In this document: positions 1-64,000 of the stretch, piece after piece
How positions within the stretch are numbered: position 1 is the stretch's first letter
Layout: every line of letters starts with the position of its first letter
From: Bryobacterales bacterium
Lineage (GTDB): Bacteria; Acidobacteriota; Terriglobia; Bryobacterales; UBA6623
Assembly: GCA_028819215.1 (NCBI GenBank)
Contig: JAPPMG010000054.1
Coordinates: 14,541 to 78,540 of the forward strand
Direction of reading: 5' to 3'
DNA: 64,000 nucleotides
The notes under the pieces: generated by a model
Database searches by the model: none
What the model saw: only the letters and a program-made list of their open reading frames with translations
What the model was told of the DNA's origin: nothing
Made by a program: the position numbers and the translations under genes

Positions 1-429
1 GGCATAGAGTCCCAGCAGAGCCCGCTCGGAGTTCGCCTTGTTGCGGCAATAGATGTCAGCAAAGTCGGGCGGTGCGAGCGGTGCGCCCTCGTCACGGTCG
101 AGGCCGTCTCCATAGGCTGCACAGCTGGAGACGAAGATGTACCGGCGCAGGTTGTCTCCGCAGGCCGCGGCCGCGGCGAGGACTTGGTCTCCAGTCGTGC
201 CGCGCTGCCAATCGTAGACGTTGTCGAACACCAAGTCGTAGCTGCCCCTGACGGCCTTTGCCACGGCAACTTTATCGTTCCGGTCGCAGTGGATCTCCCG
301 TGCGTGGCCAGCGAATGGATTGTGCTGGCCGCGATGCAGGATGGTGACATCGTCACCGCGTTCGAGCAGGCGTGCCACGAGCGCTTTGCCGATGAACAGC
401 GTGCCGCCGATCACCAACACGCGGTACAT
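1..429 (-). CDS. NAD-dependent epimerase/dehydratase (extended SDR), N-terminal 143 codons; gene runs off the left edge
   Basis: Absent from the ORF track because it is open at the window edge. Manual minus-strand translation from ATG (429..427) gives MYRVLVIGGTLFIGKALVARLLERGDDVTILHRGQHNPF...YIFVSSCAAYGDG...ADIYCRNKANSERALL. It has the Rossmann motif GGTLFIG (GxxGxxG), SS..AYG and a YxxxK catalytic motif. It lies 33 bp downstream of aspS on the same strand. Confidence 0.75.
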   Translation of the reverse strand, partial: MYRVLVIGGTLFIGKALVARLLERGDDVTILHRGQHNPFAGHAREIHCDRNDKVAVAKAVRGSYDLVFDNVYDWQRGTTGDQVLAAAAACGDNLRRYIFVSSCAAYGDGLDRDEGAPLAPPDFADIYCRNKANSERALLGLYA

Positions 430-461
430 GCTCGGATCCAGGGATCTGGTCTATGTCGCCG

Positions 462-2270
462 CTAGGCCTTGGCGCGGACCCGCAGTGCGATGCCCACTTC
501 GGCCAGGTTTCGATCCGGCACGGTATTCGGCGCCTCGCACATCAGATCGGTGCCCTTGGCGGTCTTGGGGAAGGGAATCACGTCGCGGATCGTGGCCTCT
601 CCGGCGAGCAGCATGACCAAGCGGTCCAGTCCCAGCGCTATGCCTCCGTGCGGGGGCGTGCCGTACTGCAGCGCCTCCAAGAAGAAGCCGAAGCGATGGC
701 TCGCTTCCTCGGCAGCCAGCCCCAAAGCCTCGAAGACCTTCGATTGCACGTCCTGCCGGTGGATACGAATCGAGCCCGAGCCGAGCTCGATTCCGTTGAG
801 GACCAGGTCGTAGGCCTTGGAGCGGCACGCTTCCGGATCGGAGATCAACTTGTCGATGTCCTCGTCGTGGGGTGAAGTGAACGGATGGTGGGCGGGCGTC
901 CAGTCGCCCTCGTTGGCGTCCCACTCGAACATCGGAAAGTCGGTGACCCAAAGGAAGCGCAGGTCAGCGTCACTGAGCAGGCCGTGGCGATCGGAGAAGA
1001 CCGCCCCGATGCGCTGCTTTAGGTTGCCCGCCGCAGTCAACACCGCTTGGTACGGGCGCGGTCCGGAGGGCGGCTCCAAGCCGGTGACCAGCACGAGGAA
1101 ATCCTGCTCGTCGGCTTCCAGGCGATCCCTGACCGCCTGCATCTGCTCCGGCATCTTCTTGGACAGGCCCCGGAAGTCGTCGAAGATTCTCAGGTTCTGC
1201 TCCGCAGCGAACTCTCGGAATTGTTCGCGTTCGCGCCGCGTCAGCTGCCCCACCGCGGGAGTGCGGATCGCGACCAGCGGGCCCTGCATCGGAAGGTCTT
1301 CCGGCGAGAGCAGGCCTGTCACCACGGCCATCGGCGGCAGGCGCAGATCGGGCTTGTCGCTGCCGTAGCCTTCCATCGCTTCGGCGTAGGTCATACGCGG
1401 AAGGGGCAAGTGCGGCTCGCGAGCCCCGGCCGCCGCGCACACGCTTGCCATCAGCCCTTCGATGACGGCTAGCACGCCGTCCTCGTTGACGAACGACATC
1501 TCGACATCGATCTGGGTGAACTCGGGTTGGCGGTCCGCGCGCAGGTCCTCGTCGCGGAAGCAGCGCACGATCTGGAAGTAGCGGTCGTAGCCGCCGACCA
1601 TCAGCAGCTGCTTGAACAGTTGCGGGGACTGGGGCAGGGCGTACATCGAGCCGAGCTGGATGCGGCTAGGCACTAGGAAGTCCCTCGCGCCCTCTGGCGT
1701 CGAGCGGGTCATGAAGGGCGTCTCGATCTCTAAGAAACCCTTTTCACTGAGTGACTTGCGAACCGCAGCGTTGATTTCGTGGCGCAGTTGGATGTTGCGC
1801 TGCATGCGGGGGCTGCGCAAGTCGATGTAGCGGTATTTCAGGCGCGTGTCCTCGCCAACGCTCGTGCGATCCTCCTCGTCGAGCTGAAACGGCGGCGTCT
1901 TGGAGGTGCTCAGGACCGTCAGCTTCTTGGCGACCAACTCGACGGTGCCGGTGTCGAGATTCGGGTTGTAGGTCTCTTCGGAGCGGCGAACGATAGGTCC
2001 CTCCACCGCGATCACGTACTCGCTGCGGAGGGCCTCGGCGAGCGCGTGCGCTTCTGGTTGGGTCTCGGCGTTGAACACGACTTGCGAGATTCCGCTGCGG
2101 TCGCGCAAGTGCAGGAAGAGCAGACCTCCGAGGTCGCGCTTGCGGTGAACCCAGCCCATCAAGACCGCGCTTGTCCCGATATCGGAGTCGCGGATCTCGC
2201 CGCAATAGTGGGTCCGCTCCAGCGAGCCTAGGGGCTGGGTCTGGAGGGCGGCTGGCTCTTGATCCGGCAT
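462..2270 (-). CDS. aspS: aspartate--tRNA ligase (class II, bacterial type)
   Basis: 602-aa ORF with an OB-fold N-domain ([19 protein letters not shown]), class II core motifs ([31 protein letters not shown]) and a bacterial-length insertion domain. Confidence 0.95.
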
Positions 2271-2779
2271 CAGGTCTCGTCTAGGTACTCGCGCGACAAC
2301 TCGACGTAGTGCTCGGCATTCGTGCGCGTGCGTTCCAGCTCCTCGTCACTCACGCTGCGCTTGACCTTGGCGGGCACCCCTGCCAATAGGCTGCGGGGTG
2401 GCACCACCGTGCCGCCCAGGACCACCGCTCCGGCGGCTACGATGGACCCGGCTCCGATGTGTGCCTTGCTCAAGATGGTCGAGCCCATGCCGATCAGGCA
2501 GTCGTCTTCGACCACGCAGCCGTGAACCGTGCAGGAGTGTCCGACGACCACGCGGTCGCCGATCGTCAGCGGCGCGTCTGCGTCCTCGTGCAGGCAGCTG
2601 TTGTCCTGGATGCTCGTGTCTTCGCCGATGGAGACCTTCGACGTGTCCGCCCGCACGGTAACGTTGCACCAGACGCTGGACTGGGCGCCGACGCTGACAT
2701 CCCCGATCAGAACGGCGCTCGGGTCGATGTAGGCGCTAGGCGCGACGGCTGGCCGAGCGCCACGAAAACTTCGAGCCAT
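2270..2779 (-). CDS. gamma-class carbonic-anhydrase-like / hexapeptide-repeat (left-handed beta-helix) protein
   Basis: 169-aa ORF with repeated hexapeptide units ([53 protein letters not shown]), typical of the YrdA/PaaY/gamma-CA family. Its stop overlaps the aspS start (ATGA at 2270). Confidence 0.85.
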
Positions 2780-2938
2780 GGCAATCCGAGGGTCCGCTGC
2801 GGCTTGGGGAGAAGAGTGTGACGGGCTAGGGGCGGGTTGTCACATCACCGAGCGGCGAACTGACTTCAAACATAGCACCACGGGGCCAGCGTTGGAAAGG
2901 TCGCAAAGCGGCTCGCCGTAAGATGGGAGAGCGAGTCC

Positions 2939-4141
2939 ATGCCGGAACAAGTCGTTAAGCAGCGGTCACGGGGCTTCATTTGCGTGAACGCCCATCCCGC
3001 GGGGTGCGCCCGAAACGTGGAGCAGCAGATCTCGCATGTCCGGAGCAGCATGCCTTCGGTGCCGGCGAATGGCTTGCGCAATGTCTTGGTCCTAGGCGCG
3101 TCGACCGGCTACGGCCTGGCGACGCGCATCGCTGCGGGCTGGGGCTTGGGGTGCCGCACACTTGGCGTGTTCTTCGAGAAGCCTCCTGCCGGGCGGCGAA
3201 CGGCAAGCGCTGGCTACTACAACTGCGTTGCCCTGCACCAAGCTGCTGAGCGCGACGGGCTGTGGGCGCGCAGCGTCAACGGCGATGCTTTCTCCGACGA
3301 GATCAAGCAGGAGGTCGCGCAAGTCATTGAACAGTCGATGGGCGAGGTCGACTTGGTCGTGTACAGCCTCGCATCGCCCAAGCGCACGAATCCCAGAACA
3401 GGTATCACGCACACGTCCAGCCTGAAGGCCATCGGGTCGGCGTTCACTGGGAAGACCATCGATCTGGGAAACGGAACGGTGGGCACTGCATCGGTCGAGG
3501 CAGCCGCACAAGCAGAAATCGACGAAACCGTGGCGGTCATGGGGGGCGAGGACTGGCGCTGGTGGGTCGAAGGGCTTGCCGGCAAAGGCTTGCTGGCGCG
3601 GGGGGCGCAGACGCTGGCCTATAGCTACTACGGACCTGAGGTGACGTGGCCGATCTACAAGGACGGCACTATCGGAGCGGCCAAGCAGGATCTCAAGGCG
3701 ACTGCCGACAGCCTGAACGCCAAGTTGGAGCAAGAAGTTGGCGGAGCCGCCTGGGTGGCGGTCAACAAGGCAGTCGTGACGCAAGCGTCGGCGGCGATTC
3801 CCGTAGTGCCCCTGTATGTGAGCTTGCTGTTTCGTGTGATGAAGGCCAAGGGGATCCACGAAGGCTGCATCGAGCAGATGACGCGCTTGGTCAGGGACCA
3901 CATTGCCGCGGAAGGCGGGCCGCAATACGACGCAGATGGCCTGATTCGCCTCGACGATCTCGAAATGCGCGCCGACGTCCAGGACGAGATCGCAGGGCTC
4001 TGGCCTCGGGTGGAGACCGGCAACTTGGCGGAGCTGGCAGATTTTACAGGCTTCCGCCGGGACTTCAACAACCTCTTCGGTTTCGACGTGGACGGTGTCG
4101 ACTATGACCTGCCGGTGGAGACCGAGGTGTTCTTGCCGTAG
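2939..4141 (+). CDS. fabV: trans-2-enoyl-CoA/ACP reductase (NADH), FabV/TER type
   Basis: 400-aa ORF. The N-terminal [13 protein letters not shown] and [17 protein letters not shown] match the FabV signature, and the length is typical. Confidence 0.9.
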
Positions 4142-4158
4142 ACAGGGGGATCTTCACC

Positions 4159-4677
4159 ATGGCTTCCGAGAGTAACGTGCTCCATCGCAGGCTCGCCGCG
4201 CGGGAGGGGCCAGTGACGCTCGCGGTCGTGACTGTCAGCGATAGTCGCACGCCCAAGACGGATGCCAACGCTGCGTTCCTCACAGAAGCTGTCGAAGAGT
4301 CCGGCAATCTGCTGCACTCGATTCGCATCGTTCCGGACGAGCCTGATCAAGTAGCGGAGGCTCTGGATGAGCTGGCAGCGGAGGAACTGGTCCAGGTCGT
4401 GCTCTTCAACGGCGGCACCGGCGTCTCGCGCCGGGACCGAACCTATGATGTTCTCAGCCGCGCCATGGACAAGGAACTGACCGGCTTTGGCGAGCTGTTT
4501 CGGATGCTCAGCTATGACCAGGTCGGTGCCGCCGCGATGCTCTCGCGGGCCACAGCCGGCGTTTACCAGGACACGGTGGTGATTTCGGTGCCGGGCTCTC
4601 CGGCCGCTGTGCGGCTTGCCTGGGAGAAGCTGATTCAGCCGGAACTGGCTCATCTGGCTTGGGAAATCGCCCGCTAG
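4159..4677 (+). CDS. moaB: molybdenum cofactor biosynthesis protein B (MoaB/MogA fold)
   Basis: 172-aa ORF with a MoCF-biosynthesis domain: VTVSDSR...[16 protein letters not shown]...VPGSPAAV. It starts 17 bp after fabV. Confidence 0.8.
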
Positions 4678-4712
4678 CAAGCGGCTATACTCGGGCTAGT
4701 GCCGGAGGCAGC

Positions 4713-5147
4713 GTGAGATCCGTGCATCTTCGTGTGTTCGTCACGCTGATCTCATTGCTAGCGCTGGCTTGCTCTGACGAAGCGCCCCGTTCGGCAGCCG
4801 AGATCGAAGCGGCCGTCGAGAGCTACTTGGCCGAGCGCACGGACCTGCGGCTCGACCAGATGCAGGTCAAGGCGGATCGCATCCGCTATGACGGAGACCA
4901 CGCCACCGTGGCGGTTTCTATCGTGGCTTCGGACGATCCCAAGGCGGCGATGAAGATGCTGTATCAGCTGCGACGCGATCCGGATGGCTGGAAGGTCCTG
5001 CCGCCGGAACCCGCCGGCAGTTCCTCTGCGCCGTTGCCGCCGAACCATCCGCCCACATCAGGGCTGCCACCGGGACATCCCCCTACTGACCAACCCAGCC
5101 CGGCACTTCCTCCGGGGCACCCGCCATTGGACGGCGGGCAGCAGTAG
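4713..5147 (+). CDS. putative lipoprotein with Pro/His-rich C-terminal repeats
   Basis: The track ORF starts at TTG 4659. I prefer GTG 4713, which is preceded by GGAGG (4704..4708). That start gives the signal peptide (M)RSVHLRVFVTLISLLALAC with a lipobox-like cysteine. The C-terminus reads LPPNHPP..LPPGHPP..LPPGHPP. No family recognised. Confidence 0.55.
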   Translation: MRSVHLRVFVTLISLLALACSDEAPRSAAEIEAAVESYLAERTDLRLDQMQVKADRIRYDGDHATVAVSIVASDDPKAAMKMLYQLRRDPDGWKVLPPEPAGSSSAPLPPNHPPTSGLPPGHPPTDQPSPALPPGHPPLDGGQQ

Positions 5148-5172
5148 GCAGGATTCGAAACGGAACGGACTT

Positions 5173-6492
5173 ATGCAGCATGATCTCTCCAATGCCTTGT
5201 TCCAAGAGGCTCAGCAGGTTATTCCCGGCGGCGTGAATTCGCCTGCCCGGGCGTTTCGCGCCGTAGGCCGCGAACCCGTCTTTATCGCGCGCGGCGACGG
5301 ATGCCGCCTGTGGGACGTGGATGGGAACCAATACGTCGACTTCGTGGGGTCTTGGGGGCCGCTGTTTCTCGGTCACCGCCACCCCGCGGTGATCGCTGCC
5401 TTGGAAGGGGCCCTCCGCACAGGTACGAGCTTCGGCGCCCCGACCGTGGCCGAGGTCAAGATGGCCGAACTGATCTGCGAGATCGTGCCGTCGATCGAGA
5501 TGGTGCGCCTGGTGAATTCGGGCACTGAGGCCACCATGAGCGCCTTGCGGGTGGCACGCGGCTACACCGGTCGCGACTTGGCGATCAAGTTCGTCGGCAA
5601 CTACCACGGGCACGTCGATTCCTTGCTTGTCAAGGCCGGCTCGGGGCTGGCCACCTTGGGCATCTCCGATTCGGGGGGCGTGCCGAAAGGCTTTGCCGCG
5701 ACCACGCTGCCGCTTCCGTACAACGACGCAGCCGCCGTCCAGCAAGCGTTCTCAACCTACGGCGACAGGCTAGCAGCGGTGATCCTCGAGCCCGTCGCCG
5801 GCAACATGGGCTGCGTTCCTCCTCGGCCCGGTTTCTTGCAGGCTTTGCGCGATCTTTGTAGCGACAACGGGACCGTGCTGATCTTTGACGAAGTAATGAC
5901 CGGGTTCCGAGTCGCGCTGGGCGGAGCGCAGTCCCTCTACGGCGTCACCCCCGACATGACCACGCTGGGCAAGGTCATCGGCGGCGGGCTTCCGATCGGT
6001 GCGTTCGGCGGGCGGAGCGAGATCATGCAGCACGTCGCCCCGCTGGGAGGGGTCTACCAAGGCGGGACGCTTTCCGGGAATCCGCTGGCTGTCGCCGGAG
6101 GTCTGGCGATGCTGCGCGCGCTCCGTGACGACCCTGGAATCTATGATCGAGTCGAAGCCTCGGCCGCCCGCTTGCAGGCCGGTGTCATGTCCGCCGCGGA
6201 AGCCGCGGGAGTCAAGCTGACCAGCAATCGGGTCGGCTCGATGGTTACCTTCTTCTTCACCGACCGGGCCGTGCATGACTGGGACGGTGCAGCCAGTTGC
6301 GACACCGAACTATTTGGGCGCTACTTCCGCGAGATGCTGGCGCGCGGGATTTACCTGCCGTGCTCGCAGTTCGAAGCGCTGTTCGTCTCCGACGCCCACG
6401 GCGAAGCCGAGATCGATCTGGCGATAAAAGCTGCGGCCAACGTGCTCACAGGCATCGCCGAGACAGAGCTTGCGAACTCGTCGCGGGGATGA
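5173..6492 (+). CDS. hemL: glutamate-1-semialdehyde 2,1-aminomutase
   Basis: Track ORF 4984..6492 trimmed to ATG 5173, because MQHDLSNALFQEAQQVIPGGVNSPARAF is the canonical HemL N-terminus. Class III aminotransferase with the PLP-lysine region TTLGKVIGGG. Confidence 0.93.
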   Translation: MQHDLSNALFQEAQQVIPGGVNSPARAFRAVGREPVFIARGDGCRLWDVDGNQYVDFVGSWGPLFLGHRHPAVIAALEGALRTGTSFGAPTVAEVKMAELICEIVPSIEMVRLVNSGTEATMSALRVARGYTGRDLAIKFVGNYHGHVDSLLVKAGSGLATLGISDSGGVPKGFAATTLPLPYNDAAAVQQAFSTYGDRLAAVILEPVAGNMGCVPPRPGFLQALRDLCSDNGTVLIFDEVMTGFRVALGGAQSLYGVTPDMTTLGKVIGGGLPIGAFGGRSEIMQHVAPLGGVYQGGTLSGNPLAVAGGLAMLRALRDDPGIYDRVEASAARLQAGVMSAAEAAGVKLTSNRVGSMVTFFFTDRAVHDWDGAASCDTELFGRYFREMLARGIYLPCSQFEALFVSDAHGEAEIDLAIKAAANVLTGIAETELANSSRG

Positions 6493-6494
6493 CT

Positions 6495-8285
6495 TCAGCC
6501 CTGCGGCACCCGCGCATCAGCAATCACCAAACGCCCCTTGTAGCGACCGTTCCAGGAGTCGATTTCGACCGCTCCAGCCACTTCGGCCCGGCCCTCGCGC
6601 GCAGCGTTCGCGGCGAGACGGTCTTGCCAGTCGTCCGGGGCGCTCCACCACACTGCCTCGAACCGGCTTCCCGCGCATTCCAGAGTCGCGAACAAGTGGC
6701 CGTTAGCCGTTAGCTTGTGGCGCGCGAGCGAGCACTCTCGCACGCCGAACTGCGGGAACTCCAGCCCCGGGCCCCACGGCTCGAGCCGTTGCTGGGCTTG
6801 GGCGAGCTCCAACAACGCATCGGCGACTAGGTGGTGCGGTCTTAGGACGGCGTCGATGACGCGGCTTGGCTCGCAGGGGATCGCCGTATTGGCCGCGTGT
6901 TCCTTGAATCGCTCGGCGAGGAAGTCCCGCAGGTCTTCGAGTCGCTGGGAATCGATTTCTACGCCGCATGCCGAGGCGTGCCCGCCGCCTCTTCGCGCGA
7001 TGCCGCTCCTGACGGCTGCGACGACTGCTGCTCCGATGTTGAACTCCAATGCTGATCGGCCCGAGCCCGCCAGGGCACCGTTGTCGCGCTGGGTGAGCGC
7101 GATCGCCGGCCATCCGGCCAGCTTGACCAGCTCTGACGCCACCAGGCCGACCGTTCCCGGTGTTGCAGACGAAGCGATGAACACGTTTACCGGCCCGCGA
7201 TCAAACGCCTCCAAGTCTGCATGAGCAGCCAGCTCTTCCCGAGCCTTTTGACCGAGTGCCTTGCGGTCTTGGTTGTGCTGGTCAAGCCGCCGCGCAAAGT
7301 CCCGTGCGGCTTGCCCGTCCGATTCTCGCAAGCAGCGCGCTGCCAGGTCGGACTCTCCCATACGCGAGCCGGCGTTCAGCCGCGGACCGATCCTCCAGCC
7401 GAAGTCGTCTGCTGAGCAGGTCGATCCTATGCGGGCGATCTCACAGATCTCGGCCAAGCCATTGCTGCGAGATCCGGCGTCGCAGAGCAAGCGGACCCCG
7501 TGGCGGATCAGCGAGCGGTTGAACGGCATATCGAGCGGCATTAGGTCGCATGAAGTGCCGAGGGCTGCGTATAGCGTGATGCGCTGCCGGACGGCCTTGG
7601 TTTCGGCCTTGGACAGGCCCGCCTGGCGCAGCACCGAACGTGCCACGAACCATGTCAAGGCAGCGGTGCAGAGCGTGCCGTGCTCGCCAGGGGCTGTCGG
7701 CGAGGTGGCCCAAGGATTGAGAAGCACTCCAGCGGTCGGTGCTTGAGCGCCGTGTGCGGGGTGGTGGTCGATCACCACCACGTCGATGCCCGTAGCTTGA
7801 TGAAATCCGTCCAGCAGGCCCCCAGCCGCCGTGCCGCAATCCAAGACGGCGATGCAGGTGGCGCCGGCCTTGGCAAGCGATTCTAGGCAGCGCTCGTTCG
7901 GACCGAATCCCTCCGTGTTGCGCTCCGGAACAGCAACGGCAGGCTCTTGGCTGTTTGGGCCGCTGGCGAGTCGGAGCGTTTCGACCAGAATCGCTTGAGC
8001 CGTCGCTCCGTCGACATCGAAGTCGCACAGGATTCCGACGCGGCCCGCGCGGGCCGCATCAAGCAGCTTTGCAGCCGCCTCGTCCGTGTTGCCGGGCTCG
8101 CCTATCGCGGCGGTGCAATCCCCCAGAGATCGCTGTGCCAGAGCCTGCGGGTCGAAGGCGTCTGGCTTGCGGCTGGCTAGCGCCTCGCCGATCGCGTCGG
8201 GGACACCCAGGGCGCTCGCGAGCTCTGCTGCGCGCCGAGACCGGCCAGAGGAATCAATCGGCCAGCGCCAGGGCAACTTCCTCAA
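6495..8285 (-). CDS. recJ: single-stranded-DNA-specific exonuclease RecJ
   Basis: 596-aa ORF with DHH-family motifs (CDFDVDGATA, VVIDHHPAHG) and the DHHA1 motif GGGHASACG. Confidence 0.85.
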   Translation of the reverse strand: MRKLPWRWPIDSSGRSRRAAELASALGVPDAIGEALASRKPDAFDPQALAQRSLGDCTAAIGEPGNTDEAAAKLLDAARAGRVGILCDFDVDGATAQAILVETLRLASGPNSQEPAVAVPERNTEGFGPNERCLESLAKAGATCIAVLDCGTAAGGLLDGFHQATGIDVVVIDHHPAHGAQAPTAGVLLNPWATSPTAPGEHGTLCTAALTWFVARSVLRQAGLSKAETKAVRQRITLYAALGTSCDLMPLDMPFNRSLIRHGVRLLCDAGSRSNGLAEICEIARIGSTCSADDFGWRIGPRLNAGSRMGESDLAARCLRESDGQAARDFARRLDQHNQDRKALGQKAREELAAHADLEAFDRGPVNVFIASSATPGTVGLVASELVKLAGWPAIALTQRDNGALAGSGRSALEFNIGAAVVAAVRSGIARRGGGHASACGVEIDSQRLEDLRDFLAERFKEHAANTAIPCEPSRVIDAVLRPHHLVADALLELAQAQQRLEPWGPGLEFPQFGVRECSLARHKLTANGHLFATLECAGSRFEAVWWSAPDDWQDRLAANAAREGRAEVAGAVEIDSWNGRYKGRLVIADARVPQG

Positions 8286-8339
8286 CGCTGGAACTCCTCA
8301 AGCGCGGCCACGATGCGGGAATCTCTCTGGTTCAGGCCC

Positions 8340-9911
8340 TCACGCCTCCGGCACCGTTGTGTCGGAGGCCCGGTGCAAGCGCTCGGCGATGCCGATGTCG
8401 CGTTCGGGTCGTAGCAGGGGGAACAGGATCACATCGCGGATGGTCGGCGAGTTGGTTAGCAGCATGGTCAGGCGGTCAATGCCGATTCCCTCGCCGGCGG
8501 CGGGTGGCATGCCGTAGCACAGCGCCCGGATATAGTCCTCGTCGATTCCGTGAGCTTCGTGATCTCCGGCCGCCCGTGCCTGCGCCTGCTCCTCAAAGCG
8601 CCCCAGTTGTTCCAGCGGATCGTTCAGCTCGGAGTAGCCGTTAGCGATCTCCATCCCGCCGCAGAAGATTTCAAACCGCTCCACCCAAGCCGGATCTTCA
8701 GGCTTCTGCTTCGAGAGCGGAGACGCTTCGACCGGGTAGTCATAGATCACCGTGGGTTGGATGAGGAGGTGCTCGCAAGCGGCCTCGAACAGATCGAGCA
8801 GGGCCTTGCCGGCCGATATGCCCTCGGGCAACGCGATGCCGTCGCCCGCCGTGCGTTGGTGAATCGCCGCCAGCTCGCGGATCTTGCCCACATCGGCGAG
8901 GTCGCCGACGTCTGGCCGCGAATCCTTGTAGGGCCAGTACTCCGCGATCACCTCGGGAAAGGTCAGCCGTTCCAGCGAGCTGAAATCGATTCTGTGCTCG
9001 CCGAATTCCGCAACGGTTCCGCCATCCAGCGCGGCCTCAGCGCTCGCCTTCAATAGCTGTGCGCTGAACTCGATCAAGGCGCGGTAGTCGCTGTACGCCT
9101 CGTAGAACTCCAGCATCGTGAACTCGGGGTTGTGTTGTTTGGACAGCCCCTCGTTGCGGAAGTTGCGATTGATCTCGTACACCCGGTCTAGCCCGCCGAC
9201 AGTCAAGCGCTTCAAGTAAAGTTCCGGCGCCACTCTCAAGAACAGGTCGACGTCCAGTGAGTTGTGATGCGTTTGAAAGGGCCGCGCCAGGGCGCCGCCG
9301 TAGACCGGTTGCATCATCGGCGTCTCGACCTCTATGTAGCCGCGCTGCTCGAGGCTTGTGCGCAGCTGTCGGATGATTCGGTCCCTGGTCACGAACGTCT
9401 GCCGGACCGAGTCGTTGCTGATCAGGTCGAGAGACCGCTGCCTGTAGCGGATCTCGACGTCCTGCAGGCCATGGAACTTCTCAGGCGGCGGCAGCACGCT
9501 CTTGGAAAGGAACGCCAGCTCGGTCGCACGGACTGTGAGTTCCCCGGTGCGCGTGCGAAATACCCGGCCGGCCACGCCGATCACGTCTCCCGCGTCGAGC
9601 AGCTTGTAGAGTTCGAAGTCGCGCTCTGAAACCTCGTCCCGGCGCACGTAGATCTGGATTTGGACGCCGCCTTGCTTCAGGTTTGCGAAGCCCGCTTTGC
9701 CTTGGCGACGTTTGGTGACCAAGCGGCCGCAGATGCGGGTGCTAGGCTGCTCGGCCTCAAGCTTGTCGCCGTCGTACGGGTCGAAGACGTCCCGCAGTTC
9801 GGTGACGGTGTGTGTCGCATCGTATTTGTGCGGGTAGCGCTCAAAGCCCAGTTCGGAGATCCGCGCGATCTTCTCGAAACGCTGTTGGAGAATGCGGTCT
9901 TCGGGAGACAC
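8340..9911 (-). CDS. lysS: lysine--tRNA ligase (class II)
   Basis: 523-aa ORF with an N-terminal OB anticodon-binding domain and the class II core ([33 protein letters not shown]). Confidence 0.95.
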
Positions 9912-10002
9912 GGGGAGAATTAGACCCCGGGCAGGGCCAGAACTCTTATTGTAGGAGCGCAGTCCTAAACAGCATGAAAGGGTGCAGGGGAACGTCCGCG
10001 AG

Positions 10003-10206
10003 CTAGTAGTAGTCCGAACAGTCCATGAAGTAGCCGCAGCGATCGCAGCGCAACTTGCAACTGCGGCTCTCTAGGCGTTGGGAACAGTTTGGGCAGTAGA
10101 GCATCACGTTCTGCTCCGCGCTGGTAGCGGGGGTATTTGGCGCAGGGCGCGATGGATCCGCCCGCCCGTGGGACGGCGGTCTCGTGTCGCCCTGTTCGCG
10201 GCTCAT
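10003..10206 (-). CDS. small zinc-ribbon protein
   Basis: 67-aa ORF. The C-terminal 33 aa, MLYCPNCSQRLESRSCKLRCDRCGYFMDCSDYY, have CxxC...CxxC spacing. The ATG overlaps the stop of the upstream 471-aa gene (ATGA at 10203..10206). The N-terminal 34 aa are Pro/Arg-rich, so the internal ATG at 10104 is an alternative start. Confidence 0.45.
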   Translation of the reverse strand: MSREQGDTRPPSHGRADPSRPAPNTPATSAEQNVMLYCPNCSQRLESRSCKLRCDRCGYFMDCSDYY

Positions 10207-11618
10207 ACCCCGACCTCTCGAATCACGTCCAGCTTCTCGTCACTCAGATAGCCGTAGCGGTTCACCCAATAACCATGTTGGCCCGCCTCGCGCGCCACCA
10301 CAAGCCGCTTGCGGAAGTCTTCCACCGGCCCGTAGCCGTGGGCGAGAACGTAAACCGGGGTATCGCCTGCATCCCGCTGGGCTTGGTGGATCTTGCGGGT
10401 TTGCGCGGCCGGGCCGACCGGGTGCGGAACATCCGGCGGTGGATACGAGTAGTCCTCAACGGTCGGGAGGCCATCGTCATCGGCGATGTCGAGCCAGCGC
10501 ACCAATGCGCGGGCAAGCAGCCTGCTGGAAAGGCCCGGATTCGCAGCCAAGATCTGGTCTCCGTAGAAGCGCAGCATCATCGGCCAATGCATGGTGTACA
10601 GCTTGCAGCTGATGGCTGACGAGTGCTTGGCGACGCGGCGGAAGTCCATGCCGGACGGAATCGTCCAAGGCGGCGGGAAGGCATTCGGCAACAGTTCCAT
10701 CGACTGTCCGCCCGCCTCGTTCATCGTGGAGCGGAAACCGGCGATCATGTCTTCGACCAACGCTGCCTTGAAGCGCAGCCAGGCGGCCACGCCCGGATAG
10801 TCCGAGAGCAGTCGCAAGAGGTGGTAGCGACCACGATCGGCGTCCTCAGCCCACGGAATGAGATCGGCGTCTGTGAGTCCGCCATGCAATTTGTCGTAGA
10901 GCCTGCCCACGTCCCGGCGCATGCGCTCGAAGGGGAAGCCCATCCGCTCCGCCGCTCGTTCGGCGTGATAGGAGAAATCCAGGAAGACCGAGTCGAGGAA
11001 GTACGGCGGGTACTCCGGCCAGTCAACGCGCAGCCCGTCTAGGTCTGGATACTGCTGGACGATGTCTCGGAGCAGCGCATGTTCGTAGGCCAAGATATGC
11101 GGGCTGGCCAAACTGCCGTTCTTGGCTAGCCGGCGCGGCGGGATGGTGCCGTTCGGCAACAACGCCCGGTCGGCGTCGATCGGGCCGCCGAACTGCACGC
11201 GGTATCCGGGGGGAATGGCGGCCTGCACTTGGAAGTAGACTCGGATGCCGCGCTCCTTCGCCGCCGGTATGAAGTCGTGCAGCAGGTGTCCTTGGCTGCG
11301 CGTCAGTTCGGTTGGCTCGGACGGGCGGTAGCGCAGGCCGGCGTACAGCGCGAGGTTCGGCTCGAAGCTTGGCGCCGTCTTGACCCAAACCTCGCGTTTG
11401 CCAAAAAGCGGGCGGTCGAGCAAGCGCACCGCGCCGGCGTTGGCGTCGGCTGGAGGCTCGCGTTGACCGGTCTCGCGGTCCGCCTCCTCCATCAAGTACG
11501 GCGATGTCGCGACGGCATTGGCCCCGATCTTGCTGAGATTGTCGAGCAGTCCATCGATGCCCTCGCTCTGGATGTATTCGGGTAGAACCGTGACCCCTAG
11601 CAACTTGCTGTCCGCCAT
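10203..11618 (-). CDS. hypothetical protein, possibly a TIM-barrel glycoside-hydrolase-like fold
   Basis: 471-aa ORF with protein-like composition. The competing ORFs in this interval are Arg/Pro-rich shadows. The alternating beta/alpha-like pattern is only suggestive, and no family could be named. Confidence 0.6.
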   Translation of the reverse strand: MADSKLLGVTVLPEYIQSEGIDGLLDNLSKIGANAVATSPYLMEEADRETGQREPPADANAGAVRLLDRPLFGKREVWVKTAPSFEPNLALYAGLRYRPSEPTELTRSQGHLLHDFIPAAKERGIRVYFQVQAAIPPGYRVQFGGPIDADRALLPNGTIPPRRLAKNGSLASPHILAYEHALLRDIVQQYPDLDGLRVDWPEYPPYFLDSVFLDFSYHAERAAERMGFPFERMRRDVGRLYDKLHGGLTDADLIPWAEDADRGRYHLLRLLSDYPGVAAWLRFKAALVEDMIAGFRSTMNEAGGQSMELLPNAFPPPWTIPSGMDFRRVAKHSSAISCKLYTMHWPMMLRFYGDQILAANPGLSSRLLARALVRWLDIADDDGLPTVEDYSYPPPDVPHPVGPAAQTRKIHQAQRDAGDTPVYVLAHGYGPVEDFRKRLVVAREAGQHGYWVNRYGYLSDEKLDVIREVGV

Positions 11619-11746
11619 GGGCGCACTATATCAATTCTGTCTTGGCTAGATGATTCCTGTTGGGCTTGGCAGTGCCGCCCTTGGGGCCGGCCGTAACTTG
11701 GGCAAGTGGCTCGGTCAGGTTCCCATCGGGCTCCGATGGCGTTCGG

Positions 11747-12862
11747 TCAGTTACTGCCACTCCGAGCTGCGGGCGATTCGCGGTCGGTTACCGGATCAGG
11801 AAAGAACTGCTTATACCAGCTCCGCAGACGCATGACTGGCCCGTCGTCTCGGCAAAGCGTCGGTGGTCCCATGAAGACCTTGTCTTCCCAGATACGGACA
11901 TCGTTGCGCCACTGGGAGATCCAGTTCCCGATCGCATACCAGACCAGAATTCGCGAAACCCTACGATCGGCGAACCAGCAAAAATCGACCTGCTGCTCGA
12001 GTGGCGCGGTGGGAAGGTGAGTCTGGATGATCTCCACATCGCCCGAGTTGGGAATCGTGATTCTAATGTTCAAGATGCTGCCGGCACCGGTGTATGTGAC
12101 GCGAGTTCGCGCCCGTGTGCGTTCAATTCGATGGCCGAAGACCTTGAGCACGGTCTCGAGAAGCACCGGCATCCTGCAGGGCTCCCGATTGTCGTCAAAG
12201 TCTAGGCGCGCCGAGTGTTCGAGCTCCACGCCGGGGATCGGGATCTGTGTCCAGGGCACGCTCATTCGGCTATGGAGATAGGTGAAGTGCGCTGGGTCGG
12301 CTGCATTTTCGATCAGTTCGATCATGTGCATGTGAATGCGGCCGGCGTCGTAGTGCCCGCGGAACGCGAAGCTCCCATCGTCGACTTCCCGTATGCGAGG
12401 AACCGGATACGGAACCTCTTCGCCGGCCTGCTGCTTGGCTTCGCCGCCCCGGTGATACATGAAGATCTGCCCGTGCGCCTCTTGCACCGGGAAGCTCTCG
12501 GTCGCCACGCGCGTGGGGACGCTGTCGCTGTAGGGCACGCGGGCAGCGCGTCCGTCGCCGGTGAATTGCCAGGCGTGAAACGGGCATTCGATGCGATCCT
12601 GACAGACGCGGCCATTTCCGAGGTTCGCGCCAAGGTGTGGGCAGAACGCTGCCATCGCGAATACATCGTCGGCGTCTTCGCTGCGCCAGACGACCAGTGC
12701 GCGGCCTAGGCACTCGAGGTAGCGTACCTGCCCGCGCCGGAGCGACCTCGAGCTAAGCAGCCGGTACCAGCCGTCGGGATAGGGAGGGGGATAGCTCGCA
12801 AGGCGCAGATTGTCGGCGTATCGCGGTTCTCGGCGCTTCGAGCGACGACTCAGGAAGGCCAT
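11747..12862 (-). CDS. Rieske [2Fe-2S] domain oxygenase (KshA / PAO / cholesterol-7-desaturase-like)
   Basis: Track ORF 11747..13015 trimmed to ATG 12862 (MAFLSRRSKRR...). The Rieske ligands CPHLGANLG...CPFHAWQF are followed by a region the size of a catalytic domain. Confidence 0.8.
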   Translation of the reverse strand: MAFLSRRSKRREPRYADNLRLASYPPPYPDGWYRLLSSRSLRRGQVRYLECLGRALVVWRSEDADDVFAMAAFCPHLGANLGNGRVCQDRIECPFHAWQFTGDGRAARVPYSDSVPTRVATESFPVQEAHGQIFMYHRGGEAKQQAGEEVPYPVPRIREVDDGSFAFRGHYDAGRIHMHMIELIENAADPAHFTYLHSRMSVPWTQIPIPGVELEHSARLDFDDNREPCRMPVLLETVLKVFGHRIERTRARTRVTYTGAGSILNIRITIPNSGDVEIIQTHLPTAPLEQQVDFCWFADRRVSRILVWYAIGNWISQWRNDVRIWEDKVFMGPPTLCRDDGPVMRLRSWYKQFFPDPVTDRESPAARSGSN

Positions 12863-13238
12863 GCTAGTAGCTCTAGTTCGTTGTGAAGAACACAGGCCGC
12901 CGTCCGGCTCGCGCGTATGAGCGAGAAACCCTCGGCCTAAACCGCGGCCACGATCCTGCTTCCCCAGGCGCGGTATATTTACAATCAATTGCAACCATAT
13001 CGAATTATTATACATTTCAGGGACCGCTCTACAACAAGCCCCGAGAGCGGTACGACGCCGGATTCGTCAGGAGTCCTTCGCAGCTCGCGGGCGAGGTTGA
13101 AGGAGTACGAGTCGAGCCACAGAGGGTGGTCCTGCTCGGAGGTCTTGCCCGTTGCGAACGTCAAGCATCCGAACGTGCGGTACTACTGAATCCCGGTCGC
13201 CGCATGTGTGCTAAATTGTTGATAGCAATACAAAGCGT

Positions 13239-13314
13239 GGGCCTGTGGCGCAGTTGGGAGCGCGCCTCCATGGCATGGAGGAGGTCGAGGGTTCGAATCC
13301 CTCCAGGTCCACCA
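13239..13314 (+). tRNA. tRNA-Ala (anticodon GGC), CCA encoded
   Basis: Hand-folded cloverleaf: acceptor GGGCCTG/CAGGTCC with the G3:U70 Ala identity pair, D-stem GCGC/GCGC, anticodon stem CCTCC/GGAGG with loop ATGGCAT (anticodon GGC), variable loop AGGTC, T-arm GAGGG-TTCGAAT-CCCTC, discriminator A, then CCA. Total 76 nt. Confidence 0.93.
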
Positions 13315-13513
13315 AAACCAATCGGGTCCGACCGGGACAAATAGGTTACAGAATGTCCCGGAGAGTGTTGGCCTCCCAAGTCGCAGCGGTCAAGGTCCCC
13401 GCCGTGGTCGAAGGGTTGCCGTAAGGACTTACGTCCGGTTTCCGGATTCGCAGCTGAGCGGCAGCATGTTCTTCATCCCGGGAAGGGACGTTAGACTCTG
13501 CTACTTGAGCGGG

Positions 13514-15094
13514 CTACGCGCCTTGCGGCTCGAGCGCGGATTGCCCCAACCAGCTCTTGTAGGCCGTTATCAGCAGCGCGCCGAATCCCAATAGCGTCAG
13601 AAGGATGTTCACCACCGCGCCAATATATGGAAGGCTGATGGCAAGAAAGACCACGATCAAGCCAATCGCGAGTTGCACAACCGTGCCGGCCGTCTTGATC
13701 GAACCCGAGGCAACCACCATGTGTCCGATGGACTGGGCAACGACGATCTTGCCCAGATAGAGGCCGAGGAGCCAAGCGGCCGCAGAGGTCAGTGCCAGCG
13801 GAAGACCGATTAGCGTAATGCCAGCAACGACCGCCAGCAGCGGTGTGGCGACAGCCAGCACGAATCCGAGCCCCCCTGCAGAGAGCAAGGCCCGTCCGTC
13901 GTCCAAGCGAATCCGGCGGGCCGGGGGAAAGAGCCAGAACAACACCAGTCCTGCTATGAGAGCCATGACGAAGCGTATCAACGCCTTGACGTAGAATCCG
14001 GTAGTCGCGAAACGGCTTGGTTCCGGTTCCGGTGTCTCAAGGCTCGTAGTGCCTTCGATCGAGGCGCCAGCGGCAAGCCGGAGATTGTCCTCGTCTTCCA
14101 GATACGCCTTCAGGCTCCCGCCGATGTGGACCGGCGCTCGGATCGTCAAGACGCTGCCTCCGAAAGTCAAATTGCGGCCGAGTGCTCCAGCTACCTCCAG
14201 GGAATTGGCACCCACTGTCAGGTCCCGCCCCACAGCTCCGCCAACGAACACATCCTGCGCACCGGCGAGGAGGTTACCGCCAACCTCGCCCCCATCGCTC
14301 ACGTTGACCGATTGCGCAAAGCCGTAGAGGTTGCCCCCGACGCGTCCCGCAACGTCGATATTCTGGGCCGCTGAGAAGACGCTGCCCAGCACGGATCCGC
14401 GCACGGAGACTTGGCGGCCAACAGCGATCAAGTCGCCGGTCACGGTGCCATTGACGGTGATGGATTCGCCGAGAAATATCACGGAGTCATCGATCGTCTC
14501 CCCATCCGCCACGATCACGATGGGCTCGTCCTTTCGCAGATCCAGAGCTTGGCTAGGTGGTACGAGCACAGCCAGCACCAGAACCACAGGCAGTGCACTG
14601 GTCCAAACGGGCATGCGGCGAACACACGCCAGAACTGTCAGCAGCAGGATCCCTAGCAGCACGGAACTTGTGCTTTCGGTCATGGTGGTCATGATGGATT
14701 CTCCTTTCTTGATTGCGAGAACGATCGCGCTTGCGGAAATGTTCAGTTTTCCTGCCAGGCTGAATGGATCCAGCCATCCCAGCACAGGTGGCAGTTTGGA
14801 GCCGGCGAGCCAGTCGAAACAGATACGAAAGACTGTCGCAGCAGCCAGCACAGCCGTGCCTAGGCGCACGAGTGAACGCCAAGCGTCGGCGGACTCCGAG
14901 GGTGCCTCCGCGTCTTCCATCAGATCCACTTCCTGAAGCCAGTGCACGAGCATGCGGCCCTCTGCGGCCAATCTCGCTGCCAAGTCGCGGCAGCTCTCGC
15001 ATTGATCTAGATGCGAGAGGAGTTGGCGGCTCTTCTCGTGTCCCATCTCCCCGTCGACGTAGACCGACCAGGAATGTTCAGTCGGGCAATCCAC
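13514..15094 (-). CDS. membrane anti-sigma factor (zf-HC2) with a bactofilin-like beta-helix repeat domain and polytopic C-terminus
   Basis: 526-aa ORF. It has the N-terminal zf-HC2 motif HLDQCESCRDL, then TM segments. A central Gly/Val repeat run (GSVLGSVFSAAQNIDVAGRVGGNLYGFAQSVNVSDGGEVGGNLLAGAQDVFVGGAVGRDLTVGANSLEVAGALGRNLTFGGSV) follows, then 4-5 C-terminal TM segments. It overlaps the ECF sigma gene by 17 nt. Confidence 0.7.
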   Translation of the reverse strand: MDCPTEHSWSVYVDGEMGHEKSRQLLSHLDQCESCRDLAARLAAEGRMLVHWLQEVDLMEDAEAPSESADAWRSLVRLGTAVLAAATVFRICFDWLAGSKLPPVLGWLDPFSLAGKLNISASAIVLAIKKGESIMTTMTESTSSVLLGILLLTVLACVRRMPVWTSALPVVLVLAVLVPPSQALDLRKDEPIVIVADGETIDDSVIFLGESITVNGTVTGDLIAVGRQVSVRGSVLGSVFSAAQNIDVAGRVGGNLYGFAQSVNVSDGGEVGGNLLAGAQDVFVGGAVGRDLTVGANSLEVAGALGRNLTFGGSVLTIRAPVHIGGSLKAYLEDEDNLRLAAGASIEGTTSLETPEPEPSRFATTGFYVKALIRFVMALIAGLVLFWLFPPARRIRLDDGRALLSAGGLGFVLAVATPLLAVVAGITLIGLPLALTSAAAWLLGLYLGKIVVAQSIGHMVVASGSIKTAGTVVQLAIGLIVVFLAISLPYIGAVVNILLTLLGFGALLITAYKSWLGQSALEPQGA

Positions 15095-15611
15095 TGCTCA
15101 CTTCTCCAGTCAATCTTTGTCGCAGCAGCTGCTTGCCGCGGAAGAGCATCGTGCCGACCGTATTCCGGCCGTTCCCCGTCAGAGTCCCGATCTCGGCATA
15201 ACTCAGTTCGCAGTAGTAAGCGAGGACCAGCGGCACTCGGTACCGCTCGGGCAAGGCCATCAGGGCAGCTCTCACGGTTTCTCCTCGCTCAGCCTTGAGG
15301 AATCGGTCGAGCGGGCTGAGCGTTTGAGACTCCACAACTGAATCATCCGCAGGGGATGGGTCGAAGAGTCGACTCTCCAATGTCCGCCGTCGGAGTTGGT
15401 CGATGCAGTAGTGGCTGGTAATCCGGGCAAGCCAGTTCCAAAGAGGCTTGGAGGGATCGTACGTGGAGAGGCCTCGCTGGCCTCTAAGGAATACCTCGTG
15501 AGTTGCGTCCTCAGCCCTGTCGGCGGACCGTAGGAGGTAGCGGCACAGATTGAACACTCTAGACCGATGCTCCATGAAAGCGGCTTCAAACTGCTGCGTT
15601 GTAAGGGCCAC
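15078..15611 (-). CDS. ECF-type RNA polymerase sigma-70 family factor
   Basis: 177-aa ORF with a GTG start. It has region 2 (CRYLLRSADRAEDATHEVFLR) and the region 4 HTH (LVLAYYCELSYAEIGTLTGNGRNTVGTMLFRGKQLLR), and sits directly upstream of an anti-sigma gene. Confidence 0.9.
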   Translation of the reverse strand: MALTTQQFEAAFMEHRSRVFNLCRYLLRSADRAEDATHEVFLRGQRGLSTYDPSKPLWNWLARITSHYCIDQLRRRTLESRLFDPSPADDSVVESQTLSPLDRFLKAERGETVRAALMALPERYRVPLVLAYYCELSYAEIGTLTGNGRNTVGTMLFRGKQLLRQRLTGEVSSGLPD

Positions 15612-15635
15612 AATGTTTCCACCGGGTCCACACCT

Positions 15636-15662
15636 ATTCCTACGAACCTGAACTGTAGGAAT
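15636..15662. promoter_or_regulatory. inverted repeat ATTCCTAC-N11-GTAGGAAT 25-51 bp upstream of the ECF sigma start
   Basis: Perfect 8-bp arms (15636..15643 and 15655..15662) in the leader of the sigma/anti-sigma operon. This is a candidate operator or promoter element. No clear ECF -35/-10 match was identified. Confidence 0.3.
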
Positions 15663-16007
15663 TTCAACTACGTGATTCTCGGCAGACTCGATGGAGGAAG
15701 TTTAGCCCCGGAACGCCGCATGGCTGCAGACTTCTCTCCTGCCAAGTGCGGTCGCTCCTCAGGATCGAGCGCTGGACATCGCCGGACGGTCCATAACGCC
15801 GCCAATCCTACTGGAAGGGCACGCTCACCCATCAGTTTCAGTTTGGAGCGGCTGAACGTCGCACTGGCCCGATTTCGTTGTGGCCAGACAACTGCAATCA
15901 CAGCGACAAGGCCGTGTGGGCGCTAGATCGGACAACCTACTACGCTAAGGCTCCAACGACCCCCTCAAAGAGACCTGTGGACGCCCACTGAGGGTGACTC
16001 GTCAACA

Positions 16008-16616
16008 CTAGAGCAGGCGGAATTTGACCTCGACCCGTGCGCTTACTCGAACAGGCTTGCCGTCCTTCGTTCCGGGTGAGAACTTCCACTTCTTCACCGC
16101 ATCGATGGCGTTCTCGTCTAGGCCTAGTCCTAGGCTCCGAACCACGCGGATGTTGTGCGCAGTTCCATCCTCCCAGACTTCGACTGCCAGTAGCACGGTT
16201 CCCTCGAGCTTTGCAGCGCGGGCCTCTTCGGAGTATCCGGGTTCGATCTTGTCGAGGAGACGGGGGCTCGTGATCCCATTGCCAACTCGGAACACGGGAC
16301 TGCTGCTCCCACCACCGGAGTCGGGCGGGTTGGTTGTCGGCTGGGGATCGCCCTGCCGGGGCGAGCCTGGTCGGCGTTGCTCCGAACTTGATGACGGTCT
16401 GGCACTCTCAAGCTGCTGCCGTATCGTTCTCGTAAGCTGACCCGACATCGTCCAAACCGTCGAGCCAACGGATACCAGCAGTGTCACCGAGACATAGAAG
16501 ATCAGAGCGATCTTGATTGTCCGTAGGCTCTTAGCCAATTCCACGACAGCGTTCTCAATACCTGCGAGTCGATTATTCTCAACTGGGCTTTGTTCTTGGC
16601 CTGTAGGGGAGGGCAT
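16008..16616 (-). CDS. TonB-family energy transducer
   Basis: 202-aa ORF with an N-terminal TM anchor, a Pro/Ser-rich linker (PRQGDPQPTTNPPDSGGGSS) and a TonB_C domain (YSEEARAAKLEGTVLLAVEVWEDGTAHNIRVVRSLGLGLDENAIDAVKKWKFSPG). Confidence 0.8.
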   Translation of the reverse strand: MPSPTGQEQSPVENNRLAGIENAVVELAKSLRTIKIALIFYVSVTLLVSVGSTVWTMSGQLTRTIRQQLESARPSSSSEQRRPGSPRQGDPQPTTNPPDSGGGSSSPVFRVGNGITSPRLLDKIEPGYSEEARAAKLEGTVLLAVEVWEDGTAHNIRVVRSLGLGLDENAIDAVKKWKFSPGTKDGKPVRVSARVEVKFRLL

Positions 16617-16959
16617 TCTGTTGAATCCATTCGCAGACGTTCTTCAGGGGCTGGACGTCGACCAACACGGTGTAGCGTTGCCAGCCAAGGCGTCGGACAA
16701 CCGACGCCACCATACCGTATCAGCCGAGGGCCTCGATCGACTGCGACGGAAGTGCTTGCCACGGCACTCCGCGCACATCAGGCCTCTCCTCGCCGTCGGC
16801 GACTTCCATTCTGTTACAAGCTAGTGCGATCTCGTCATGCAGGAACTTACCTGTACAGCGCCGCCTATCAAGCACGCTCGAGTTGGTGTCACCGGACTAA
16901 CATGGATTGGTCAAGGTGGGTCGGTCGCTAAAACCCACAGTCCACGAGGAAGAGCAGCC

Positions 16960-18354
16960 ATGAGCCATTTCGTGAGAGCAACGGGTGCCTTGGCAGCCAT
17001 ATTTATCTTTGCGACCTTCAGCATCGCCGCCGGAGAAGCAAACAAATCGCAGCTTCCCAACATCCTGTTTATCCTGGCCGATGACCTCGGGTGGCATGAC
17101 CTCGGCTGTTACGGGCACGAAATTCACGAAACGCCGAACATCGACAAGCTCGCCGGCGACGGCATGCGGTTCACCGACGGCTATGCCGCGGCACCGGTCT
17201 GCGGTCCCACCCGCGCAAGCATCTTGAGTGGGAAATACCCGTCGCGTACGGGCTACACGCATAACTGGCTGACGCCGAATCCTGAAGAGCAGCCGTTTTG
17301 GGGTGAAGGGATGCCTCGGACCTGGCATGCATTCATGAAGTTGGAGGAACTTACCCTCGCCGAAGCCTTGAGAGATTCCGGTTACCAAACCGCTTTCGTC
17401 GGCAAGTGGCATCTGGGTGAAGCTCCCTTCTATCCGCGCCGTCAGGGTTTCGATGTCAACGTGGGAGGAAGTCATTGGGGGCATCCATATGAGGGCTATT
17501 TCAGTCCATACAAGATGCCGAACCTCAAGAACGGACCCGAGGGTGAATATCTCACGGACCGCCTTACCGGAGAAGCGATCAACGTGTTGGAAGGATTTTC
17601 CAGCAGTAGGAAACCTTGGCTGCTCTTCATGAGTTACTACACGGTCCACGGGCCAATCCAAGGAAAACCGGAGAAGGTTGCAAAGTACAAGGAGAAGCGC
17701 CGCCACATGAGAGCAGATGGTCTCAATGCCGAATATGCTGCGATGGTGGAATCCCTCGATCAAAATGTCGGACGTCTGATTAAGTGGCTAGATGACAAGG
17801 AGTTGCGTGAGAACACCGTCGTTATTTTCACCTCCGACAACGGAGGTTGGGTGCAAGCCACTACGAACAAGCCTCTCCGCAGCTACAAGGGTCACTTGCT
17901 GGAGGGCGGCATCCGTGTGCCATGGATCGTGTCGTGGCCCGGCGTGACAAAGCCCGGTTCCATTTGCCGGAAACCGGTCATCAGCACGGATTTCTATCCC
18001 ACCATCCTCGAGACTCTCGGCCTGAAGTTGCGCCCTGAGCAGCACCGAGATGGAGTCAGTCTTGCGCCCATCCTGAGGGGGGACTCGGATTTTGATCGAG
18101 GGCCAATGGTCTGGCACTATCCGCATGTCCGGATCTCAAAACCGGGCAGTGCGATTCGATCAGGGGACTGGAAGCTGATTCACTACTACCAAGATGGACG
18201 CCGGGAACTCTACAACCTGAATGACGACATTGGAGAATCCCATGATCTTGCAGGGCGTCTCCCCGAAAAGGCGGCTGCGATGAAGGCGCGGTTGGATGCG
18301 ATGCTGAGAGATCAGGGCGCAAAGATTCCCTCGCGCGATCTCTATAGCCGATAA
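16960..18354 (+). CDS. sulfatase (arylsulfatase A family), secreted
   Basis: Track ORF trimmed to ATG 16960, which has AGGAAG upstream. That start gives the signal peptide MSHFVRATGALAAIFIFATFSIAAG. The N-domain reads ILADDLGWHDLGCYG and the formylglycine motif is CGPTRASILSG. Confidence 0.9.
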   Translation: MSHFVRATGALAAIFIFATFSIAAGEANKSQLPNILFILADDLGWHDLGCYGHEIHETPNIDKLAGDGMRFTDGYAAAPVCGPTRASILSGKYPSRTGYTHNWLTPNPEEQPFWGEGMPRTWHAFMKLEELTLAEALRDSGYQTAFVGKWHLGEAPFYPRRQGFDVNVGGSHWGHPYEGYFSPYKMPNLKNGPEGEYLTDRLTGEAINVLEGFSSSRKPWLLFMSYYTVHGPIQGKPEKVAKYKEKRRHMRADGLNAEYAAMVESLDQNVGRLIKWLDDKELRENTVVIFTSDNGGWVQATTNKPLRSYKGHLLEGGIRVPWIVSWPGVTKPGSICRKPVISTDFYPTILETLGLKLRPEQHRDGVSLAPILRGDSDFDRGPMVWHYPHVRISKPGSAIRSGDWKLIHYYQDGRRELYNLNDDIGESHDLAGRLPEKAAAMKARLDAMLRDQGAKIPSRDLYSR

Positions 18355-18392
18355 GCACACGTTGGCGTGTCTGCCGCTGCCGTCGCCGGCGG

Positions 18393-18794
18393 TCACGTCC
18401 CCTCGATCTCGTTTCGGGCCGCGGTCGATAGGAAGGCCGACCGAGTCATCCGGCGCTGCTTGGCCTCGTCGTCTATGGCCTCGAGCAGGCCTCGGTCAAG
18501 GGAGATGTTGACCCGCCGCGAGGATCCACGGTCCAAGAGGAGGGGGACCAGCACGAAGTCGGCGCCGCGACGCCACTCGGCGAGGTCCGGATCGGCCTTG
18601 ATGGCATCGATCGAGCGGGGCGGCGGAATCGGAGTGCCGTCGTGGATGAGTCCCTCGACGTGGAATGCGAGGGCCTCGCTGCCTAGCCTGACGGCATCGT
18701 CAACCGTGTCGCCGACCGAGACGCAGCCCGGGAAGTCGGGAAAGCTGACACCGTATCCGATGTCGTCGCGGTGAATGGAGGATACGTAGCGCAT
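18393..18794 (-). CDS. hicB: HicB-family antitoxin with C-terminal ribbon-helix-helix
   Basis: 133-aa ORF. The HicB fold N-domain reads YGVSFPDFPGCVSVGDTVDDAVRLGSEALAFHVEGL and the C-terminal RHH reads RVNISLDRGLLEAIDDEAKQRRMTRSAFLSTAAR. GGAGGGAGG lies upstream of the ATG. Confidence 0.8.
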   Translation of the reverse strand: MRYVSSIHRDDIGYGVSFPDFPGCVSVGDTVDDAVRLGSEALAFHVEGLIHDGTPIPPPRSIDAIKADPDLAEWRRGADFVLVPLLLDRGSSRRVNISLDRGLLEAIDDEAKQRRMTRSAFLSTAARNEIEGT

Positions 18795-18991
18795 CGGGCA
18801 TTCCTCCCTCCTCGGTTCCTCCCCAACGTAGAGGGTGGAAAGTTTCGAGTCGGAGGATTGACAGGGGATTCCATCCTAGCGATCTGGACAGCGAGCGCCG
18901 GAGTCGAATCGCAAACCGTTCAGATGGTGATCCCACCCTGCGATTCCGTCTCGCGGTAGACTGGCGACCGATCGCACGGGGTTACCTCAAA

Positions 18992-21862
18992 ATGTGTCGC
19001 GAATGGTACTCGGATCGCTTGCGGTCTCGCTCGCTCCGCGCCTCCGTCCTGGCTGTGACCGGCCTAGTCGCCGTAGCGGCGGTACAAGCACAGCCGTTCT
19101 CGGTTCGCGTGGCGTTCGGCTATGGTGACGACCCGCCCAACCGCTGGGCGGGCTCGATCGGTACGAACGGTGCCAGAATCGACGAACTCGGCGGCTGGCT
19201 CTTCGCGGGCGAGGATCGTATCGAGCTGGGTACTTTCGAGCTCGTCACAAGGCATCCGACACGGCCGGAGACCACCCCAAAAGGGTTGGTCGTGCGTGGC
19301 TCCGCGGATCCGGGCGCACGCCTCGACGTCTCGAGCCAGCACGGCGATTTTTCCTTCCGCCTAGACGAAGTCTCGGCTGGTGACGAGCTTGTGTTCCTTG
19401 ACGGCTGGGTCCGTGTCTCCGGCTTGCTCGGCGCTGAGAAGCTAACAGACGACTTGCGCTTCGACGACTTCCCGTCGGTGGCCGTTGCTGCCAACGGCGC
19501 CGCGTGGCTTGTCTGGCAATCCTACAGCGGCGGACGGGACGAGGTTCGTATTCGCAAGTTCGACCAGTCCTGGCGCACGTTCAGTCGCGTGCCGGGAGTG
19601 ACGGGCGACGTTTGGCGCCCGCAAGTCGCACTCGCCGCTGGCGGACGGCCGTGGGTCGTGTGGTCGCAGCAGAGCAACGGCAACTTCGATCTGTACGCGC
19701 GCGAACTGGACGAAGCGACGGGCAGGTGGGGTGATCTGGTCCGGTTGAGTTCGCATCCAAGCCAGGACATCGAACATCACCTTGTCGCAGACTCGCGTGG
19801 ATGGCTGTGGGTGGTTTGGCAAGGGTTCCGCGCCGGCAACGCGGACATCTTCCTGCGGTTCCACGACGGTTCGCAATGGTCGCCCGAAATCCAGGTCAGC
19901 GATCACCCGGCAAACGATTGGGAGCCCCGGGTCGCGATTGACCAGCAGGGGTCGGCCGTCGTGGTGTGGGATAGCTACCGCAACGGAAACTACGATGTTT
20001 TCCTTCGCCGCTTTGCTGGCGGAGAGCTCGGCCCGCTCGTGCCTGTCGCCACGACCGCGAAGTTCGAGGCACACGCCTCCGTAGCAGTCGATCTGGATGG
20101 GCGGGTCTGGGTGGCTTGGGATGAGGGCGCTGCAAACTGGGGAAAGGATTCCGGTCCGACGACTGATCCCGGTTGGATCGCAAGAGGACGCGAACTTTGG
20201 ACCACATGGATCAACGAGCCCTCGTCTCCGGGGGCGCGCCTGTACGAGTCTCGCAATCTCAACCTGGCCGTCTTCGAAGGCGGGCGAAGGATGGTGCCGC
20301 GCTCGAATCTTGTTGACACGCTGGATGGAGCTGGAATCCCTGATCACGACTTCCCCCAACTACATGTCGACCCGGCAAGCGGCCGGGTTGCCCTGCTGTT
20401 CCATCGCTGGAATCATGTCCGCTGGACGGAGAGCCTCGGCTTCCGGCCAACGTACTGGGAACACGCCGTCGTCTTCTTCGACGGGGATCGCTGGTCCCCA
20501 GTCCGCACGATGCCCGAGAGCTGGGGTCGAATCTCCGCGCGAGCCGATGCGGCATTCGGCCCGGACGGGAGCCTGACTGTCGTCTGGCCGACCGACGGGC
20601 GGCTTGAACAACGCCCGGTTCGAGACGTCCGGGCAAACATTCTGGCCGGACGTCTGGGACCTGGCGACGGTCCAGTCTCGTTGAATCTCGTTCCCAGCGC
20701 TCCAGACGATCCGACCCCGGTTGCGTCGGTTCATCCCCGCGAGAGCGCGGAGGTCGCCGCGATCCGAGCCTACCGGACATCCATTCGCGGCGCCGAGAAC
20801 CGGATCGTGCGTGGCGATCTTCATCGCCACACCGAGTTCTCGTGGGACTCGAGCGGAGGCATGGTGGACGGATCTGTGTTTGACTTCTATCGCTACATGC
20901 TCGATGCCGCAGCGATGGATTTCGGGGCGGTGACCGACCACAACTCGGGCGGCGACAGCGAGTACTGGTGGTGGCTTATCGAGAAGACCTCCGATCTCTT
21001 CCATGTCGGGCCGGCGTTCACAACGTTCTACGCGTACGAGCGAAGCGTCCCCTACCCCAACGGGCATCGCAACATCTTTCACACGCGGCGAGGCGTGCCG
21101 GTCGTCTCGTTCCACACCAAGGCCGACTTTGATCGTCCCCGCCCAACAATCGCTGCCGGGCGTGACACTGTGCTTGAGAACGATACAAAGTTGCTCTACG
21201 AATCGCTGCGACGCTCGGGCGGGATCTCCGTGCCCCACACCACCGGATCCAGCATGGGGACAGACTGGCGGGACAACGACCCCGAGGTCGAGCCGGTGGT
21301 TGAGGTCTTCCAGGGCGACCGCGTCTCGTACGAACACCCTGGAGGACCCCGTGCGCCCCGCTCCGCCGCCGACAACCCGATCGGGGGCTACCAGGAGGAC
21401 GGATTTCTCTGGAACGCGTATCGCAAGGGCTACAGGCTGGGAACGATCGCCAGTTCCGATCACTGGTCCACGCACATCTCGTACGCGATGGTCTACGCGG
21501 AGGCTCCGACTCGAGCCGCCATTTTCGATGCGATCAAGCAGCGGCGCACGTACGGTGCCACCGACAACATCATCTTGGAATACCGACTGGGCGAGCACTT
21601 CATGGGGGATGCGTTCGCCTCCAAATCCATCCCTCCACTGCAGATCCGCGTCGAGGGGACTGGCACCGTCGCTCTAGTCGAAGTGATCCGCAACGAGCGG
21701 GTCGTCTATTCGACTCGCCCCAACCGGCCTGACGTCAGTGTCGTCTACACCGACAATGATCCACTTCCGGCCAGGGCTTACTACTACGTTCGCGTCGTTC
21801 AGGACGACGGGGAAATCGCGTGGGGAAGCCCCATCTGGGTGGAGCGGCTGGAGTCACCCTAG
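18992..21862 (+). CDS. secreted beta-propeller repeat protein fused to a PHP/DUF3604-like metal-dependent hydrolase domain
   Basis: 956-aa ORF with a signal-like N-terminus (LRASVLAVTGLVAVAAVQAQ). It has five repeats spaced about 50-60 aa apart: WLVWQSYSGGRDEVRIRKF, WVVWSQQSNGNFDLYAREL, WVVWQGFRAGNADIFLRFH, VVVWDSYRNGNYDVFLRRF and VWVAWDEGAANWGKD. The C-terminal half carries RGDLHRHTEFSWDSSGG, GAVTDHNSGGD and SSDHWSTH, which are PHP-type metal ligand motifs. Confidence 0.75.
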   Translation: MCREWYSDRLRSRSLRASVLAVTGLVAVAAVQAQPFSVRVAFGYGDDPPNRWAGSIGTNGARIDELGGWLFAGEDRIELGTFELVTRHPTRPETTPKGLVVRGSADPGARLDVSSQHGDFSFRLDEVSAGDELVFLDGWVRVSGLLGAEKLTDDLRFDDFPSVAVAANGAAWLVWQSYSGGRDEVRIRKFDQSWRTFSRVPGVTGDVWRPQVALAAGGRPWVVWSQQSNGNFDLYARELDEATGRWGDLVRLSSHPSQDIEHHLVADSRGWLWVVWQGFRAGNADIFLRFHDGSQWSPEIQVSDHPANDWEPRVAIDQQGSAVVVWDSYRNGNYDVFLRRFAGGELGPLVPVATTAKFEAHASVAVDLDGRVWVAWDEGAANWGKDSGPTTDPGWIARGRELWTTWINEPSSPGARLYESRNLNLAVFEGGRRMVPRSNLVDTLDGAGIPDHDFPQLHVDPASGRVALLFHRWNHVRWTESLGFRPTYWEHAVVFFDGDRWSPVRTMPESWGRISARADAAFGPDGSLTVVWPTDGRLEQRPVRDVRANILAGRLGPGDGPVSLNLVPSAPDDPTPVASVHPRESAEVAAIRAYRTSIRGAENRIVRGDLHRHTEFSWDSSGGMVDGSVFDFYRYMLDAAAMDFGAVTDHNSGGDSEYWWWLIEKTSDLFHVGPAFTTFYAYERSVPYPNGHRNIFHTRRGVPVVSFHTKADFDRPRPTIAAGRDTVLENDTKLLYESLRRSGGISVPHTTGSSMGTDWRDNDPEVEPVVEVFQGDRVSYEHPGGPRAPRSAADNPIGGYQEDGFLWNAYRKGYRLGTIASSDHWSTHISYAMVYAEAPTRAAIFDAIKQRRTYGATDNIILEYRLGEHFMGDAFASKSIPPLQIRVEGTGTVALVEVIRNERVVYSTRPNRPDVSVVYTDNDPLPARAYYYVRVVQDDGEIAWGSPIWVERLESP

Positions 21863-23046
21863 GCGGGGGCGCCCGTGTGTCGAGATCCGGAAAGCCGGCG
21901 AGTACGTGGATCGCGCAATCTTGCAGCTAGGAGTCGCTCCGTGCACAGCAGCGCGATCCTGCGATAGAGACCTACGGACTAACTGGTGGCTACTACTTTG
22001 GGAACAGGGCGCAGGTGTTGAAAGGCGGGGAATGGACTCCGCAGATCGCGGGGGCATCTTGGTGCCCGTCCGGCGGCAGTGGGCAGTGATGGTTGATGGG
22101 ATCACCAGTCATCTAGAGGTCACTGAAGGCGTACACCGTCCATACACGGACCATCCATTCTCTGAGTTCTATCGAGTGAATCCCGGGGTTCAGAACAACG
22201 ACGTCCCGACACAAAGACTGATTGCGGTCTTGCCATCTGTCGTCAGGTTGTGGGGAGGGACCGATTCTCCCTTCATGCCAGTGGCGGTCTTGGATTTGAG
22301 CGCCAGAGTCAGTTCATCCGGTACCAACCGTTCTTGTACAGGAAGACCTAGACGGAAGCAGTGTCCTTGTTCGCTCTGAAGAATTCGTCGAATCCAGGGA
22401 CAGGGTATCGACTACACCCCTAATCGTTCGCGCGGGCATTCTTGCGAACCTCGCTCCACGCATTGTCGTGCGCGGGGGATAGTCGCACGTTATCGGTTAC
22501 TTCGAAACGGGCGCTTCCCGATCCCTCGAAGTGGGTATCCGATATCGTTTCTAGCAATTCTTCGCGATTGCGCTTGGATGCCTGTCCACTCATGTCGCGT
22601 CGAAAGTTGCCGAATACATGTGCGTGGTGTCAAGGGGCCGTCATGAGTTGCCCAAGCGGCCCGGATCGTCTTCGAACTGGCCAGCAGCCTGAGATTGCCT
22701 CGTTCTTCCTGCCGACTGAGCGCGTCCTTAGCGTTAAGCTCTCTAGCAGTTGAGTGTGTTGGGCAGGTTCTGGAGGCTCTCCAGCAGCATCTGCGGATCA
22801 GAGCCTCCTCCGATGGTTCATCGTCGAACAACAGCCGTGCAGACCACACGCTGACCTGAATCGGCACCCCGACCTAGAGCAACTCTAGACCGTTACGGGA
22901 TGCGCAAGGGCAGTGAAGGAGATGCCTGAGCGGATGGTCGCCGACCGCAAGGAAAGTTGTGAGATGGGAGGGCTGATCGGTGCTTTGGCAGGAAGATTAC
23001 TATTTCACTATGATAACGTGATGAATAATGCTACTTTATTAGTGGA

Positions 23047-23847
23047 ATGTCTGCAAATGCTGCACCGCGCGCCCGCGACGTCATCGCAGACCTAGCTGCC
23101 CGCGGCCAGTATAGCTTTGCCTCGTCTGAGTTTCGCTCGGCACTTGGCGTCTCCGAGCAGGCAGCACGTCAGGCGCTGAGCCGCGTCGCAGCCAAAGGGG
23201 AGATCGCAAGTCCGGCGCGAGGCTTCTACGTCATCGTGCCACCCGAGTACAGGCGGCTTGGCTGCCTGCCGGCTGACCAGTTCCTTCCGGCTCTCATGGA
23301 GCACCGGAGGGCCCGCTACTATGTCGGATTGCTCTCGGCCGCGCAATACCACGGAGCTGCCCATCATCGCCCGCAGGAGTTCCAGGTGATGTTGGGGACG
23401 AACAGGCCGATGATCGTCTGTGGTTCCGTCAGGGTCGCCTTCGTCGCGCGCAGAGAACTCGCCGCCGTGCCAGTGGAGAGCTTCAATAATCCACGCGGAA
23501 CGATTCTGGTCTCGACCGTAGAGGCGACGGCAGTCGATCTGGTCGGATACATGCATCGCGCCGGAGGTGTGGACCGAGTGGCGGGCGTGCTTTCCGAGCT
23601 TGGCGAGAATATGGATCCGGAGCGCCTCGCCGATGCTTCTGAATCTGCGTCGATCCTCTGGGTGCAGCGCCTGGGCTATCTGCTCGAGCGTGTCGGTGCT
23701 GGCGATAGGGCCGTTCTTCTCAAGGAGCATGTACGGCGGCGCGCGAGAAACTACACGAAACTCGTGCCCAGCGTGCGTGCTGACGGTGCGCCGCGCTCGC
23801 ACGACTGGCGTCTGTTCGTGAATGTAGGCGTAGAGGCGGACGTGTGA
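23047..23847 (+). CDS. abiEi: type IV toxin-antitoxin system antitoxin, AbiEi family
   Basis: 266-aa ORF. The N-terminal wHTH-like region reads FASSEFRSALGVSEQAARQALSRVAAKGEIASPARGFYVIVPPEY. Its stop overlaps the GTG start of the AbiEii gene (GTGA at 23844..23847). Confidence 0.85.
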   Translation: MSANAAPRARDVIADLAARGQYSFASSEFRSALGVSEQAARQALSRVAAKGEIASPARGFYVIVPPEYRRLGCLPADQFLPALMEHRRARYYVGLLSAAQYHGAAHHRPQEFQVMLGTNRPMIVCGSVRVAFVARRELAAVPVESFNNPRGTILVSTVEATAVDLVGYMHRAGGVDRVAGVLSELGENMDPERLADASESASILWVQRLGYLLERVGAGDRAVLLKEHVRRRARNYTKLVPSVRADGAPRSHDWRLFVNVGVEADV

Positions 23848-24674
23848 TCCCGCGGGACTACATCACCCAATGGCGGGAGCGGGCTCCGTGGAGCGAGGAC
23901 TTCCAGGTCGAGCAGGACCTGATCATCAGCCGCGCCTTGGTCGAGATGTTCTCCGATCCGGCTCTTGCTACAGCGCTTGCCTTCCGGGGAGGTACGGCGC
24001 TATACAAGCTCTACCTGACGCCGCCCGCCCGCTATTCCGAGGACATCGATCTCGTGCAGGTCGCGCCAGGGCCTGCTGGTACCTTGATGGACGGCCTGCG
24101 AGACGTCCTCGATCCTTGGCTCGGCGAAGCGCGATGGAAGCAGTCTCAAGGCCGGGTGACGTTCGGCTACCGGTTTCTGTCCGAGGACGTGCCGGCGATG
24201 AGGCTACGTCTCAAAGTCGAGATCAATACTCGTGAACACTTTGCGGTATTGGGCTTCACCAAACGCTCGTTCTCGGTCGATTCGCGGTGGTACTCCGGAA
24301 TGGCGAATATCACGACCTTCGAACTCGATGAATTGTTGGCAACGAAGCTGAGGGCGCTCTATCAGCGTCGCAAGGGCCGGGATCTCTTCGACCTAGCGAC
24401 GGGACTTGCCGATAAGCGAATCGATGCCGGACGGATCGCGGCGGCGTTTGGCGCGCACATGGAGCGTGAGGGCGATCCGGTGACCCGCGCGATGTTCGAA
24501 AGGAATCTCGCGGGCAAGGTGGGCGATGCTCAGTTCAATGCTGACATGAGCGCGCTTCTTAGGACGGGCTTCCAGTGGCGTGCGACCGAAGCGGCGCGGA
24601 CAGTATCCGAGCGGCTCATTGCGCTACTCCCGGGCGAGCCATGGAAGGGACGACCGGGGCGTGGGTCGGCGTAG
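23844..24674 (+). CDS. abiEii: nucleotidyltransferase toxin, AbiEii/AbiGii (DUF1814) family
   Basis: 276-aa ORF. AFRGGTALYKLYLTPPARYSEDIDLV is the AbiEii NTase core (GG..L.K....RYSEDID), with KVEINTREH downstream. Confidence 0.88.
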   Translation: MIPRDYITQWRERAPWSEDFQVEQDLIISRALVEMFSDPALATALAFRGGTALYKLYLTPPARYSEDIDLVQVAPGPAGTLMDGLRDVLDPWLGEARWKQSQGRVTFGYRFLSEDVPAMRLRLKVEINTREHFAVLGFTKRSFSVDSRWYSGMANITTFELDELLATKLRALYQRRKGRDLFDLATGLADKRIDAGRIAAAFGAHMEREGDPVTRAMFERNLAGKVGDAQFNADMSALLRTGFQWRATEAARTVSERLIALLPGEPWKGRPGRGSA

Positions 24675-24718
24675 GGCCTTGTACTGGTTCCATTGCCGTT
24701 CGCTTGGCTGCCCTTGCA

Positions 24719-24756
24719 CTTCTACAGGAAATAGGGGTAGCATAGACCTGTAGAAG
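24719..24756. promoter_or_regulatory. candidate PadR operator: CTTCTACAGG-N18-CCTGTAGAAG
   Basis: Perfect 10-bp inverted arms (24719..24728 and 24747..24756) lie 15-52 bp upstream of the PadR TTG start. The arms are identical at the paralogous site 28213..28250, while the spacer differs at 3 positions. Confidence 0.5.
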
Positions 24757-24770
24757 CGAAAGGGGACCTC

Positions 24771-25097
24771 TTGTCGAGCATCGACCTTCCGCAGGGCACT
24801 CTGGACCTGCTGATTCTCAAGACCCTCAACCTCGAGCCCCAGCATGGCTGGGGGATCTCGGAACGTATCCGACAGATCTCACACGAGGTTCTCCATGTCC
24901 AACAGGGATCGCTGTATCCAGCGCTGCATCGGCTGGAACGACGAGGGTGGATTCGAGCGACATGGGGCGTATCTGACAACAATCGGCGCGCCAAGTACTA
25001 CGAGCTCACGCCCGAAGGGCGGAGGCAACTGGAAGATGCATCCGCCTCATGGCAGAAGCTGTCCGCCGCCGTGCAGATCATTCTTGACACGGCCTAG
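24771..25097 (+). CDS. PadR-family transcriptional regulator (Acidobacterial ADOP-associated type)
   Basis: 108-aa ORF with a TTG start after AAAGGGGA. QGTLDLLILKTLNLEPQHGWGISERIRQISHEVLHVQQGSLYPALHRLERRGWI is the PadR wHTH. It sits immediately upstream of the permease. Confidence 0.88.
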   Translation: MSSIDLPQGTLDLLILKTLNLEPQHGWGISERIRQISHEVLHVQQGSLYPALHRLERRGWIRATWGVSDNNRRAKYYELTPEGRRQLEDASASWQKLSAAVQIILDTA

Positions 25098-25109
25098 CCG
25101 GAGGAGACG

Positions 25110-27782
25110 TTGCTCGGAGACCTGCTTTATCGAGGGCGTGCGCTATTCCGGCGCAAGGTCGTGGAGGACGATCTCGACGCAGAGTTGCAATTCCACCTGG
25201 ACAGACTGACGGAGCAGCATGTCCGCGCCGGAAAAACGCCAGACGAAGCCCGGCGGCTCTCGAGGATAGCTCTCGGCGGCGTTTCTCAGATCAAGGAGCA
25301 GTGCCGCGAGTCTTGGGGAGTGGGCTGGATTCACGCTGTGGCCAAGGATCTCGGCTACGCCTTGGTGCGCGTGCGGAGATACCCTCGGTCAGCAGCCATG
25401 ATCGAGGGCAGTCTGGCGCTCGGAATCGGAATGAGTGTCGCCATGTTTTCGCTGGTGGACGCGGTTCTGTTGCGCCCCCTGCCGTTCCCGAACCAAGACT
25501 CGATTTATGTGATCCAGAAGGCAGATCCTCTCGCGGGAGCCCACGTCGAGGAGCTCGCATACCCAGAGTTGGTTGATCTTCAGGAGAGCATCCCGGGGTT
25601 CGAGTATGTGGCTGTCACCCCGACCTCCCTCTACGGCTATGCCAGGGTGCTGGAGACCGGGACGGCCGATCCGGTCCAACTCGAAGCCTCACCCGTATCG
25701 CACGACTTCTTCCGTGTTCTCGGTGTTACCCCCCGCCTGGGTCGGGGGTTCACCGATTCCGACGAACGGGTTGGCGCCCCGCCGGTCGTTGTGATTTCGG
25801 ATCGCACATGGCGTGAACATCTGGGCGCGGATCCCGGAATCATCGGTCGGACCGTGCGCTTGAACGGCCAGGGCCACAGCGTGATCGGCGTCATGGCGCC
25901 TGGCGTCGAGTTTCCGCGGGGAGCTGCCCTTTGGGTTCCGCTGGGGATCGAACAGCGCGTCGTCGAGCGTCGCGGCGCGACGTTCCTGCAAGCGGTGGCG
26001 CGCTCCAAACCCGGCTATCCACGTCAACAGGTCGATCGGGACGTGAGCGCTCTCTTCACGCGACTCGCGAATGAGTACCCGGAATCGTATTCGAGCTCGC
26101 AGCGGGGAGTGGTAACACCGCTGGTCAACTATTGGACCGGATCGGCAAGGATTCACTTGTGGATCGTCCTCGGGGCCTCTCTACTCTTGCTGACCGCGTC
26201 CGCGATCAGCTCGGGGGGACTGCTGCTCTCACGCGCGGTGTCACGTCGTTCCGAGATTGCCACGCATCTCGCGCTAGGAGCTCCGCCGAGGCGAATCTTT
26301 ACGCGGATGGCCGCCGAGGGTGCAGTCGCGGGAGTCATCGCCGCAATCGCCGGACTTGGTATCGCGTACTTAGTGATTCACTCCTTGGTGAAATGGCCTC
26401 CAGCCGATATTCCGCGACTGTCCGAAGCGTCGTTGGATCTGAATTCCTTTTGTTTCGCTGTCGGAGCGGCAGCCTTTGTCGCTGTAGTGTGCTCGCTTGC
26501 GCCTGGATGGGCTCTCTCGAGAATGCGCCTCGAATCCGCAATCAGGGAAGGCGATCCTCGATCTTCGGTGTCGCACCGCGCCAATCGGTCGCGCGGCCTA
26601 TTCGTTCTTGCTCAGTCTGCGGTGACGTTTGTGCTGTTGGCAACGGCCGTCCTGCTCGTGCTGAGCTATCGCTCCGTGGCACTCGTTGAGACCGGTCTCG
26701 CGAATCGCGACGCACTAACTATGGATGTATCGCTGCGAGGTCCGGGCTTGTTTCCGTCCCAAGCCTTCGATCCGGTTACAACCGACGCATTCTACTCGCG
26801 CCTCTTGCAACGGTTGCGGGAGGAGCCAGGCGTCACCTCGGCGGGCGCAATTCTGCTGCGGCCACTTGCAGGCCCTATCGGATGGGATATCCCCTACGAG
26901 TTCGAGTTCGAGGCGGGCAGTTGGGATGGCAAGCAGCGTCCGAAGGCGAACTACGAGGTCGTGACCGCCGACTACTTCGAGACCGTTGGATCGCCGTTGC
27001 TGCAAGGGCGGGACTTCGACAGTCGCGATTCGCAGGAAGCGGAACCGGTCGCAATTATCAGCGAGACCCTCGCCGACCGAGTTCGATCCGCTGGTCACAC
27101 GCCGCTTGGCCATCGCGTCAGGCTCGCGATCCGCTGGAGTCCAGGGTGGATGCGCGTGGTGGGCATCTCCGGAGATGCCCGCTATCGATCCGGCACTCAC
27201 TCGGGCGCGCATATCTTCGTGCCAATTCTACAGGCAGGGCAAGCGACTCGACATGTCGTCATCCGCGGACCTCGACCCCGCCAAGAACTTTCGGAGCTGG
27301 TACAGCGCTTGGTGAGGGAGATCGATCCCAGCCAGAATGCGGGCGACCCGCTCACGATCGGTGAACTGATCGATAGGGACACTGCGCGACATCGATTCAA
27401 TGTGATCATGCTGCTGTGGTTCGGTGCCTGTGCAGTGTTCCTTGCCGTAACTGCGGTCTATAGCGTGATCGCTGAGACGATGGCGGCCCGCCGGACTGAG
27501 GTAGCGATCAAGTCAGCGCTGGGTGCGCAGCGAAACCAAGTTGTGCGCGACTTGGTCGTGCGAACGATACGTTTTGCTGTTTTGGGTCTCGCGGTCGGCA
27601 CCGCAGCTGTGTCCGTGTTGGGCACACTGGGTCCGGATGTGTTTCGCGGCACTTCCGCACGCGATCCGATTGTCTTGATCCCAGTCGCGGCCTTCCTCTT
27701 CGTCGTTTCTCTGGGCGCAGCTGTCTGGCCAGCTTGGCACGCAACGCGAGACAATCGCCGGACTTTGCTTCGTGAGAGCTAG
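25110..27782 (+). CDS. duplicated FtsX/MacB-type permease, ADOP family (copy 1)
   Basis: 890-aa ORF with a TTG start after GGAGGAG. Its architecture is an N-terminal amphipathic cytoplasmic segment, a TM segment, a MacB-like periplasmic domain and an FtsX 4-TM bundle, and then that same arrangement again. There is no ATPase domain. Confidence 0.88.
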   Translation: MLGDLLYRGRALFRRKVVEDDLDAELQFHLDRLTEQHVRAGKTPDEARRLSRIALGGVSQIKEQCRESWGVGWIHAVAKDLGYALVRVRRYPRSAAMIEGSLALGIGMSVAMFSLVDAVLLRPLPFPNQDSIYVIQKADPLAGAHVEELAYPELVDLQESIPGFEYVAVTPTSLYGYARVLETGTADPVQLEASPVSHDFFRVLGVTPRLGRGFTDSDERVGAPPVVVISDRTWREHLGADPGIIGRTVRLNGQGHSVIGVMAPGVEFPRGAALWVPLGIEQRVVERRGATFLQAVARSKPGYPRQQVDRDVSALFTRLANEYPESYSSSQRGVVTPLVNYWTGSARIHLWIVLGASLLLLTASAISSGGLLLSRAVSRRSEIATHLALGAPPRRIFTRMAAEGAVAGVIAAIAGLGIAYLVIHSLVKWPPADIPRLSEASLDLNSFCFAVGAAAFVAVVCSLAPGWALSRMRLESAIREGDPRSSVSHRANRSRGLFVLAQSAVTFVLLATAVLLVLSYRSVALVETGLANRDALTMDVSLRGPGLFPSQAFDPVTTDAFYSRLLQRLREEPGVTSAGAILLRPLAGPIGWDIPYEFEFEAGSWDGKQRPKANYEVVTADYFETVGSPLLQGRDFDSRDSQEAEPVAIISETLADRVRSAGHTPLGHRVRLAIRWSPGWMRVVGISGDARYRSGTHSGAHIFVPILQAGQATRHVVIRGPRPRQELSELVQRLVREIDPSQNAGDPLTIGELIDRDTARHRFNVIMLLWFGACAVFLAVTAVYSVIAETMAARRTEVAIKSALGAQRNQVVRDLVVRTIRFAVLGLAVGTAAVSVLGTLGPDVFRGTSARDPIVLIPVAAFLFVVSLGAAVWPAWHATRDNRRTLLRES

Positions 27783-27980
27783 CTATCTGCAGTGCGCCAG
27801 CGTTCGAATCGCCATCGCCCCGGATTGGAACCCTTGCTGATGGCCTATCTGTCCCGTTGGTACGACTGCCCGCCCCCGGGCCTGCGGCTGGCCGTACGTT
27901 CGCAGGTCGATCCCGACCCGCATACTGATTCGGTGGGCAGGTCTGACCATGGCATCGGCACGGAAGCCCTCATTGGAGCC

Positions 27981-28183
27981 CTTGAGCATGTTGGCGCTGG
28001 CGATAGGGCCGTTCTTCTCAAGGAGCATGTGCGCCGGCGCGCGAGGAACTACACAAAGCTCCTTCCCAGCGCGTGTGCTGAGGGTGCTCCGCGTTCGAGG
28101 GACTGGCGTCTGTTAGCGAATGCAGCCGTGGAGCCGGACAAGTGATCCCACGGGACTACATCACCCTATGGCGGGAGCGGGTT
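27981..28183 (+). pseudogene. AbiEi 3'-terminal remnant (about 55 codons, frame and stop intact) plus the first about 14 codons of AbiEii, truncated by deletion
   Basis: LEHVGAGDRAVLLKEHVRRRARNYTKLLPSACAEGAPRSRDWRLLANAAVEPDK* aligns with the AbiEi C-terminus LERVGAGDRAVLLKEHVRRRARNYTKLVPSVRADGAPRSHDWRLFVNVGVEADV*. The GTGA overlap is retained at 28142..28145. After GGCGGGAGCGGG the sequence jumps to the PadR leader. It lies within track ORF 27792..28145. Confidence 0.75.
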
Positions 28184-28212
28184 CCATTGCCGTTCGCTTG
28201 GCTGCCCTTGCA

Positions 28213-28250
28213 CTTCTACAGGGAATACGAGTAGCATAGACCTGTAGAAG
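28213..28250. promoter_or_regulatory. candidate PadR operator (paralogous copy): CTTCTACAGG-N18-CCTGTAGAAG
   Basis: Arms at 28213..28222 and 28241..28250 are identical to those at 24719..24756, in the same position relative to the PadR start. Confidence 0.5.
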
Positions 28251-28264
28251 TGAAAGGGGACCTC

Positions 28265-28591
28265 TTGTCGGGCATCGACCTTCCGCAGGGCACATTGGAC
28301 CTGCTGATTCTCAAGACCCTCAACCTCCAGCCGCAGCATGGCTGGGGTATCTCGGAAAGGATCCGACAGATCTCCGATGAAGTTCTCCAAGTCCAACAGG
28401 GATCGCTGTATCCGGCCCTGCATCGGCTGGAACGTCGAGGGTGGATTCGCGCGACATGGGGTGTGTCTGATAACAATCGGCGCGCCAAGTACTACGAGCT
28501 TACGCCCGCAGGGCGGAGCCAACTAGAAAATGCATCCGCCTCATGGCGGAAGCTGTCCGACGCCGTGCAGATCATTCTTGACACGGCCTAG
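28265..28591 (+). CDS. PadR-family transcriptional regulator (copy 2)
   Basis: The track ORF starts at GTG 28250. I prefer the TTG at 28265, which is conserved with copy 1 and has the same AAAGGGGA upstream. The protein is nearly identical to copy 1. Confidence 0.85.
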   Translation: MSGIDLPQGTLDLLILKTLNLQPQHGWGISERIRQISDEVLQVQQGSLYPALHRLERRGWIRATWGVSDNNRRAKYYELTPAGRSQLENASASWRKLSDAVQIILDTA

Positions 28592-28600
28592 CCGGAGGAG

Positions 28601-31273
28601 ATGTTGCTCAGAAACCTGCTTTATCGAGGCCGTGCGCTATTCCAGCGCAAGGTCATGGAGGACGATCTCGATGCAGAGTTGCAATTCCACCTAGACCGAC
28701 TGACGGAACAACATGTTCGCGCCGGAAAAGCGCCAGACGAAGCCCGGCGGCTCTCGAGGATAGCTCTGGGAGGCGTTACTCAGATCAAGGAGCAGTGCCG
28801 TGAGTCCTGGGGAGTGAGCTGGATTCACGCTCTGGCCAGGGATCTCGGCTACGCCTTGGTCCACATGCGTAGATACCCTCGGTCTGCAGCCATGATCGTA
28901 GGCAGCTTGGCGCTCGGAATCGGAATGAGCGTCGCCATGTTTTCGCTGGTGGACGCGGTTCTCCTGCGACCCCTGCCGTTCCCGGATCAGGATTCGATCT
29001 ATGTGATCCAGAAGGCAGATCCTCTCGCGGGAGCCCACGTCGAGGAACTCGCGTACCCGGAGCTTAGCGACCTGCAGGAGAGCATCCCGGGGTTCGAATA
29101 CGTAGCTGTAACGCCAGTGGCTCTCTACGGCAACGCCCGAGTGCTCCAGTCTGGAACGGCCGACCCAGTGCAACTAGAAACAGCCCTCGTGTCGCACGAC
29201 TTCTTCCGAGTTCTGGGTGTCTCGCCACGCATGGGAAGGAATTTCGTAAGTGCCGACGAACGAGTCGGTGCACCACCAGTTGTCGTCGTATCTGATCAAA
29301 CTTGGCGTGATCAATTGGGGGCGGACCCCGGCATCATCGGCCGCACGGTGCGCCTCAATGGTCAGGGCCATACGGTGATCGGTGTCATGGCGACGGGCGT
29401 CGAGTTCCCTCGAGGGGCTGCCCTCTGGATACCGCTAGGGATCGAAGAAGGGATCGTCGAGCGTCGCGGAGCGACTTTCCTGCAAGCGGTGGCGCGTGCC
29501 AAGCCTGACTATTCACGTCAACAGGTCTATAGCGACGTGAGGGCGCTATTCAAGCGACTCGCAGCCGAATACCCGGAAGCGTATTCAAGCTCGCAGCGGG
29601 GAGTGGTGATACCGCTGGTTAACTATTGGACCGGATCGGCAAGGATTCACCTGTGGATCGTCCTCGGGGCCTCTCTGCTTCTGCTGATCGCGTCCGCGAT
29701 CAGCTCGGGGGGAATTCTGCTCTCACGCGCAGTGTCACGCCGTTCCGAAATTGCCACGCATCTCGCGCTCGGAGCTCCGCCGAGACGAGTTCTTGCCCAG
29801 ATGGCCGCCGAGGGTGCAGTCGCGGGAGGCATCGCCGCAATTGCCGGACTGGGAATCGCGTACTTGCTGATTCGCTCCTTGGTGAGATGGCCCCCAGCCG
29901 ATATTCCGCGACTGTCCGAGGCCTCGTTGGATCTGAACTCCTTTTGTTTCGCTGCCGGGGCGGCGGCCTTTGTGGCTGTTGTGTGCTCGCTTGCACCCGG
30001 ATGGGCAGTCTCGAGAACGCGCCTCGAATCCGCAATCAGGGAAGGCGATCCTCGATCTTCGGTGTCGAACCGCGCCAAGCGGGCGCGCGACCTATTCGTT
30101 CTTGCGCAGTCCGCGGTGACCTTCGTGCTGCTGGCAACCGCCGTCCTGCTCGTTCTGAGCTATCGTTCCGTGGCGTTCGTTGAGACCGGTTTCGCGAATC
30201 GCGATGCACTAACGCTGGATGTCTCGCTGAGAGGTCCGGGCGTGTTTCCTGCCCTAGGCTTCGACACCGGTGCGCGGCACGTATTCTATTCGCACCTCTT
30301 GCAACGGTTGCGCGAGGAGCCAGGTGTTACCTCGGCCGGTGCAATCCTACTGCGGCCGCTTGCGGGCCCCATCGGATGGGATATCCCCTATGAATTCGAG
30401 TTCGAGGCGGGCAGTTGGGATGGCAAGCAGCGTCCTAAGGCGAACTACGAGGTCGTAACCGCCGACTACTTCGAGACCGTTGGATCACCGTTGCTGCAAG
30501 GGCGGGACTTCGACAGTCGCGATTCGGAGGAAGCGGAGCCGGTCGCGATTATCAGCGAGACGCTAGCCGACCAAGTGCGATCCGCTGGCCACACGCCCCT
30601 TGGCCATCGCATCCAGGTAGGGAGTGGGAGGCGGGGCTGGAGGCGCATCGTTGGCATCTCTGGAGACGCCCGCTACCGGTCCGGCACTCACTCAGGCGCG
30701 CACATTTTCCTGCCAATCCTACAGGCGAATCAACCGACGCGGCACGTCGTGATTCGCGGCCCCGTGCCTCGTCAGGAGCTCTCGGCGCTGGTACAGCGCG
30801 TTGTGAGGGAAATCGATCCTAGCCAGAATGCGGGCGACCCGCTCACGATCGGTGAACTGATCGATTGGGACACGGCACGACATCGATTCAATGTGATCCT
30901 GCTGCTGTGGTTTGGCGCCTGTGCGGTGATCCTTGCCGTTACTGCGGTCTATAGCGTGATCGCCGAGACGATGGCGGGCCGCCGGACCGAGGTCGCAATC
31001 AAGTCGGCCCTGGGGGCACAGCGAAACCGAGTTGTGCGCGACTTAGTGGTGCGTACCCTACGATTCGCTGTTCTCGGTCTCGTGCTCGGCACCGCGGCTG
31101 TCTCCTCGTTTGGCAGCCTTAGTCTGGATGTGTTTCGCGGCACTTCCGCACAGGACCCGATTGTCCTGATCTCAGTAGTGGCCTTCCTCTTTGTTGTTTC
31201 TCTGGGCGCCGCCGTCTGGCCGGCCTGGCACGCAACGCGAGACTGTCGCCGCACCTTGCTTCGTGAGAGCTAG
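28601..31273 (+). CDS. duplicated FtsX/MacB-type permease, ADOP family (copy 2)
   Basis: 890-aa ORF with an ATG start after GGAGGAG. It is collinear with copy 1, has no indels, and most residues are identical. Confidence 0.88.
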   Translation: MLLRNLLYRGRALFQRKVMEDDLDAELQFHLDRLTEQHVRAGKAPDEARRLSRIALGGVTQIKEQCRESWGVSWIHALARDLGYALVHMRRYPRSAAMIVGSLALGIGMSVAMFSLVDAVLLRPLPFPDQDSIYVIQKADPLAGAHVEELAYPELSDLQESIPGFEYVAVTPVALYGNARVLQSGTADPVQLETALVSHDFFRVLGVSPRMGRNFVSADERVGAPPVVVVSDQTWRDQLGADPGIIGRTVRLNGQGHTVIGVMATGVEFPRGAALWIPLGIEEGIVERRGATFLQAVARAKPDYSRQQVYSDVRALFKRLAAEYPEAYSSSQRGVVIPLVNYWTGSARIHLWIVLGASLLLLIASAISSGGILLSRAVSRRSEIATHLALGAPPRRVLAQMAAEGAVAGGIAAIAGLGIAYLLIRSLVRWPPADIPRLSEASLDLNSFCFAAGAAAFVAVVCSLAPGWAVSRTRLESAIREGDPRSSVSNRAKRARDLFVLAQSAVTFVLLATAVLLVLSYRSVAFVETGFANRDALTLDVSLRGPGVFPALGFDTGARHVFYSHLLQRLREEPGVTSAGAILLRPLAGPIGWDIPYEFEFEAGSWDGKQRPKANYEVVTADYFETVGSPLLQGRDFDSRDSEEAEPVAIISETLADQVRSAGHTPLGHRIQVGSGRRGWRRIVGISGDARYRSGTHSGAHIFLPILQANQPTRHVVIRGPVPRQELSALVQRVVREIDPSQNAGDPLTIGELIDWDTARHRFNVILLLWFGACAVILAVTAVYSVIAETMAGRRTEVAIKSALGAQRNRVVRDLVVRTLRFAVLGLVLGTAAVSSFGSLSLDVFRGTSAQDPIVLISVVAFLFVVSLGAAVWPAWHATRDCRRTLLRES

Positions 31274-31585
31274 CTGCCTGCAATGCGCCAGCATCCGCAT
31301 CACCATCGCCTCGAATCAGAATCCGCGCTGATGGCTCACCAAGGGGATCGCTACAGCTACCCTCCTCAGGACTTGTGGCCGGTCGTACGTCCGCAGGTCG
31401 GTTCCTTCTCGTATGCTGAATCCGTGGGCAAGTCTGAGCACGGCGTCGCCCTAGCAGCTCTTGGCGGAGCCATTGAGTCAGCGACAAGCTTGGTCGGCTG
31501 GTTGGTTGCAACGCGCCTGACTGCCTCGACCGGGATTGGCTCGTCTTCCATGCTCGCGCTGGGCTTGGCCTAGGAGAACCGTAAC

Positions 31586-32839
31586 TTGGACAAGGCACGC
31601 ATCGGATACGCCCGGAGGAAGCGCATCCGGCGGATCGTCTTGGGATCCGTTGCGGGAACGGCATTCTTGGCAGTTGCTTGGGTGGTGTCCCGCATCGAGC
31701 CGGCAGCTCCTGGCGTGGATGCTGCTGCGGTCTTCACCGACACCGTCGAGCGTGGCGAGATGCTACGGCAGGTTCGGGGCATCGGAACGCTCGTGCCCGA
31801 GGCTGTGGTCGTGATCGCCGCAAGCGATGCTGGGCGCGTCGAGCGACGCCTCGTCCAGCCCGGTCAGTCTGTAAAACCGGGCACTGTGCTGCTCGAACTC
31901 AGCAGTCCGCAGGTCGAGCAGGAATACCTCGACGCCGAGGCTCAACTCAAGGAAGCCGAGGCCGACCTTGCCAACCTCCGGGCGCAGCTCGAGGACCAGC
32001 GTCTCACCCAGGAGTCAGTGACCGCCGACGTGGAAGGGCAGTACCTTCAGGCCAAGGCGCAGTACGAGGCTGACCTCGCACTCTCGGAGGAGGGTCTGAC
32101 GGATCAGGTCACCCTGATGAAGTCGCGCGTCTCGATGGAACACCTGCGCAAGCAGTTCCAGTTGGAGCGCGCCCGGGAGGACGCCCGCAAGCCCTCGGTA
32201 GACGCACAGCTGACGGCGCAGAGGGCCCGCATCGCACAGATGGAAGCACTCGTGGCGCTGCGCGAAGAAAAGGTCGACCGACTCAGGGTTCGGGCCGGGA
32301 TGAACGGGGTCCTCCAGCTCATGGATGTTGAGGTCGGACAGCTGGTCGCCCCTGGCGACGAGCTGGCACGAGTGTCCGATCCGACGCACCTCAAGGCGGA
32401 GCTCAAGATCCCGGAGACACTGGTGAATGACGTGGCCGTCGGGCAGCGGGCGGAGGTCGACACCCGGAACGGGGTGATCGAGGGGGTGGTCTCGCGCATC
32501 GATCCGGCCGCGATCGAAGGGACCGTACTGGTTGACATCAGGCTGCTCGGCGAAATGCCCCGAGGCGCCCGGCCCGACCTTAGCGTGGACGGGACGATCG
32601 AACTCGAGCGGCTCGAGAATGTACTGCACGTGGGTCGCCCCATCCATGCCAGGGAGGAGAGCCTCATGGGACTCTTCAAGCTGGAAGAAGACCAAGCCCA
32701 CGCCTCGCGCGTCCAAGTTCAGGTGGGCAAGGTATCAGTCAGCACGATCGAAGTACGTTCCGGCCTGAGCGAGGGCGACAATGTGGTCTTATCCGACATG
32801 TCTGCGTGGGACGCCTACGACAGGATCCGGCTCGAATAG
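31586..32839 (+). CDS. HlyD/MacA-type periplasmic adaptor (membrane fusion protein)
   Basis: 417-aa ORF with a TTG start 9 nt after AGGAG. It has an N-terminal TM anchor, a lipoyl/hairpin region (VKPGTVLLELSSPQVEQEYLDAEAQLKEAEADLANLRAQLE), and beta-barrel and membrane-proximal regions. Confidence 0.88.
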   Translation: MDKARIGYARRKRIRRIVLGSVAGTAFLAVAWVVSRIEPAAPGVDAAAVFTDTVERGEMLRQVRGIGTLVPEAVVVIAASDAGRVERRLVQPGQSVKPGTVLLELSSPQVEQEYLDAEAQLKEAEADLANLRAQLEDQRLTQESVTADVEGQYLQAKAQYEADLALSEEGLTDQVTLMKSRVSMEHLRKQFQLERAREDARKPSVDAQLTAQRARIAQMEALVALREEKVDRLRVRAGMNGVLQLMDVEVGQLVAPGDELARVSDPTHLKAELKIPETLVNDVAVGQRAEVDTRNGVIEGVVSRIDPAAIEGTVLVDIRLLGEMPRGARPDLSVDGTIELERLENVLHVGRPIHAREESLMGLFKLEEDQAHASRVQVQVGKVSVSTIEVRSGLSEGDNVVLSDMSAWDAYDRIRLE

Positions 32840-32879
32840 GCAGCCAGTTTCGCATCAAAAGGAGACGTGAAGTCAGACA

Positions 32880-33572
32880 ATGGCAGATTCTACAAACGGC
32901 AGTGCACCACTTATCCGCTTGGAGGGTGTGTCGAAGGTATTCTTCACCGATGAGGTGGAGACGCACGCGCTTTCGGGCATCGACTTCGAGATCCGTGATG
33001 GCGAATACATCGCGATCTCGGGTCCCTCGGGCTGCGGCAAGTCGACGCTGCTGTCGATTCTCGGATTGCTCGACACCCCCACCGCTGGCGTGTACCGGCT
33101 GAACGGCGAGTCAGTCGAGGATCTGAATGCCAGGCAGCGGGCCCGCATCCGGAACCGCCAGATCGGCTTCATCTTCCAGGCGTTCAACCTGATCGGTGAC
33201 CTGACGGTGTTCGAGAACGTCGAACTGCCACTCACCTATCGGGGGATGCCGTCTTCCGAACGCAAGAAGCGGGTGGAGGATGCCCTGGAACGCGTCGGTA
33301 TGGCGCACCGCATGAAGCACTACCCCTCGCAGCTGTCGGGCGGGCAGCAGCAGAGAGTCGCGGTGGCCAGGGCCCTCGGAGGAGATCCGTCGGTGCTGCT
33401 GGCTGACGAGCCGACAGGGAATCTGGACTCGAAAAACGGCGAGGCCGTGATGGACCTGCTCCAAGACGTCCATCAGGGCGGGGCCACTATCTGCATGGTG
33501 ACCCACGACCCGCGGTTCGAGGCCCGCGCAAAGAAAGTAGTGCGCCTGTTCGACGGGAAGATCGTCGAATAG
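32880..33572 (+). CDS. stand-alone ABC transporter ATP-binding protein, MacB/LolD type
   Basis: 230-aa ORF with Walker A GPSGCGKST, Q-loop, signature LSGGQQQRVAVARAL, Walker B VLLADEPTGNLD and H-loop MVTHD. Confidence 0.93.
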   Translation: MADSTNGSAPLIRLEGVSKVFFTDEVETHALSGIDFEIRDGEYIAISGPSGCGKSTLLSILGLLDTPTAGVYRLNGESVEDLNARQRARIRNRQIGFIFQAFNLIGDLTVFENVELPLTYRGMPSSERKKRVEDALERVGMAHRMKHYPSQLSGGQQQRVAVARALGGDPSVLLADEPTGNLDSKNGEAVMDLLQDVHQGGATICMVTHDPRFEARAKKVVRLFDGKIVE

Positions 33573-33903
33573 GGGCTCGGTGGCTGGTGGTGAGATCTGC
33601 CCTCGCCCAGCATCCCCCAGAATGAGACTAGTGACGACGATTGGGAGGTGGCTGGACTGAGTTCAGGGTCGGTTCTGGGTCTGCATAGCGGGCTCGAAGA
33701 CCGCAAGGCCGACGGCATCCTTGAACGCTGGCGCATTGTGGCGCCGATTTGATCGCGGCTCGGCCATCTCCGCAAGAAGTCCGCCTTTATGTCACGCCGG
33801 CTATCCAGTTCTCGAAGCCAGTTGGCCGAAGTGCCAGACATTCCAAGAACGTTCCAGATCGGACGGAATCCACGGCTGGGATCCGGGCACCCTAGTTGAG
33901 TTC

Positions 33904-36330
33904 ATGCGACCGCCGTTGTCGGCTTGGAGGGGTTCGGTGGGGTCTTTGCGCGCAACTTTGTTGCGAGAGCGTTGTCGGGCAGCCGCACTGCATGTGGTCT
34001 TGGTGTTCTGTGCCGTCGCTAGCGCCCAGGACACGGTCGGAACGGGGGTAGTCCGCGGCGAAGTCGTCCGGAGTGACGGTACTCCGGGAGAGTTCCTTCA
34101 GGTCTGTATCGCAGGCACCGGTCTGTGCTCCCCCAGTGACCAGAGCGGCCGGTTCGCTCCAATCGACGCACGGCCGGGACTGGTCCAGCTCGAGGTCAGG
34201 ATCGAATCGGGCGGGACCTTGCTGAGCGGGACTGTGCAAGTCCGGGCGGGGCAGACCAGTGAGGTTCGCTTGGAACTGCCGGACGTGGCTACCGTCGAGA
34301 CATCGGTGGCCGTCAGCGCTGCCGCACTACCCGTGCCGGACGAAGTTGTCAGCTCGGGGGTTTCCATCCAGAATCGCGAGATCGCCAAGACCGCGGGGAC
34401 CCTTGAGGATGTTTCAAGGTACGTCTCGACTCTCCCAGGAGTCGTAACCGGTTCCGCTGATTTCAGGAACGACATCATCGTCCGTGGCGGAAGCCCTCTC
34501 GAAAACCTCTTCGTCGTAGACAACATCGAAATCCCGAATATCAACTCGTTTGCGAATCTCGCTTCCGCCGGAGGCACTGTCAGCCTTCTAGACGTTCAGC
34601 TCATTGAAGATGTGACGTTCCTCACCGGGGGCTATCCCGCGCCGTACATCAATCGCCTCTCGAGCGTCATGCAGGTTGCGCAGCGAGAAGGCAGCCGAGA
34701 CAGGTTCCGCGCGCGTGCGACGCTCGCATACGCCGGTGCCGGCGGCGTGGTGGAAGGGCCGTGGGCCCGGGGAAAGGGGTCTTGGATCGTCTCGGCGCGT
34801 CGGAGCTTTCTGGATCTCTTCACCGACGACATCGGTTTCGGCGGTGTGCCCGTCTTCTACTCGTTTACCGGCAAGGCAGTTCGGGACTTCGGGAACTTCG
34901 ACCGGATATGGGTGACCAGTATCACGGGCATCGATTCGATTCGACTGGGCCTGACAGAGAACACCGAACCCGATGAATCGCTCGGGGCGTTCGACATCCG
35001 ATACGCCGGTCGCCGGAACGCGACAGGCTTCAATTGGCAGCGGATCCTCGGAACACGAGGGGTCGGACTGCTTGGTCTCACTCACTCGAGCGCGACGGTA
35101 GACTCCACAGTCAAGGATCTTGTCCGGTCTGGCCCCATCCCGTCCGAGCTGTCGGCAGGGCAGGCTATCGCCGCCGGAGCCGTGACGTTCCGACAGGACT
35201 CGTCAGAGGACGAAACCACGATCAAGTACGACCTGACGATTCATGCGGGACGCGCTGGAGAATACCGTGTCGGCGGGGCTCAGAAGTTCTTCGTCAATGA
35301 CTACGTCACCCTCTCACCGCTCGGGTACGACGGTCCGTTCGCCGTCGTCCCCGACTTGAACCCGATCGACTTGCGCGAGAGGTTCACCGCGACGCAAGGC
35401 AGCGCCTATTTCCAAGGCACCCACAAGTTTGGCCGGCGAATGCGATTCACCGTGGGTGGCAGATTCGACAAGTACGCGCAATTCGGTGTGTCAAACGTGC
35501 GCATGAGCCCCAGGGCTGGAGTTTCGGTAGCAATCGCAGAGAACCTTTCCTGGAACGCCAGCTGGGGAATCTACCACCAACTCCCGGTCTACCTGTTTCT
35601 GGCTGCGTTTCCGGAGAACAGATCTCTGATTCCCGCCAGATCGGACCACTGGATCAGTGGGCTGTCTTGGACGCCAAAGCGGAACCTCCGGGTGACGCTC
35701 GAGGCGTATTCCAAGCGCTACAAGGACTATTCGGTCGCAACGCAGTTCCCGGCGCTGTCGTTGGCGAACGTCGGCGACACCTTCGATGTCCGTGACATCT
35801 TGTACCCGATGACCAGCGCGGGCCGCGGCAGGGTCCACGGCGTCGAGCTGTTCGCGGAGAAGAAGTTCTCCGAAAAGTGGTTTGGACAGCTCAACGTGGC
35901 GTATTCCAGGGCGCGCCACGCCGGACTGGACGGCAAGCTGCGCCCCGGGGCGTTCGACAGGCCGTTCGCCTTCAATGCCGTTGGTGGCCGTCGCATTGGT
36001 CAGAAGTGGGAAGTGGCGTTCCGAACGGCTTACCTGACAGGCAGGCCCTACACGCCGTTCGACATCGAGCTCTCGGAGTCGCAACGCCGCGGAGTGTTCG
36101 ATCTGGACCGAGTGAACACGATGCGCTACATCCCGTTCTTCACACTGGACTTGAGGCTCGACCGCACGTTCTTGGTCCGGGATCGAGAGGTCGTTGTATA
36201 TGCCGGCCTCCAGAACGTGACCGGGCGCAGGAACCAGACCACCCTGCTGTGGAATCGTGTGACAAACAGCCCGCGGTTTCCGACTGGGCTTTCCCGGTTT
36301 CTCATCGTTGGCTGGGAGTGGAACTTCTAG
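33904..36330 (+). CDS. TonB-dependent receptor-like outer-membrane barrel with N-terminal carboxypeptidase-regulatory-like domain
   Basis: Track ORF trimmed to ATG 33904 (signal AALHVVLVFCAVASAQD). The CarboxypepD_reg-like region reads VVRGEVVRSDGTPGEF...SGRFAPIDARPG. The plug reads LEDVSRYVSTLPGVVTGSADFRNDIIVRGGSPLENLFVVDNIEI. The C-terminus ends in an aromatic residue (...GWEWNF). Confidence 0.8.
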   Translation: MRPPLSAWRGSVGSLRATLLRERCRAAALHVVLVFCAVASAQDTVGTGVVRGEVVRSDGTPGEFLQVCIAGTGLCSPSDQSGRFAPIDARPGLVQLEVRIESGGTLLSGTVQVRAGQTSEVRLELPDVATVETSVAVSAAALPVPDEVVSSGVSIQNREIAKTAGTLEDVSRYVSTLPGVVTGSADFRNDIIVRGGSPLENLFVVDNIEIPNINSFANLASAGGTVSLLDVQLIEDVTFLTGGYPAPYINRLSSVMQVAQREGSRDRFRARATLAYAGAGGVVEGPWARGKGSWIVSARRSFLDLFTDDIGFGGVPVFYSFTGKAVRDFGNFDRIWVTSITGIDSIRLGLTENTEPDESLGAFDIRYAGRRNATGFNWQRILGTRGVGLLGLTHSSATVDSTVKDLVRSGPIPSELSAGQAIAAGAVTFRQDSSEDETTIKYDLTIHAGRAGEYRVGGAQKFFVNDYVTLSPLGYDGPFAVVPDLNPIDLRERFTATQGSAYFQGTHKFGRRMRFTVGGRFDKYAQFGVSNVRMSPRAGVSVAIAENLSWNASWGIYHQLPVYLFLAAFPENRSLIPARSDHWISGLSWTPKRNLRVTLEAYSKRYKDYSVATQFPALSLANVGDTFDVRDILYPMTSAGRGRVHGVELFAEKKFSEKWFGQLNVAYSRARHAGLDGKLRPGAFDRPFAFNAVGGRRIGQKWEVAFRTAYLTGRPYTPFDIELSESQRRGVFDLDRVNTMRYIPFFTLDLRLDRTFLVRDREVVVYAGLQNVTGRRNQTTLLWNRVTNSPRFPTGLSRFLIVGWEWNF

Positions 36331-36630
36331 GCCAGCGGAGTCGTTGGACACGACCCAGAATCGGCTGCGCTGCGCTTCGCACGCATTGCCATACCTGATT
36401 ACCTATCAACAGCATCCTTGCCTGCGGCCGAACGAGGGACGGCTTCGGCCCTAGCAGCTTGGGGCACAAATCGATGGTCGCGTGGTCTTCATATGTGAAA
36501 GGCACTCGGTGCCCGCTGGGACGGCTTCTGTTCCACCAAATCAGTCCTGTGCGAGGTTCGAATAGCCATTCGCGGCCTGCAGTGGTGTGGTTCTGAACCG
36601 ATCGGCCCGCTTAGCTCTTGCCTCAAACTG

Positions 36631-37449
36631 CTAGGGTTCGCGTTCCGGTGGAGGCCTGTCGGTAGCGAGGCTCTGGAGTCGCTCCTCCAAGGCCCGCACT
36701 CGCTCCTCCGCTGCACTCGCACGCTCTTCCGCCGCCCGTCGCCGTTGATCGGCTGCTGCCAGTCCCCCGTCGAACTCCTCACCCGTGGCCGGGTCGCGGA
36801 ACACTAGCACGGTTGCCCCAGCCTGCCTCTCGCTGCGCAAATCCAACCCCAGCACCTCGCTCCAGAGGTGCCGCCCCGCGCCCGCCACAGGCTCCACCGG
36901 GCCATAGCGGCCCGCGCTGGCCACATACCCCTCCAGCGGACTGCTCATCAATGCCCCGTCCGGGTCCAGCCGCCAGTACTCGCGCACCCCGATCCGGGCG
37001 TATTCCCGCGCCTTGTGCTGAGCATCATTGTGCGTTGTCGACGGTGACGCCACCTCCAGCACGAAATCGGGCCCTTTGCCTTCCTCCCAGACCTTGTATG
37101 AGCCGCGCTTCACCGCCCGCGGCACCCCCAGCACCACCTGCACATCCGGTTGCAACTTGGCCGCCGTCTGGCCGCGCTGGTAGTAAACCACCAGTTCCAT
37201 CGCCACCAGCACGTTCTCGCGCTCTGCGAAGTGGAGGTCCAATGCCGCCGCAGCCTGCCGCACCGCCACCCCGTGCGCGACGCTCTGCGCGATCCAATGT
37301 CCCTCCGGATACTCGATGTCCTCGGGCTCCGGTGCCGCTGCGGGAGCAGCTGGCGCGGTCCGGGCGGGGTCTTGCGTTGCTGTGGCGGGAGTCGACGACA
37401 TGGCGCACTCGAACGCGCCCGAAGGCGCTGCCTTCGTAGAATACAGCAC
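36631..37449 (-). CDS. Uma2-family (DUF820) endonuclease with Ala/Pro-rich N-extension and C-terminal coiled coil
   Basis: The PD-(D/E)xK-like core reads LQPDVQVVLG...KGPDFVLEVASPSTTHNDAQHKAREYARIGVREYWRLDP. The C-terminal region reads AAEERASAAEERVRALEERLQSL. The start is uncertain, and ATG 37401 is an alternative. Confidence 0.78.
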   Translation of the reverse strand: MLYSTKAAPSGAFECAMSSTPATATQDPARTAPAAPAAAPEPEDIEYPEGHWIAQSVAHGVAVRQAAAALDLHFAERENVLVAMELVVYYQRGQTAAKLQPDVQVVLGVPRAVKRGSYKVWEEGKGPDFVLEVASPSTTHNDAQHKAREYARIGVREYWRLDPDGALMSSPLEGYVASAGRYGPVEPVAGAGRHLWSEVLGLDLRSERQAGATVLVFRDPATGEEFDGGLAAADQRRRAAEERASAAEERVRALEERLQSLATDRPPPEREP

Positions 37450-37704
37450 CCTCGGTCGGAAGTGGCGCGGGGACGCGGGGCCCGGCGGCAGCCTGGTCGG
37501 CTGGCCTTGGATGGCGATTGTAGGGAATCAGGTTGCCATAAGAGACTCTCGGCCGAGCCCATCGCTTCGTCCGGCGCTTGAGGATTGCTCCGCATGCTGC
37601 GGGGGCAGGGTTCTTGGATCGAGACCTGATCCTGATCGTGGCTGCTCAGTTGCTGGAAGCAGTTAAGTTGGGTACGATCCTAGTGCAGACTCGAGTGTCA
37701 GGAT

Positions 37705-38985
37705 ATGACCCGCAAGCAGTCCAGAGACCGCCGACAGTTCCTTAAGGGAGCGAGCTACGCGCTCGCCTTGCCGCTGCTGCCCTCCCTGCCGGGCGCGGTG
37801 GAGGCCACGCCCGAGCCATCGAATGGCAAAGCCAAGCGTCTGGTATGTGTCGGCACGCAACTGGGGTTCTACAAGCCGGAGTTCTTCGCAGAAAGCGACA
37901 CGCCTCGACTGATGCAGCCGTTCAGGGATGCCGGTCTGGACAGCAAGTTCACCACCATTTCTGGCTTGGATCACAAGGGCCCGACCGGCAATGGCCACGA
38001 ACTCGTGTACACGCTCTATACCGGCCACGTTGTCCGCAGCATCTCGTTGGACCAGTTCGTCGCCCCCACTCTTGGCGGTGACACGCGGTACGAGTCGTTG
38101 CAGCTCTGCTGCGGCGAGGCACAGCAGAAGGCGTCTCTGTCGTTCTCAGCTTCCGGCCTTCCGCTTCCTGTGACGCTCCGTCCCAGTGCGCTTTACGCCC
38201 GTGTGTTCGGGGCTGGCTCGGTGGCGCTGAAGCGGCAGACCTATTTGATTGATTCCGGCAAGAGCTTGCTAGATGAGTTGACTGGCGAGGCGAAAGTCGT
38301 CAGTGCGCGCGCCAATGCCCCCGACCGCAGGAAGCTGGACGAATACTTCACTTCGATCCGCGCTGTGGAGGAGAAGCTCAAGCGCCGCCGGGATTGGCTC
38401 GACAGGCCGTTTCCAGTGCCTCCCGAGGGTCTGGAACTTCCGGTCGAAGAAAACGTCGACGGTTCGTTTCTGCTCGACAACGAAGACTTGATGTGGGACT
38501 TGATGGCGCTGGCGATCACGAATGATTCGACCCGCGTAATCTCAATGACCATTCCGATCACCGACCGGGCCCTGATGGTCAACGGCAGCTTCATGGGCGA
38601 GGGCTATCACCGCCTGTCCCACCACGGGAACAAGCAGGAAAAGATCAGCGGCTTGCTGACTATCGAGGAGCGCCACATGCAGGGCGCGGCCCGCTTCCTG
38701 AAAGCCCTCAGCGAGGCGCAGGATGTTGATGGCAGGTCCATGCTGGATTCCACCGTCACGCTGATCGGCAGTGCAATGGGTGACGCCGCTGCCCATCGCC
38801 GGACCAACTACCCGCTCTTCGTGGCGGGCGGTGGCTTCAACCACCGGCGCCATATCTCCTGCGGAGACGGCGCGGTTGCGAACACCATGGCGTGCGACCT
38901 GTATGTGACCGTGTTGCAGCAGTTGGGATTCGAAGTCGATAAGTTCAGCACCAGCGAGTCCGATCTCAACGGCGTGCTGACATGA
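37705..38985 (+). CDS. DUF1552 domain protein with twin-arginine signal
   Basis: 426-aa ORF with the TAT motif SRDRRQFLKGASYALALPLL. It is paired by an ATGA overlap with the downstream multi-DUF cytochrome-c-motif protein, the usual DUF1552/DUF1592 arrangement. Confidence 0.78.
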   Translation: MTRKQSRDRRQFLKGASYALALPLLPSLPGAVEATPEPSNGKAKRLVCVGTQLGFYKPEFFAESDTPRLMQPFRDAGLDSKFTTISGLDHKGPTGNGHELVYTLYTGHVVRSISLDQFVAPTLGGDTRYESLQLCCGEAQQKASLSFSASGLPLPVTLRPSALYARVFGAGSVALKRQTYLIDSGKSLLDELTGEAKVVSARANAPDRRKLDEYFTSIRAVEEKLKRRRDWLDRPFPVPPEGLELPVEENVDGSFLLDNEDLMWDLMALAITNDSTRVISMTIPITDRALMVNGSFMGEGYHRLSHHGNKQEKISGLLTIEERHMQGAARFLKALSEAQDVDGRSMLDSTVTLIGSAMGDAAAHRRTNYPLFVAGGGFNHRRHISCGDGAVANTMACDLYVTVLQQLGFEVDKFSTSESDLNGVLT

Positions 38986-41444
38986 TGACCGCTGCGCGGA
39001 TCGGCCTTGCGGCCGGACTCGTTGGGCTCGCTCCCGCGTTCGGCGCGGATGCGCCAGAAGCTGTCGGCAGCGAATTCACCGCGACGTATTGCCAGTCCTG
39101 TCACGGTCGTGACAATCCCAGCGGCGGATTTCGCGCCGATCCCTCGGCGCACGAGTTCCAGGATGGTACGTCACGGGAGCAGTGGGCGCGGGCCGGCGCC
39201 CTCGTGAATGCGAGACTCATGCCGCCCCGGCAGGCTCCGCAGCCGCCCGCGGACTTGAGAGAACTGTTCTTGTCTGAAGTGCAGGATCTGCTCGCATCCG
39301 GCGAACCAGAGCACTCCGATGGCTTGGTGCGGCGCATGAATCGCATCGAGTACTTGAACACCGTGCGGGACCTTTTCGGAATCCGCGAGATCAGGTTGCC
39401 GGTGACGTTTCCTGACGATGCGCCGGGTCAGCGCTTCGACACGATGGTCGAGGGCACGCACCTCACGCCTGGCCACTTGGATGCATACCAGCAGGTCGCG
39501 ATTGATATCGCCGATCGCATGGTTCCGCTGCCCGGCATGCCCGTGGCCAACTTCGCATCGGTCCGGGCCAGCATCGGCCAGGATCCGTCGCGGACCAAGT
39601 TCTTTCTCCGGGACGGCGATGAGACAGGTCTTTACTTCACCGGGGTCAACATCGCGGGGTGGTCCGGGGCGCTGTGGGACCGGGCGTTCATCGCGCAGGC
39701 GTCGGGCGTGTACCGCGTGCGCATCAAGGCCAGCGCCGAGGCCGTGGCCGGCGCCGATGGCAAGCCGTTGCGGCTGGGCTTCTATGCCCTCAATCCCGCT
39801 GACTACGACCTGCCCAAGCGGGCTCTGCGTGTCGACCTGCCGCGTGTTGGAGAGCTGATCGTCAGCAATCGCGAGCCGGAGATCTTGGAAACTGAAGTCC
39901 ACCTGGAGAGGGGCGAGAACTTTCAGATCTACTGCGAGAACCGGCTGCGCAAGCACTACCCCCCGGCGCTGATCCGGACTTCGGGCAATACCGCTGATCT
40001 GCGCAGGCTATTGGCGACCTACCTCGAGGAGTCTTACGAATCTTCCGAGCCCACGATCCGTTTCGAGAGCATCGAGATCAGCGGGCCGATCGGACCGCTG
40101 CCGAGGCAGGTGCGATTCTTGGGAGGCCAGGAGCCGACCGCAGACCGCGCTTACGCCGAGGCGATCCTGCTTCCGTTGGCGGAGCGTGCTTTTCGCCGGC
40201 CATTGATGCCTGGCGAGCGCGAGGATCTGATTTCCGGCGCGCTGAGCCACGCGCAGGAAGCGGCCGATCCGGCGTATGGCATCCACTACGGTGTCCGCAA
40301 GATCCTGCTTTCGCCCCAATTCCTGTACCGCGAGTCAGGTTCAGGAGCATTGGACGACTATGGCCTAGCTAGCAGGCTGTCGTATTTCCTGTGGAGCAGC
40401 ATGCCGGATGCGCGCTTGCTGGAATTGGCGGCAGCCGGACAACTCAAGCGGGCAGAAGTTCTTGACGGAGAGATCGGCCGCATGGTCCGCGACGCCAAGG
40501 CGCAGCGGTTCGTCAAGCACTTCACCGGCCAGTGGCTGGGCAACCGCAAGGCATCCGCCGTGATGGTATGTGACGTGCGACATGTCTGGAGTGAGCTAAT
40601 CCGCTACGGCATGGTGCGCGGGACCGAGCTGTTCTTCGACGAGATCCTGCAACACAACCGCTCTATCCGGACATTTATTGATTCGGATTTCACCTATGCG
40701 AATGAGCCGATGCGGATCGCCTGGGGCATGCCGGGTAATGAAGTGGATCTGAGACGACTGGAGGCAGATCAGAGGCAGAGTCTGTTATGGCCGGAGCCCG
40801 AACGGCTGGAATTCGGATCCCTCGGGCCGGATGTGCCGGCCCACGTCAAGACGCGAGGCGGCGTGTTGGGTCTATCCGGCGTGTTCGCCGCGACCGGGGA
40901 TGGCGTGGAATCGTCGCCGATCCTGCGTGGTGTGTGGGTCTTGGAGAACCTGCTCGGCCGGCCGCCGCCGCCCCCGCCGAGTGATGTTCCGGCACTGGTG
41001 GCAGACATCTCGCAAGCCGAGAGTGTGCAGGAAGTCTTGGCAGCGCACCAAAAAATCGAGTCATGTGCGATCTGCCACTCTGCAATCGACCCAATCGGCC
41101 TGGCGCTGGAGAATTACGACGCCGCTGGTGGATGGCGAACGTCGTACTACCGAGAGGAGGGCTCGGCAGCCCCGCAAGCGCCCGTGCAGGCTGTGAGTGA
41201 GATGCCGGATGGTACGAAGTTAGCGGGTGCGCAGGACTTGAAGGACTACATCATGGCCAGTCCGGGAGACTTCACGAGGACACTGGCTGGCTTGCTGATC
41301 GAGTACGGCACGGGCAGGGAACTGACCGCGCGCGACCGGCGAACTGTCCAGCGAATCGTAGCGGACGAGCCGCAGGGCGGCTACGGGTTTCGAGACCTAA
41401 TCTCGAGCGTGGTCTCGAGCGAGTCGTTCGCAACTAGAAGGTAG
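38982..41444 (+). CDS. DUF1587/DUF1592/DUF1595/DUF1588/DUF1585-type protein with CxxCH motifs
   Basis: 820-aa ORF with a signal peptide. It has an N-terminal CQSCHG and a C-terminal IESCAICHSAIDPIGLALENYD, which is DUF1585-like. Confidence 0.78.
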   Translation: MMTAARIGLAAGLVGLAPAFGADAPEAVGSEFTATYCQSCHGRDNPSGGFRADPSAHEFQDGTSREQWARAGALVNARLMPPRQAPQPPADLRELFLSEVQDLLASGEPEHSDGLVRRMNRIEYLNTVRDLFGIREIRLPVTFPDDAPGQRFDTMVEGTHLTPGHLDAYQQVAIDIADRMVPLPGMPVANFASVRASIGQDPSRTKFFLRDGDETGLYFTGVNIAGWSGALWDRAFIAQASGVYRVRIKASAEAVAGADGKPLRLGFYALNPADYDLPKRALRVDLPRVGELIVSNREPEILETEVHLERGENFQIYCENRLRKHYPPALIRTSGNTADLRRLLATYLEESYESSEPTIRFESIEISGPIGPLPRQVRFLGGQEPTADRAYAEAILLPLAERAFRRPLMPGEREDLISGALSHAQEAADPAYGIHYGVRKILLSPQFLYRESGSGALDDYGLASRLSYFLWSSMPDARLLELAAAGQLKRAEVLDGEIGRMVRDAKAQRFVKHFTGQWLGNRKASAVMVCDVRHVWSELIRYGMVRGTELFFDEILQHNRSIRTFIDSDFTYANEPMRIAWGMPGNEVDLRRLEADQRQSLLWPEPERLEFGSLGPDVPAHVKTRGGVLGLSGVFAATGDGVESSPILRGVWVLENLLGRPPPPPPSDVPALVADISQAESVQEVLAAHQKIESCAICHSAIDPIGLALENYDAAGGWRTSYYREEGSAAPQAPVQAVSEMPDGTKLAGAQDLKDYIMASPGDFTRTLAGLLIEYGTGRELTARDRRTVQRIVADEPQGGYGFRDLISSVVSSESFATRR

Positions 41445-41829
41445 CGTCGGATTCTGCTTCTTGACTTCGGTCCGTATTGGACGCTCACTTGGAACTACAA
41501 ATTTTCCTGCAGAAAATCCGCGATGACGAAATCCCAGTAATTCGTTGAAAATAAATATCTTACAAACAATCCTCTCCCGCATTCTGGATGTGTGACTGCA
41601 AAAAATCTGACCCAAAATCCGTTTCGTTCGTACGCTAGAGCAGTTGCGAGGCAGACGCAGTCCCAAAATGCAGCGAGGGCACTTGTACAAGCATTCGGCA
41701 ACCACCTGCGTGCTAGAGTGGGCTTGCGAGAGCGGCCTGCTGATCGCCTTGCTCTAGAGCCGTCTGCGCTCCGGCGGATCGAGGATCCAATCCTCCCAGA
41801 CTGCTCTGTACCATCAATTGAGAGACACC

Positions 41830-43386
41830 ATGCGCATTGCCACTTCAGTCGCCCTGTTTGTCGCGGGAGTCATTTGCTCTTGTACGGCGGAACAGCCCGA
41901 GAGAGCCCCGAACATCGTACTGATTTTGGCCGACGACTTCGGCGTCGGAGATATCCAGGCGCACTACCCGGACAACAAGATCGCTACGCCCTATCTGGAC
42001 AAGCTAGTTCAAGAGGGCATGAGCTTCACGGATGCCCATAGCCCGTCGGCGGTCTGCACGCCGACCCGCTACGGCTTGCTGACCGGGAGGTACTCGTGGC
42101 GCACCCGCCTTCAGGAGTGGGTGCTGGCGGCTTACGAACCGCCGCTGATCGCCGCTGATCGTCCCACGCTGCCGGGGATGCTGCGCGAGCATGGGTACGA
42201 GACGGCCTTGATTGGCAAGTGGCATCTCGGCTGGGAATGGCCCGGGCCGCAGCCGAGCCTCATGACCGAGGTGCGCAATGGACAGAAGACCCTCGAATGG
42301 CATCTGGACAAGCCCGTCCTGAATGGTCCGACCACTCGGGGCTTCGACTACTATTTCGGCGTGGACTTGCCGAATATGCCGCCGTTCTCCTACGTGGAGA
42401 ACGACATCGTAACTCCTGCCCCGACTTCTACTTATGTCCATGACGAGTCCGAGGGTGTCGTGCTGCCGCGGGGCTTCGTAGGCAGCCCCATGGCTCCCGG
42501 CTGGCGCTTGCGCGAAATCGTCCCCGAACTTACGCGCAGGGCGGTCGAGCAGGTCCGCTCGCGGGCCCAGAGCGACAAGCCATTTTTCCTGTTCTATTCA
42601 ATGACCTCGCCGCACGAGCCGATATCGCCGTCCCAGCCCTTTCAGGACAAGAGCGGCATCGCGCCCATTGCGGACTTCGTGATGGAGACCGACTGGTCGG
42701 CAGGGCAGGTCATCCAAGCCGTTGACGATGCGGGAATCGCCGAAGACACCATCGTGATCTTCACGGCGGACAACGGTCATTCGCACTACACGGGATGGGA
42801 ACCTCTGGTTGAAGCCGGCCACATGCCCAGTGGCCCATATCGCGGGCACAAGGGTGACATCTGGGAAGGCGGGCACAGAGTCCCCTTAGTCGTTCGCTGG
42901 CCAGGCAAGATTGCACCCCACTCCCAAAGCGACCAGCTGGTCAGCTTGACGGATATCTTCGCGACAAGCCTGGAGGTAGTTGAGGCGGACCTGCCCCAGG
43001 ACGGTGCCGAAGACAGCGTCAGCTTCTTGGATGCCGCGCTTGGCCAAGAAGCAGCCGAAGGGCGCACATCGTTGGTAAGCCACTCCAATCACGGCGAGTT
43101 CGCCTACCGCGACGGGCCGTGGAAGCTGGTATTCCGCAACAGCGAACCGAACCTAGACGAGTCCCGCGGCAAACCGACCGTTCCAGAACTCTACAATCTC
43201 GCCGAAGACATCGCTGAATCGAAGAACTTGGCCGAAGAACGCCCCGAGGTCGTCGAGGAACTCCGGGCGAAGTTTGACGCGATGATTGAGCGGGGTGCCA
43301 CTCGCGCGGGGATCGCTTCGCGAAATGACGGCGATGTCCAGTACACCACGACGCAAGAGGTGCGCTGGGTGCCTGCCGCGGAGTAA
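41830..43386 (+). CDS. sulfatase (arylsulfatase family), secreted
   Basis: Track ORF (TTG 41818) trimmed to ATG 41830. It has a signal peptide, ILADDFGVGD, and the formylglycine motif CTPTRYGLLTGRY. Confidence 0.9.
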   Translation: MRIATSVALFVAGVICSCTAEQPERAPNIVLILADDFGVGDIQAHYPDNKIATPYLDKLVQEGMSFTDAHSPSAVCTPTRYGLLTGRYSWRTRLQEWVLAAYEPPLIAADRPTLPGMLREHGYETALIGKWHLGWEWPGPQPSLMTEVRNGQKTLEWHLDKPVLNGPTTRGFDYYFGVDLPNMPPFSYVENDIVTPAPTSTYVHDESEGVVLPRGFVGSPMAPGWRLREIVPELTRRAVEQVRSRAQSDKPFFLFYSMTSPHEPISPSQPFQDKSGIAPIADFVMETDWSAGQVIQAVDDAGIAEDTIVIFTADNGHSHYTGWEPLVEAGHMPSGPYRGHKGDIWEGGHRVPLVVRWPGKIAPHSQSDQLVSLTDIFATSLEVVEADLPQDGAEDSVSFLDAALGQEAAEGRTSLVSHSNHGEFAYRDGPWKLVFRNSEPNLDESRGKPTVPELYNLAEDIAESKNLAEERPEVVEELRAKFDAMIERGATRAGIASRNDGDVQYTTTQEVRWVPAAE

Positions 43387-43589
43387 GCCTAGACTCCGTC
43401 TCGAGGTATGAGATTGCGTCCAAGCACGTCAGCTTGACCTCACACACGAGGCTCCCAGACCGTCCGGAGCGGGCGGAGTGGATCGGCCGACTTGACCTGT
43501 CGAAACCTCTGCTTGAAAGCCCTATCTGGTGCGGAGCGGGGTAGAATGCACGCTGTGCGCGGCCCCTCGGGGTCGCTAGGAAACCTGCC

Positions 43590-44810
43590 GTGCCGGCCCA
43601 TACCACCCACCGACGTCACTTTCTCCTCGGCGCCGCCGCTGCCAGCGCCGCGACCACTCTTGCCTATCCAGCCAACGAAACCGTAAACATCGGCTGCATA
43701 GGCACCGGAGGACGTTGTCGTCGACTGATGCAGAATCTCGCCGGCGTACCCGGTACGCGCATCACGGCGGTCTGCGACATCTGGGACGAGTCCCTCGAAC
43801 AGGCAAGGCAGATCGCCGGAAGCGGTGCTTTCGTGACGATGGACTACCACGAACTGCTGGAACGAACTGATGTCGATGCCGTCCTGATCGGCTCGCCGGA
43901 CCACTGGCACGTTCCAATGACGGTCGACGCTTGCAACAGCGGCAAAGACGTGTATGTCGAGAAGCCCCTGACGCATGACCTCAGCGAAGGCGACGCTGTG
44001 ATTCGGGCACAGGATGCGAACCAGAGGATCGTGCAGGTCGGCACGCAGCAGCGCAGCATGCCGCAATTCGAGAGAGCACGGGACATCCTCAGGGGCGGAG
44101 GGCTCGGGACGGTTCACAAGGTACGCATGACGTGGAACCGAAATCGGCGGTCGGGTCGCCCGGGAGCGGACGAGATCGATTCGTCCACTCTCGACTGGCA
44201 GCGGTTCTTGGGAAACGCGCCGCTACAGCCCTTCGATGGCTACCGCTTCAGGAACTGGCGCTGGTTCTGGGACTTTGGCGGAGGCATTCTCACCGACCTG
44301 ATGGTGCATTGGATCGATGCCGTCAATTGGCTGCTCGACTTGCCCGATCCGGCCTTGGCCACAACGATAGGAGGCACGTTCGCCATGGATCGCTGGGAGG
44401 CGCCGGACACGATCCAGACTCTGCTTAGCTATCCCGAGAGGAACCTTCAGGTCCATTTCGAGGGCACGTTCGTGAACCAACGCGACAAGGCCATGGTCGA
44501 GATCATGGGCACCAAGGGCACGATGTACTTGGATCGCGGGCGGTATGAGATTCTCCCGGAACCCGGCAGCGGCATAGGGGCCGAGCTGTTCGAGCCCGGG
44601 ACCGGGGGCCGCGGGGCCGACTTCGACGTCGACGGCGAGACGCCGCATTTGCAGAACTGGATCGACGCAGTGCGCAGTCGCAAGAAGCCCAACACGCAGG
44701 CGGAAGAGGGCGTCCGCGCTTGCGTCAGCGCACATCTAGGGAACCTCGCCTTCCGCACAGGTCAAGTGGCGCGCTTGGAAGACCTCAAGCAGGGCGGCTT
44801 GGCTGACTAG
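43590..44810 (+). CDS. Gfo/Idh/MocA-family oxidoreductase with twin-arginine signal
   Basis: 406-aa ORF with a GTG start, the TAT motif HRRHFLLGAAAASAATTLA, and the Rossmann motif IGCIGTGGRC. Confidence 0.88.
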   Translation: MPAHTTHRRHFLLGAAAASAATTLAYPANETVNIGCIGTGGRCRRLMQNLAGVPGTRITAVCDIWDESLEQARQIAGSGAFVTMDYHELLERTDVDAVLIGSPDHWHVPMTVDACNSGKDVYVEKPLTHDLSEGDAVIRAQDANQRIVQVGTQQRSMPQFERARDILRGGGLGTVHKVRMTWNRNRRSGRPGADEIDSSTLDWQRFLGNAPLQPFDGYRFRNWRWFWDFGGGILTDLMVHWIDAVNWLLDLPDPALATTIGGTFAMDRWEAPDTIQTLLSYPERNLQVHFEGTFVNQRDKAMVEIMGTKGTMYLDRGRYEILPEPGSGIGAELFEPGTGGRGADFDVDGETPHLQNWIDAVRSRKKPNTQAEEGVRACVSAHLGNLAFRTGQVARLEDLKQGGLAD

Positions 44811-44879
44811 GCCCTCGTCTGCAGTCCGCGTTTCGTCCGGCTGCAGCCAGTTGGAGGCCAGTGTTGCGGAGCGAGCCGC

Positions 44880-46295
44880 CTAGGCGAGCAAGTCCCGAAC
44901 GACTTCCCCGTGGACATCTGTGAGCCGGAAGTCTCGACCGGCGTGGCGGAAGGTCAGCCTCGTGTGATCCAAGCCGAGTAAGTGCAGGATCGTGGCGTGC
45001 AGATCGTGGAAGTGGACCTTGTTCTCTACGCCGTAGTAGCCGTACTCGTCGGTTTGGCCGTACGTAATGCCGGGTTTGATTCCGCCCCCGGCCAGCCACA
45101 TCGTGAAGCCGTGCGGATTGTGGTCGCGTCCATCAGCGTTCTCTGCTGTCGGCGTGCGGCCGAACTCGCCGCCCCAAATGACCAGCGTCTCGTCGAGCAG
45201 GCCGCGTGCCTTTAGGTCCTTGACGAGACCGGCGATTGGCTTATCCACCTGGGCGCACATCTTGGTGAGCGAGTTCTTCAGGTCAAAGTGGTGGTCCCAG
45301 CCGTTGCTGTTGCACTGCACGAAGCGCACTCCGCTCTCGCTGAATCGACGCGCCATGAGGCACTGCCGGCCGAAATCTTCGGTAACCGGATCGTTCAGGC
45401 CGTACATCGCCTTGGTCGCAGCGCTCTCGGAGCTCATGTCCTGGACCGACGGCGCCTCCGTTTGCATGCGGAAGGCCAGTTCGAACGTTGCGATGCGGTC
45501 TTCCAACTCGGGGTCGGGACCGTTCCGGGCCAGTTGGCGTCGCGAGACATCCGATAGCATGTCGAGTTCCAGGCGCTGCAGGCGTTTTCGCTGCCCGTCG
45601 CCGATGAACGGGAAACTGGCCTCCTTCGCCTTGACGTTGCCGTAGCCCAGCGGCGTGCCTTGATGGGCCGCCGGCAAGAAGGCGGAGCCGAAATTGTTCG
45701 CGCCTCCCTCGGCCAAGGCCTGGCAGATGGTGATGTAGCCGGGCAGGTTCTGGTTCTCCGAACCAAGGCCGTACGTTAGCCATGACCCCATGGCCGGCCG
45801 GATGAACGTGTCGCTGCCGGTGTGCCACTCGAGCACGGCGCCGCCGTGCCGGGGATTGGTGCAGTGCATCGAGCGCACAATCGCCAGATCGTCGACGATG
45901 CCCGCCACGTGCGGAAAGAGCTCGCTGACATCGGCACCGCTCTGGCCATGCTGCTTGAACTCGAACGGCGAGCCGATCAAGTCGCCGGCGCGGCGCGGGA
46001 ACGAAATGATGCGCGGCTTGGCGAACGGCAGGGGCTTGCCGCTGTCACGGTTGAGAAGCGGCTTCGGGTCGAACGTGTCGATGTGCGAGGGGCCGCCGAA
46101 CATGAACAGCATGATGACGCGCTTGGCGCGCGGCTCGAAGTGCGGCTCGCGCAGCGCTATCGGGCCCGATGCTTCGGCTTCTTCGGCGAGCAGCGAGGTG
46201 AGCGCAAGCCAGCCGAATCCCGCGCCCATCTGCTTGAGAGCCTCGCGACGGGAGGCTCCCGCTTCGATGCCTTGAGACTGCATTGCCGACATCAT
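44880..46295 (-). CDS. DUF1501 domain protein (sulfatase-like fold) with twin-arginine signal
   Basis: Track ORF trimmed to ATG 46295, which forms an ATGA overlap with the stop of the upstream DUF1553 gene. TAT motif SRREALKQMGAGFGWLAL. Confidence 0.85.
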   Translation of the reverse strand: MMSAMQSQGIEAGASRREALKQMGAGFGWLALTSLLAEEAEASGPIALREPHFEPRAKRVIMLFMFGGPSHIDTFDPKPLLNRDSGKPLPFAKPRIISFPRRAGDLIGSPFEFKQHGQSGADVSELFPHVAGIVDDLAIVRSMHCTNPRHGGAVLEWHTGSDTFIRPAMGSWLTYGLGSENQNLPGYITICQALAEGGANNFGSAFLPAAHQGTPLGYGNVKAKEASFPFIGDGQRKRLQRLELDMLSDVSRRQLARNGPDPELEDRIATFELAFRMQTEAPSVQDMSSESAATKAMYGLNDPVTEDFGRQCLMARRFSESGVRFVQCNSNGWDHHFDLKNSLTKMCAQVDKPIAGLVKDLKARGLLDETLVIWGGEFGRTPTAENADGRDHNPHGFTMWLAGGGIKPGITYGQTDEYGYYGVENKVHFHDLHATILHLLGLDHTRLTFRHAGRDFRLTDVHGEVVRDLLA

Positions 46296-48634
46296 TGTAT
46301 GTAGAGAAATTCGTTCGACGCGATCAGGATGCGGCACATGGCCTTCCAAGCCGCGTCCCTGTCCCCCGTGGCCGCTTCGTAGCGGTCCAAGAACGCGCTC
46401 CAGCTCTCGGTCTCATCGGGCTCGGACGGACGTGAAAAGGCGATCTGGTGTGCTAATCCGATGCGTTCGGGGTCGCCCTCGAGGGTCTCTCGCGCCAGTC
46501 TTGCCGCGAAGCCGGCGGACGCCTCGTCCACCAAGTCGGAGTTCAGCATGAAGAGCGCCTGAGGGGCGACCATGGTCGCCCCGCGATCGCCATTGGAGGT
46601 GGACGGGCTGGCAAAGTCGAAAGCCGCGAACATCTCGTACAGGGCGCTGCGCAGCACCGGCAGATAGACGCTGCGCCGCCGCGTGTCGTACAGGGCCGGA
46701 TCCCGCGAACGCGACTGGGCGTTGAGATTCGCAAAGTTCTTGTGCGGGATGGTCTTGCCCCCCGTCGCAAAGTCCAAGCTGTCGGAGATGGCCAGTAGCG
46801 CGTCGCGCAACGTCTCGGCTTCCATTCGCCGGCGGTTGGCGTGGCTGAACTGGCGGTTGTCCGGGTCGGCTTCGGCATGCCCCTCGGTCGCTCTGGAAGA
46901 CAGCTGGTAGGCGTCCGAAAGCATGATCAAGCGGTGCATCGACTTGACCGACCAGCCACTTGCTTGGAACTGCAGCGCCAGCCAGTCCAGAAGTTCCGGG
47001 TGGTCCGGTGGTTCGCCAAGCTTGCCGAAGTTGTCGGGAGTGCGCACGATGCCTTCGCCGAAATGCCACTTCCAGATCCGGTTGACCATCACGCGGGCGG
47101 TCAGTGGATGGTGCTTGGAGGTCAGCCACTGCGCAAGCTCCAGCCTGCCGCTGCTTTGCGATCCGATCGGACTCTGCTGCTCTCTGGCCAGAATCGCGGG
47201 AAAGCGGCGCGGAGCGATCGGCCCGGGCGTGAGGTGGTTGCCGCTGATCATCAGCGGTAGGTCCGCAGCGTCCCCCTCCGCAACTGCCATCGCCTTGGGG
47301 ATGCCGTAGTACTCGTCGAGAGCGTCGCCCTCGGCCGCCTGCTGCGCCTCTACCACACGCTTGGGAGTGGTTGCTCGGTTGTAGTTCGTGACGAAGTCGT
47401 TGTGGTAGTCGAAGCGCTTCTCGATCTCGGAGAGTCGGCGGTTCTCTTCCGCGCTTGCGAGCGCCGTGGCATTGAGCTTGGAGGTGACCCGGTAGGTGAG
47501 CACCGTCTTGGTGCTGGTGAAGATGCCCAGCATGGAGTAGTAGTCGGCGCTGCGAATGGGGTCGAACTTGTGATCGTGGCAGCGGGCGCAATCGATGCTC
47601 AGCGCCATGAACGCGCGCGCGGTGGTGGCCAACTGTTCGTCCGCGAAGTCCAGTTTCTGCTTCACGGGGTCGTCTTCGCCAACCATCTTGGGGCCGAGCA
47701 TCAAGAAGCCGGTTGCGATCAATCCCTCTGCGCGATTGGCGTCGCCCCAGTCCGTGAGGATGTCGCCCGCCAGCTGTTCGCGCACGAACTCGTCATAGGG
47801 CTTGTCTTGATTGAACGCCCGGATCACGTAATCGCGGTAGCGCCAGGCGTCGCCGTGGACGATGTTGTCGTCCATCCCGTTGCTATCCGAATAGCGCGCA
47901 ACGTCCAGCCAGTGTCGACCCCAGCGCTCTCCGTAACGAGGTGATGCGAGCAGCCGGTCCACAACGCGCGTGAAGGCATCGTCTGACGCATCGGCGAGGA
48001 ATGCGCGGACTTCGTCCGGAGTGGGAAGCAAGCCGTGCAGGTCGAGCGTAGCTCGCCGAATCAGCGCTCGCTTGTCACTGGCCCCTACCGGCCTCAGGCC
48101 GACTCGTGCCCGGCCGATTCCTAGCAAGGCGTCGACCGCCGTATCGCCCGGCGGCATGGCCGGGGCCTGTAGCGGCTGGAAGGCCCAATGTGACCGTTCC
48201 TCGGCGGAAAAGCCATCAGACCGCGCGATCCCCTCCGGCGCCCGGGCCGGCTCGTGTTCGGGCCAGTTCGCGCCCGTATCGACCCATTTGGTCAGGATTG
48301 CGACCTCGCCAAGCGGCAGCTTCGCCTTGGGCGGCATTTGCAGCAGTGTGTCATGATTGATCGCGTGGATCAGCAGGCTCTGGGCCGCGCTGCCCGGCAC
48401 CACCGCGGGCCCCGAGCGACCGCCCTTGAGGATGCCGGCCAGTGAATCCAGGCGGAGCCCGGCTTGCCCCTCGCCGGCGTGGGGGCCGTGACAGGCGAAG
48501 CACCGGTTGGCCAAGATCGGGCGGACGTGCTTCTCGAAGAATGCGTGGTCTTGCGCCGTGACCGATATCGGCACAAGTCCAACCAAAGCCGCGATCCACA
48601 AGGCTGTCCCGTGCGAGGCCATGGTCTTGGGCAA
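46292..48634 (-). CDS. PSCyt/DUF1549/DUF1553 protein (Planctomycete-type cytochrome-c-motif protein)
   Basis: 780-aa ORF with a signal peptide, an N-terminal CFACHG, and a central DCARCHDHKFDPIRSADYY. ATG 48622 is an alternative start. Confidence 0.85.
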   Translation of the reverse strand: MPKTMASHGTALWIAALVGLVPISVTAQDHAFFEKHVRPILANRCFACHGPHAGEGQAGLRLDSLAGILKGGRSGPAVVPGSAAQSLLIHAINHDTLLQMPPKAKLPLGEVAILTKWVDTGANWPEHEPARAPEGIARSDGFSAEERSHWAFQPLQAPAMPPGDTAVDALLGIGRARVGLRPVGASDKRALIRRATLDLHGLLPTPDEVRAFLADASDDAFTRVVDRLLASPRYGERWGRHWLDVARYSDSNGMDDNIVHGDAWRYRDYVIRAFNQDKPYDEFVREQLAGDILTDWGDANRAEGLIATGFLMLGPKMVGEDDPVKQKLDFADEQLATTARAFMALSIDCARCHDHKFDPIRSADYYSMLGIFTSTKTVLTYRVTSKLNATALASAEENRRLSEIEKRFDYHNDFVTNYNRATTPKRVVEAQQAAEGDALDEYYGIPKAMAVAEGDAADLPLMISGNHLTPGPIAPRRFPAILAREQQSPIGSQSSGRLELAQWLTSKHHPLTARVMVNRIWKWHFGEGIVRTPDNFGKLGEPPDHPELLDWLALQFQASGWSVKSMHRLIMLSDAYQLSSRATEGHAEADPDNRQFSHANRRRMEAETLRDALLAISDSLDFATGGKTIPHKNFANLNAQSRSRDPALYDTRRRSVYLPVLRSALYEMFAAFDFASPSTSNGDRGATMVAPQALFMLNSDLVDEASAGFAARLARETLEGDPERIGLAHQIAFSRPSEPDETESWSAFLDRYEAATGDRDAAWKAMCRILIASNEFLYIQ

Positions 48635-48642
48635 AGCGTAGC

Positions 48643-50388
48643 ATGAGCGCCATCGATTGGAGCATTGTGATCGCGCTCAATGCCGGGATCATCCTGTACG
48701 GAATCGTTCGCGGGCGCGACACCAAGACTAGCTCCGATTGGTTCTTGGCGGGGCGGAGCTTGCCGTGGTGGATGATCGGGCTCTCGCTCTACGCCACCGC
48801 GATCGACGCCAGCGATCTCGTGGCCGATGCCGGTGGCACGTACGCCGTCGGAATGAGCTACTTGGTCACCAATTGGGTCGGCGTGACCTTGGGCTGGTTC
48901 CTGCTCGCGAATTGGATCGCGCTCCCGATGTACCGCGCGGGCATGTATACCAATGCCGAATACCTTGAAGCGCGCTTCAGTCTCTCCGCACGTGTGATCA
49001 GTGCCTTGGTTCAGGCCCTCTACCGCACGTTGGTCTTGGCGATCATCGCAATCACGCTCTACCTTCTGCTGGCGATCGTGTGCGGGTTGGGCACGAATGC
49101 GTGGTGGGGTGTCGTGCTGATCGCCGTGCTGGCAACCGCCTACACGTCGCTGGGCGGGCTGCGGGCGGTAGCGGTGACGGATGCACTGCAGAGCGTCGTA
49201 ATGGTCGTTGCGTCGTTCGCTCTGTTCTACGCCGTCTGGATGGCTGTTGGCGGTTGGGGCGGTGCGGGCGAACGACTCGAGAGCCACGAACCCGGCTTGT
49301 CGGCGCAGTTGCTGCATGCTGGCACCGATAACATCGCTGTCCAGGGCGTGGTCGGAGAGTCGCCGGAGACGGTGGCGCGGCGCCTTCTCGTCGGTGGCGA
49401 GCTGAGCCCGGACGGGGGAGAAATCGTCACGCGGAGTCCGGCTTGGTTAGTCTCGCTGGCTTGGCTGATCATTGGCCTGGGCTACGCCGTGGTCAATCAC
49501 ACGCAGTCCATGCGGCTGTTCGGGGCGCGCAGCGAGTGGGACCTGCGTATGGCCGTAGTCGTTTCGGGACTCGTATTGCTGGTCCTGAACTTCACCAACT
49601 TGTCGGTCGGCATCTTCGGACGGGCTCTCTATCCCGACCCTAGCTTGATGCCACTGGCCGCGGAGTTGCAGGTGCGGGACTCGACGTTCCCTCTGATCGT
49701 GCGGGAACTCACTTCGGCCGGACTGCGCGGCGTGATCGTCGCTGGCGTGGTCGCCGCTTGCTTTTCTACGTTCGACTCGATCGGCTCGACCGTGCCGTCG
49801 CTGCTCGTGCGCGACGTTCTTGCCCGCTTGTTCGTCAAGAACCGGCCTGACAGCTACTTCGTGTCGGCTAGCCGCTGGCTCACGCCCGTTGTAATCTTGG
49901 GGGCCTTTGCGTTCGTGCCCCTCATGATGCAAGAACGGGGCATGCTGATGGTGTTTCTGGACTGGGTAGGGGCGTTTGTCGTTCCGCTGCTGGCGGTATA
50001 TCTGATGGGCGCGTTTACCCGAGTTCACCGCTCCAGCGCGACTTGGGGGCTTGCGGTGGGAATCATCTACGGAACCCTGAAGTTGTTGGCACCTGTTCTG
50101 GCCCTCCGTTTTGGCGTCGCGCTCCTGCCCGCCATGCTGGTGAACAACTATGCCAGCACCGTCATCAGCCTGCTGCTCACAGTCGCCGCGATGCTAGCCG
50201 TATCGGCCGTGCGCGGCTGGGAGCCTTCCAGCCAGCCCCGGGAGCTGGCATTGGAAGGCTGGCTGCGCGACAGCCGCGCCGCGATTGCCGTCGCTGCAGG
50301 CGACCAGCGTCCCGTCGCAGTGCCGGTACTCTTGGCTGGCGCGATCGTCGCCATCGGCGCGGCGTTGAGCTTCGGTGTGTTCTGGTAG
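48643..50388 (+). CDS. sodium:solute symporter (SSS) family transporter
   Basis: 581-aa polytopic ORF. The N-terminus, WSIVIALNAGIILYGIVRGRDTKTSSDWFLAGRSLPWWMIGLSLYATAIDASD, is typical of the SSF family. Confidence 0.85.
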   Translation: MSAIDWSIVIALNAGIILYGIVRGRDTKTSSDWFLAGRSLPWWMIGLSLYATAIDASDLVADAGGTYAVGMSYLVTNWVGVTLGWFLLANWIALPMYRAGMYTNAEYLEARFSLSARVISALVQALYRTLVLAIIAITLYLLLAIVCGLGTNAWWGVVLIAVLATAYTSLGGLRAVAVTDALQSVVMVVASFALFYAVWMAVGGWGGAGERLESHEPGLSAQLLHAGTDNIAVQGVVGESPETVARRLLVGGELSPDGGEIVTRSPAWLVSLAWLIIGLGYAVVNHTQSMRLFGARSEWDLRMAVVVSGLVLLVLNFTNLSVGIFGRALYPDPSLMPLAAELQVRDSTFPLIVRELTSAGLRGVIVAGVVAACFSTFDSIGSTVPSLLVRDVLARLFVKNRPDSYFVSASRWLTPVVILGAFAFVPLMMQERGMLMVFLDWVGAFVVPLLAVYLMGAFTRVHRSSATWGLAVGIIYGTLKLLAPVLALRFGVALLPAMLVNNYASTVISLLLTVAAMLAVSAVRGWEPSSQPRELALEGWLRDSRAAIAVAAGDQRPVAVPVLLAGAIVAIGAALSFGVFW

Positions 50389-50417
50389 GCCAATAGCGCT
50401 GGGTGAGCGATTGCGCC

Positions 50418-51569
50418 ATGAAGATTCGCGACATCGAGGTCATCAACCTGTGCTTCGAATATCCGCTCGAGCGGCGGTTTCGTTATGCCGGCGGGACCTG
50501 CACGGGCCGCCTGACGACTCTGGTCAAGGTCCTCACCGACGAGGGCGTCGAGGGGCTGGGCTCGGTCTATTCGCATCCGGACTTGGTGCGGATAATCATC
50601 GAAGGCCAATTGCGCCCTCTTCTGGTGGGCGCTGATCCGCTCGAAGTCGAGGCGTGCTGGCAGCGCTGTTACGCGCTGACGCGCTGGTACGGGCGCAAGG
50701 GCGCCGCAGTCTCAGCCCTAGGCGGCATCGATATCGCCCTGTGGGACATCCGGGGCAAAGTCGAGGGAAAGCGGATCTGCGACCTGATCGGGCCAGCCAG
50801 AGCGGCAGTCCCCGCGTACGCCAGCGGCCTGCTCTGGGAGGGCGAGATCGGCGAACTCAGGGACGAAGCGCAATGTCATCTCGAACACGGTTTCCGCGCT
50901 GTCAAGATGCGGCTGGGAAGAGATCCTGACTATGACCGGGCAGCTCTGAGCGCCGTACGCGACACGATCGGCCCGGACGCACGCCTAATGGTCGATGGAA
51001 ATGCCCGCTATTCGCTGGGCGAGGCGCGCCAGATGGCACCGGATTGGCTCGCTGCCGGTGTGTTCTGGCTGGAGGAGCCCTTCGCCCCGGAGCAGCCCGA
51101 AGCGTTTCGGGCCCTGCGGCCCACCATCCCGGGGATTCCGTTGGCCGCCGGAGAGAACGAGTTTGGACGGCAAGGCTTCAAGGAGCTGATCGATGGCGGA
51201 GTGGTCGAGATCGCGCAGCCGGATTGCTGCCGTTGCGGGGGACTGACCGAGGCGCTGCGCATCGCCTCGGACGCAGCCGAGCGCGACGTCAGGATCGCGC
51301 CGCACACTTGGAGCGACGCGGTGGCGCTGACGGCCAACATGCACTTGGTAGCGGCGACTCCCCACGCCGTCACAGTAGAGGTGGACCAGACTGGCAATCC
51401 GTTCATCGAAGAGCTACTCGTCGGTGGACTGCCAATTGCGGGAGGTCAGCTAGAGCTGCCGCATTCGCCTGGCTTGGGTATCGAGCTGAACCAAGATACG
51501 GTTCGCAAGTACACCGTCCCGCGCGGTCAGGCCACTCCTCCCGGCAACTATTCCGACATGGTTTTTTGA
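50418..51569 (+). CDS. enolase-superfamily enzyme (mandelate racemase/muconate lactonizing family; sugar-acid dehydratase-like)
   Basis: Track ORF (GTG 50403) trimmed to ATG 50418. It has the KMRLG motif and metal-ligand motifs MVDGNARY, WLEEPF and AAGENE. Confidence 0.88.
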   Translation: MKIRDIEVINLCFEYPLERRFRYAGGTCTGRLTTLVKVLTDEGVEGLGSVYSHPDLVRIIIEGQLRPLLVGADPLEVEACWQRCYALTRWYGRKGAAVSALGGIDIALWDIRGKVEGKRICDLIGPARAAVPAYASGLLWEGEIGELRDEAQCHLEHGFRAVKMRLGRDPDYDRAALSAVRDTIGPDARLMVDGNARYSLGEARQMAPDWLAAGVFWLEEPFAPEQPEAFRALRPTIPGIPLAAGENEFGRQGFKELIDGGVVEIAQPDCCRCGGLTEALRIASDAAERDVRIAPHTWSDAVALTANMHLVAATPHAVTVEVDQTGNPFIEELLVGGLPIAGGQLELPHSPGLGIELNQDTVRKYTVPRGQATPPGNYSDMVF

Positions 51570-51740
51570 ACCTGCCGCGAGAGTCGACCTACTCACCGAG
51601 TCGACAAATCGTGATCATGAGCTTCTCAAGCTGTCATCGGTGGCAAGTTACAGACAACACAGCCCAACCTCGGAAAGGTATCCGGGCCTTAGCCGGGACC
51701 TCGCCATCGCGCCCCGGCCTGATTCGCCTAACGAATTCCG

Positions 51741-52460
51741 CTATCGTCGCCCCACCTTGCCGAGCTGCCAGACCTTCCGAGCGACGTCGGAAGAACCGCC
51801 CTCGCCGCGCGCATCGCGCTTCACCTCGCGCATCAGTTCAGTTGCGCTACCGAAGCACCTGATCTTCTCTGCTCCCCATTCATAGGTCGGCTTTGAAGAA
51901 GTGTTCTGCTCGCCGGCGAAGACCAAACATCCGGTTACTCGCATTCCCGGCGCCCAATCTCGGATGCCCCTGACATTGAGTGCAATTCGCCGCAAGGTCT
52001 CTTGGAAATGCGACATGGGAAGGCGCCCATGCTTTGTTTCGATGACCCATAGCCCGCGCGGCGTCGCTACCAAGTGGTCGATATCTCCAACCTTGGCGAT
52101 ATGCTGTACGTTGTGCGCTACTGCACACCGCTCTCGAGTCAGCGCGTACTCGATCGCCTGTCCGACCCTCTCCTCGGCGCGCACGCCTTTCCTCATGTGT
52201 GGCAATCGCCAGCCTTTCGCGAGTTCGTGCAACGTCGCGCCTAGCGTCGCTGCACCCGGTATCAACACGAGCAAGATCGCCCATCCCGCTCCCAGCTCCA
52301 TGGTGACCATCCCGGCGAGCCCGCCGCAAAGCCATCCGGCTGCGAAAGTCGCAAGGACGGTGGTATCCGCGATTCGGTCAAGGAGCTTTCGGCGAAGCCA
52401 CTCGCCAGGGTTTCGTTTCATTCCGTTTCTCTCAATCCGGCCCAGCACCAAGGCGTTCAT
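51741..52460 (-). CDS. NERD (nuclease-related domain) protein with N-terminal transmembrane segments
   Basis: 239-aa ORF. It has two hydrophobic segments (VLATFAAGWLCGGLAGMV, WAILLVLIPGAATLGATL), then GVRAEERVGQAIEYAL...VGDIDHLVATPRGLWVIETKHGRL. Confidence 0.75.
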   Translation of the reverse strand: MNALVLGRIERNGMKRNPGEWLRRKLLDRIADTTVLATFAAGWLCGGLAGMVTMELGAGWAILLVLIPGAATLGATLHELAKGWRLPHMRKGVRAEERVGQAIEYALTRERCAVAHNVQHIAKVGDIDHLVATPRGLWVIETKHGRLPMSHFQETLRRIALNVRGIRDWAPGMRVTGCLVFAGEQNTSSKPTYEWGAEKIRCFGSATELMREVKRDARGEGGSSDVARKVWQLGKVGRR

Positions 52461-52632
52461 CCAAGTGTAGTTTCCGACCTACGTCATCTCCCCGGAGGTG
52501 GTCCAAGACCGTTCTCCGCTATGTGGCCTCCCGGGGCTGGACTATGTTGTATGCAACTTGCCGCGGATGGCAGCTTGAGGGTTCATTATCGCCGTTGGAC
52601 GATTGGGTATCGGAGGTCATACACTTAGCCCG

Positions 52633-52833
52633 CTACACAGCTGGCTCGTCATTTTGCGCGGCTAAAGTCGCTCCCACGAGCCGATGGATGGTAGTTTCGA
52701 TCGCAAGGATTCGCATGGGTTTGGTGCAGCGCTTGATGTCGCCTCTGAGCTGTTCCGGCAGATTCTTTGAGTGCTGCCGCATACGGTGCTCGATCCAGAG
52801 GCTGGGGCCACGCTCCAGAGCGACACATCCCGG
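52633..52833 (-). pseudogene. C-terminal remnant of an IS256/Mutator-family transposase
   Basis: Found by manual translation; it is too short and lacks a start, so it is not in the track. HSKNLPEQLRGDIKRCTKPMRILAIETTIHRLVGATLAAQNDEPAV* aligns without gaps to the IS256 C-terminal consensus STNLIERLNQEVRRREKIIRIFPNQTSANRLIGAVLMDLHDEW as I remember it. About 17 of 43 residues are identical, including RI, RL.GA.L and DE. No upstream catalytic region or terminal repeats were seen. Confidence 0.5.
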
Positions 52834-52909
52834 CTATTTCCCAAGCCCACCTCCGGCCGCATCGCAGTAAGAGTCATCAATCACTTGGGAGAGAGGGTAT
52901 TCAAACTCT

Positions 52910-52942
52910 AGGTTAATTCAAAATCAAACTTTGAATTAACCT
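52910..52942. promoter_or_regulatory. perfect 13-bp inverted repeat AGGTTAATTCAAA-N7-TTTGAATTAACCT in an AT-rich leader
   Basis: Arms at 52910..52922 and 52930..52942 lie 23-55 bp upstream of the AAA ATPase ATG (52965). This is the only strongly AT-rich stretch in this intergenic region. Confidence 0.45.
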
Positions 52943-52964
52943 AATTTTTCCTAGACTGTGTTCA

Positions 52965-54140
52965 ATGATCGAGCGCGACCTCTACCCAAGGCTAACGGAG
53001 GCGGCCCAGAAGTGGCCGTCGATCACGCTCACTGGGCCGAGGCAGAGCGGTAAGACGACGCTGTGCCGTGCCACGTTCCCGCAGCACCCGTACGCGACAC
53101 TGGAAGCCCCGGACGTTAGGGCCTTCGCTCTTGACGATCCCCGCGCGTTCCTAGCCCAGTTTCCCGAAGGTGCCATCCTTGACGAAATCCAGAGAGCGCC
53201 AGACTTGCTCTCGTACCTGCAGGGCATCATCGACGCAGGCCCGGTGCCTGGTCGCTGGATACTCATCGGCTCGCAGAATCTCTCTCTGCTTCAGTCGGTC
53301 AGCCAGTCGTTGGCCGGAAGGACGGCGGTTCATAGGCTGCTTCCGCTGACGCGAGGCGAAACGATGCGATTTCCCCGGTGTCCCGAGACTCTCGCTGAGA
53401 GTCTCCTCACCGGATCATACCCACGCATATTCGATGCCAATCTCGATGCTGCGGACTGGCTCGGTTCCTACGTCGCCACGTACATCGAACGCGATGTACG
53501 GATGATCAGGAGCGTTGGCGATCTCACGACGTTCCAGCGCTTCGTAGTACTCTGTGCCGGCCGAACCGCGCAGTTGCTCAACTACTCGTCACTAGCCGCG
53601 GATTGCGGCATCTCGCAGCCGACCGCGAAGACTTGGCTCGGTATCCTCGAGACCAGCTATCTCGTCTTTCGCCTCCCCCCGCTTCATGCAAATCTGCGCA
53701 AGCGGCTCGTGAGAATGCCCAAGCTCCATTTCTACGATTCTGGACTTGTCTGCTGGTTGCTGGGTATCCGAACGCCCGAACAACTCCTCACGCATCCGCT
53801 TCGCGGACCGATCTTCGAGACTTGGGTTGCCTCCGAAATTGCGAAACGCTGGGCCAATCGCGGCGAAGCCAGCGGACTATCGTTCTACCGAAATCAGAAC
53901 GGGGCGGAAGCCGACCTTCTCATCGAGCGCCCCTCCGGGGTCACGCTTATTGAAGCCAAATCTGCCGAGACAGCGTCCACACGCCTGCTCGACGGTGCCA
54001 GACGCGTCCGAAGGCAGCTCGACCGAGCGACCGGCCAATGCTCCGTCGTCATAGTCTATGGCGGCGATCAACCGCAGCGCCGCGGAACAGATTGGTTGGT
54101 TCCTTGGAGGGAACTGCACCAGTTTGACTGGGATGCGTGA
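52965..54140 (+). CDS. AAA+ ATPase with C-terminal DUF4143 domain
   Basis: 391-aa ORF with Walker A GPRQSGKTTL and the Walker B-like AILDEIQRAPDLL. The C-terminal half is DUF4143-like (HFYDSGLVCWLLG...GPIFETWVASEI). Confidence 0.85.
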   Translation: MIERDLYPRLTEAAQKWPSITLTGPRQSGKTTLCRATFPQHPYATLEAPDVRAFALDDPRAFLAQFPEGAILDEIQRAPDLLSYLQGIIDAGPVPGRWILIGSQNLSLLQSVSQSLAGRTAVHRLLPLTRGETMRFPRCPETLAESLLTGSYPRIFDANLDAADWLGSYVATYIERDVRMIRSVGDLTTFQRFVVLCAGRTAQLLNYSSLAADCGISQPTAKTWLGILETSYLVFRLPPLHANLRKRLVRMPKLHFYDSGLVCWLLGIRTPEQLLTHPLRGPIFETWVASEIAKRWANRGEASGLSFYRNQNGAEADLLIERPSGVTLIEAKSAETASTRLLDGARRVRRQLDRATGQCSVVIVYGGDQPQRRGTDWLVPWRELHQFDWDA

Positions 54141-54381
54141 AGTTCTGTCGGCGCCGTGAGAGTCGGCGACCACCCAATCGCTGGAGCCAGAGTTATAGCG
54201 CTGTGCCCCAACGGGACATGGAAGCGAGGGCCGACCAACGAGAGAGACACAGCAGCGCCTAACAGACCGACCAGCCCAAACACATCAAATACGGTATGCA
54301 TTTTCGACACAATTTGGCTACGCCATATGGGCACAGTATCGCTGCCCTTAGCGTATGTAACCTGATGGAATGCCGGGTTGT

Positions 54382-54636
54382 CTAATCGGATGTGGTATGC
54401 TCCAATGAACGGTTTCGTGCTCCACCGTGTGTCGCCAGACGACTATGGTTGTGGATCCGAGTCCTATCCCGTCCAAGTGGTGGCTCTAGGTTGAAGGTCG
54501 GCTTAATTTCTACTCCGAGCTTCCTGAGTTCCAACTCAAGCCGCTCATAGGCAGTTACGACGGCGACATCGACACTTGGGTTCTGACTGAATGCCCTGTC
54601 TCGATCCAATAGCAGTTTCTCTTGATTCGTCTTCAT
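54382..54636 (-). CDS. small hypothetical protein, second gene of the protease cassette
   Basis: Track ORF 54382..54681 trimmed to ATG 54636, which lies 1 nt after the protease stop (54638..54640). The protein begins MKTNQEKLLLDRDRAFSQNPSVDVAVVTAYERLELELRKLGVEIKP... The gene is low in GC. No family recognised. Confidence 0.45.
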   Translation of the reverse strand: MKTNQEKLLLDRDRAFSQNPSVDVAVVTAYERLELELRKLGVEIKPTFNLEPPLGRDRTRIHNHSRLATHGGARNRSLEHTTSD

Positions 54637-54637
54637 G

Positions 54638-55486
54638 TTAGAAGTACCCCCTTGTATGCACGAAGGAGAATAGTTGTTCACGACTCATATAATCCTTCAA
54701 TAACTCGAAGTAGAGCTTCACATACTGGTATAGCCTCGAATTAGCCGAGAGATCTTCGATCTGCAGGCCGACCTCGTCACGTAAGGTCCGTATATCGATT
54801 CCACGTGCGTGGGAATGCCACCTGGAAGTTTCGTTGAGTAGGTCTGCAATCTCCTGTGCTCGTGTCACTTTCATCTCATCTGTGACCGGCTTCTTCCTCG
54901 TTTCAGTATTCGTCCACCCCTTAAACTTGTATGTTGAAAGCCATTTAACTAACAGTTCCACGGACAGCTCTCGGGCCTGCTCAAATTGGTATAATTCACC
55001 AAGATCGAGCTTGCTCAGAAGTGCATATTCTGCCGTGCTGAGGTCATTTGTTGCTGCCTTTTTGTTGAGACGTTCGAACTGATTCAAATAGGAAAGTGCT
55101 GGGACTAATTTCCCGTCTTTCTCGATCTGAGGGTCGATTGGTCCTAAACAAGAGAAATAATCCATCATGATGCGGTCTGCGCTCAAGGCAAATATGGTTC
55201 CGGCAGACATTGCGCGGTCCGGTACGATGACCGCAACTTCATCGAAGGCCCACCGCAGAGTCGTAACAATCCGTTCTACAACTTCGACAATTCCTCCGGG
55301 AGTGTCGAGTATTACAGCTATCGAGTTCTTCTTCTCGGAGAGTTTATCTATTGCGTCTCGTATGCGAAGATCGAGTCCAGGAACTATCGGACTGACAATT
55401 GCAACGACATCTGCGTTCAGTTCGGCACCGATGGTTTCAATGTGAGTGTCTAACTCATGCTTGATCTGTGAATCGACCGGTCTCAT
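54638..55486 (-). CDS. Clp/crotonase-fold serine protease, SDH (serine dehydrogenase proteinase, S49-like) family
   Basis: 282-aa ORF. AVILDTPGGIVEVVERIV...VPDRAMSAGTIFALSADRIMMDYFSCLGPIDPQ matches the ClpP/SppA-like oxyanion and catalytic-Ser layout. No signal peptide or TM segment is present. The gene is markedly AT-richer than its surroundings. Confidence 0.7.
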   Translation of the reverse strand: MRPVDSQIKHELDTHIETIGAELNADVVAIVSPIVPGLDLRIRDAIDKLSEKKNSIAVILDTPGGIVEVVERIVTTLRWAFDEVAVIVPDRAMSAGTIFALSADRIMMDYFSCLGPIDPQIEKDGKLVPALSYLNQFERLNKKAATNDLSTAEYALLSKLDLGELYQFEQARELSVELLVKWLSTYKFKGWTNTETRKKPVTDEMKVTRAQEIADLLNETSRWHSHARGIDIRTLRDEVGLQIEDLSANSRLYQYVKLYFELLKDYMSREQLFSFVHTRGYF

Positions 55487-55788
55487 CTAGTTACGATTGG
55501 CAACGTGCGGTTCGCAGGAGTCGATCCGAGGTATCAAGGAGCCACGCCGCAATTCGGTGACGTCGAATCCAGACGACACAGTGTGATCTCAGACCCCTGC
55601 CTTCTAAGTGTACGTTATCTATGGTTGCACGATGGGATATGTCAATGGGCGTGGACGGGCAAGGCCAACGAGACGTCTTCCCAGCAGCGACATGGCTTCG
55701 TATCGACGAGTGGAAGACTTCGAAACGATGCCGTGGACGTCCACGCGACCGGCTTGAAGATCCTGCACGTTCGTCCGAGGCTGAAGTT

Positions 55789-56577
55789 ATGATTCGTGAC
55801 ACAGACGCACTCCGAGCCCTATTGTGCGAGAGCCTCGGCCAAGAAGTGCAAGTCGAACCGCGCCCGGATGGTGCGCTCATGTTGCGCACACACTTTGCGT
55901 TTCCCGATGGCGACCGCCTACCGATTCATGTCTCCATATCAGCGTCGGGCGGCCTTCGACTGTCAGACCGTGGGCATACGCTGATGCGCATCAGTTACGA
56001 CCACGATGTCGACTCATTCATGGACGGTACGCGCGGAATGATCCTAGAGCGCATCATGGGGGAAACCGGGCTTCGCTGGGATGGCGATGGTGGCGTGCTC
56101 TGCGTTGACACCGAGTTCGAGAGCCTACCAGAAGCTATCTTCGCCTTCGGGCAAGCGCTGACAAGGGTCTATGACCTGACGCTGCTCTCCCGTTCCAATG
56201 TCGACTCAACTTTCTATGACGACTTAGCCGACCTCCTCTTCAGATATGTGGGCGAAGCGCAAATCGAACGCGACTTCCAGCCGGCTGTGCCCAGTGCTGA
56301 CGCCTATCCGGTGGACTATCGGATAGAAGGGAAGAGCGGCGTCCCGCTTTTCCTGTTTGGTGTACCGAACCGCGATAAGGTGCGCTTAACTACCATCGTG
56401 TTGTCGCACTTCCACAGGCACGAGTTGCATTTCGAGTCGATTCTTGTTTTTCAAGACCAAGCCGCGATTCCGAGGTTGGACCTTGCGAGGCTATCAGACG
56501 TTGGTGGAGACATGATTTCGTCGCTGGCTTCGCACGACGACTTGAATCGGAAGCTCCTCCAACGCGTCGCAGCTTGA
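55789..56577 (+). CDS. DUF1828/DUF1829-like protein
   Basis: Track ORF 55621..56577 trimmed to ATG 55789 (MIRDTDALRALLCESLG...). The pattern LRTHFAFPDGDRLPIHVSISASGGLRLSDRGHTLMRI resembles DUF1828 as I recall it. The assignment is tentative. Confidence 0.55.
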   Translation: MIRDTDALRALLCESLGQEVQVEPRPDGALMLRTHFAFPDGDRLPIHVSISASGGLRLSDRGHTLMRISYDHDVDSFMDGTRGMILERIMGETGLRWDGDGGVLCVDTEFESLPEAIFAFGQALTRVYDLTLLSRSNVDSTFYDDLADLLFRYVGEAQIERDFQPAVPSADAYPVDYRIEGKSGVPLFLFGVPNRDKVRLTTIVLSHFHRHELHFESILVFQDQAAIPRLDLARLSDVGGDMISSLASHDDLNRKLLQRVAA

Positions 56578-56606
56578 CAGCGTTCGCGGTCTCTTCCTGA
56601 TAGTCG

Positions 56607-57329
56607 TCAGCGGAACGTTACCAGATCCGGGGACGAGGCTAGGTGTGGCGTCTCGTTGAAGGCGTCCAGCGAGAAGCGCGAACCTTGGTACAGGAAGCTT
56701 GTCAGTGACGAGTTGCGGACCCGCCAGTTGATGTCCAGCGCGGCACGTGCCGGGGCTCCCAGGCATGATTGCAGGGCTACGCCGATCGGGCCTCCAGACG
56801 TGAATGCGACGAGGCGCAGCCCTCGCCCTGGCGTGTCGCGCAGCTGTGCCAGCGTCGTCTCGACTCGCTCCCTGAACTGCTGCCATGGAACGAGGTCCGG
56901 TTCCTGCATTTTGCCTTCGACCCAGCGCTCCATCACTGCCTCGAACATTCGCTGGAAGGGACGGTTGCGGTCCGCGCTGTCCCTGCCATCCAGCCACGCC
57001 TGCCACAGCGGCGCGAAAGACGGGTCCGTGGCAGCCAGACGCGGAGCGACTTCGGCGATTACGTCTTGGGCCTCGTATTCGTCCAGGCCGGGTAGCTCGG
57101 TCGCGGCTGGGAAGTCGCCTCCGTCGCCCCCATACCCTTGGGCTGCTGCTTCGTACGATTCTCGCTGGCGCCGCAGGCTTCCGTGAAACGCCAGATCAAA
57201 GCGGATGCCGTGGGACTTCCAATATCGCCCGAGAATCTGGCACTGCTGCCAGCCTGTTTCTGACAGCCGGTCTGGGTCGTCGGTAAACGCACACGCTTGC
57301 CCGTGGCGCACCAAGACTAGTCTGCCCAT
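56607..57329 (-). CDS. histidine phosphatase family protein (phosphoglycerate-mutase-like)
   Basis: 240-aa ORF with the N-terminal RHG motif LVLVRHGQ and the downstream HGSLRR. Confidence 0.85.
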   Translation of the reverse strand: MGRLVLVRHGQACAFTDDPDRLSETGWQQCQILGRYWKSHGIRFDLAFHGSLRRQRESYEAAAQGYGGDGGDFPAATELPGLDEYEAQDVIAEVAPRLAATDPSFAPLWQAWLDGRDSADRNRPFQRMFEAVMERWVEGKMQEPDLVPWQQFRERVETTLAQLRDTPGRGLRLVAFTSGGPIGVALQSCLGAPARAALDINWRVRNSSLTSFLYQGSRFSLDAFNETPHLASSPDLVTFR

Positions 57330-57367
57330 GCCGAATGCGCTCGCTCCTCGACGGGTGTCGTGCCCGC

Positions 57368-58813
57368 CTAGGCCAAGAGCGGTTGGATGATATTCCCGCC
57401 GACGTCGGTGAGTCGAAAGTCCCTGCCGCGAAAACGGAACGTGAGCCTTTCGTGGTCAATGCCCAGCAGGTGCAGGATCGTGGCTTGGACATCATGCACA
57501 TGCACGGGATCCTTGACGGCGGCGAATCCGATTTCGTCGGTCTCGCCGATATTCTGTCCCGGCTTCGTGCCGCCGCCGGCGAACCACATGGTGAACGCGT
57601 CGATGTGATGGTTCCTGCCAACGGTATCGCGAACCTCGCCCATCGGCGTGCGACCGAATTCGCCGCCCCAAACCACCAGCGTGTCTTCCAGCATTCCGCG
57701 CTGCTTCAGATCCATGATCAGGGCCTTGCAGGCCTGGTCGGCCGACAGGCAGACCTCATCCAGATCCTTGTCGAGAGTCTCGCCCGGACCGCCGTGGTGG
57801 TCCCAACTCGAGTGGTAGAGCTGCACAAAGCGCACGCCGCGCTCAACCAAGCGCCTCGCGAGCAGGCAGTTGTTGGCGAATGACCGCTCTCCGGGCTTGA
57901 CTCCGTAGAGGTCGAGAGTCGCCTGCGACTCGGTGGAGAAGTCGATCAGCTCCGGCCCGCTGGTTTGCATTCGGTGCGCCATTTCGTAGGCGGAGATGCG
58001 AGTCTCGATCTCCGGGTCGCCGGCTTGCTCCAAGTTGAGCCGGTTCAGGTCGAGGATCGCTTCGACGGTTGCAGCCTGCCGTTCGGACTCGAAGCCGGCG
58101 GGGCTGGTCATGTTGAGAATGGGCGCGCCTCCGCCGAGGAATGGAACGCCTTGGTGCGCGGTCGGCAGAAAGCCGCTGGTCCAGTTCATCGCGCCGCCGC
58201 GCGGCCCGCGCGGCCCCGATTGCAACACCACGAAGCTCGGCAGGTCTTCGGCTTCGCTGCCGATGCCGTAACTGACCCAAGCTCCCATGCTGGGACGCCC
58301 GAAAAACGGCGTGCCCGTGTTCATGAAGATCTTGGCCGGGGCGTGGTTGAAGTTCTCAGTGTGGACCGTGCGCACGAAGGTGACGTCATCCACGATTTGG
58401 GCGGTGTGGGGCAAGCACTCCGATACCCACTGGCCGGACTCGCCGTGCTGAGCGAACTTGCGCCGAGTGCCCAGCAGCTTCGGCGGGTTGTGGGTGAACG
58501 ACTCCATGAACGCGAAGCGCTTGCCTTCCATCAGCGACGGCGGCAGCGGCTGGCCGCTGAGCTTTTGCAGTTCGGGCTTGGGCTGGAACAGCTCGAACTG
58601 GCTGGGAGCTCCCGCCATGAACAGGTAGATGATGCTCTTCGCCCGCGGGCTGTGATGCATGCCGCGCCGCTCGGCGGGATTGGCATAGAGCGAATCGCCC
58701 ACGAAGAGAGAGGTCAGCCCTAGCTTGCCCAAGCCGACGCCGCAGTCTTGGAAGAGCTGGCGCCGGGTCCGCTGTCTCAGCACGGCGCGGTGGAGGTCGG
58801 TCGGGGGATTCAT
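57368..58813 (-). CDS. DUF1501 domain protein with twin-arginine signal (paralog 2)
   Basis: Track ORF (TTG 58834) trimmed to ATG 58813, 4 nt after the upstream gene's stop. TAT motif RTRRQLFQDCGVGLGKLGL. It is collinear with 44880..46295. Confidence 0.85.
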   Translation of the reverse strand: MNPPTDLHRAVLRQRTRRQLFQDCGVGLGKLGLTSLFVGDSLYANPAERRGMHHSPRAKSIIYLFMAGAPSQFELFQPKPELQKLSGQPLPPSLMEGKRFAFMESFTHNPPKLLGTRRKFAQHGESGQWVSECLPHTAQIVDDVTFVRTVHTENFNHAPAKIFMNTGTPFFGRPSMGAWVSYGIGSEAEDLPSFVVLQSGPRGPRGGAMNWTSGFLPTAHQGVPFLGGGAPILNMTSPAGFESERQAATVEAILDLNRLNLEQAGDPEIETRISAYEMAHRMQTSGPELIDFSTESQATLDLYGVKPGERSFANNCLLARRLVERGVRFVQLYHSSWDHHGGPGETLDKDLDEVCLSADQACKALIMDLKQRGMLEDTLVVWGGEFGRTPMGEVRDTVGRNHHIDAFTMWFAGGGTKPGQNIGETDEIGFAAVKDPVHVHDVQATILHLLGIDHERLTFRFRGRDFRLTDVGGNIIQPLLA

Positions 58814-58817
58814 CGCG

Positions 58818-61334
58818 CTATTGCCTCGTAACAAACTCGTCTAGGTTGAGCATCACTCGGGCGGCGGCCGTCCAAGCCGCCCCGCTGGCGGTGTCGGCCC
58901 CGGTCTTGCGCAGCGCTTCTGCGTCCGTGGCGAACGCATCGGTCATGTGGCTCAGGAAGCCTGCCAGCCGCTCCGTCTCTGGTGCCCGGGGCTGTCGGGC
59001 CAGGCAGATCTCGAAGGCTCGCCGAATGCGCTCTTCGCGATCGTCCGAGTACTCGCGAATGCGGGTTGCCAAGGCGCTCGCGAATTCGGTCTGTGACTCG
59101 TCGTTGAGCAGCGTCAGCGCCTGCAGCGGCGTGTTGGAGCGATTCCGGCGCGTGACGCTCTCCTGGGCGATCGGGGCATCGAACAGGATGAGCCCGGGGT
59201 GTGCCGCGGACCGGATGAAGTACGTGTACATGCCCCGCCGGAAACGGCTCTGCCCCTCGTCGGCCTTCCAGTTTCGATCCACCTGCGTGAACTGCCCGGC
59301 GCCTGCGGGTTGGGGCGGGTACACGCTGGGACCGCCCACGGCCGGCGCCAGCAGGCCGGACGCCGACAGCGCGGCATCGCGAATAATCTCCGCTTCTAGG
59401 CGGAGCCGGTTCTGGCGCGCCAGCAGCCGGTTGCCCGGGTCGACCGCAGCGGCATCGGCGCGATGGGCGGAAGCTTGGCGGTAGGTGGCCGAGTGCAGGA
59501 TCAGCCGGTGCATTTGCTTAAGATCCCAGCCGCTACGCACGAATTCCGAGGCCAGCCAGTCCAGCAGCTTCGGATGGCTGGGCGGATTGCCCTGGGTGCC
59601 GAAGTCGTTCTCCGTCTCGACGATTCCGATGCCGAAGTAGCGTTGCCAGAGTCGGTTCATGGTCACCCGCGGCGTGAGCGGATTGTCGTCGGCGACCAGC
59701 CAGCGGGCTAGGCCCAGCCGATTACGCGGTAGGTCGGGCCGCATCGCGGGCAGGACTCGCAGCGTACCCGGCTCGATCGCGTCGCCGCGACGGGTGAAGT
59801 CTCCCTGCACGTGGAGGTAGGCATCGCGCGGCTCCGGGAGGTCGCGCATGACCATCGTCCATGGGATCTTGGGCAGCTTCTTGCTGAGTTCGCCGATCTC
59901 TTTCAGCTTGGCCTCGAACTCGGGCACGCGGCTGGCGAATACCCGCTGCAACACGCTGTCTTGGACGGACGAGCGATCCTCCGGAGCCAAGGCGATGATG
60001 TCGCGGGCTCGTTCGATGTCTTCCATCTCGCCCGGAGGGAAGCGTTCACTCCAAGTTGCCTCTAGCGATGAGCTCAGGTCTTCGAGTTCGCCCTCCAGGC
60101 GGCCCAGCTCGCTCCGCACCGAGTCGCGCTCGGCCAGCGCGGCAGGCTCGGCCAGCTCGAGGATCGGATCCATCATGCGGCGGCGGCCCTCGCGCTCTTC
60201 GAGATTGCCTCCGATCTCGTCGACGTTGTTGAAAAAGGCGAAGACCTGGTAGAACTCGCGCTGCGAGATCGGATCGAACTTGTGGTCGTGGCAGCGCGCG
60301 CAGCCAAGCGTGAGCCCCAAGAAGGCTGCGCCAGTCGTACGGACGCGGTCGACCACCGCCTCGACACGATACTGTTCGAAGTCGGTGCCGCCCTCTTGGT
60401 TGATCATCGTATTGCGGTGGAAGCCGGTGGCGATGAGCTGGTCGCGCGTGGGATCAGGCAGCAAATCGCCGGCGACCTGTTCGATCACGAATTGATCAAA
60501 CGAAAGATTCTCGTTGAAGGCATTGATCACCCAATCGCGGTAGGGCCAGATCGAGCGTGGGCCGTCGATCGAGTAGCCGTTGGTGTCGGCATAGCGGGCG
60601 ATGTCGAGCCAGTGTCTGCCCCAGCGTTCGCCGTAGTGAGGAGACTCGAGCAGTCGCTCCACGAGGCGGCCGTACGCGCCGGGCTGGTTGTCCTCCAAGA
60701 AGGAGCGGACTTCTTCTGGCGTAGGCAGCAGTCCGGTCAGGTCGAGGGTAGTTCTGCGAATCAGAGTGCGGCGGTCGGCTGCGGGCGAAGGCTTCAAGGC
60801 TTCCTGTTCAAGCCTGCTCAGGATGAATGCGTCGATCGGGTTGCGACCCCACGCCGCGTTGCGCACTTGAGGCGGCTCGTGACGCACCACGGGCTTGAAC
60901 GACCACAGCGCCTCGGACGCTTGCGGATCACCTGCCGGGCGGCCCCACGCGGCGCCTCCCTGGACCCAGGCGCGCAGAGCATCGACCTCGGAGGCTGGCA
61001 GCGCTCCCGTCGGCGGCATCTTCAGGGCGCCGCTTTGTTCGACGGCTGCGATCAGGACGCTGTCGGACGGACTGCCTGGCACCAAGCTCGGCCCGCGAGA
61101 GCCACCCCGGAGCAGTGATTCCCGGGACGTCATCGCCAGCCCGCCGCTAGCAACCGTATCGTTGTGGCAGCTCTGACACTTAGCGGCAAGCAGCGGTCGG
61201 ACTTCCTCTTCGAAGAAGCGACTGCCGTCATCTTGCGCGCAAAGGCTGGGGACGACGCATAACACGCCCCACCAACTAAGCGCCCGTTTCATCGCTGCCA
61301 ACATTCTACCCGATGACCCGGAGGTCTGAGACAT
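58818..61334 (-). CDS. PSCyt/DUF1549/DUF1553 protein (paralog 2)
   Basis: 838-aa ORF with CQSCHN near the N-terminus and GCARCHDHKFDPISQREFY centrally. ATG 61292 (MKRALSWWGVLCVV...) is an alternative start. Confidence 0.85.
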   Translation of the reverse strand: MSQTSGSSGRMLAAMKRALSWWGVLCVVPSLCAQDDGSRFFEEEVRPLLAAKCQSCHNDTVASGGLAMTSRESLLRGGSRGPSLVPGSPSDSVLIAAVEQSGALKMPPTGALPASEVDALRAWVQGGAAWGRPAGDPQASEALWSFKPVVRHEPPQVRNAAWGRNPIDAFILSRLEQEALKPSPAADRRTLIRRTTLDLTGLLPTPEEVRSFLEDNQPGAYGRLVERLLESPHYGERWGRHWLDIARYADTNGYSIDGPRSIWPYRDWVINAFNENLSFDQFVIEQVAGDLLPDPTRDQLIATGFHRNTMINQEGGTDFEQYRVEAVVDRVRTTGAAFLGLTLGCARCHDHKFDPISQREFYQVFAFFNNVDEIGGNLEEREGRRRMMDPILELAEPAALAERDSVRSELGRLEGELEDLSSSLEATWSERFPPGEMEDIERARDIIALAPEDRSSVQDSVLQRVFASRVPEFEAKLKEIGELSKKLPKIPWTMVMRDLPEPRDAYLHVQGDFTRRGDAIEPGTLRVLPAMRPDLPRNRLGLARWLVADDNPLTPRVTMNRLWQRYFGIGIVETENDFGTQGNPPSHPKLLDWLASEFVRSGWDLKQMHRLILHSATYRQASAHRADAAAVDPGNRLLARQNRLRLEAEIIRDAALSASGLLAPAVGGPSVYPPQPAGAGQFTQVDRNWKADEGQSRFRRGMYTYFIRSAAHPGLILFDAPIAQESVTRRNRSNTPLQALTLLNDESQTEFASALATRIREYSDDREERIRRAFEICLARQPRAPETERLAGFLSHMTDAFATDAEALRKTGADTASGAAWTAAARVMLNLDEFVTRQ

Positions 61335-61694
61335 ATCTTGGGGGAGTGTAGCGTGATCGATTCCGCCTTCTATGCAGGTCGATAGAGCACTCTATCGTGC
61401 GGGATAAGCATCAGATTATGAAGCAGTTAACTAGGTCTAGAGACCTGTTTGAGGCCTAGTTCGGAGAGCGCCTGCGCGGCTCACGCCGTCTCTGCGAAAC
61501 CGAAGATTAATGGACCCTGGCGGTGGTCCGATTGCGCTGGCACGAGTGCAGCTATTGACTCCAACTCCGGCTGTCGGCAGCGCTGCCGATCGCAAATGTG
61601 CAGGGTTTCGGGGCGTTTCCGCTACGAGCTTCGGCCTCGCTCACCGGTGGAGCCGCGCTCGAGGACAGCTATCTGCGGCTGCTCGGAGGCTGGC

Positions 61695-61916
61695 TCATGT
61701 GGATTCCCACAAATTGCCGAGCATGTCGTAGATGGCGTCGATCACATCGACATCGAAGAACTGCTCTAGGACGGCATACGCGATGATGATCGCGATACCG
61801 ATCTTCTTCCACGCCAAGTGGAACAGTTGTTCGATCGGGCCGCGCTCTGGCTGAACCTCTAGCTCTGATCGACCGGTCCCTATGGATTCGTCTAGACCCT
61901 TGCGAGTCTTTGTCAC
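61695..61916 (-). CDS. small hypothetical protein with one hydrophobic segment
   Basis: 73-aa ORF with the hydrophobic segment KKIGIAIIIAYAVL. It is AT-richer than its neighbours and lies downstream of, and co-directional with, the lipoprotein gene. Support is weak. Confidence 0.35.
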   Translation of the reverse strand: MTKTRKGLDESIGTGRSELEVQPERGPIEQLFHLAWKKIGIAIIIAYAVLEQFFDVDVIDAIYDMLGNLWEST

Positions 61917-62025
61917 TTGATTAGTCTCCCGAGTGTGGCCGCTTGACAGGTGCCAGATGAAACCGCGGACAGGATTCTAGCAGCGTTCGGCGGGCCTCCC
62001 AACGTATGGGCGAATGGAGATCCCG

Positions 62026-62511
62026 CTAGTTCAGATAGCCCGCGATCACGCGCCCGGCCTGGTCGGCATCCTCCAGTTCCAAGCCTGTGACTACGATCAG
62101 ATACCTGTTCTTCTGGAAAACCAGCGTCGGGGTTTCCCCGACCATTCCGTAGAAGCCGCCGAAGTGCGGGACGAACTTCTGATCGCTCAGCGCGTCCCGA
62201 TAGTCCATCGACAGGAACATGGCCGCGTCAGCGTTGCTCCGCAGCGTGAAACAGACTTGGTACTTCTTGCCGCCTTTTTCGTACTCGGCGAAATTGCCTC
62301 CCGGCATGAAATCCTGGCCGCACAGGTTGTCTTGCACGACCTTGGCCTCCACTAGGCCGTCCTTGTTGAAGCGGTAGGTCTCATCTCGGATCTCTTCCGC
62401 AGGCTTTTGCTCGGCGGCCTGCTCGCTCGCCGGGCCGCTGTCTTCCGTGCTCGAACCGCATGAGCCCAGCATCAGCGCCGTGCCGAGCAAGATTACTATC
62501 TCTGTGCGCAT
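62026..62511 (-). CDS. putative lipoprotein
   Basis: 161-aa ORF. The signal peptide MRTEIVILLGTALMLGSC has a lipobox cysteine and is followed by a Ser/Glu-rich linker. No family named. Confidence 0.6.
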   Translation of the reverse strand: MRTEIVILLGTALMLGSCGSSTEDSGPASEQAAEQKPAEEIRDETYRFNKDGLVEAKVVQDNLCGQDFMPGGNFAEYEKGGKKYQVCFTLRSNADAAMFLSMDYRDALSDQKFVPHFGGFYGMVGETPTLVFQKNRYLIVVTGLELEDADQAGRVIAGYLN

Positions 62512-62636
62512 CGGATTGCCCTACCTGCTCAATGATCGCATGGAAATCGCCGTCATCGCGCGACACGGATCGAAGCAGAGACGATGCCTGGCCAAATTTG
62601 TTGTAATGGAGCGTCAGCAGCGAAGGAGCCGCCCAG

Positions 62637-63056
62637 ATGTGGCGTTCTGACGGGACTAGCATGGCCGATCCCTTGCAAGTGCGTATGTTGCGTTCGGATG
62701 TCGACGCGTGGAATCGCTGGCGGGCGGAGAACCCTACCGTGCGGGTCGATCTCAGGGATTGCGACCTGACCCAGTCGGACCTGCGCTTGGCGAACCTGCG
62801 CGATGCCGACCTGCGCGAGGTGGTGCTGGTCCTCGCGAACCTCTCGGGTGCCGACTTGCGGGGTGCTGACTTGCGTAACGCGAACCTGGTGGGCGCGCGC
62901 ATGATCGGAGTCGACATCGCCGACACCGATCTTCGCGGCGCGGATCTGCGCACGGCCGAGGACTTGACGCCGGAGCAGATGCTTGCCACGCGCGGCGATC
63001 ACACCACGGTCCTGCCCGAGCCACTGGAACCCCCGGCCCACTGGCCAGCGCGCTGA
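62637..63056 (+). CDS. pentapeptide-repeat protein
   Basis: 139-aa ORF with AAGGAG 8 nt upstream of the ATG. It has a run of A(D/N)LxX repeats (DLRDCDLTQSDLRLANLRDADLREVVLVLANLSGADLRGADLRNANLVGARM). Confidence 0.8.
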   Translation: MWRSDGTSMADPLQVRMLRSDVDAWNRWRAENPTVRVDLRDCDLTQSDLRLANLRDADLREVVLVLANLSGADLRGADLRNANLVGARMIGVDIADTDLRGADLRTAEDLTPEQMLATRGDHTTVLPEPLEPPAHWPAR

Positions 63057-63077
63057 CGGGCTGCGCCCGTCACGCCG

Positions 63078-64000
63078 TCACAGCAGCGAAACCACGCGCT
63101 CGGTCATCTCTCTGCAGGACATGTGGCCCCCCAGATCGGCGGTGCGGCAGGTTGGGTCTTGCAGTGCGTTGACCACCGTGCTGCGGACCGTGCTTCCCTC
63201 GGCCTCCCGGCCCAGCCAGTCGAGCATGAGCGCTGCGGACAGGATTGTGGCCAAGGGATTGGCCATGCCGCGCCCCGCAATGTCTGGCGCGCTGCCGTGG
63301 GCGGGCTGGAACACCGCATATTTGTCACCGATGTCCGCTGACGGCGCCATGCCCATGCCGCCAACGATGCCCGCAGCCAGGTCCGAAAGAATGTCGCCGA
63401 ACATATTCTCGGTCACGATCACGTCGAACTGCTCCGGCTGCCGCACTAGGAATAGTGCAGCGGCATCCACGTACACCCGCTCGGTCTCAATGTCAGGGTG
63501 CTTTGCCGCGATGGAGTCGAATACCTCGCGGAAGAACGCCATGGCGGGCAGCACATTGGCCTTGTCCACCAGCGTCACCTTGCCGCGCCGCTCGCGGGCG
63601 GCCGCGAAGGCCGCTTGCACGATGCGCTCGCTGCTGTGCCGCGAGATCCGCATCGCGTTCTCGACATAGTCGGCCTGCGGATCGTGGCTGGCTTGGCGCT
63701 CCCAGAACAATCCCTCCGTGTTCTCCCGATAGATCACGAGATCGATCTGGCCCGCCCGTGTGTCCCGCAGCGGCGTCAGCGCCTCGTGATAGAGGCGCAC
63801 CGGGCGGATGCCCTGGTAGAGATCGAGCTGTTCCCGAATGTCGATCTGCGGGGCCATTTCGGTGCCGTTGGGCCAGCGCACGTCGGGCAGGCCCATCGCT
63901 CCGAGCAGGATCGCGTCGCAAGCGCGCGCCCGCTCGAGGGTGGCTGCTGGAAGTGGATCGCCCGAACTCAGGTACTCGCCGGCCCCCACGGACAGCGTCT
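63078..64000 (-). CDS. isocitrate/isopropylmalate dehydrogenase family enzyme (3-isopropylmalate or tartrate dehydrogenase-like), C-terminal part; gene runs off the right edge
   Basis: The frame stays open to position 64000. Family motifs are LVIYRENTEGLF, NMFGDILSDLAAGIVGGMGMAPSA and HGSAPDIAGRGMANP. Confidence 0.85.
   Translation of the reverse strand, partial: TLSVGAGEYLSSGDPLPAATLERARACDAILLGAMGLPDVRWPNGTEMAPQIDIREQLDLYQGIRPVRLYHEALTPLRDTRAGQIDLVIYRENTEGLFWERQASHDPQADYVENAMRISRHSSERIVQAAFAAARERRGKVTLVDKANVLPAMAFFREVFDSIAAKHPDIETERVYVDAAALFLVRQPEQFDVIVTENMFGDILSDLAAGIVGGMGMAPSADIGDKYAVFQPAHGSAPDIAGRGMANPLATILSAALMLDWLGREAEGSTVRSTVVNALQDPTCRTADLGGHMSCREMTERVVSLL

Follow-up and report, generated by a model that had tools for sequence, protein, structure and literature searches.

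AbiE is a type IV toxin-antitoxin and abortive-infection system in which AbiEi serves as the antitoxin and regulator and AbiEii as a GTP-specific nucleotidyltransferase toxin (Dy et al. 2014, PMC3985639). A 4-nt overlap between abiEi and abiEii was described in Streptococcus agalactiae, and it was found that the C-terminal domain of AbiEi alone can neutralise AbiEii, in which mutated residues included the GG and DxD motifs (PMC3985639). We detected an akin locus in the window, by which we mean the whole 64,000-nt stretch analysed here (Bryobacterales bacterium GCA_028819215.1, contig JAPPMG010000054.1, positions 14,541-78,540 of the forward strand); all coordinates below are window positions, and all features lie on the + strand. 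Positions 23047-24674 are likewise predicted to encode both AbiEi domains and a full-length AbiEii with a 4-nt overlap, and the GG and DxD residues bear the same residue numbers as those mutated in the earlier study. The second copy in the window differs from the described system, being a fragment (AbiEi 213-266 and AbiEii 1-14) with no domain and no toxin.

The intact abiEi gene (23047..23847; 266 aa), an antitoxin/regulator gene located 5' of the first of two padR-ADOP units, encodes PF13338 (residues 12-64, 9.5e-6) and PF09407 (residues 73-214, 3e-44) domains, yields a full-length PADLOC match (2e-88), and is 90.6% identical at the amino acid level to its orthologue in L003 (L-numbers denote the related loci compared with the window, the relatives all being metagenome-assembled genomes). 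The intact nucleotidyltransferase toxin gene abiEii (DUF1814; 23844..24674; 276 aa; PF08843, 3.7e-36; PADLOC full length, 1.7e-106) carries, by its translation, motif I GG at G49 G50 and motif II DxD at D67 and D69. Its GTG start is placed over the abiEi stop in the GTGA at 23844-23847, forming a bicistronic operon with a 4-nt overlap, and a consensus promoter scan flagged a putative promoter-like site (TTGGCA-18-TATGAT, 22985-23014) 33 nt 5' of abiEi. A 20-nt inverted repeat around abiE (22899-22918 vs 24703-24722, 80%) was taken as chance; it lies outside the upstream part common to L003. Neither the window's AbiEi nor P0001 had a record in exact-sequence look-ups, and an Rfam E-value scan of 22000-33000 gave no match.

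In unit 1, padR1 (24771..25097; TIGR03433, padR_acidobact, 154.1 bits vs a cut-off of 101.8) lies directly 5' of the ADOP1 permease gene (25110..27782; 890 aa; TIGR03434, 628.9 bits vs a curated cut-off of 622.3), with a gap of 12 nt. The same arrangement recurs in unit 2, where 9 nt separate padR2 (28265..28591; 153.8 bits vs 101.8) from ADOP2 (28601..31273; 890 aa; 632.7 bits vs 622.3); by homology, the padR1 start corresponds to the TTG at 28265, and the padR2 reading frame is open from 28250. Each permease contains two MacB_PCD and two FtsX stretches (Pfam). Together, the Pfam, PADLOC, TIGR03433 and TIGR03434 matches confirm the AbiE, PadR and ADOP identities given in the original prediction. 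The right flank is single-copy and comprises genes for an HlyD-family membrane-fusion protein (MFP; 31586-32839; Pfam) and a stand-alone ABC ATPase (32880-33572; PF00005, 1e-34), which form a collinear 3' flank in all relatives.

Comparison of the window with itself by blastn revealed that 23683-23887 matches 27981-28185 over 205 nt without a gap (85.4%, E 2.9e-64), and that 24686-27986 matches 28180-31477 over 3301 nt at 85.6%, with one 3-nt gap at 27130-27132. These segments form two collinear head-to-tail copies with a new junction that joins unit end to unit start. Such a recurrence at 27981..28183, right after the first permease and its tail, had been noticed by eye, and the significant, collinear alignment bears it out; the accompanying hand counts of mismatches were exact for the tails (38/127) and the padR leaders (4/85), and for the recurring abiEi end we counted 29/193, against about 27. 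The parent copy of the duplicated piece, R1 (23683..23887), begins at the left duplication breakpoint (23683) and takes in abiEi codons 213-266 with their stop, the GTGA overlap and the first 14 codons of abiEii. Its counterpart, the R2 remnant (27981..28185), spans abiEi codons 213-266, a TGA at 28143-28145, and abiEii codons 1-14. Immediately upstream, tail 1 (27783..27986) consists of the first 204 nt of the spacer between ADOP and the MFP gene, ended by the right breakpoint. The two meet at the duplication junction CTTGAG (27981..27986), in which T(C/T)GAG is common to both parental sites, a microhomology of 3-5 nt.

The 3' end of the remnant is a second junction (CGGG|TTCC, 28178-28185), created by loss from unit 2 of about 804 nt, most of abiEii, that in unit 1 occupy 23883..24685, as delimited by the junction strings, which agree with the original prediction (GAGCGGGCTCC on the left and TACTGGTTCC on the right in unit 1; GAGCGGGTTCC in unit 2), and by a repeat search that returned these same two blocks, spaced by 4298 and 3494 nt, the difference being the 804-nt deletion. 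The microhomology is an exact GG in the window, and would extend to CGGG(C/T)TCC had the right site read CGGGTTCC, the form seen in L003 and L001. A short repeat at both parental sites, one copy of it at the junction, and an available undeleted state are the marks of microhomology-mediated deletion, in keeping with the later, microhomology-flanked abiEii loss that had been proposed.

Searching related genomes for the unduplicated and undeleted state, as the original prediction had suggested, we found it in L003 (abiEi-abiEii-leader-padR-ADOP-tail-post-MFP) and also in L004-6. The tail runs straight into the "post" segment in every single-copy genome (L001, L002, L003, L004-6), and this single-copy state, with the two collinear blocks, establishes the tandem duplication. 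In L018 the order is padR-ADOP, a 101-aa chimeric ORF, a 30-aa ORF and then padR-ADOP-MFP, with both the duplication and the deletion junctions base-identical to those of the window, while the contig of L025 begins inside the remnant and has the same abiEii deletion junction. As these are independent assemblies, the events are real and old. AbiE is an accessory block: it is absent 5' of the padR-ADOP module in L001, L018, L021 and L024, and its right edge always falls within some 10 nt of where the leader begins. A functional link between AbiE and the permease found no support. Where the window has intact abiE 5' of unit 1, L018 and L024 have a 155-nt spacer. No trace of abiE was seen in that of L018, leaving a simple abiE deletion there unsupported. 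A genome with an intact second abiEii was not found, and a scan of metagenome contigs with ADOP2 returned nothing closer than 76%. Truncated abiEi pieces also occur in the related metagenomes L019 and L020, and the abiEii of L004 is frameshifted and truncated.

The history that we consider highly probable is a segmental tandem duplication, after which the copied toxin-antitoxin piece decayed to a dead remnant. The ancestor would have been abiEi-abiEii-padR-ADOP-spacer-MFP-ABC. An unequal, microhomology-level crossover at T(C/T)GAG would have fused the ADOP-MFP spacer, at its position 204, to abiEi codon 213, giving two padR-ADOP units with a truncated abiEi 3' end and an initially complete second abiEii before unit 2. 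An 804-nt deletion between the CGGG(C/T)TCC microhomologies would then have removed this second abiEii, its end falling precisely where the padR leader begins, and the leftover at 27981-28185 would be in frame with the truncated spacer ORF by accident only. We infer this order of events, and selection may have acted against an unguarded second toxin gene. Since L018 and L024 carry the 155-nt spacer instead of abiE, the simple history needs an extra loss or an allele replacement.

Both padR-ADOP units are under purifying selection (padR2 vs padR1, dS 0.24 and omega 0.18; ADOP2 vs ADOP1, 87.1% amino acid identity and omega 0.16). The synonymous divergence between them is strongly heterogeneous (chi-square 62.3, p 2e-8), and dating of the duplication from dS was rejected for that reason. 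A "type B" segment of ADOP2 in the first periplasmic domain (28971..29470) shares about 73% identity with unit 1 but 97% with the gene that L001 has in single copy, with 54 informative sites joining unit 2 and L001 (bootstrap 100). Sliding identities and segment trees delimit a divergent segment of unit 1 (26977..27276), 82-87% identical to most relatives, whose divergent state is common to L018 unit 1 and to the units of L021, L024 and L025; the latter three are unit-1-like up to about 27277 and unit-2-like from there on. In three ADOP segments the units 1 group together and the units 2 group together across the window and L018, and the L018 units cluster with each other in the leader and padR, the ADOP 3' end, and tail positions 1-98. 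Judged by these segment comparisons, the units have diverged in patches, through gene conversion between them, collapse to hybrid single copies in some relatives, and segment exchange across lineages, and such a recombination mosaic is unusable as a clock. As a separate observation, the first periplasmic domain of ADOP exists in two types, A and B, which are about 73% identical and coexist across species.

Informative sites across the unit join units 1 and 2 in 16 cases and join each unit to L003 in 38 and 28 cases, and none joins the remnant to the window's own abiEi, so that the copies are not each other's closest relatives, as an origin within one lineage would have them be. Simple in-place duplication followed by divergence becomes less likely as a result, the structural claim being unaffected. 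It is possible, though on balance unlikely, that the units diverged before they were joined, an incoming abiE-bearing locus from a related strain having recombined unequally with the resident copy, at one end by homology and at the other by TNGAG microhomology. In that case the remnant would derive from the 3' end of an abiEi that was once functional in another strain, and would not be a copy of the window's own gene. In line with this, the remnant, the window's abiEi and the abiEi of L003 are star-related (85.4, 83.9 and 86.8%), and units 1 and 2 are 85.7% alike, as compared with 90.9% and 89.1% of each to the single-copy orthologue. L018 has the junction without abiE 5' of unit 1, and exchange between lineages is demonstrated at this locus. 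The remnant stem is also rich in synonymous changes (6 synonymous to 4 nonsynonymous in the abiEi frame; 5 to 0 in the first 28, conserved codons, p 0.02-0.09), too rich for a fragment dead since the duplication, which suggests that it was once, for some time, part of an intact abiEi. However, an incoming locus takes one event more than duplication between sister chromosomes to account for the intact abiE 5' of unit 1 in the window, and every tree is blurred by gene conversion and imports. In addition, the background synonymous divergence between units (0.19-0.30) equals that among the species sharing the junction (0.23-0.31), which an old duplication followed by divergence in place would account for just as well.

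The original prediction had seen in the remnant a better preservation than in the tails, which suggested a constraint. The tails, however, are a misleading neutral yardstick. Tail 2 with its "post" segment (31274..31585) is a complete ADOP-MFP spacer of class 2, containing a 96-codon ORF (31283-31573), and is 90-97% identical to the spacers of L021/24/25/26 and 66-74% identical to class 1. Tail 1 belongs to class 1 and is 87% identical to the spacers of L001/L003. Tail 2 therefore represents a separate allele class common to the closest relatives, and the 70% identity between the tails, being a comparison of two classes, is not drift since the duplication. Like for like, same-class tails are 84-86.5% identical (13.5-16% different), and the remnant, at 85.4%, drifts as they do and is close to the unit-wide mean of 85.6%, around which stretches within the unit vary from 66% to 96%. 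Divergence as even as this removes the argument for constraint by the very condition that the original prediction had set for its refutation. Gene conversion, also offered as a possible cause, is one of the processes behind the mosaic divergence of the units. Across species, we observe that the two small ORF/spacer classes between ADOP and the MFP gene (66-74% identical) coexist.

The predicted 117-codon ORF is present (27792..28145; 117 codons from GTG, or 101 from the ATG at 27840), and fuses the 5' part of the spacer ORF in frame to the AbiEi C-terminus. We give only a small chance to the view that selection maintains the remnant, be it as a translated C-terminal peptide of AbiEi or as regulatory sequence of padR2, and the comparisons of remnant carriers come close to refuting it. 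In its favour, window and L018 both have the ORF intact, with start and stop unchanged between them, and no terminator-like site separates ADOP1 from the ORF or lies in tail 1, which makes transcription of the ORF probable. The stem's synonymous changes would fit this view as well, as would the antitoxicity reported for the isolated AbiEi C-terminal domain (PMC3985639). Yet the remnant covers only the last 54 positions of the AbiEi profile (207-260 of 260; PADLOC), has no Pfam match, and, corresponding to AbiEi residues 213-266, falls outside the PF09407 match (residues 73-214), so that the domain sufficient for antitoxicity is absent. Between the window and L018, the abiEi frame of the remnant has 5 nonsynonymous and 0 synonymous changes and its abiEii frame 1 nonsynonymous change, with an omega of 1.18 in the spacer part of the chimeric ORF and of about 1 over the whole. 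All changes in the three remnants amount to about 8 synonymous and 13 nonsynonymous, the expected synonymous share being 0.26-0.31 (p 0.16-0.28). Private branch lengths are 15 for the remnant, 9 for the window's abiEi and 14 for that of L003. There is thus no protein-level purifying selection between remnant carriers, contrary to the idea of a still-translated peptide under constraint. The ADOP-MFP spacer itself may be a gene, as it is indel-free and open in most genomes and is called as a protein of 78-96 aa in many clusters; its omega is 0.5-1.3, and it is frameshifted in L001.

At the nucleotide level, window and L018 share 97% identity over 27893-28264, as selection on the remnant would have it. 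This stretch belongs, however, to a high-identity tract of about 3 kb that includes synonymous sites of ADOP2, and we attribute it to a recombination tract running to about 30850, nucleotide-level constraint being the alternative. Relative to L025, the remnant is 88.7% identical, below the 96.2% of the adjoining leader. A role in regulating padR2 is further disfavoured by L001, L021 and L024, which run the same padR-ADOP module with unrelated sequence 5' of the leader, and a peptide role by L018, which keeps the remnant without any abiEii to neutralise within the fetched locus. By these comparisons, the remnant is a non-functional pseudogene fragment drifting approximately neutrally.

The conserved element is the padR leader that follows it. 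Leader 1 (24686..24770) reads TTGCAC (24714-24719), an 18-nt spacer, TAGCAT (24738-24743) and a putative ribosome-binding site, AAGGGGA, and contains a perfect inverted repeat, CTTCTACAGG-N18-CCTGTAGAAG (CTTCTACAGG at 24719-24728 and CCTGTAGAAG at 24747-24756). Leader 2 (28180..28264) has 4 mismatches to it in 85 nt, and the leader core is conserved in 15 loci, including the distant L007-9. The conservation of the leader would be due to this core, which appears promoter/operator-like. In the consensus promoter scan the padR leader was not among the flagged sites, as TTGCAC matches at 3/6 positions only, and its putative regulatory role is read from conservation.

Insertion of AbiE into a pre-existing duplicated padR-ADOP array, with the remnant as an insertion scar, would accord with the absence of AbiE in L001, L018, L021 and L024 and with its right edge within about 10 nt of the leader start, but is very improbable: abiEi-abiEii already stand directly 5' of padR-ADOP in single-copy L003-L006, which refutes it; the remnant follows the order of the abiEi 3' end, stop, overlap and abiEii 5' end collinearly and abuts a truncated spacer, a signature of a duplication junction; and no insertion would deposit an internal piece of 205 nt at a distance of 4.3 kb. 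The window evidently comes from a metagenome assembly, as do the relatives, and the contigs of L022, L025 and L026 break at this locus, yet an assembly artefact stitching two strains into one contig has a negligible chance, because other samples, assembled independently, show the spacer/remnant and deletion junctions again, with identities of 91% and about 89%.

Taken as duplication and decay, the unit with its antitoxin fragment is real but ordinary genome evolution, with no new mechanism, and a caution: the uneven divergence that resembled constraint came from recombination mosaicism and from comparison across allele classes. In these uncultured Bryobacterales, padR-ADOP units expand, collapse and exchange segments freely, and the AbiE toxin-antitoxin loci adjoining them are accessory and often decaying. 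Whether the padR-ADOP-spacer locus is a hotspot at which diversity is maintained, and not a passive duplicate, is a more doubtful matter, and we lean clearly against it; if it were, its types would be shuffled by gene conversion, array collapse and re-expansion, and between-lineage exchange, as might be expected if balancing or diversifying selection acted on recognition by the permease.

As in other padR_acidobact/ADOP modules (TIGR03433, TIGR03434), both units of the window score above the family cut-offs and show the usual padR-then-ADOP order. The family name of ADOP (TIGR03434) includes the word "orphan", which we take to mean that no ABC ATPase gene lies beside the permease. Here this trait does not hold: an ABC ATPase gene lies two genes 3', after the HlyD-family adaptor, in an operon-like row kept in relatives. 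A literature search on ADOP returned irrelevant matches only. Like known tandem duplications with concerted evolution, the window has head-to-tail units, a new microhomology junction and single-copy relatives, and hybrid single-copy units (L021/24/25) and within-genome clustering (L018) are likewise seen. It differs in that its copies are older than, or have been exchanged across, species-level splits, and they form no clade because they carry segments imported from other lineages. Finally, the fragment resembles toxin-antitoxin genes decaying to orphan pieces, such as the abiEi pieces of L019 and L020 and the frameshifted abiEii of L004, but it was made by the duplication breakpoint itself and not by later erosion alone.

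The window carries an AbiE locus, abiEi (23047-23847; PF13338 and PF09407, PADLOC 2e-88) and abiEii (23844-24674; PF08843, PADLOC 1.7e-106), followed by two units, padR1 (24771-25097) with ADOP1 (25110-27782) and padR2 (28265-28591) with ADOP2 (28601-31273). Both PadR genes scored above the TIGR03433 cut-off and both permeases above that of TIGR03434, and a HlyD-family adaptor (the membrane-fusion gene, MFP; 31586-32839) and an ABC ATPase (32880-33572) follow ADOP2. These matches agree with the gene identities of the original prediction, and computed alignment recovered the repeat it had seen by eye: 27981-28185 aligned to 23683-23887 free of gaps (205 nt, 85.4% identity, E = 2.9e-64), and 28180-31477 to 24686-27986 with a single 3-nt gap (3301 nt, 85.6%). 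Its hand counts of mismatches were also accurate (38/127 in the tails downstream of the ADOP genes, 29/193 in the remnant, 4/85 in the padR leader). The copied piece comprises AbiEi codons 213-266, the stop codon, the GTGA overlap and AbiEii codons 1-14. In the repeat search the first block was spaced by 4298 nt and the second by 3494 nt, and unit 2 therefore lacks 804 nt present in unit 1.

Scanning species-representative genomes with ADOP2 yielded nine loci from uncultured Bryobacterales/Terriglobia. The L003-type locus is the unduplicated, undeleted state that the original prediction had supposed, with a single-copy order of abiEi-abiEii-leader-padR-ADOP-tail-post-MFP-ABC-TonB-type receptor (tail and post being the first 204 nt and last 108 nt of the ADOP-MFP spacer) and AbiEi and AbiEii proteins 90.6% and 93.1% identical to those of the window. 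L004-6 resemble it, with additional DNA separating abiEii from padR, and L001 has a single-copy unit without abiE; in every single-copy genome the tail runs through the post to the MFP start uninterrupted. A protein search with the chimeric ORF (27792-28145, part spacer and part AbiEi C-terminus) found an 86% identical 101-aa ORF in a second genome, L018, whose contig is ordered padR-ADOP-chimeric ORF-30-aa ORF-padR-ADOP-small ORF-MFP-ABC. The duplication and deletion junctions of L018 are base-identical to those of the window, and the L025 contig, which begins within the remnant, has the same deletion junction; both rearrangements are therefore real, single and old events. Genes flanking the array differ between the window and L018 by a dS of 0.23-0.28.

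The unit boundary reads GGAGCCCTTGAG|CATGTTGG, fusing two parental sites that share T(C/T)GAG. Its left part is position 204 downstream of ADOP, where unit 2 and all relatives continue ...ATTGAG|TCAGCG, and its right part is abiEi, the unit 1 counterpart reading ...CTGCTCGAG|CGTGTCGG. At the deletion junction unit 2 reads GAGCGGG|TTCC, and the parental sites in unit 1 are GAGCGGGCTCC (left) and TACTGGTTCC (right); L003 and L001 have CGGGTTCC at the right site, and the ancestral microhomology was therefore probably CGGG(C/T)TCC. The second toxin gene, preceded by a truncated antitoxin, lacking its own promoter and transcribed from ADOP1, would likely have been selected against; no terminator-like site lies between ADOP1 and the position of the lost gene.

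Constraint on the remnant, proposed from its better preservation than the tails, is supported neither by like-for-like tails nor by remnant-bearing genomes. The remnant (85.4%) matches the mean of the whole unit, within which 100-nt windows span 66-96%, and synonymous differences between the units show strong heterogeneity when counted in blocks of 60 ADOP codons (chi-square = 62.3, 13 df, p = 2e-8). The tails are no neutral yardstick, because tail 1 and tail 2 belong to different spacer classes: tail 2 and post are 90-97% identical to the spacers of the window's closest relatives (L021, L024, L025 and L026), and the tail-2 class is 66-74% identical to the class of tail 1, both L018 tails, L001 and L003-6. 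Same-class tails diverge about as much as the remnant (86.5% between the two L018 tails in the half free of conversion homogenisation; 84.8% between window tail 1 and L018 tail 2), an equality under which the original prediction itself would have dropped the argument. Between the window and L018, all 5 changes of the remnant in the abiEi frame are nonsynonymous, as is the one in the abiEii frame, and omega is 1.18 in the half of the chimeric ORF that derives from the spacer. Between the window and L025, the remnant is 88.7% and the adjoining leader 96.2% identical (padR2 dS 0.31), and changes among the three remnants comprise ~8 synonymous and 13 nonsynonymous, against an expected synonymous share of 0.26-0.31 (p = 0.16-0.28). 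Of the 260 positions in the AbiEi profile, the remnant represents only 207-260, past the PF09407 match (residues 73-214); in a studied AbiE system it is the entire AbiEi C-terminal domain that suffices for antitoxicity (PMC3985639). Sequence upstream of the leader is unrelated in L001, L021 and L024, so the remnant is not needed for padR-ADOP. The ADOP1 stop TAG (27780-27782) is followed by 120 open codons in the same frame, through tail 1 into the AbiEi remnant (27780-28145), probably a coincidence, since one in three such fusions would be in frame by chance.

The leader (24686-24770 and 28180-28264) is conserved for its own reason, apart from the remnant. Its core, CCCTTGCAC-TTCTACAGG...TAGCAT...CCTGTAGAAG...AAGGGGA...TTG, is kept in 15 leaders, including the distant loci L007-9, and holds -35-like and -10-like hexamers overlapped by a perfect 10-nt inverted repeat, making it a candidate promoter/operator; the consensus promoter scan did not flag it.

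Divergence along the array is a mosaic. Identity to L018 is 84.5% at 27783-27892 and ~97% at 27893-28264, and the high-identity zone continues to ~30850, with a dS of 0-0.1 in ADOP2 windows and of 0.28 overall in ADOP1. Such identity could be mistaken for constraint, but given this extent we read the zone as a tract of recent recombination linking the two lineages. The stretch 30850-31900 (ADOP2 3' end, spacer and MFP 5' end) is much more diverged from L018 than its flanks (dS 0.39-0.43; spacer 64-73%), is 97-100% identical to L026, and looks like an imported or allele-class patch. The first periplasmic (MacB_PCD) segments of the two units (25477-25976 and 28971-29470) are deeply diverged (~73%, dS >0.9): the unit 2 version matches that of single-copy L001, from another species (~10370-10870), at 97% and that of unit 1 at 73%, unit 1 itself being ~90% identical to L003-L008 here. 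This pattern points to a domain-sized cassette exchanged recently between lineages. At 26977-27276 it is unit 1 that departs from the others, grouping with L018 unit 1. The two L018 units cluster with 100% bootstrap in leader/padR, the ADOP 3' end and tail positions 1-98, which indicates gene conversion, and the single units of L021, L024 and L025 are unit-1-like to ~27277 and unit-2-like beyond, the exact product that array collapse or conversion would produce.

Of the changes that the abiEi frame acquired on the stem to the remnants, 6 are synonymous and 4 nonsynonymous; the first 28 codons, which are conserved, have 5 and 0, respectively (p = 0.02-0.09). No site groups the remnant with the abiEi of the window itself, and abiE is missing upstream of unit 1 in L018 and L024. 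Together, these observations suggest that the remnant was for some time part of a functioning abiEi. The truncation could postdate the divergence of the two copies, or a bigger duplication could have been trimmed afterwards. A third route, which we consider less likely than not, is unequal recombination with a related strain that supplied the second copy; units 1 and 2 are 85.7% identical, below the identity of each to a single-copy orthologue (90.9% and 89.1%), and 16 informative sites join the two units, with 38 and 28 joining each to L003. Such an origin, if true, would alter the history and leave the structure and the status of the remnant unchanged. Insertion of abiE into an existing array is excluded by the unduplicated, undeleted state in single-copy relatives.

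The abiE block is accessory: 5 of the examined loci carry it, and 4 others with the same padR-ADOP module lack it. Its adjacency to the permease, which had been taken as a physical link between the two, is not functional evidence. In L018 and L024, 21889-24692 (2.8 kb, made up of abiEi-abiEii and the 1.2 kb preceding it) is swapped for an unrelated ~155-nt spacer between the same 956/1004-aa gene and the padR leader (L018 6699-6853; L024 6352-6507), with HicAB pairs just upstream, and the site behaves like a small replaceable islet. The ORF that immediately precedes the abiE block (956 aa; 18992-21862), with no Pfam family in the precomputed gene tables, is kept in L018 (92%) and L024 (96.6%); in L024 a 157-nt spacer homologous to that of L018 and then the hybrid unit follow it. 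Decaying AbiE material occurs in related metagenomes: a frameshifted and truncated abiEii (L004 7447-8089), a 78-aa abiEi 3' fragment inside a defence island with HigB, PemK, RloB and type I restriction-modification (L019 3940-4176), and an 89-aa abiEi fragment ahead of an intact abiEii (L020 164-433). A 20-nt inverted repeat (80% complementary, core GCAAGGGCAG) brackets the abiE pair, with one arm ~130 nt upstream of abiEi (22899-22918) and others inside each padR leader (24703-24722 and 28197-28216), likely by chance.

The ADOP-MFP stretch (~300 nt) falls into two classes (66-74% identical), is indel-free and has one frame open in nearly all relatives (window 31283-31573, truncated copy 27792-27986; L003 12674-12973; L018 13492-13734; L024 9644-9886), ending in a conserved TAG just 5' of the MFP ribosome-binding site. 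It is a candidate gene: >12 protein clusters include the frame as a called protein of 78-96 aa whose C-terminus is hydrophobic, but its omega is 0.5-1.3 and the L001 copy has a 1-nt frameshift. Behind ADOP (25110-33572 in the window), every relative has a HlyD-family adaptor, a stand-alone ABC ATPase and a TonB-dependent-receptor-like protein, and the 'orphan' ADOP may instead form the permease component of a tripartite pump of the MacAB kind.

The finding is real, carefully observed and ordinary. Judged by its sequence, the intact abiEi-abiEii pair represents a typical AbiE type IV toxin-antitoxin locus, both units are typical padR_acidobact/ADOP modules, and the rearrangements are of standard kinds: tandem duplication at microhomology, microhomology-flanked deletion and concerted evolution of the copies.

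Follow-up and report, generated by a model that had tools for sequence, protein, structure and literature searches.

PadR-ADOP cassettes, a MacA-like adaptor and a stand-alone ABC ATPase as probable parts of a MacAB-like envelope machine

The association of ADOP permeases with one family of MacA-like adaptors and stand-alone ABC ATPases is conserved in genomes. Since relatives of the adaptor-ATPase pair described here, in dozens of other genomes, are accompanied by ADOPs and by no other permeases, the block most likely (probability roughly 0.6) represents the parts of a MacAB-like pump, i.e. a type VII (MacB-family) ABC envelope machine. An earlier note on this DNA had proposed a split MacAB-like pump with an ADOP as its membrane part; the idea is upheld at the level of the family, and is weaker at the locus itself.

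Organisation of the locus

The genes follow each other on the plus strand in the order PadR, ADOP, PadR, ADOP, MacA-like adaptor, MacB/LolD-type ATPase (Table 1), each at the place given in the earlier note. As was also claimed there, no permease gene lies 3' of the ATPase, the next gene encoding a TonB-barrel protein. The 331-bp gap reported between the two is obtained if the barrel gene starts around 33904, as it does in the 808-aa orthologs of two close relatives (L011 and L016), and not at 33721, where the listed reading frame begins. In the window (the whole 64-kb stretch of DNA that was analysed) a phmmer search detected no further ADOP, FtsX-like permease or MacB/LolD-type ATPase, and the second ATPase that is frequent in other lineages ("NBD-B") is absent.

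Table 1. Features of the PadR-ADOP-adaptor-ATPase block
Feature	Position	Strand	Evidence and remarks
PadR-ADOP cassette, copy 1	24686..27957	+	blastn; promoter/operator, PadR1, ADOP1, ~175 bp downstream
Inverted repeat, putative PadR operator 1	24711..24764	+	core CTTCTACAGG-N18-CCTGTAGAAG, 24719-24756
PadR1, Acidobacterial PadR-family regulator	24771..25097	+	TIGR03433, 154.1 bits (cutoff 101.8); Pfam PadR, 8.3e-22
ADOP1, 890-aa duplicated MacB/FtsX-type permease	25110..27782	+	TIGR03434, 628.9 bits (cutoff 622.3)
PadR-ADOP cassette, copy 2	28180..31448	+	blastn
Inverted repeat, putative PadR operator 2	28205..28258	+	core 28213-28250
PadR2	28250..28591	+	TIGR03433, 153.8 bits (cutoff 101.8); ORF listed from GTG 28250
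ADOP2, 890 aa	28601..31273	+	TIGR03434, 632.7 bits (cutoff 622.3)
ADOP2-adaptor non-coding spacer, 312 bp	31274..31585	+	contains 96-aa ORF 31283-31573
Membrane-anchored MacA/HlyD-type periplasmic adaptor, 417 aa, long alpha-hairpin	31586..32839	+	RND_mfp, 120.5 bits (cutoff 94.9); HlyD_3, HlyD_D23
Stand-alone MacB/LolD-type ABC ATPase ("NBD-A"), 230 aa	32880..33572	+	ABC_tran, 1.2e-34
TonB-barrel gene	33721-36330		CarboxypepD_reg, Plug and TonB-barrel domains

The family calls for the ADOPs, the PadRs and the adaptor were confirmed by HMM scores above the cutoffs of TIGR03434, TIGR03433 and RND_mfp, respectively. The two ADOPs are 87% identical and only barely pass the TIGR03434 cutoff, a score that marks them as divergent members of the family. 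ADOP1 contains two MacB_PCD domains, two FtsX domains and an N-terminal perm_prefix_1 domain (54.8 bits). In the AlphaFold2 model of ADOP2, which is of moderate confidence (pLDDT 69), a cytoplasmic prefix of four helices is combined with 8 transmembrane helices and a pair of periplasmic domains; the two coupling helices lie near residues 381-389 and 795-803 and carry the motifs SRRSEIATHLALGA and GRRTEVAIKSALGA. The NBD-coupling helix motif is kept in both halves of the window ADOPs, and its core residues (E383, L390, G391, A392 and E797, I800, L804, G805, respectively) are invariant in 40 homologs.

The two PadR-ADOP cassettes share 86% nucleotide identity across 3277 aligned bases (blastn of the two halves), a similarity that identifies them as a recent tandem duplication; L095, a close relative, matches the window in synteny except that it carries a single cassette. 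A toxin-antitoxin pair flanks the cassettes. The gapped palindrome upstream of the PadR genes occurs exactly twice in the 64 kb, as opposed to 0 expected occurrences, both times immediately upstream of a PadR gene, and the first inverted repeat spans a promoter-like pair (TTGCAC...TAGCAT). We regard these repeats as putative PadR operators with an autoregulated promoter. From its homology to PadR1, PadR2 probably starts at TTG 28265, which gives a protein of 108 aa.

The description of the last two genes as a MacA-type adaptor and a MacB/LolD-type ATPase is borne out by PDB and HMM matches, which in addition include YbbA. The top PDB sequence matches of the adaptor are MacA structures (4dk1, 4dk0), and its AlphaFold2 model, of moderate overall confidence (pLDDT 62), contains a transmembrane helix (8-36) and a hairpin whose two helices each span some 60 residues (108-168/174-231, hairpin pLDDT about 90). 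Orthologs of 417 aa are abundant at 60-100% identity. The ATPase has all motifs intact (GPSGCGKST, LSGGQQQRV, LLADEPT and the VTHD H-loop), and its PDB matches, Spr0694 5xu1 (232 bits), the MacB NBD, LolD and YbbA, are type VII ABC NBDs. Its scores against the DarD, MacB and LolD models (250.7, 232.3 and 222.3 bits, respectively) are each under the equivalog cutoff.

The spacer between ADOP2 and the adaptor diverges faster than the genes on either side. The 96-aa reading frame within it was rejected as a gene, as it has no Pfam match and its substitutions are spread evenly over codon positions 1, 2 and 3 (25/29/25 in comparison to L011, 33/29/28 in comparison to L016). A GGAGAA ribosome-binding site precedes the TTG start of the adaptor. 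Neither a terminator-like site in the spacer nor a PadR palindrome in the spacer or before the adaptor was found. Because the spacer is non-coding, fast-evolving and devoid of the palindrome, a single operon from ADOP to ATPase is not established, and the sequence of the spacer does not indicate co-regulation of the adaptor-ATPase pair with the PadR cassettes.

Gene neighbourhoods of relatives

We surveyed 60 genome loci with adequate flanks that contain relatives of the window adaptor at 47-95% identity, taking gaps of at most 600 bp as a co-directional chain and 10 kb as the wider neighbourhood. ADOPs are in the same chain in 42 loci, only elsewhere within 10 kb in six, and missing in 12. 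In none of the 60 does a conventional 400-aa FtsX permease lie beside the adaptor, i.e. the opposite of what the earlier note had named as counter-evidence, that such pairs are elsewhere always accompanied by a conventional permease. Ten of the permeases next to the adaptor were tested, and each of them passes TIGR03434, with 732-997 bits (cutoff 622.3). Present-day genome data show the premise that ADOPs practically never lie next to ATPase genes to be false, and the window therefore offers no unique first clue to the energisation of ADOPs.

The conservation of the adjacency has two sides. It recurs across the adaptor family: the separate adaptor lineages that show the order PadR-ADOP-adaptor-ATPase number at least six (window/L016/L095, L077, L083, L084, L086 and L045/L063). 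The ADOPs of the window type, on the other hand, adjoin the module only where ADOP identity is about 87% or higher (L011, L016, L095). ADOP2 homologs at 82, 78, 77 and 61% identity are orphans, with neither an adaptor nor an ATPase gene in the surrounding 10 kb, and adaptor orthologs at 76-87% identity (L004, L010, L012-L014) have no adjacent co-directional ADOPs. By these comparisons the adjacency between the module and the ADOPs of the window has little evolutionary depth.

It could be argued from this pattern that the genes are neighbours without partnership, i.e. that the module serves ADOPs elsewhere while the cassettes arrived recently and use another ATPase, or this one only incidentally. 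The confinement to very close relatives and the orphan state of the 61-82% homologs point in this direction, as do the three unrelated genes between ADOPs and module in L006 and L015, the non-coding spacer with no shared operator, and a cassette that is evidently mobile or duplicable and flanked by the toxin-antitoxin pair. We nevertheless consider this rather unlikely, since the same gene order in at least six lineages, two of them with ADOP-to-adaptor gaps of merely 15 bp (L083) and 31 bp (L084), is unexpected by chance, and since the 64 kb contain no other ATPase or permease candidate. In addition, ADOPs are the sole permease family seen with permease-less modules, which would consequently need an ADOP in trans.

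Such permease-less adaptor-ATPase modules recur among the relatives with all ATPase motifs kept. Their divergence is dominated by synonymous changes; those of L004 and L010, for example, differ by 109 synonymous vs 36 non-synonymous codon changes, a ratio that speaks of strong purifying selection. Being intact and selected, such modules must draw on a permease from another locus.

Comparison with known systems

The window system belongs to the type VII ABC / DarBCD / YbbAP kind and is no new kind of system. DarBCD, the trans-envelope exporter of darobactin in Photorhabdus, has the same composition, namely an FtsX-type permease, a membrane-fusion adaptor and a stand-alone ATPase. Of the NCBIfam models, DarD scores best with the window ATPase, and the window adaptor covers the DarC model (417 positions) over its full length. 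However, the scores are far under the equivalog cutoffs (250.7 vs 375 for DarD, 84.2 vs 450 for DarC), and the window ADOPs do not match the model of DarB, a large FtsX-type permease (777 positions) compared by its model only. In DarBCD a single permease belongs to a single operon that lies within a biosynthetic gene cluster, whereas in the window a distinct core module is preceded by two permease cassettes under PadR control.

MacAB-TolC (E. coli, A. baumannii, A. actinomycetemcomitans) shares the type VII fold of the permease half (periplasmic core, FtsX transmembrane bundle, coupling helix), the MacB-type NBD and the long-hairpin adaptor of the MacA type. The MacB permease aligns to each ADOP half, but MacB is an NBD-fused homodimer with 4 transmembrane helices while an ADOP is an NBD-less tandem fusion with 8, whose halves are non-identical (24% identity); the window scores far under the cutoffs of the MacB and MacA equivalog models. 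MacAB-TolC works by mechanotransmission from the periplasm outwards (PMC5985334), and the window system may be expected to act alike.

The best Foldseek match of the ADOP2 model is YbbP (9ge6_A, E 7.6e-15), with 12% sequence identity in the structural alignment. E. coli YbbAP(-TesA) likewise combines a stand-alone ATPase with a single-chain double FtsX permease that has two periplasmic domains. YbbP, however, has 10 transmembrane helices, including two extra linking ones (PMC5985334), as opposed to 8 in the ADOP model, and its partner is the periplasmic hydrolase TesA, with no adaptor (PMC12646458). Finally, genomic island 43 of Psychroflexus torquis carries about ten highly expressed ADOP paralogs clustered with other transporter genes, some of them ATP-binding, for which the authors suggest efflux, with no claim on which ATPase or adaptor energises them (PMC3914696). 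It differs from the window in its Bacteroidota host and in that no PadR cassettes are described.

A possible mechanism

In the MacAB-like machine that we favour, the ADOP would be the membrane component, one polypeptide equal to a fused MacB/LolCE permease dimer, and two copies of the stand-alone ATPase, presumably a homodimer, would sit on its two coupling helices and drive power strokes. The membrane-anchored adaptor with its hairpin would bridge the ADOP periplasmic domains and an outer-membrane channel, perhaps TolC-like, whose gene lies elsewhere, and mechanotransmission of the MacAB-TolC type might drive out substrates collected from the periplasm or from the inner membrane's outer leaflet. 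The adaptor-ATPase pair would form the core module and is probably transcribed from a promoter of its own, and the recently duplicated cassettes may be induced independently, each through the autoregulated PadR repressor that it encodes. We infer the physical pairing of ADOP1 and ADOP2 with this ATPase and adaptor.

It is quite improbable that the ADOPs use the ATPase without the adaptor, as inner-membrane extractors similar to YbbAP or LolCDE, or that only some of the ADOPs work with the adaptor. YbbP, the nearest solved fold, does function in this way, ADOP periplasmic domain 1 is divergent and poorly modelled, and no outer-membrane channel or TolC-like gene is present in the 64-kb window; but adaptor and NBD-A almost always adjoin each other and ADOPs, many loci run adaptor-ADOP-ADOP-ADOP with the ADOPs directly after the adaptor, and in L020, L022 and L036 a TolC-family gene lies within or beside the cluster. 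Although the perm_prefix domain is present in 5/5 PadR-side and 0/5 operonic ADOPs tested, the window adaptor clade is derived from adaptor-ATPase-ADOP-NBD-B operons by loss of the operonic ADOP and NBD-B, and L003 carries a broken NBD-B, we hardly believe that ADOPs are ATP-independent sensors or transducers acting on PadR (e.g. via the prefix) beside an adaptor-ATPase pair that is unrelated or is decaying after its operon lost the permease, as the PadR-linked ADOPs conserve both NBD-coupling helix motifs and the module has intact catalytic motifs under strong purifying selection.

The MacAB-like machine may have a shared core. Group II ECF transporters and multitask ATPases such as MsiK/MsmK combine one separately encoded ATPase module with many membrane components that are specific for their substrates, although these systems are importers with unrelated folds and no adaptors. 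The permease-less modules, the orphan ADOPs and the many operons with three to six ADOPs per adaptor resemble this pattern. Given that the permease-less modules recur and are selected, and that several ADOPs accompany one adaptor, the genomes suggest that one energising core may serve several ADOPs.

The adaptor family and its gene neighbourhoods

A pattern scan of one genome per species yielded 576 relatives of the window's adaptor, and the best 80 of them (47-95% identity) were kept with 10-kb flanks. The open reading frames of these loci, which carry L numbers below, were classified by phmmer against the window proteins; 60 loci were well flanked, and genes were assigned to the same chain if they were co-directional with gaps of at most 600 bp. 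Orthologs of the 417-aa adaptor are abundant in Bryobacterales and Acidobacteriia, at 60-100% identity. In nearly all loci of the best 80 of the 576 relatives, an ATPase like that of the window (NBD-A, ~235 aa, 350-470 bits) comes after the adaptor, and 22 of the 60 well-flanked loci contain in addition a second, distinct ATPase (NBD-B, ~222 aa, ~190 bits). Duplicated permeases are found in the adaptor's own chain in 42 of these 60 loci, only elsewhere in the locus in 6, and not at all in 12; most of the 42 loci also hold an ATPase in that chain. All ten neighbouring duplicated permeases searched against NCBIfam (five upstream and five downstream of the adaptor) are ADOPs, i.e. duplicated FtsX/MacB-type "orphan" permeases, with 732-997 bits. 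The premise of the earlier note, that ADOPs essentially never occur beside ATPases, thus does not hold in current genome data.

The note had also considered that relatives of the adaptor-ATPase pair might always be accompanied by a conventional permease, but no conventional 400-aa FtsX permease was seen in the surveyed loci (best 80 of 576), an outcome in the direction that favours its proposal of an ADOP as the membrane component. The idea that conventional permeases are hidden beside "permease-less" modules (adaptor-ATPase pairs with no permease nearby) also failed, as none of the profiled neighbours was FtsX-like; these modules are flanked by a transposase, an MscS channel, carbohydrate-binding proteins and a TolC-like outer-membrane channel (OEP). 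The link of ADOPs to this adaptor and ATPase family is conserved across Acidobacteriota, and we consider the link at family level well supported, with a probability of about 0.85.

Many loci contain more than one permease. At least two full-length ADOPs per adaptor are present in 24 of the 60 well-flanked loci (among the best 80 of 576) and at least three in 21, and the most extreme case, L071, has six full-length ADOPs, two partial ADOP reading frames at the locus ends, two ATPases and a single adaptor. Operons in which the adaptor is followed by three to four ADOPs were noted in L023, L025, L027, L034, L035, L041, L048 and L057. The first, second and third ADOP positions of multi-ADOP operons (about 845, 815 and 808 aa) form separate orthologous clades, so the paralog set is old and maintained rather than recently amplified. 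TolC-family OEP genes lie inside or beside ADOP-adaptor-ATPase clusters in L020 (14521-16440), L022 (6107-7804) and L036 (8082-9884); in L020 the order is adaptor, NBD-A, ADOP, outer-membrane factor, ADOP, NBD, with the OEP gene between the two ADOPs.

When the recurrent unclassified neighbours were clustered and profiled, they turned out to be NtrC-type sigma-54 response regulators and histidine kinases. An NtrC-type regulator and a PAS histidine kinase flank the modules in 25 loci (L001, L017-L019, L022, L049, L053, L075 and L082 among them), and 9 of the 80 loci have the sigma-54 motif TGGCAC-N5-TTGC in the 450 bp before the adaptor, as opposed to ~0.4 expected. Neither the regulator-kinase pair nor this motif was found in the window. 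A further peculiarity is a 494-aa reading frame with two ATPase domains in L018 (11314-12798), located after the adaptor where its relatives have NBD-A and NBD-B. It is possible that this is a natural NBD-A/NBD-B fusion, which would suggest that the two form a heterodimer, but it may also be the product of a sequencing frameshift.

Genes of the window and their assignment

ORF listing and profile searches bore out the gene calls of the earlier note, and the arrangement it described (PadR, ADOP, PadR, ADOP, adaptor and ATPase on the plus strand, with no permease after the ATPase) is real.

Features of the window with positions and profile results
Feature	Position	Strand	Profile result or remark
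Surrounding families: Uma2-family endonuclease; DUF1552 + DUF1592/1588/1585/1587/1595 pair; two PSCyt1/PSCyt2/PSD1 "planctomycete cytochrome" proteins; two sulfatases	36631-37449 (-); 37705-41444; 46292-48634 (-), 58818-61334 (-); 16837-18354, 41818-43386		
AbiEi antitoxin / AbiEii nucleotidyltransferase toxin pair	23047-24674		directly upstream of PadR1
Duplicated cassette copies	24686-27957; 28180-31448		
Inverted repeats	24719-24756; 28213-28250		before each PadR gene
PadR1	24771-25097	+	TIGR03433 154.1 bits, cutoff 101.8
ADOP1	25110-27782	+	TIGR03434 628.9 bits, cutoff 622.3
Permease prefix 1 domains	25110-25340; 28601-28830		ADOP residues 1-77
Long ORF after ADOP1	27792-28145		
PadR2	28250-28591, likely start TTG 28265	+	TIGR03433 153.8 bits, cutoff 101.8
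ADOP2	28601-31273	+	TIGR03434 632.7 bits, cutoff 622.3
Long ORF after ADOP2, 96 aa	31283-31573		
HlyD/MacA-type adaptor, 417 aa	31586-32839	+	RND_mfp 120.5 bits, cutoff 94.9
ABC ATPase, 230 aa	32880-33572	+	best named relatives DarD, MacB NBD, LolD, FtsE, YbbA, each score under its equivalog cutoff
CarboxypepD_reg + Plug + TonB-barrel protein	33721-36330, real start probably near 33904		next gene after ATPase

Both permeases reach the full-length TIGR03434 level and, as their scores are just above the cutoff, they are divergent members of the family. Pfam matches two MacB_PCD and two FtsX modules in each chain, and the two halves of a window ADOP are 24% identical to each other. The PadR proteins belong to TIGR03433, and their genes end 9-12 bp before the respective ADOP. 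To our knowledge, "orphan" in the TIGR03434 name means that no ABC ATPase gene is fused or adjacent. The window ADOPs are not orphans in this sense, the ATPase gene following 1.6 kb behind ADOP2 in the same orientation; since the word is an annotation note and not a sequence criterion, their membership stands.

The ATPase has intact catalytic motifs (Walker A, Q-loop, signature, Walker B-E, H-loop), and PDB and NCBIfam rankings together with these motifs place it in the MacB/LolD/FtsE clade as a type VII NBD. Its best solved relatives by PDB sequence search are Spr0694, MacB, MJ0796, LolD and YbbA, while the best PDB match of the adaptor is MacA. When the whole 64 kb was searched by phmmer with the proteins of the block, neither additional ADOPs or related permeases nor a second ATPase of this type came up, and no TolC/OEP gene is present within the 64-kb window; by analogy with E. 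coli, the outer-membrane factor may be unlinked to the block.

All five PadR-side ADOPs that were tested have the prefix domain of the window permeases, and the five operonic ones lack it; the domain may contact PadR, or it may contact the NBD. As for the surroundings, the AbiEi/AbiEii pair keeps its position upstream of PadR in L095, a very close relative of the window. The Uma2, DUF1552/DUF1592, PSCyt and sulfatase families are typical of Planctomycetota and Verrucomicrobiota, whereas the host is acidobacterial.

Local duplication and putative control signals

The PadR-ADOP cassette has undergone a tandem duplication (86% nucleotide identity, proteins 87% identical), and this duplication is recent. 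L095 has a single cassette (ADOP 89% identical) but otherwise the same synteny, i.e. AbiEi, AbiEii, PadR, ADOP, adaptor, ATPase, TonB-dependent receptor, DUF1552, PSD. A perfect inverted repeat of 10 bp, CTTCTACAGG-N18-CCTGTAGAAG, stands before each PadR gene; it overlaps a TTGCAC...TAGCAT promoter-like pair and is present in 2 copies in the window, with 0 expected by chance. It is a plausible candidate for the PadR operator. No copy was found in front of the adaptor that could serve as a common operator, the palindrome being confined to the two sites before the PadR genes.

The interval between ADOP2 and the adaptor is 312 bp long and is occupied by a 96-aa reading frame. Its substitutions are evenly distributed over the codon positions (25/29/25 versus L011 and 33/29/28 versus L016) and it matches no protein family, which rejects it as a gene linking a tight operon; its likeness to the reading frame after ADOP1 is a product of DNA duplication alone. 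Both are spurious long ORFs of G+C-rich DNA, with no codon-position bias in their substitutions. The adaptor has a GGAGAA ribosome-binding site before its TTG start, and 40 bp separate it from the ATPase. A consensus scan found no terminator-like site in 31274-31585, a scan that is uninformative for a G+C-rich acidobacterium. Taken together, the even substitutions, the lack of a terminator site and the lack of a PadR palindrome at the adaptor leave the sequence neutral on co-transcription of ADOP2 and the adaptor, and the simplest reading is that each PadR-ADOP unit is controlled separately and that adaptor and ATPase form a unit of their own behind them. A sigma-54 promoter before the window adaptor was discarded: inspection by eye gave a weak GG-N10-GC match, which L011 and L016 do not share, and a search with the strict pattern gave no match in the window.

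The TonB-dependent-receptor-like gene after the ATPase is kept in close relatives only. In L006 (12668-21077) a receptor at the same position is followed by B12 transport (BtuF/FecCD/ABC) and cobalamin-biosynthesis genes. In the window, an Rfam scan of 20000-42000 gave no match, and a riboswitch, for cobalamin or otherwise, in the gap from ATPase to receptor was discarded.

Evolutionary position of the module

In a neighbour-joining tree of the adaptors the window falls in a Bryobacterales clade whose outgroups (L001, L020, L021) are adaptor-NBD-A-ADOP-NBD-B operons. Members of the clade have lost the operonic ADOP and NBD-B and retain the two-gene adaptor-NBD-A module. L003, whose genome is 9.1 Mb, seems to have been caught in the course of operon decay. 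At 11105-12505 and in the flanks, NBD-B, which follows adaptor and NBD-A, is split into fragments of 93 and 142 aa, and a truncated ADOP, transposases and the reverse transcriptase of a group II intron are found in the vicinity. No permease lies within 10 kb of the module in L004, L010 and L029, L012-L014 have ADOP-like ORFs on the opposite strand only, and in L006 and L015 two ADOPs are located 2.8 kb upstream of the module with three unrelated genes between.

One might regard the module itself as a decaying remnant. However, between L004 and L010 the adaptor gene shows 24, 16 and 126 differences at the first, second and third codon positions, and 109 codon changes are synonymous versus 36 non-synonymous; the divergence of adaptor and ATPase genes in "permease-less" modules is mostly at the third position, and every catalytic motif is kept. 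Because of purifying selection and the intact motifs the remnant reading was rejected. It follows that the "permease-less" modules are functional, and their membrane partner must be encoded elsewhere.

A PadR-ADOP cassette directly upstream of the module is found within the window's clade only in the window, L011, L016 and L095. From the permease side, ADOP2 homologs with 82, 78, 77 and 61% identity proved to be orphans in the full sense; one such locus reads PadR-ADOP-PadR-ADOP and contains nothing else related. This particular adjacency is therefore recent. The arrangement PadR-ADOP-adaptor-NBD-A is also found in unrelated parts of the adaptor tree (L077, L083, L084, L086, L045/L063), with ADOP-to-adaptor gaps as short as 15 bp in L083 and 31 bp in L084, and the ADOPs of these loci are polyphyletic. 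Repeated independent juxtaposition is what functional coupling predicts, as against pure chance. We lean towards the view that ADOP1 and ADOP2 use the adjacent adaptor-ATPase core.

Predicted structure of the permease

The AlphaFold2 model of ADOP2 (40-sequence alignment, pLDDT 69, pTM 0.58, periplasmic domain 1 poorly modelled) has a four-helix cytoplasmic prefix, eight TM helices and two periplasmic domains. Short helices follow TM2 (residues 381-389, with SRRSEIATHLALGA) and TM6 (795-803, with GRRTEVAIKSALGA); the latter motif aligns to the MacB segment ERTQEIGVRMAVGA, in our view the major coupling helix of that protein. Across 40 homologs the core residues of both motifs do not vary, and of 117 full-length ADOPs 58 match a looser coupling-helix pattern twice and 49 match it once. 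The order typical of a type VII permease unit, i.e. TM1, periplasmic domain, TM2, coupling helix, TM3, TM4, is seen in the model at moderate confidence. With the same model and the same reservation, Foldseek placed E. coli YbbP (9ge6_A, E 7.6e-15) at the top and MacB, Spr0695, LolE and BceB next, with a probability of 1.00 for all five. For the adaptor, overall model quality is low (pLDDT 61.7), but two parts are confident: a TM helix at the N-terminus and an alpha-hairpin (pLDDT ~90) whose two helices have ~60 residues each.

Comparison with known systems

It is instructive to compare the block with MacAB and related machines. MacB carries its NBD as an N-terminal fusion to a 4-TM permease (equivalog at 966 bits or more) while the window ATPase is a separate gene; against the MacB model PRK10535 the ADOPs score 34.6-39 bits and the ATPase 232.3. 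The adaptor scores 21.1 bits against a MacA cutoff of 342. For DarBCD (cutoffs DarD 375, DarC 450, DarB 700 bits) the window proteins reach 250.7 for DarD and 84.2 for DarC, and the ADOPs had no DarB match at E <=0.001. The scores for DevA and DevB are 197.4 and 35.8 (cutoffs 295.8 and 129), and DevC is a single-unit permease as opposed to the duplicated ones here. The ATPase scores 209.2 bits for YbbA (cutoff 336); YbbAP resembles the block in having a single-chain double permease and a separate ATPase. As they stay below the MacA, MacB, DarC, DarD, DevA, DevB and YbbA equivalog thresholds, the window proteins are not members of those families, but they most likely work like their MacAB, DarBCD, DevBCA and YbbAP counterparts.

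DarBCD already has a large FtsX-type permease together with an adaptor and a separate ATPase (PMC8442675), and fused permeases always occur with separate NBDs (PMC5985334). The earlier note was right about the kind of system; its claim of uniqueness goes back to an outdated annotation note. Three features set the block apart: a predicted 8-TM direct tandem fusion, against 10 TM in YbbP, for which two linking helices were reported (PMC5985334); apparently PadR-controlled cassettes with a prefix domain; and a core that occurs with multiple permeases or with none. One paper describes, for Psychroflexus torquis, a cluster of ADOP paralogs next to ATP-binding transporter genes and suggests a role in efflux, energisation not being addressed (PMC3914696). 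Our literature search on "duplicated orphan permease", TIGR03434 and ADOP with MacB gave nothing beyond this; the searchable literature holds essentially no analysis of how ADOPs are powered.

Proposed mechanism and a possible shared core

We propose that one ADOP chain would form the entire transmembrane part of a type VII ABC machine. Two copies of NBD-A would seat on its two coupling helices, or an NBD-A/NBD-B pair in lineages retaining NBD-B, and the anchored adaptor would join the periplasmic domains to a TolC-like channel. ATP-driven mechanotransmission would then expel or extract substrates from the periplasmic side, as for MacAB-TolC and YbbAP (PMC5985334, PMC12646458). PadR repressors would switch on individual ADOP cassettes, and the core would be expressed from its own signals, elsewhere often sigma-54 dependent if the adjacent two-component systems are a guide.

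The conservation of "permease-less" cores and the operons with three to six ADOPs per adaptor both suggest that a core can be shared among several ADOPs, unlinked "orphans" included. We speculate, with the odds somewhat against us, that many interchangeable ADOPs scattered over the genome share the adaptor-ATPase pair as their energising core and conduit, each ADOP being a substrate-specific cassette induced by its own PadR sensor. Such an organisation would resemble that of group II ECF transporters, but with a type VII ABC fold. If true, it would provide a modular, expandable efflux repertoire and would explain both the orphan look of most ADOPs and the large ADOP paralog families in Acidobacteria.

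ADOPs are among the largest paralogous membrane-protein families of Acidobacteriota, a dominant soil phylum, and have been labelled "orphan, function unknown" since their description. The main value of the present survey is a concrete partner assignment for this large uncharacterised family, plus the shared-core hypothesis: the candidate partners it names are a family of MacA-like adaptors of 417 aa and one of MacB/LolD-type ATPases of 230-240 aa, and it points to a one-core, many-permeases organisation that is directly testable. If this is confirmed, the permutations of type VII ABC systems would gain an 8-TM direct tandem fusion and subunit sharing, and ADOPs would be reclassified as membrane subunits of inducible envelope pumps or extractors.

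Follow-up and report, generated by a model that had tools for sequence, protein, structure and literature searches.

Which function can be assigned to two gene pairs that lie 9 kb apart in a Bryobacterales (Acidobacteriota) MAG and that each combine a large cytochrome-like gene with a DUF1501 gene? We here analysed the window, i.e., the whole stretch of 64,000 nucleotides that contains both pairs. An earlier account of a module of DUF1501 with PSCyt1, PSCyt2 and PSD1 in PVC bacteria was reportedly given by Studholme in 2004. This 'genetic module' of PVC bacteria has been described by Kamneva et al. (2012, PMC3542564), and DUF1501-linked PSCyt genes form 'Group II' of He et al. (2017, PMC5615132). 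The window pairs are a further instance of this module: they share with it the Pfam families, the gene order, the adjacency, the RR signal on DUF1501, the CxxCH of the partner and the many paralogues per genome. Nothing essential differs; here the host belongs to the Bryobacterales and the two paralogous pairs are 36-45% identical. According to the literature, some large partners are fused to carbohydrate-binding modules and the module is commoner in oxic-layer genomes.

A first-pass annotation of this DNA had described the module as abundant in Planctomycetes and some Acidobacteria and as lacking a known biochemical function. The literature and our family searches bear out the former. As to the latter, our literature search found no later functional work, and no demonstration of a complex, heme, metal or activity in the literature searched. 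To the published accounts we add the predicted fold of DUF1501 with its replaced sulfatase motifs, a large partner with no PDB neighbour found, the contrast between PSCyt1 and the invariant internal CxxCH, the co-divergence of the partners, flanks that are conserved only among close relatives, and a third module, of the DUF1552 type.

Organization of the two gene pairs

The first-pass annotation had called two pairs on the minus strand, each with the large gene 5' of the small gene and an overlap or a 4-nt gap between them. All four open reading frames are present, and the arrangement was confirmed by reading both junctions. In Pfam, both large proteins are PSCyt1+PSCyt2+PSD1 and both small proteins are DUF1501. 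The features of the pairs are as follows (motifs were read in translation).

46292..48634, minus strand: large-1, PSCyt1 (Pfam 2.9e-17), PSCyt2/DUF1549 (8e-75) and PSD1/DUF1553 (5.5e-86)
48488..48502, minus strand: CFACH in PSCyt1 of large-1, with its Met-Pro-Pro partner at 48329-48337
47555..47590, minus strand: CARCHDHKFDPI block in PSCyt2 of large-1
44880..46295, minus strand: D1, DUF1501 protein 1, 471 aa (Pfam DUF1501 6e-149)
46245-46250, minus strand: RR signal SRREAL of D1
46086-46097, 45288-45299, 45156-45170 and 45120-45131, minus strand: GGPS, WDHH, GEFGR and GRDH of D1
58818..61334, minus strand: large-2, PSCyt1 (Pfam 3e-10), PSCyt2/DUF1549 (4e-91) and PSD1/DUF1553 (1.2e-95)
61164..61178, minus strand: heme-c-type motif CQSCH in PSCyt1 of large-2, with its Met-Pro-Pro partner at 61011-61019
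60267..60302, minus strand: CARCHDHKFDPI block in PSCyt2 of large-2
57368..58813, minus strand: D2, DUF1501 protein 2, 481 aa (Pfam DUF1501 2.5e-148)
58760-58765, minus strand: RR signal TRRQLF of D2
58601-58612, 57794-57805, 57650-57664 and 57608-57619, minus strand: GAPS, WDHH, GEFGR and GRNH of D2

The junction of pair 1 reads caATGAtg, where the TGA stop of large-1 and the ATG start of D1 share 4 nt; that of pair 2 reads TAG-cgcg-ATG, with 4 nt between the large-2 stop and the D2 start and a GAGG upstream of the latter. Large-1 likely starts with the ATG at 48622 (776 aa) rather than with the TTG at 48634. For large-2, an alternative start at 61292 (824 aa) was taken from a 100%-identical database protein (P0121), recorded as 'PSD1 and planctomycete cytochrome C domain-containing protein [Bryobacterales]'. 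The pairs are paralogous, as had been proposed (45% identity between the small and about 36-41% between the large proteins), and this paralogy is old. At the DNA level, the single repeat between the pairs is a coding stretch of 75 nt, 80% identical, over the WGGEFGRTP region.

The signals described in the first pass are likewise present. Both large proteins carry a Sec signal peptide, an N-terminal CxxCH and the second conserved block, which is identical in large-1 and large-2, whereas both small proteins carry an RR signal (SRREALK in D1, TRRQLFQ in D2). The two arginines are at least 95% conserved across 82 diverse DUF1501 family members; the Pfam TAT_signal model gives no score on D1 or D2.

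Fold and conserved residues of the partners

The AF2 model of D1 is of moderate confidence (pLDDT 72, pTM 0.80). In a Foldseek search of the PDB, all of the 50 top-listed matches were sulfatases or LtaS (best E = 2e-6, probability about 1.0), with low TM-scores of 0.29-0.39 to the sulfatases. Furthermore, the segment 'D..LLDxTLVvwggE' of the DUF1501 profile aligns with the metal-ligand strand of LtaS (E 0.005) and of one sulfatase (E 0.02). The model thus shows DUF1501 to have the predicted fold of the alkaline-phosphatase superfamily. The description of DUF1501 as sulfatase-like holds for the fold (Foldseek E about 2e-6) but not for the catalytic signature of sulfatases. DUF1501 has in common with formylglycine-dependent sulfatases (Pfam Sulfatase, SulfAtlas S1) and LtaS the core fold, a helix-strand segment that aligns ahead of the metal-ligand acid, and the periplasmic location. 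It differs from them by an identity of about 10% (TM-scores 0.29-0.39), a ~90-residue helical insert at residues 234-320 and an obligate large partner. In addition, GG replaces DD after strand 1, Glu-Phe replaces Asp-His/Asn, and no conserved FGly motif (C/S-x-P-x-R) was found in the DUF1501 family.

In the 82 DUF1501 sequences, which share only 35-60% identity, some 20 polar residues reach at least 95% conservation. The family-wide set comprises Ser70, Asp/Glu73, Asp76, Lys78, Asp135, His150, Asp334, His336, Glu377, Arg380, Arg390, Asp391 and His392, and it looks like a putative metal-dependent active site that is distinct from that of sulfatases. As the canonical nucleophile and metal dyads of alkaline phosphatases and sulfatases are replaced, we infer catalysis by DUF1501 from conservation.

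The large protein consists of an optional PSCyt1 domain, which is of the class-I cytochrome-c-like type, and an obligatory helical PSCyt2-PSD1 body. Both proteins have the order Sec signal peptide, PSCyt1, PSCyt2 (DUF1549) and PSD1 (DUF1553), with a coiled-coil insert ahead of PSD1 in large-2. The first-pass annotation had stressed the N-terminal cytochrome domain, yet this domain is dispensable: PSCyt1 is absent from 12 of 61 large partners, whereas 59 of 60 contain the internal CxxCH-type motif. Across 61 diverse partners, about 70 positions are at least 95% conserved, including C331, A, C334, H335, H337, K338 and P341 of large-2; the body combines the invariant CxxCH-x-HKxDP with many invariant Arg, Asp and Trp. 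Within PSCyt1, C39, C42, H43, M92, P93 and P94 of large-2 are invariant in 63 homologues. The AF2 model of large-2 (pLDDT 77.6) is mostly helical, and a search with it found no structural neighbour in the PDB. PSCyt1 weakly matches Pfam Cytochrome_CBB3, and its profile weakly matches small class-I cytochromes c (PDB 6kq1) and the C-terminal heme-c domain of hydrazine synthase alpha (PDB 5c2v). These alignments include F..-v-P-iL..-C-..CH and a later W-containing helix, but they are weak (E 0.6-0.8) and extend over no more than the first 110 or so residues of the large protein. Residues 283-351 of large-1 resemble the diheme cytochrome c family TIGR03806 far below its cut-off (2.4e-4), and this match stops inside the CARCH motif (residues 345-349).

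Inheritance and neighbourhood of the module

For 74 DUF1501 genes, the upstream sequence reached 2.5 kb or more; in 60 of them the large gene is the immediate upstream neighbour on the same strand, and in five more it lies nearby. Together with the junctions, this confirms the close coupling that had been claimed. Eight of the 74 are orphans, and in four pairs an unrelated gene (e.g., Uma2, NIPSNAP) lies between the partners; thus, strict 1:1 coupling is not obligatory. Over 61 pairs, the divergence of the partners is correlated (Pearson r = 0.81; maximum of 999 permutations 0.21), and the nearest neighbour is identical for both partners in 41. The two genes of the module are thus inherited and diverge jointly. 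Such joint divergence fits a two-component system, yet it is no proof of a complex and equally follows from plain linkage and a common history.

The following genes adjoin or lie near pair 1.

48643-50388, plus strand: SSF sodium/solute symporter (Pfam, NCBIfam), divergent from large-1 with a 20-bp spacer
50403-51569, plus strand: MR/MLE sugar-acid dehydratase-like gene (Pfam, NCBIfam), likewise divergent from pair 1
43590..44810, plus strand: GFO/IDH/MocA oxidoreductase with RR signal HRRHFL (Pfam, including TAT_signal 7.7e-4), resembling the glycoside 3-dehydrogenase family weakly and below cut-off
37705-38985, plus strand: DUF1552/HXXSHH protein with a DRRQFL signal (Pfam)
38982-41444, plus strand: PSD3/PSD5/PSD4/PSCyt3/PSD2 protein, 820 aa (Pfam), with CQSCHG and CAICHSAIDPIG

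The first-pass annotation had placed the pairs among sulfatase and sugar-acid genes. Such genes are indeed nearby (one sulfatase at 1.5 kb from pair 1, another at 16.8 kb), but the link is lineage-specific. The SSF/MR_MLE/GFO block is kept at 81-93% identity (L001, L088/L089; in the latter, the GFO/IDH/MocA gene adjoins the pair-1 orthologues) and lost at 77% (L090), 73% (L005) and 70% (L002), and the synteny of the symporter and dehydratase with pair 1 lies outside the conserved module. By Pfam, no neighbour family recurred more than three times among 136 genes flanking 55 related pairs. Without a conserved neighbourhood, the context gives no hint of a substrate. The pairs had also been said to bracket a transporter, dehydratase and accessory region. 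The gene content is as described, with a variable, defence-like insert after the dehydratase, but the bracketing has no structural meaning, and no flanking repeats were found around the region between the pairs. In Catenovulum, horizontally acquired copies of the module adjoin GH43, GH115 and GH98 genes.

The DUF1552 and PSCyt3 genes at 37705-41444 are an analogous third module outside the two DUF1501 pairs, of a pairing already noted by He et al. (2017, PMC5615132, Text S1; 'Group III'). Like the DUF1501 module, it joins an RR-signal protein of ~430-470 aa by a 4-nt overlap (ATGA) to an 800-aa Sec protein with CxxCH at its N-terminus and, further inside, CAxCH....DPI (here CAICH..IDPI). In contrast, the small gene precedes the large one, no homology beyond the motifs is detectable between the large partners, and Glu377 is not conserved in DUF1552. 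In hhalign, the profiles of DUF1501 and DUF1552 align over their C-terminal cores (Prob 60%, E 9e-5), where WDxH is paired with LSHHG.

Candidate functions of the module

We tentatively favour, at somewhat less than even chances, that each pair makes up a periplasmic metallo/heme enzyme of two subunits, self-contained and coupled in translation. DUF1501 and the large protein would form a 1:1 periplasmic complex, with the metal-loaded DUF1501 as its catalytic subunit. The latter would fold and receive its metal in the cytoplasm before export, and would for this reason use Tat; its target may be an anionic ester-type group on a soluble organic substrate. Recognition of this substrate would be left to the large subunit, which would also carry one covalent c-type heme at CARCH. 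Where PSCyt1 is present, a second heme could connect the enzyme with the electron pool of the periplasm, for redox-coupled chemistry rather than plain hydrolysis; as 12 of 61 partners have no PSCyt1, this link would not be universal. The many paralogous pairs per genome may be substrate-specific variants, as in sulfatases or glycoside hydrolases. Besides the coupling, pairing and co-divergence of the genes and the fold and conserved residues of their products, we count as support the CAICH..IDPI in the PSCyt3 partner of DUF1552, the carbohydrate-binding fusions, the oxic-layer abundance and the glycoside hydrolase neighbours in Catenovulum. Points against it are the moderate confidence of the D1 model and its low TM-scores, the orphans and interrupted pairs, the unconserved neighbourhood and the missing TAT_signal score of D1 and D2. 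A split of this kind is known from the sulfite dehydrogenase SorAB, where a Tat-exported molybdoenzyme is the catalytic subunit and a small c-type cytochrome is exported via Sec. By analogy of mechanism only, SorAB would resemble the pairs in exporting the cofactor-loaded subunit via Tat and the heme-c subunit via Sec, from adjacent co-transcribed genes; its molybdoenzyme is outside the alkaline-phosphatase superfamily, its cytochrome is small, and there is no homology.

A reading of DUF1501 as an ordinary formylglycine-dependent (S1-type) sulfatase beside an incidental cytochrome is extremely improbable. Some database records label orthologues 'sulfatase', true sulfatases lie nearby, and S-F-P-x-R in D1 and close orthologues fits the minimal Ser-type S-x-P-x-R, its Ser being set on the Cys of a sulfatase CTPTR in a non-significant hhalign. 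However, this stretch is absent from D2 and gapped or variable family-wide, other residues stand in place of the DD and D-H/N metal ligands, Pfam Sulfatase has no match even at E <= 10, and hhalign to the window's own sulfatase gives a Prob of 0.7%. A periplasmic or envelope system for binding, sensing or structure is also very unlikely, e.g., in ECF-sigma-linked signalling or the intracellular membranes of PVC bacteria. As cited in Wecker 2009, Studholme et al. suggested that the PSD1/PSCyt2 gene RB10051 is regulated by the ECF sigma factor RB10049, whose expression in R. baltica rises under stress. Among the 136 genes scanned beside the 55 pairs, sigma-70 ECF-type genes adjoin two pairs, and the module correlates with compartmentalised cells (Kamneva 2012, PMC3542564). 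Yet it also occurs in Acidobacteriota, Gammaproteobacteria and Bacteroidota, all without PVC cell plans; transmembrane and DNA-binding domains are absent, the conserved residues are enzyme-like, and the family, with 29,751 clusters at 50% identity, is very large.

The orphan DUF1501 genes, the Uma2 and NIPSNAP genes between partners at some loci and the different export routes would suit two independent periplasmic enzymes of consecutive steps, co-transcribed without forming a complex. The ATGA overlap and 4-nt spacing, the gene order fixed in 60 of 74 cases, the strong co-divergence and the common nearest neighbours speak against this, and we regard it as distinctly unlikely. Unlikely, finally, is a reading in which catalysis falls to the large heme protein, whose novel helical fold would hold a catalytic c-type heme at CARCHDHK, and DUF1501 is a non-catalytic accessory subunit or pseudo-enzyme for substrate handling, partner stabilization or maturation. 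The invariant CxxCH with ~70 positions at least 95% conserved, the fold without a PDB neighbour and the loss of the canonical motifs in DUF1501 (GG for the strand-1 DD, E-F for D-H/N, no FGly) all agree with it. On the other hand, orphan DUF1501 genes occur, the near-universal RR suggests a cofactor loaded in the cytoplasm, and the His/Asp/Glu/Ser/Arg cluster of DUF1501 lies on loops after core strands, as in active enzymes of the superfamily.

Two gene pairs and a parallel module

The first-pass annotation had placed four open reading frames on the minus strand. All of them are found at these positions, and a Pfam search, which it had proposed as a check, assigned them above the gathering thresholds:

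44880..46295, minus strand: D1, small protein of pair 1, DUF1501
46292..48634, minus strand: large-1, large protein of pair 1, PSCyt1+PSCyt2(DUF1549)+PSD1(DUF1553)
57368..58813, minus strand: D2, small protein of pair 2, DUF1501
58818..61334, minus strand: large-2, large protein of pair 2, PSCyt1+PSCyt2(DUF1549)+PSD1(DUF1553)

The full-length DUF1501 model (PF07394) matches the small proteins with 496.9 and 494.9 bits over profile positions 1-390 (gathering threshold 27 bits). Both large proteins carry PSCyt1, PSCyt2 and PSD1 in this order, each above threshold, with 63.5, 251.8 and 288.4 bits in large-1 and 40.9, 305 and 320 bits in large-2 (gathering cut-off for PSCyt1, 22 bits); E-values of the large domains range from 1e-86 to 1e-149. 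The large gene comes first in each pair, and the junctions described earlier as an overlap and a 4-nt gap can be read in the sequence. In pair 1, the ATG of D1 overlaps the TGA of large-1 by 4 nt (caATGAtg), and in pair 2 the TAG of large-2 is followed by cgcg and the ATG of D2, with GAGG a few bases 5' of the start. All motifs quoted in the first-pass annotation were recovered: the heme-type motifs CFACH in large-1 and CQSCH in large-2, the internal CARCHDHKFDPI block of the CARCH type, which is identical between the large proteins, and the RR signals SRREAL(K) in D1 and TRRQLF(Q) in D2. The N-termini of both large proteins are typical Sec signal peptides ending in A-QD. The likely start of large-1 is 48622, and that of large-2 is 61334 or 61292, the latter being used by a 100%-identical database protein.

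Between the pairs, the small proteins share 45% identity and the large proteins about 36-41%, and the paralogous pairs are old. At the DNA level, the pairs share no repeat other than 75 nt of coding sequence over WGGEFGRTP. The bracketing of the region between the pairs thus has no repeat structure behind it, and a composite element was ruled out, as there are neither bracketing DNA repeats nor a nearby tRNA gene.

The arrangement is known. Kamneva et al. 2012 (PMC3542564) described exactly this module, a DUF1501 gene, often with a twin-arginine signal, beside a gene for a PSCyt1/PSCyt2/PSD1 protein, as a genetic unit conserved among PVC bacteria, with no known function and also present in a few Acidobacteria. 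He et al. 2017 (PMC5615132) counted up to 50-71 copies per genome, with nothing known on function. In the module of these studies, Group II of He et al., a PSCyt2/PSD1 gene adjoins a same-strand DUF1501 gene, with RR on DUF1501 and CxxCH on the partner, and both pairs show all of these features. Both are thus a further instance of a known, uncharacterised module and will not surprise specialists. The claim that the function is still lacking holds, as no functional study of these families, including after these two papers, was found in the literature searched. None of the four proteins is covered by an NCBIfam model, and RefSeq names for module proteins are still DUF numbers.

A further module in the window is of the type named Group III (DUF1552 with PSCyt3/PSD) by He et al. 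2017 (PMC5615132):

37705..38985, plus strand: DUF1552/HXXSHH protein (Pfam) with the RR signal DRRQFL
38982..41444, plus strand: 820-aa PSD3/PSD5/PSD4/PSCyt3/PSD2 protein (Pfam), overlapping the DUF1552 gene by 4 nt

The 820-aa protein has CQSCHG near its N-terminus and internally CAICHSAIDPIG, which is of the same motif type as CARCHDHKFDPI. This module is a counterpart of the DUF1501 pairs in which the small gene comes first, and with it the window has three modules, of two parallel types. A profile comparison of the C-terminal cores of DUF1501 and DUF1552 (Prob 60%, E 9e-5), in which WDxH lies opposite LSHHG, is only suggestive of a kinship between them.

Fold and conserved residues of the two partners

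The AlphaFold2 model of D1 (pLDDT 72, pTM 0.80) yielded 117 Foldseek matches in the PDB at E <= 1e-3. The best 50 of these are all sulfatases or LtaS, with E about 2e-6 and a probability of about 1.0, at about 10% identity and TM-scores of 0.29-0.39. At the level of the fold, the modelled core of DUF1501 thus belongs to the alkaline-phosphatase superfamily. The first-pass annotation had called the small proteins sulfatase-like, which is borne out for the fold but not for the sulfatase catalytic signature. The Pfam Sulfatase model does not match the DUF1501 proteins even at E <= 10, and an hhalign comparison of DUF1501 with the window's sulfatase is not significant (Prob 0.7%). The conserved C/S-x-P-x-R nucleophile motif was not found in DUF1501, where the region is gapped or variable across 82 diverse members. 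Furthermore, sulfatases have Asp-Asp after strand 1, whereas DUF1501 has Gly67-Gly68. The DUF1501 profile segment 'D..LLDxTLVvwggE' aligns with a helix-strand segment of LtaS ('VMYGD') and of a sulfatase ('ffsDN') that ends in a metal-ligand Asp, which puts Glu377 at the position of the metal-ligand acid; Glu377-Phe378 thereby align with the D-H/N dyad of both, and Phe replaces His/Asn. From the absent Sulfatase match, nucleophile motif and DD and D-H/N ligands, we conclude that DUF1501 has a sulfatase fold yet is no S1 sulfatase.

The family is very large, with 29,751 clusters (50% identity) reaching E <= 1e-3. Among 82 members that are only 35-60% identical to D1, the following positions show about 80-100% conservation, with at least 95% at most of them: R16-R17, G67, G68, S70, D/E73, D76, K78, P79, D135, H150, T159, G160, E290, R316, E320, R324, W333, D334, H336, D351, D360, E377, F378, G379, R380, G389, R390, D391, H392, D416, D431 and T435. 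The conserved His, Asp, Glu and Ser residues look like a different, putative metal site. Some conserved loops are modelled with low pLDDT, at 149-164 and 381-391 in DUF1501 and at 660-727 in PSD1. Tat export is predicted from the RR motif, which is at least 95% conserved; the Pfam TAT_signal HMM gives no score for D1 or D2.

One candidate was dropped at the family level. D1 carries SFPRR at residues 98-102 (window 46002-46016) in a low-confidence loop, and S-F-P-x-R fits a minimal Ser-type formylglycine motif. It is restricted to D1 and close orthologues (SFPRR in locus L088, SFPNR in locus L090) and absent from D2 and the wider family, and we keep Ser98-F-P-R-R as an oddity of the D1 orthologues.

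The model of large-2 (824 aa; pLDDT 77.6, pTM 0.76) is nearly all helical. As Foldseek returned no structural neighbour in the PDB better than E = 0.9, the comparison gave no functional lead. PDB sequence searches with the single pair proteins found nothing relevant, and profile searches gave only weak segmental matches. The PSCyt1 domain, about the first 110 residues, has the CxxCH and the distal Met of class-I cytochromes, and C39, C42, H43 and M92-P93-P94 are invariant in 63 homologues. It weakly matches Pfam Cytochrome_CBB3 (1.3e-4), and in the PDB a small cytochrome c and the hydrazine synthase alpha heme domain give weak alignments with it. By these similarities, PSCyt1 fits a class-I heme-c domain. 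In 12 of 61 partners of related DUF1501 genes, the signal peptide is followed directly by PSCyt2, and PSCyt1 is thus optional.

The internal motif C..CH.HK.DP is exact in 54 of 60 partners and near-exact in 5 more. Conservation is at least 95% at C331, C334, H335, H337, K338 and P341, as well as at about 65 further positions across PSCyt2 and PSD1, which are rich in Arg, Asp and Trp. Residues 283-351 of large-1 weakly resemble the TIGR03806 diheme cytochrome family (2.4e-4, far below the cut-off), and the segment ends inside the CARCH motif (residues 345-349), where a heme is putative. The invariant core of the module consists of signal peptide, PSCyt2 (CxxCH), PSD1 and DUF1501.

Pairing of the partners and their possible role

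We fetched 80 related loci, which represent Planctomycetota, Verrucomicrobiota and Acidobacteriota; MAGs of Abditibacteriaceae, Hydrogenedentota and Kiritimatiellia contribute one locus each. Upstream sequence of 2.5 kb or more is available for 74 DUF1501 genes, and 60 of these are directly preceded by a same-strand large gene. The large gene is nearby upstream but not adjoining in five, four of which have an unrelated small gene or a 0.7-1.4 kb spacer between the partners (Uma2 and NIPSNAP genes in two scanned cases). In one case it lies downstream, and eight DUF1501 genes are orphans (one adjoins an IS110 transposase). Across 61 pairs, the pairwise distances of small and large partners are correlated (r = 0.81; maximum 0.21 in 999 permutations), and the nearest neighbour is identical for both partners in 41 pairs. 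The pairs are thus inherited and duplicated as units. The co-divergence is consistent with partner specificity, although linkage alone would give the same result.

Two apparent Rosetta-stone fusions of a PSD1 fragment with DUF1501 were discounted as evidence, database protein P0331 because strand 1 and the GGxS motif are absent and P0357 because it appears to be a read-through of adjacent genes. On marine Planctomycetaceae contigs (loci L002-L004), a 70%-identical D1 orthologue is clustered with a second, divergent DUF1501 gene, and the gene before the latter encodes a PQQ_2 beta-propeller, not a PSCyt protein; the cluster also holds a 1036-aa protein with a cytochrome-c domain. Thus, other DUF1501 subfamilies may use other partners. 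In other phyla, DUF1501 pairs with DUF1800 proteins, which may be related to PSCyt2/PSD1. The pair proteins gave no Pfam signal for DUF1800, and the plasmid matches are all of the DUF1553 type.

The first-pass annotation had read the pairs as a two-component periplasmic redox or hydrolytic system, which is reasonable and matches published speculation. We favour a periplasmic two-subunit enzyme, a picture to which we give somewhat less than an even chance, with much lower confidence in any particular reaction. DUF1501 would be the Tat-exported, metal-loaded catalytic subunit, and the large protein its Sec-exported partner, which would recognise the substrate and carry c-type heme. What the data show are the sequence features, the fold class, the coupling and the co-divergence; that the partners form a complex, attach heme, bind metal and carry out any chemistry is inferred. 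The roles could also be reversed, with the heme protein as the enzyme and DUF1501 as an accessory, which we consider unlikely. Slightly less likely still are two independent enzymes that act sequentially, and a non-enzymatic role in the envelope or in sensing appears improbable. That DUF1501 is an ordinary sulfatase we rate as very improbable, because the defining motifs were checked and are absent.

Beyond the two-subunit enzyme favoured here, it is conceivable, if rather doubtful, that the DUF1501+PSCyt2/PSD1 and DUF1552+PSCyt3/PSD pairs form a very large unrecognised class of such enzymes. These would combine a re-tooled metal site of the alkaline-phosphatase superfamily with c-type heme that is held in a fold without a solved relative, and would use oxygen- or redox-dependent chemistry to remove or modify the anionic decorations of glycans or other organic matter. 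If this is true, Planctomycetota, Verrucomicrobiota and Acidobacteriota would possess in these pairs a third major catabolic toolkit, in addition to glycoside hydrolases and sulfatases. Module hosts include abundant heterotrophs of soil and water, and the domains have been without a biochemical function for more than 20 years after they were named. Once a function is assigned, tens of thousands of genes would be re-annotated, and new periplasmic chemistry in carbon or sulfur cycling could come to light. The window itself adds little towards this, being one more instance from a lineage where the module is common; the whole family is still a worthwhile target.

Genomic surroundings

The genes surrounding the modules include the following:

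10203-11618, minus strand: 471-aa ORF without a Pfam match
16837-18354: second sulfatase (CGPTR motif)
18992-21862, plus strand: 956-aa ORF with a marginal DUF3604 match alone
25110-36330, plus strand: two 890-aa MacB_PCD/FtsX (ADOP-like) permeases, HlyD-type adaptor, ABC ATPase and TonB-dependent receptor with CarboxypepD_reg
36631-37449, minus strand: Uma2-family putative restriction endonuclease (PADLOC candidate PDC-S03)
43590-44810, plus strand: GFO/IDH/MocA oxidoreductase downstream of pair 1, with RR signal HRRHFL (Pfam TAT_signal 7.7e-4)
between the pairs, divergent from pair 1: SSF symporter, then a gene resembling MR/MLE sugar-acid dehydratases
51741-56577, between the pairs: variable stretch with NERD, AAA_14/DUF4143 ATPase, ClpP-like SDH protease, DUF1828 and histidine phosphatase

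Close homologues carry the names of Bryobacterales or Acidobacteriia MAGs, and the rest of the window fits Acidobacteriota, with its ADOP-like permeases and the TonB receptor with CarboxypepD_reg. A sulfatase also lies downstream of pair 1. The GFO/IDH/MocA protein weakly resembles, below the cut-off, a periplasmic glycoside 3-dehydrogenase family, and its gene still adjoins pair-1 orthologues at 81% identity (loci L088/L089). The MR_MLE-SSF-large-DUF1501-GFO block is retained in relatives at 81-93% identity and lost at 77%, 73% and 70%. Sulfatase and sugar-acid neighbours are present locally, as the first-pass annotation had noted, but the link is lineage-specific. Among 136 genes that flank 55 related pairs, no Pfam family occurs more than three times, and sulfatases were not among the recurrent ones. 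We therefore do not read a substrate out of the sulfatase, SSF and dehydratase genes nearby, and guilt-by-association will not yield one.

The module is also found on megaplasmids of algal-polymer degraders (Gammaproteobacteria, Bacteroidota), and in Catenovulum it adjoins GH43, GH115 and GH98 genes and another c-type cytochrome. The context thus hints loosely at the catabolism of organic polymers, without naming a substrate. The low-copy, horizontally acquired Catenovulum pairs beside these GH genes may be more tractable for genetics.

The variable stretch at 51741-56577 shows a GC dip to 0.525. Its AAA_14/DUF4143 ATPase matches PADLOC candidate PDC-S01 (1e-98) and its DUF1828 protein matches PDC-M24B. 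Locus L001, an 87-93% identical relative, has the frame in common with the window but differs in the content of the middle. The stretch thus looks like a variable defence or mobile insert outside the module. In locus L006, the large gene and DUF1501 are separated by an inserted Uma2 gene, the family also found at 36631-37449.

Lastly, we note two features of the non-coding sequence. Large-1 and the SSF symporter gene are divergent, with only 20 bp between their starts (48623-48642) and equal spacing in L001, and thus their promoters must lie within the neighbouring coding regions unless the predicted starts are mis-set. A perfect 8+2+8 inverted repeat, CGATAGAG-ca-CTCTATCG, at 61380-61397, 46-63 nt upstream of the large-2 ATG at 61334, could be an operator site.
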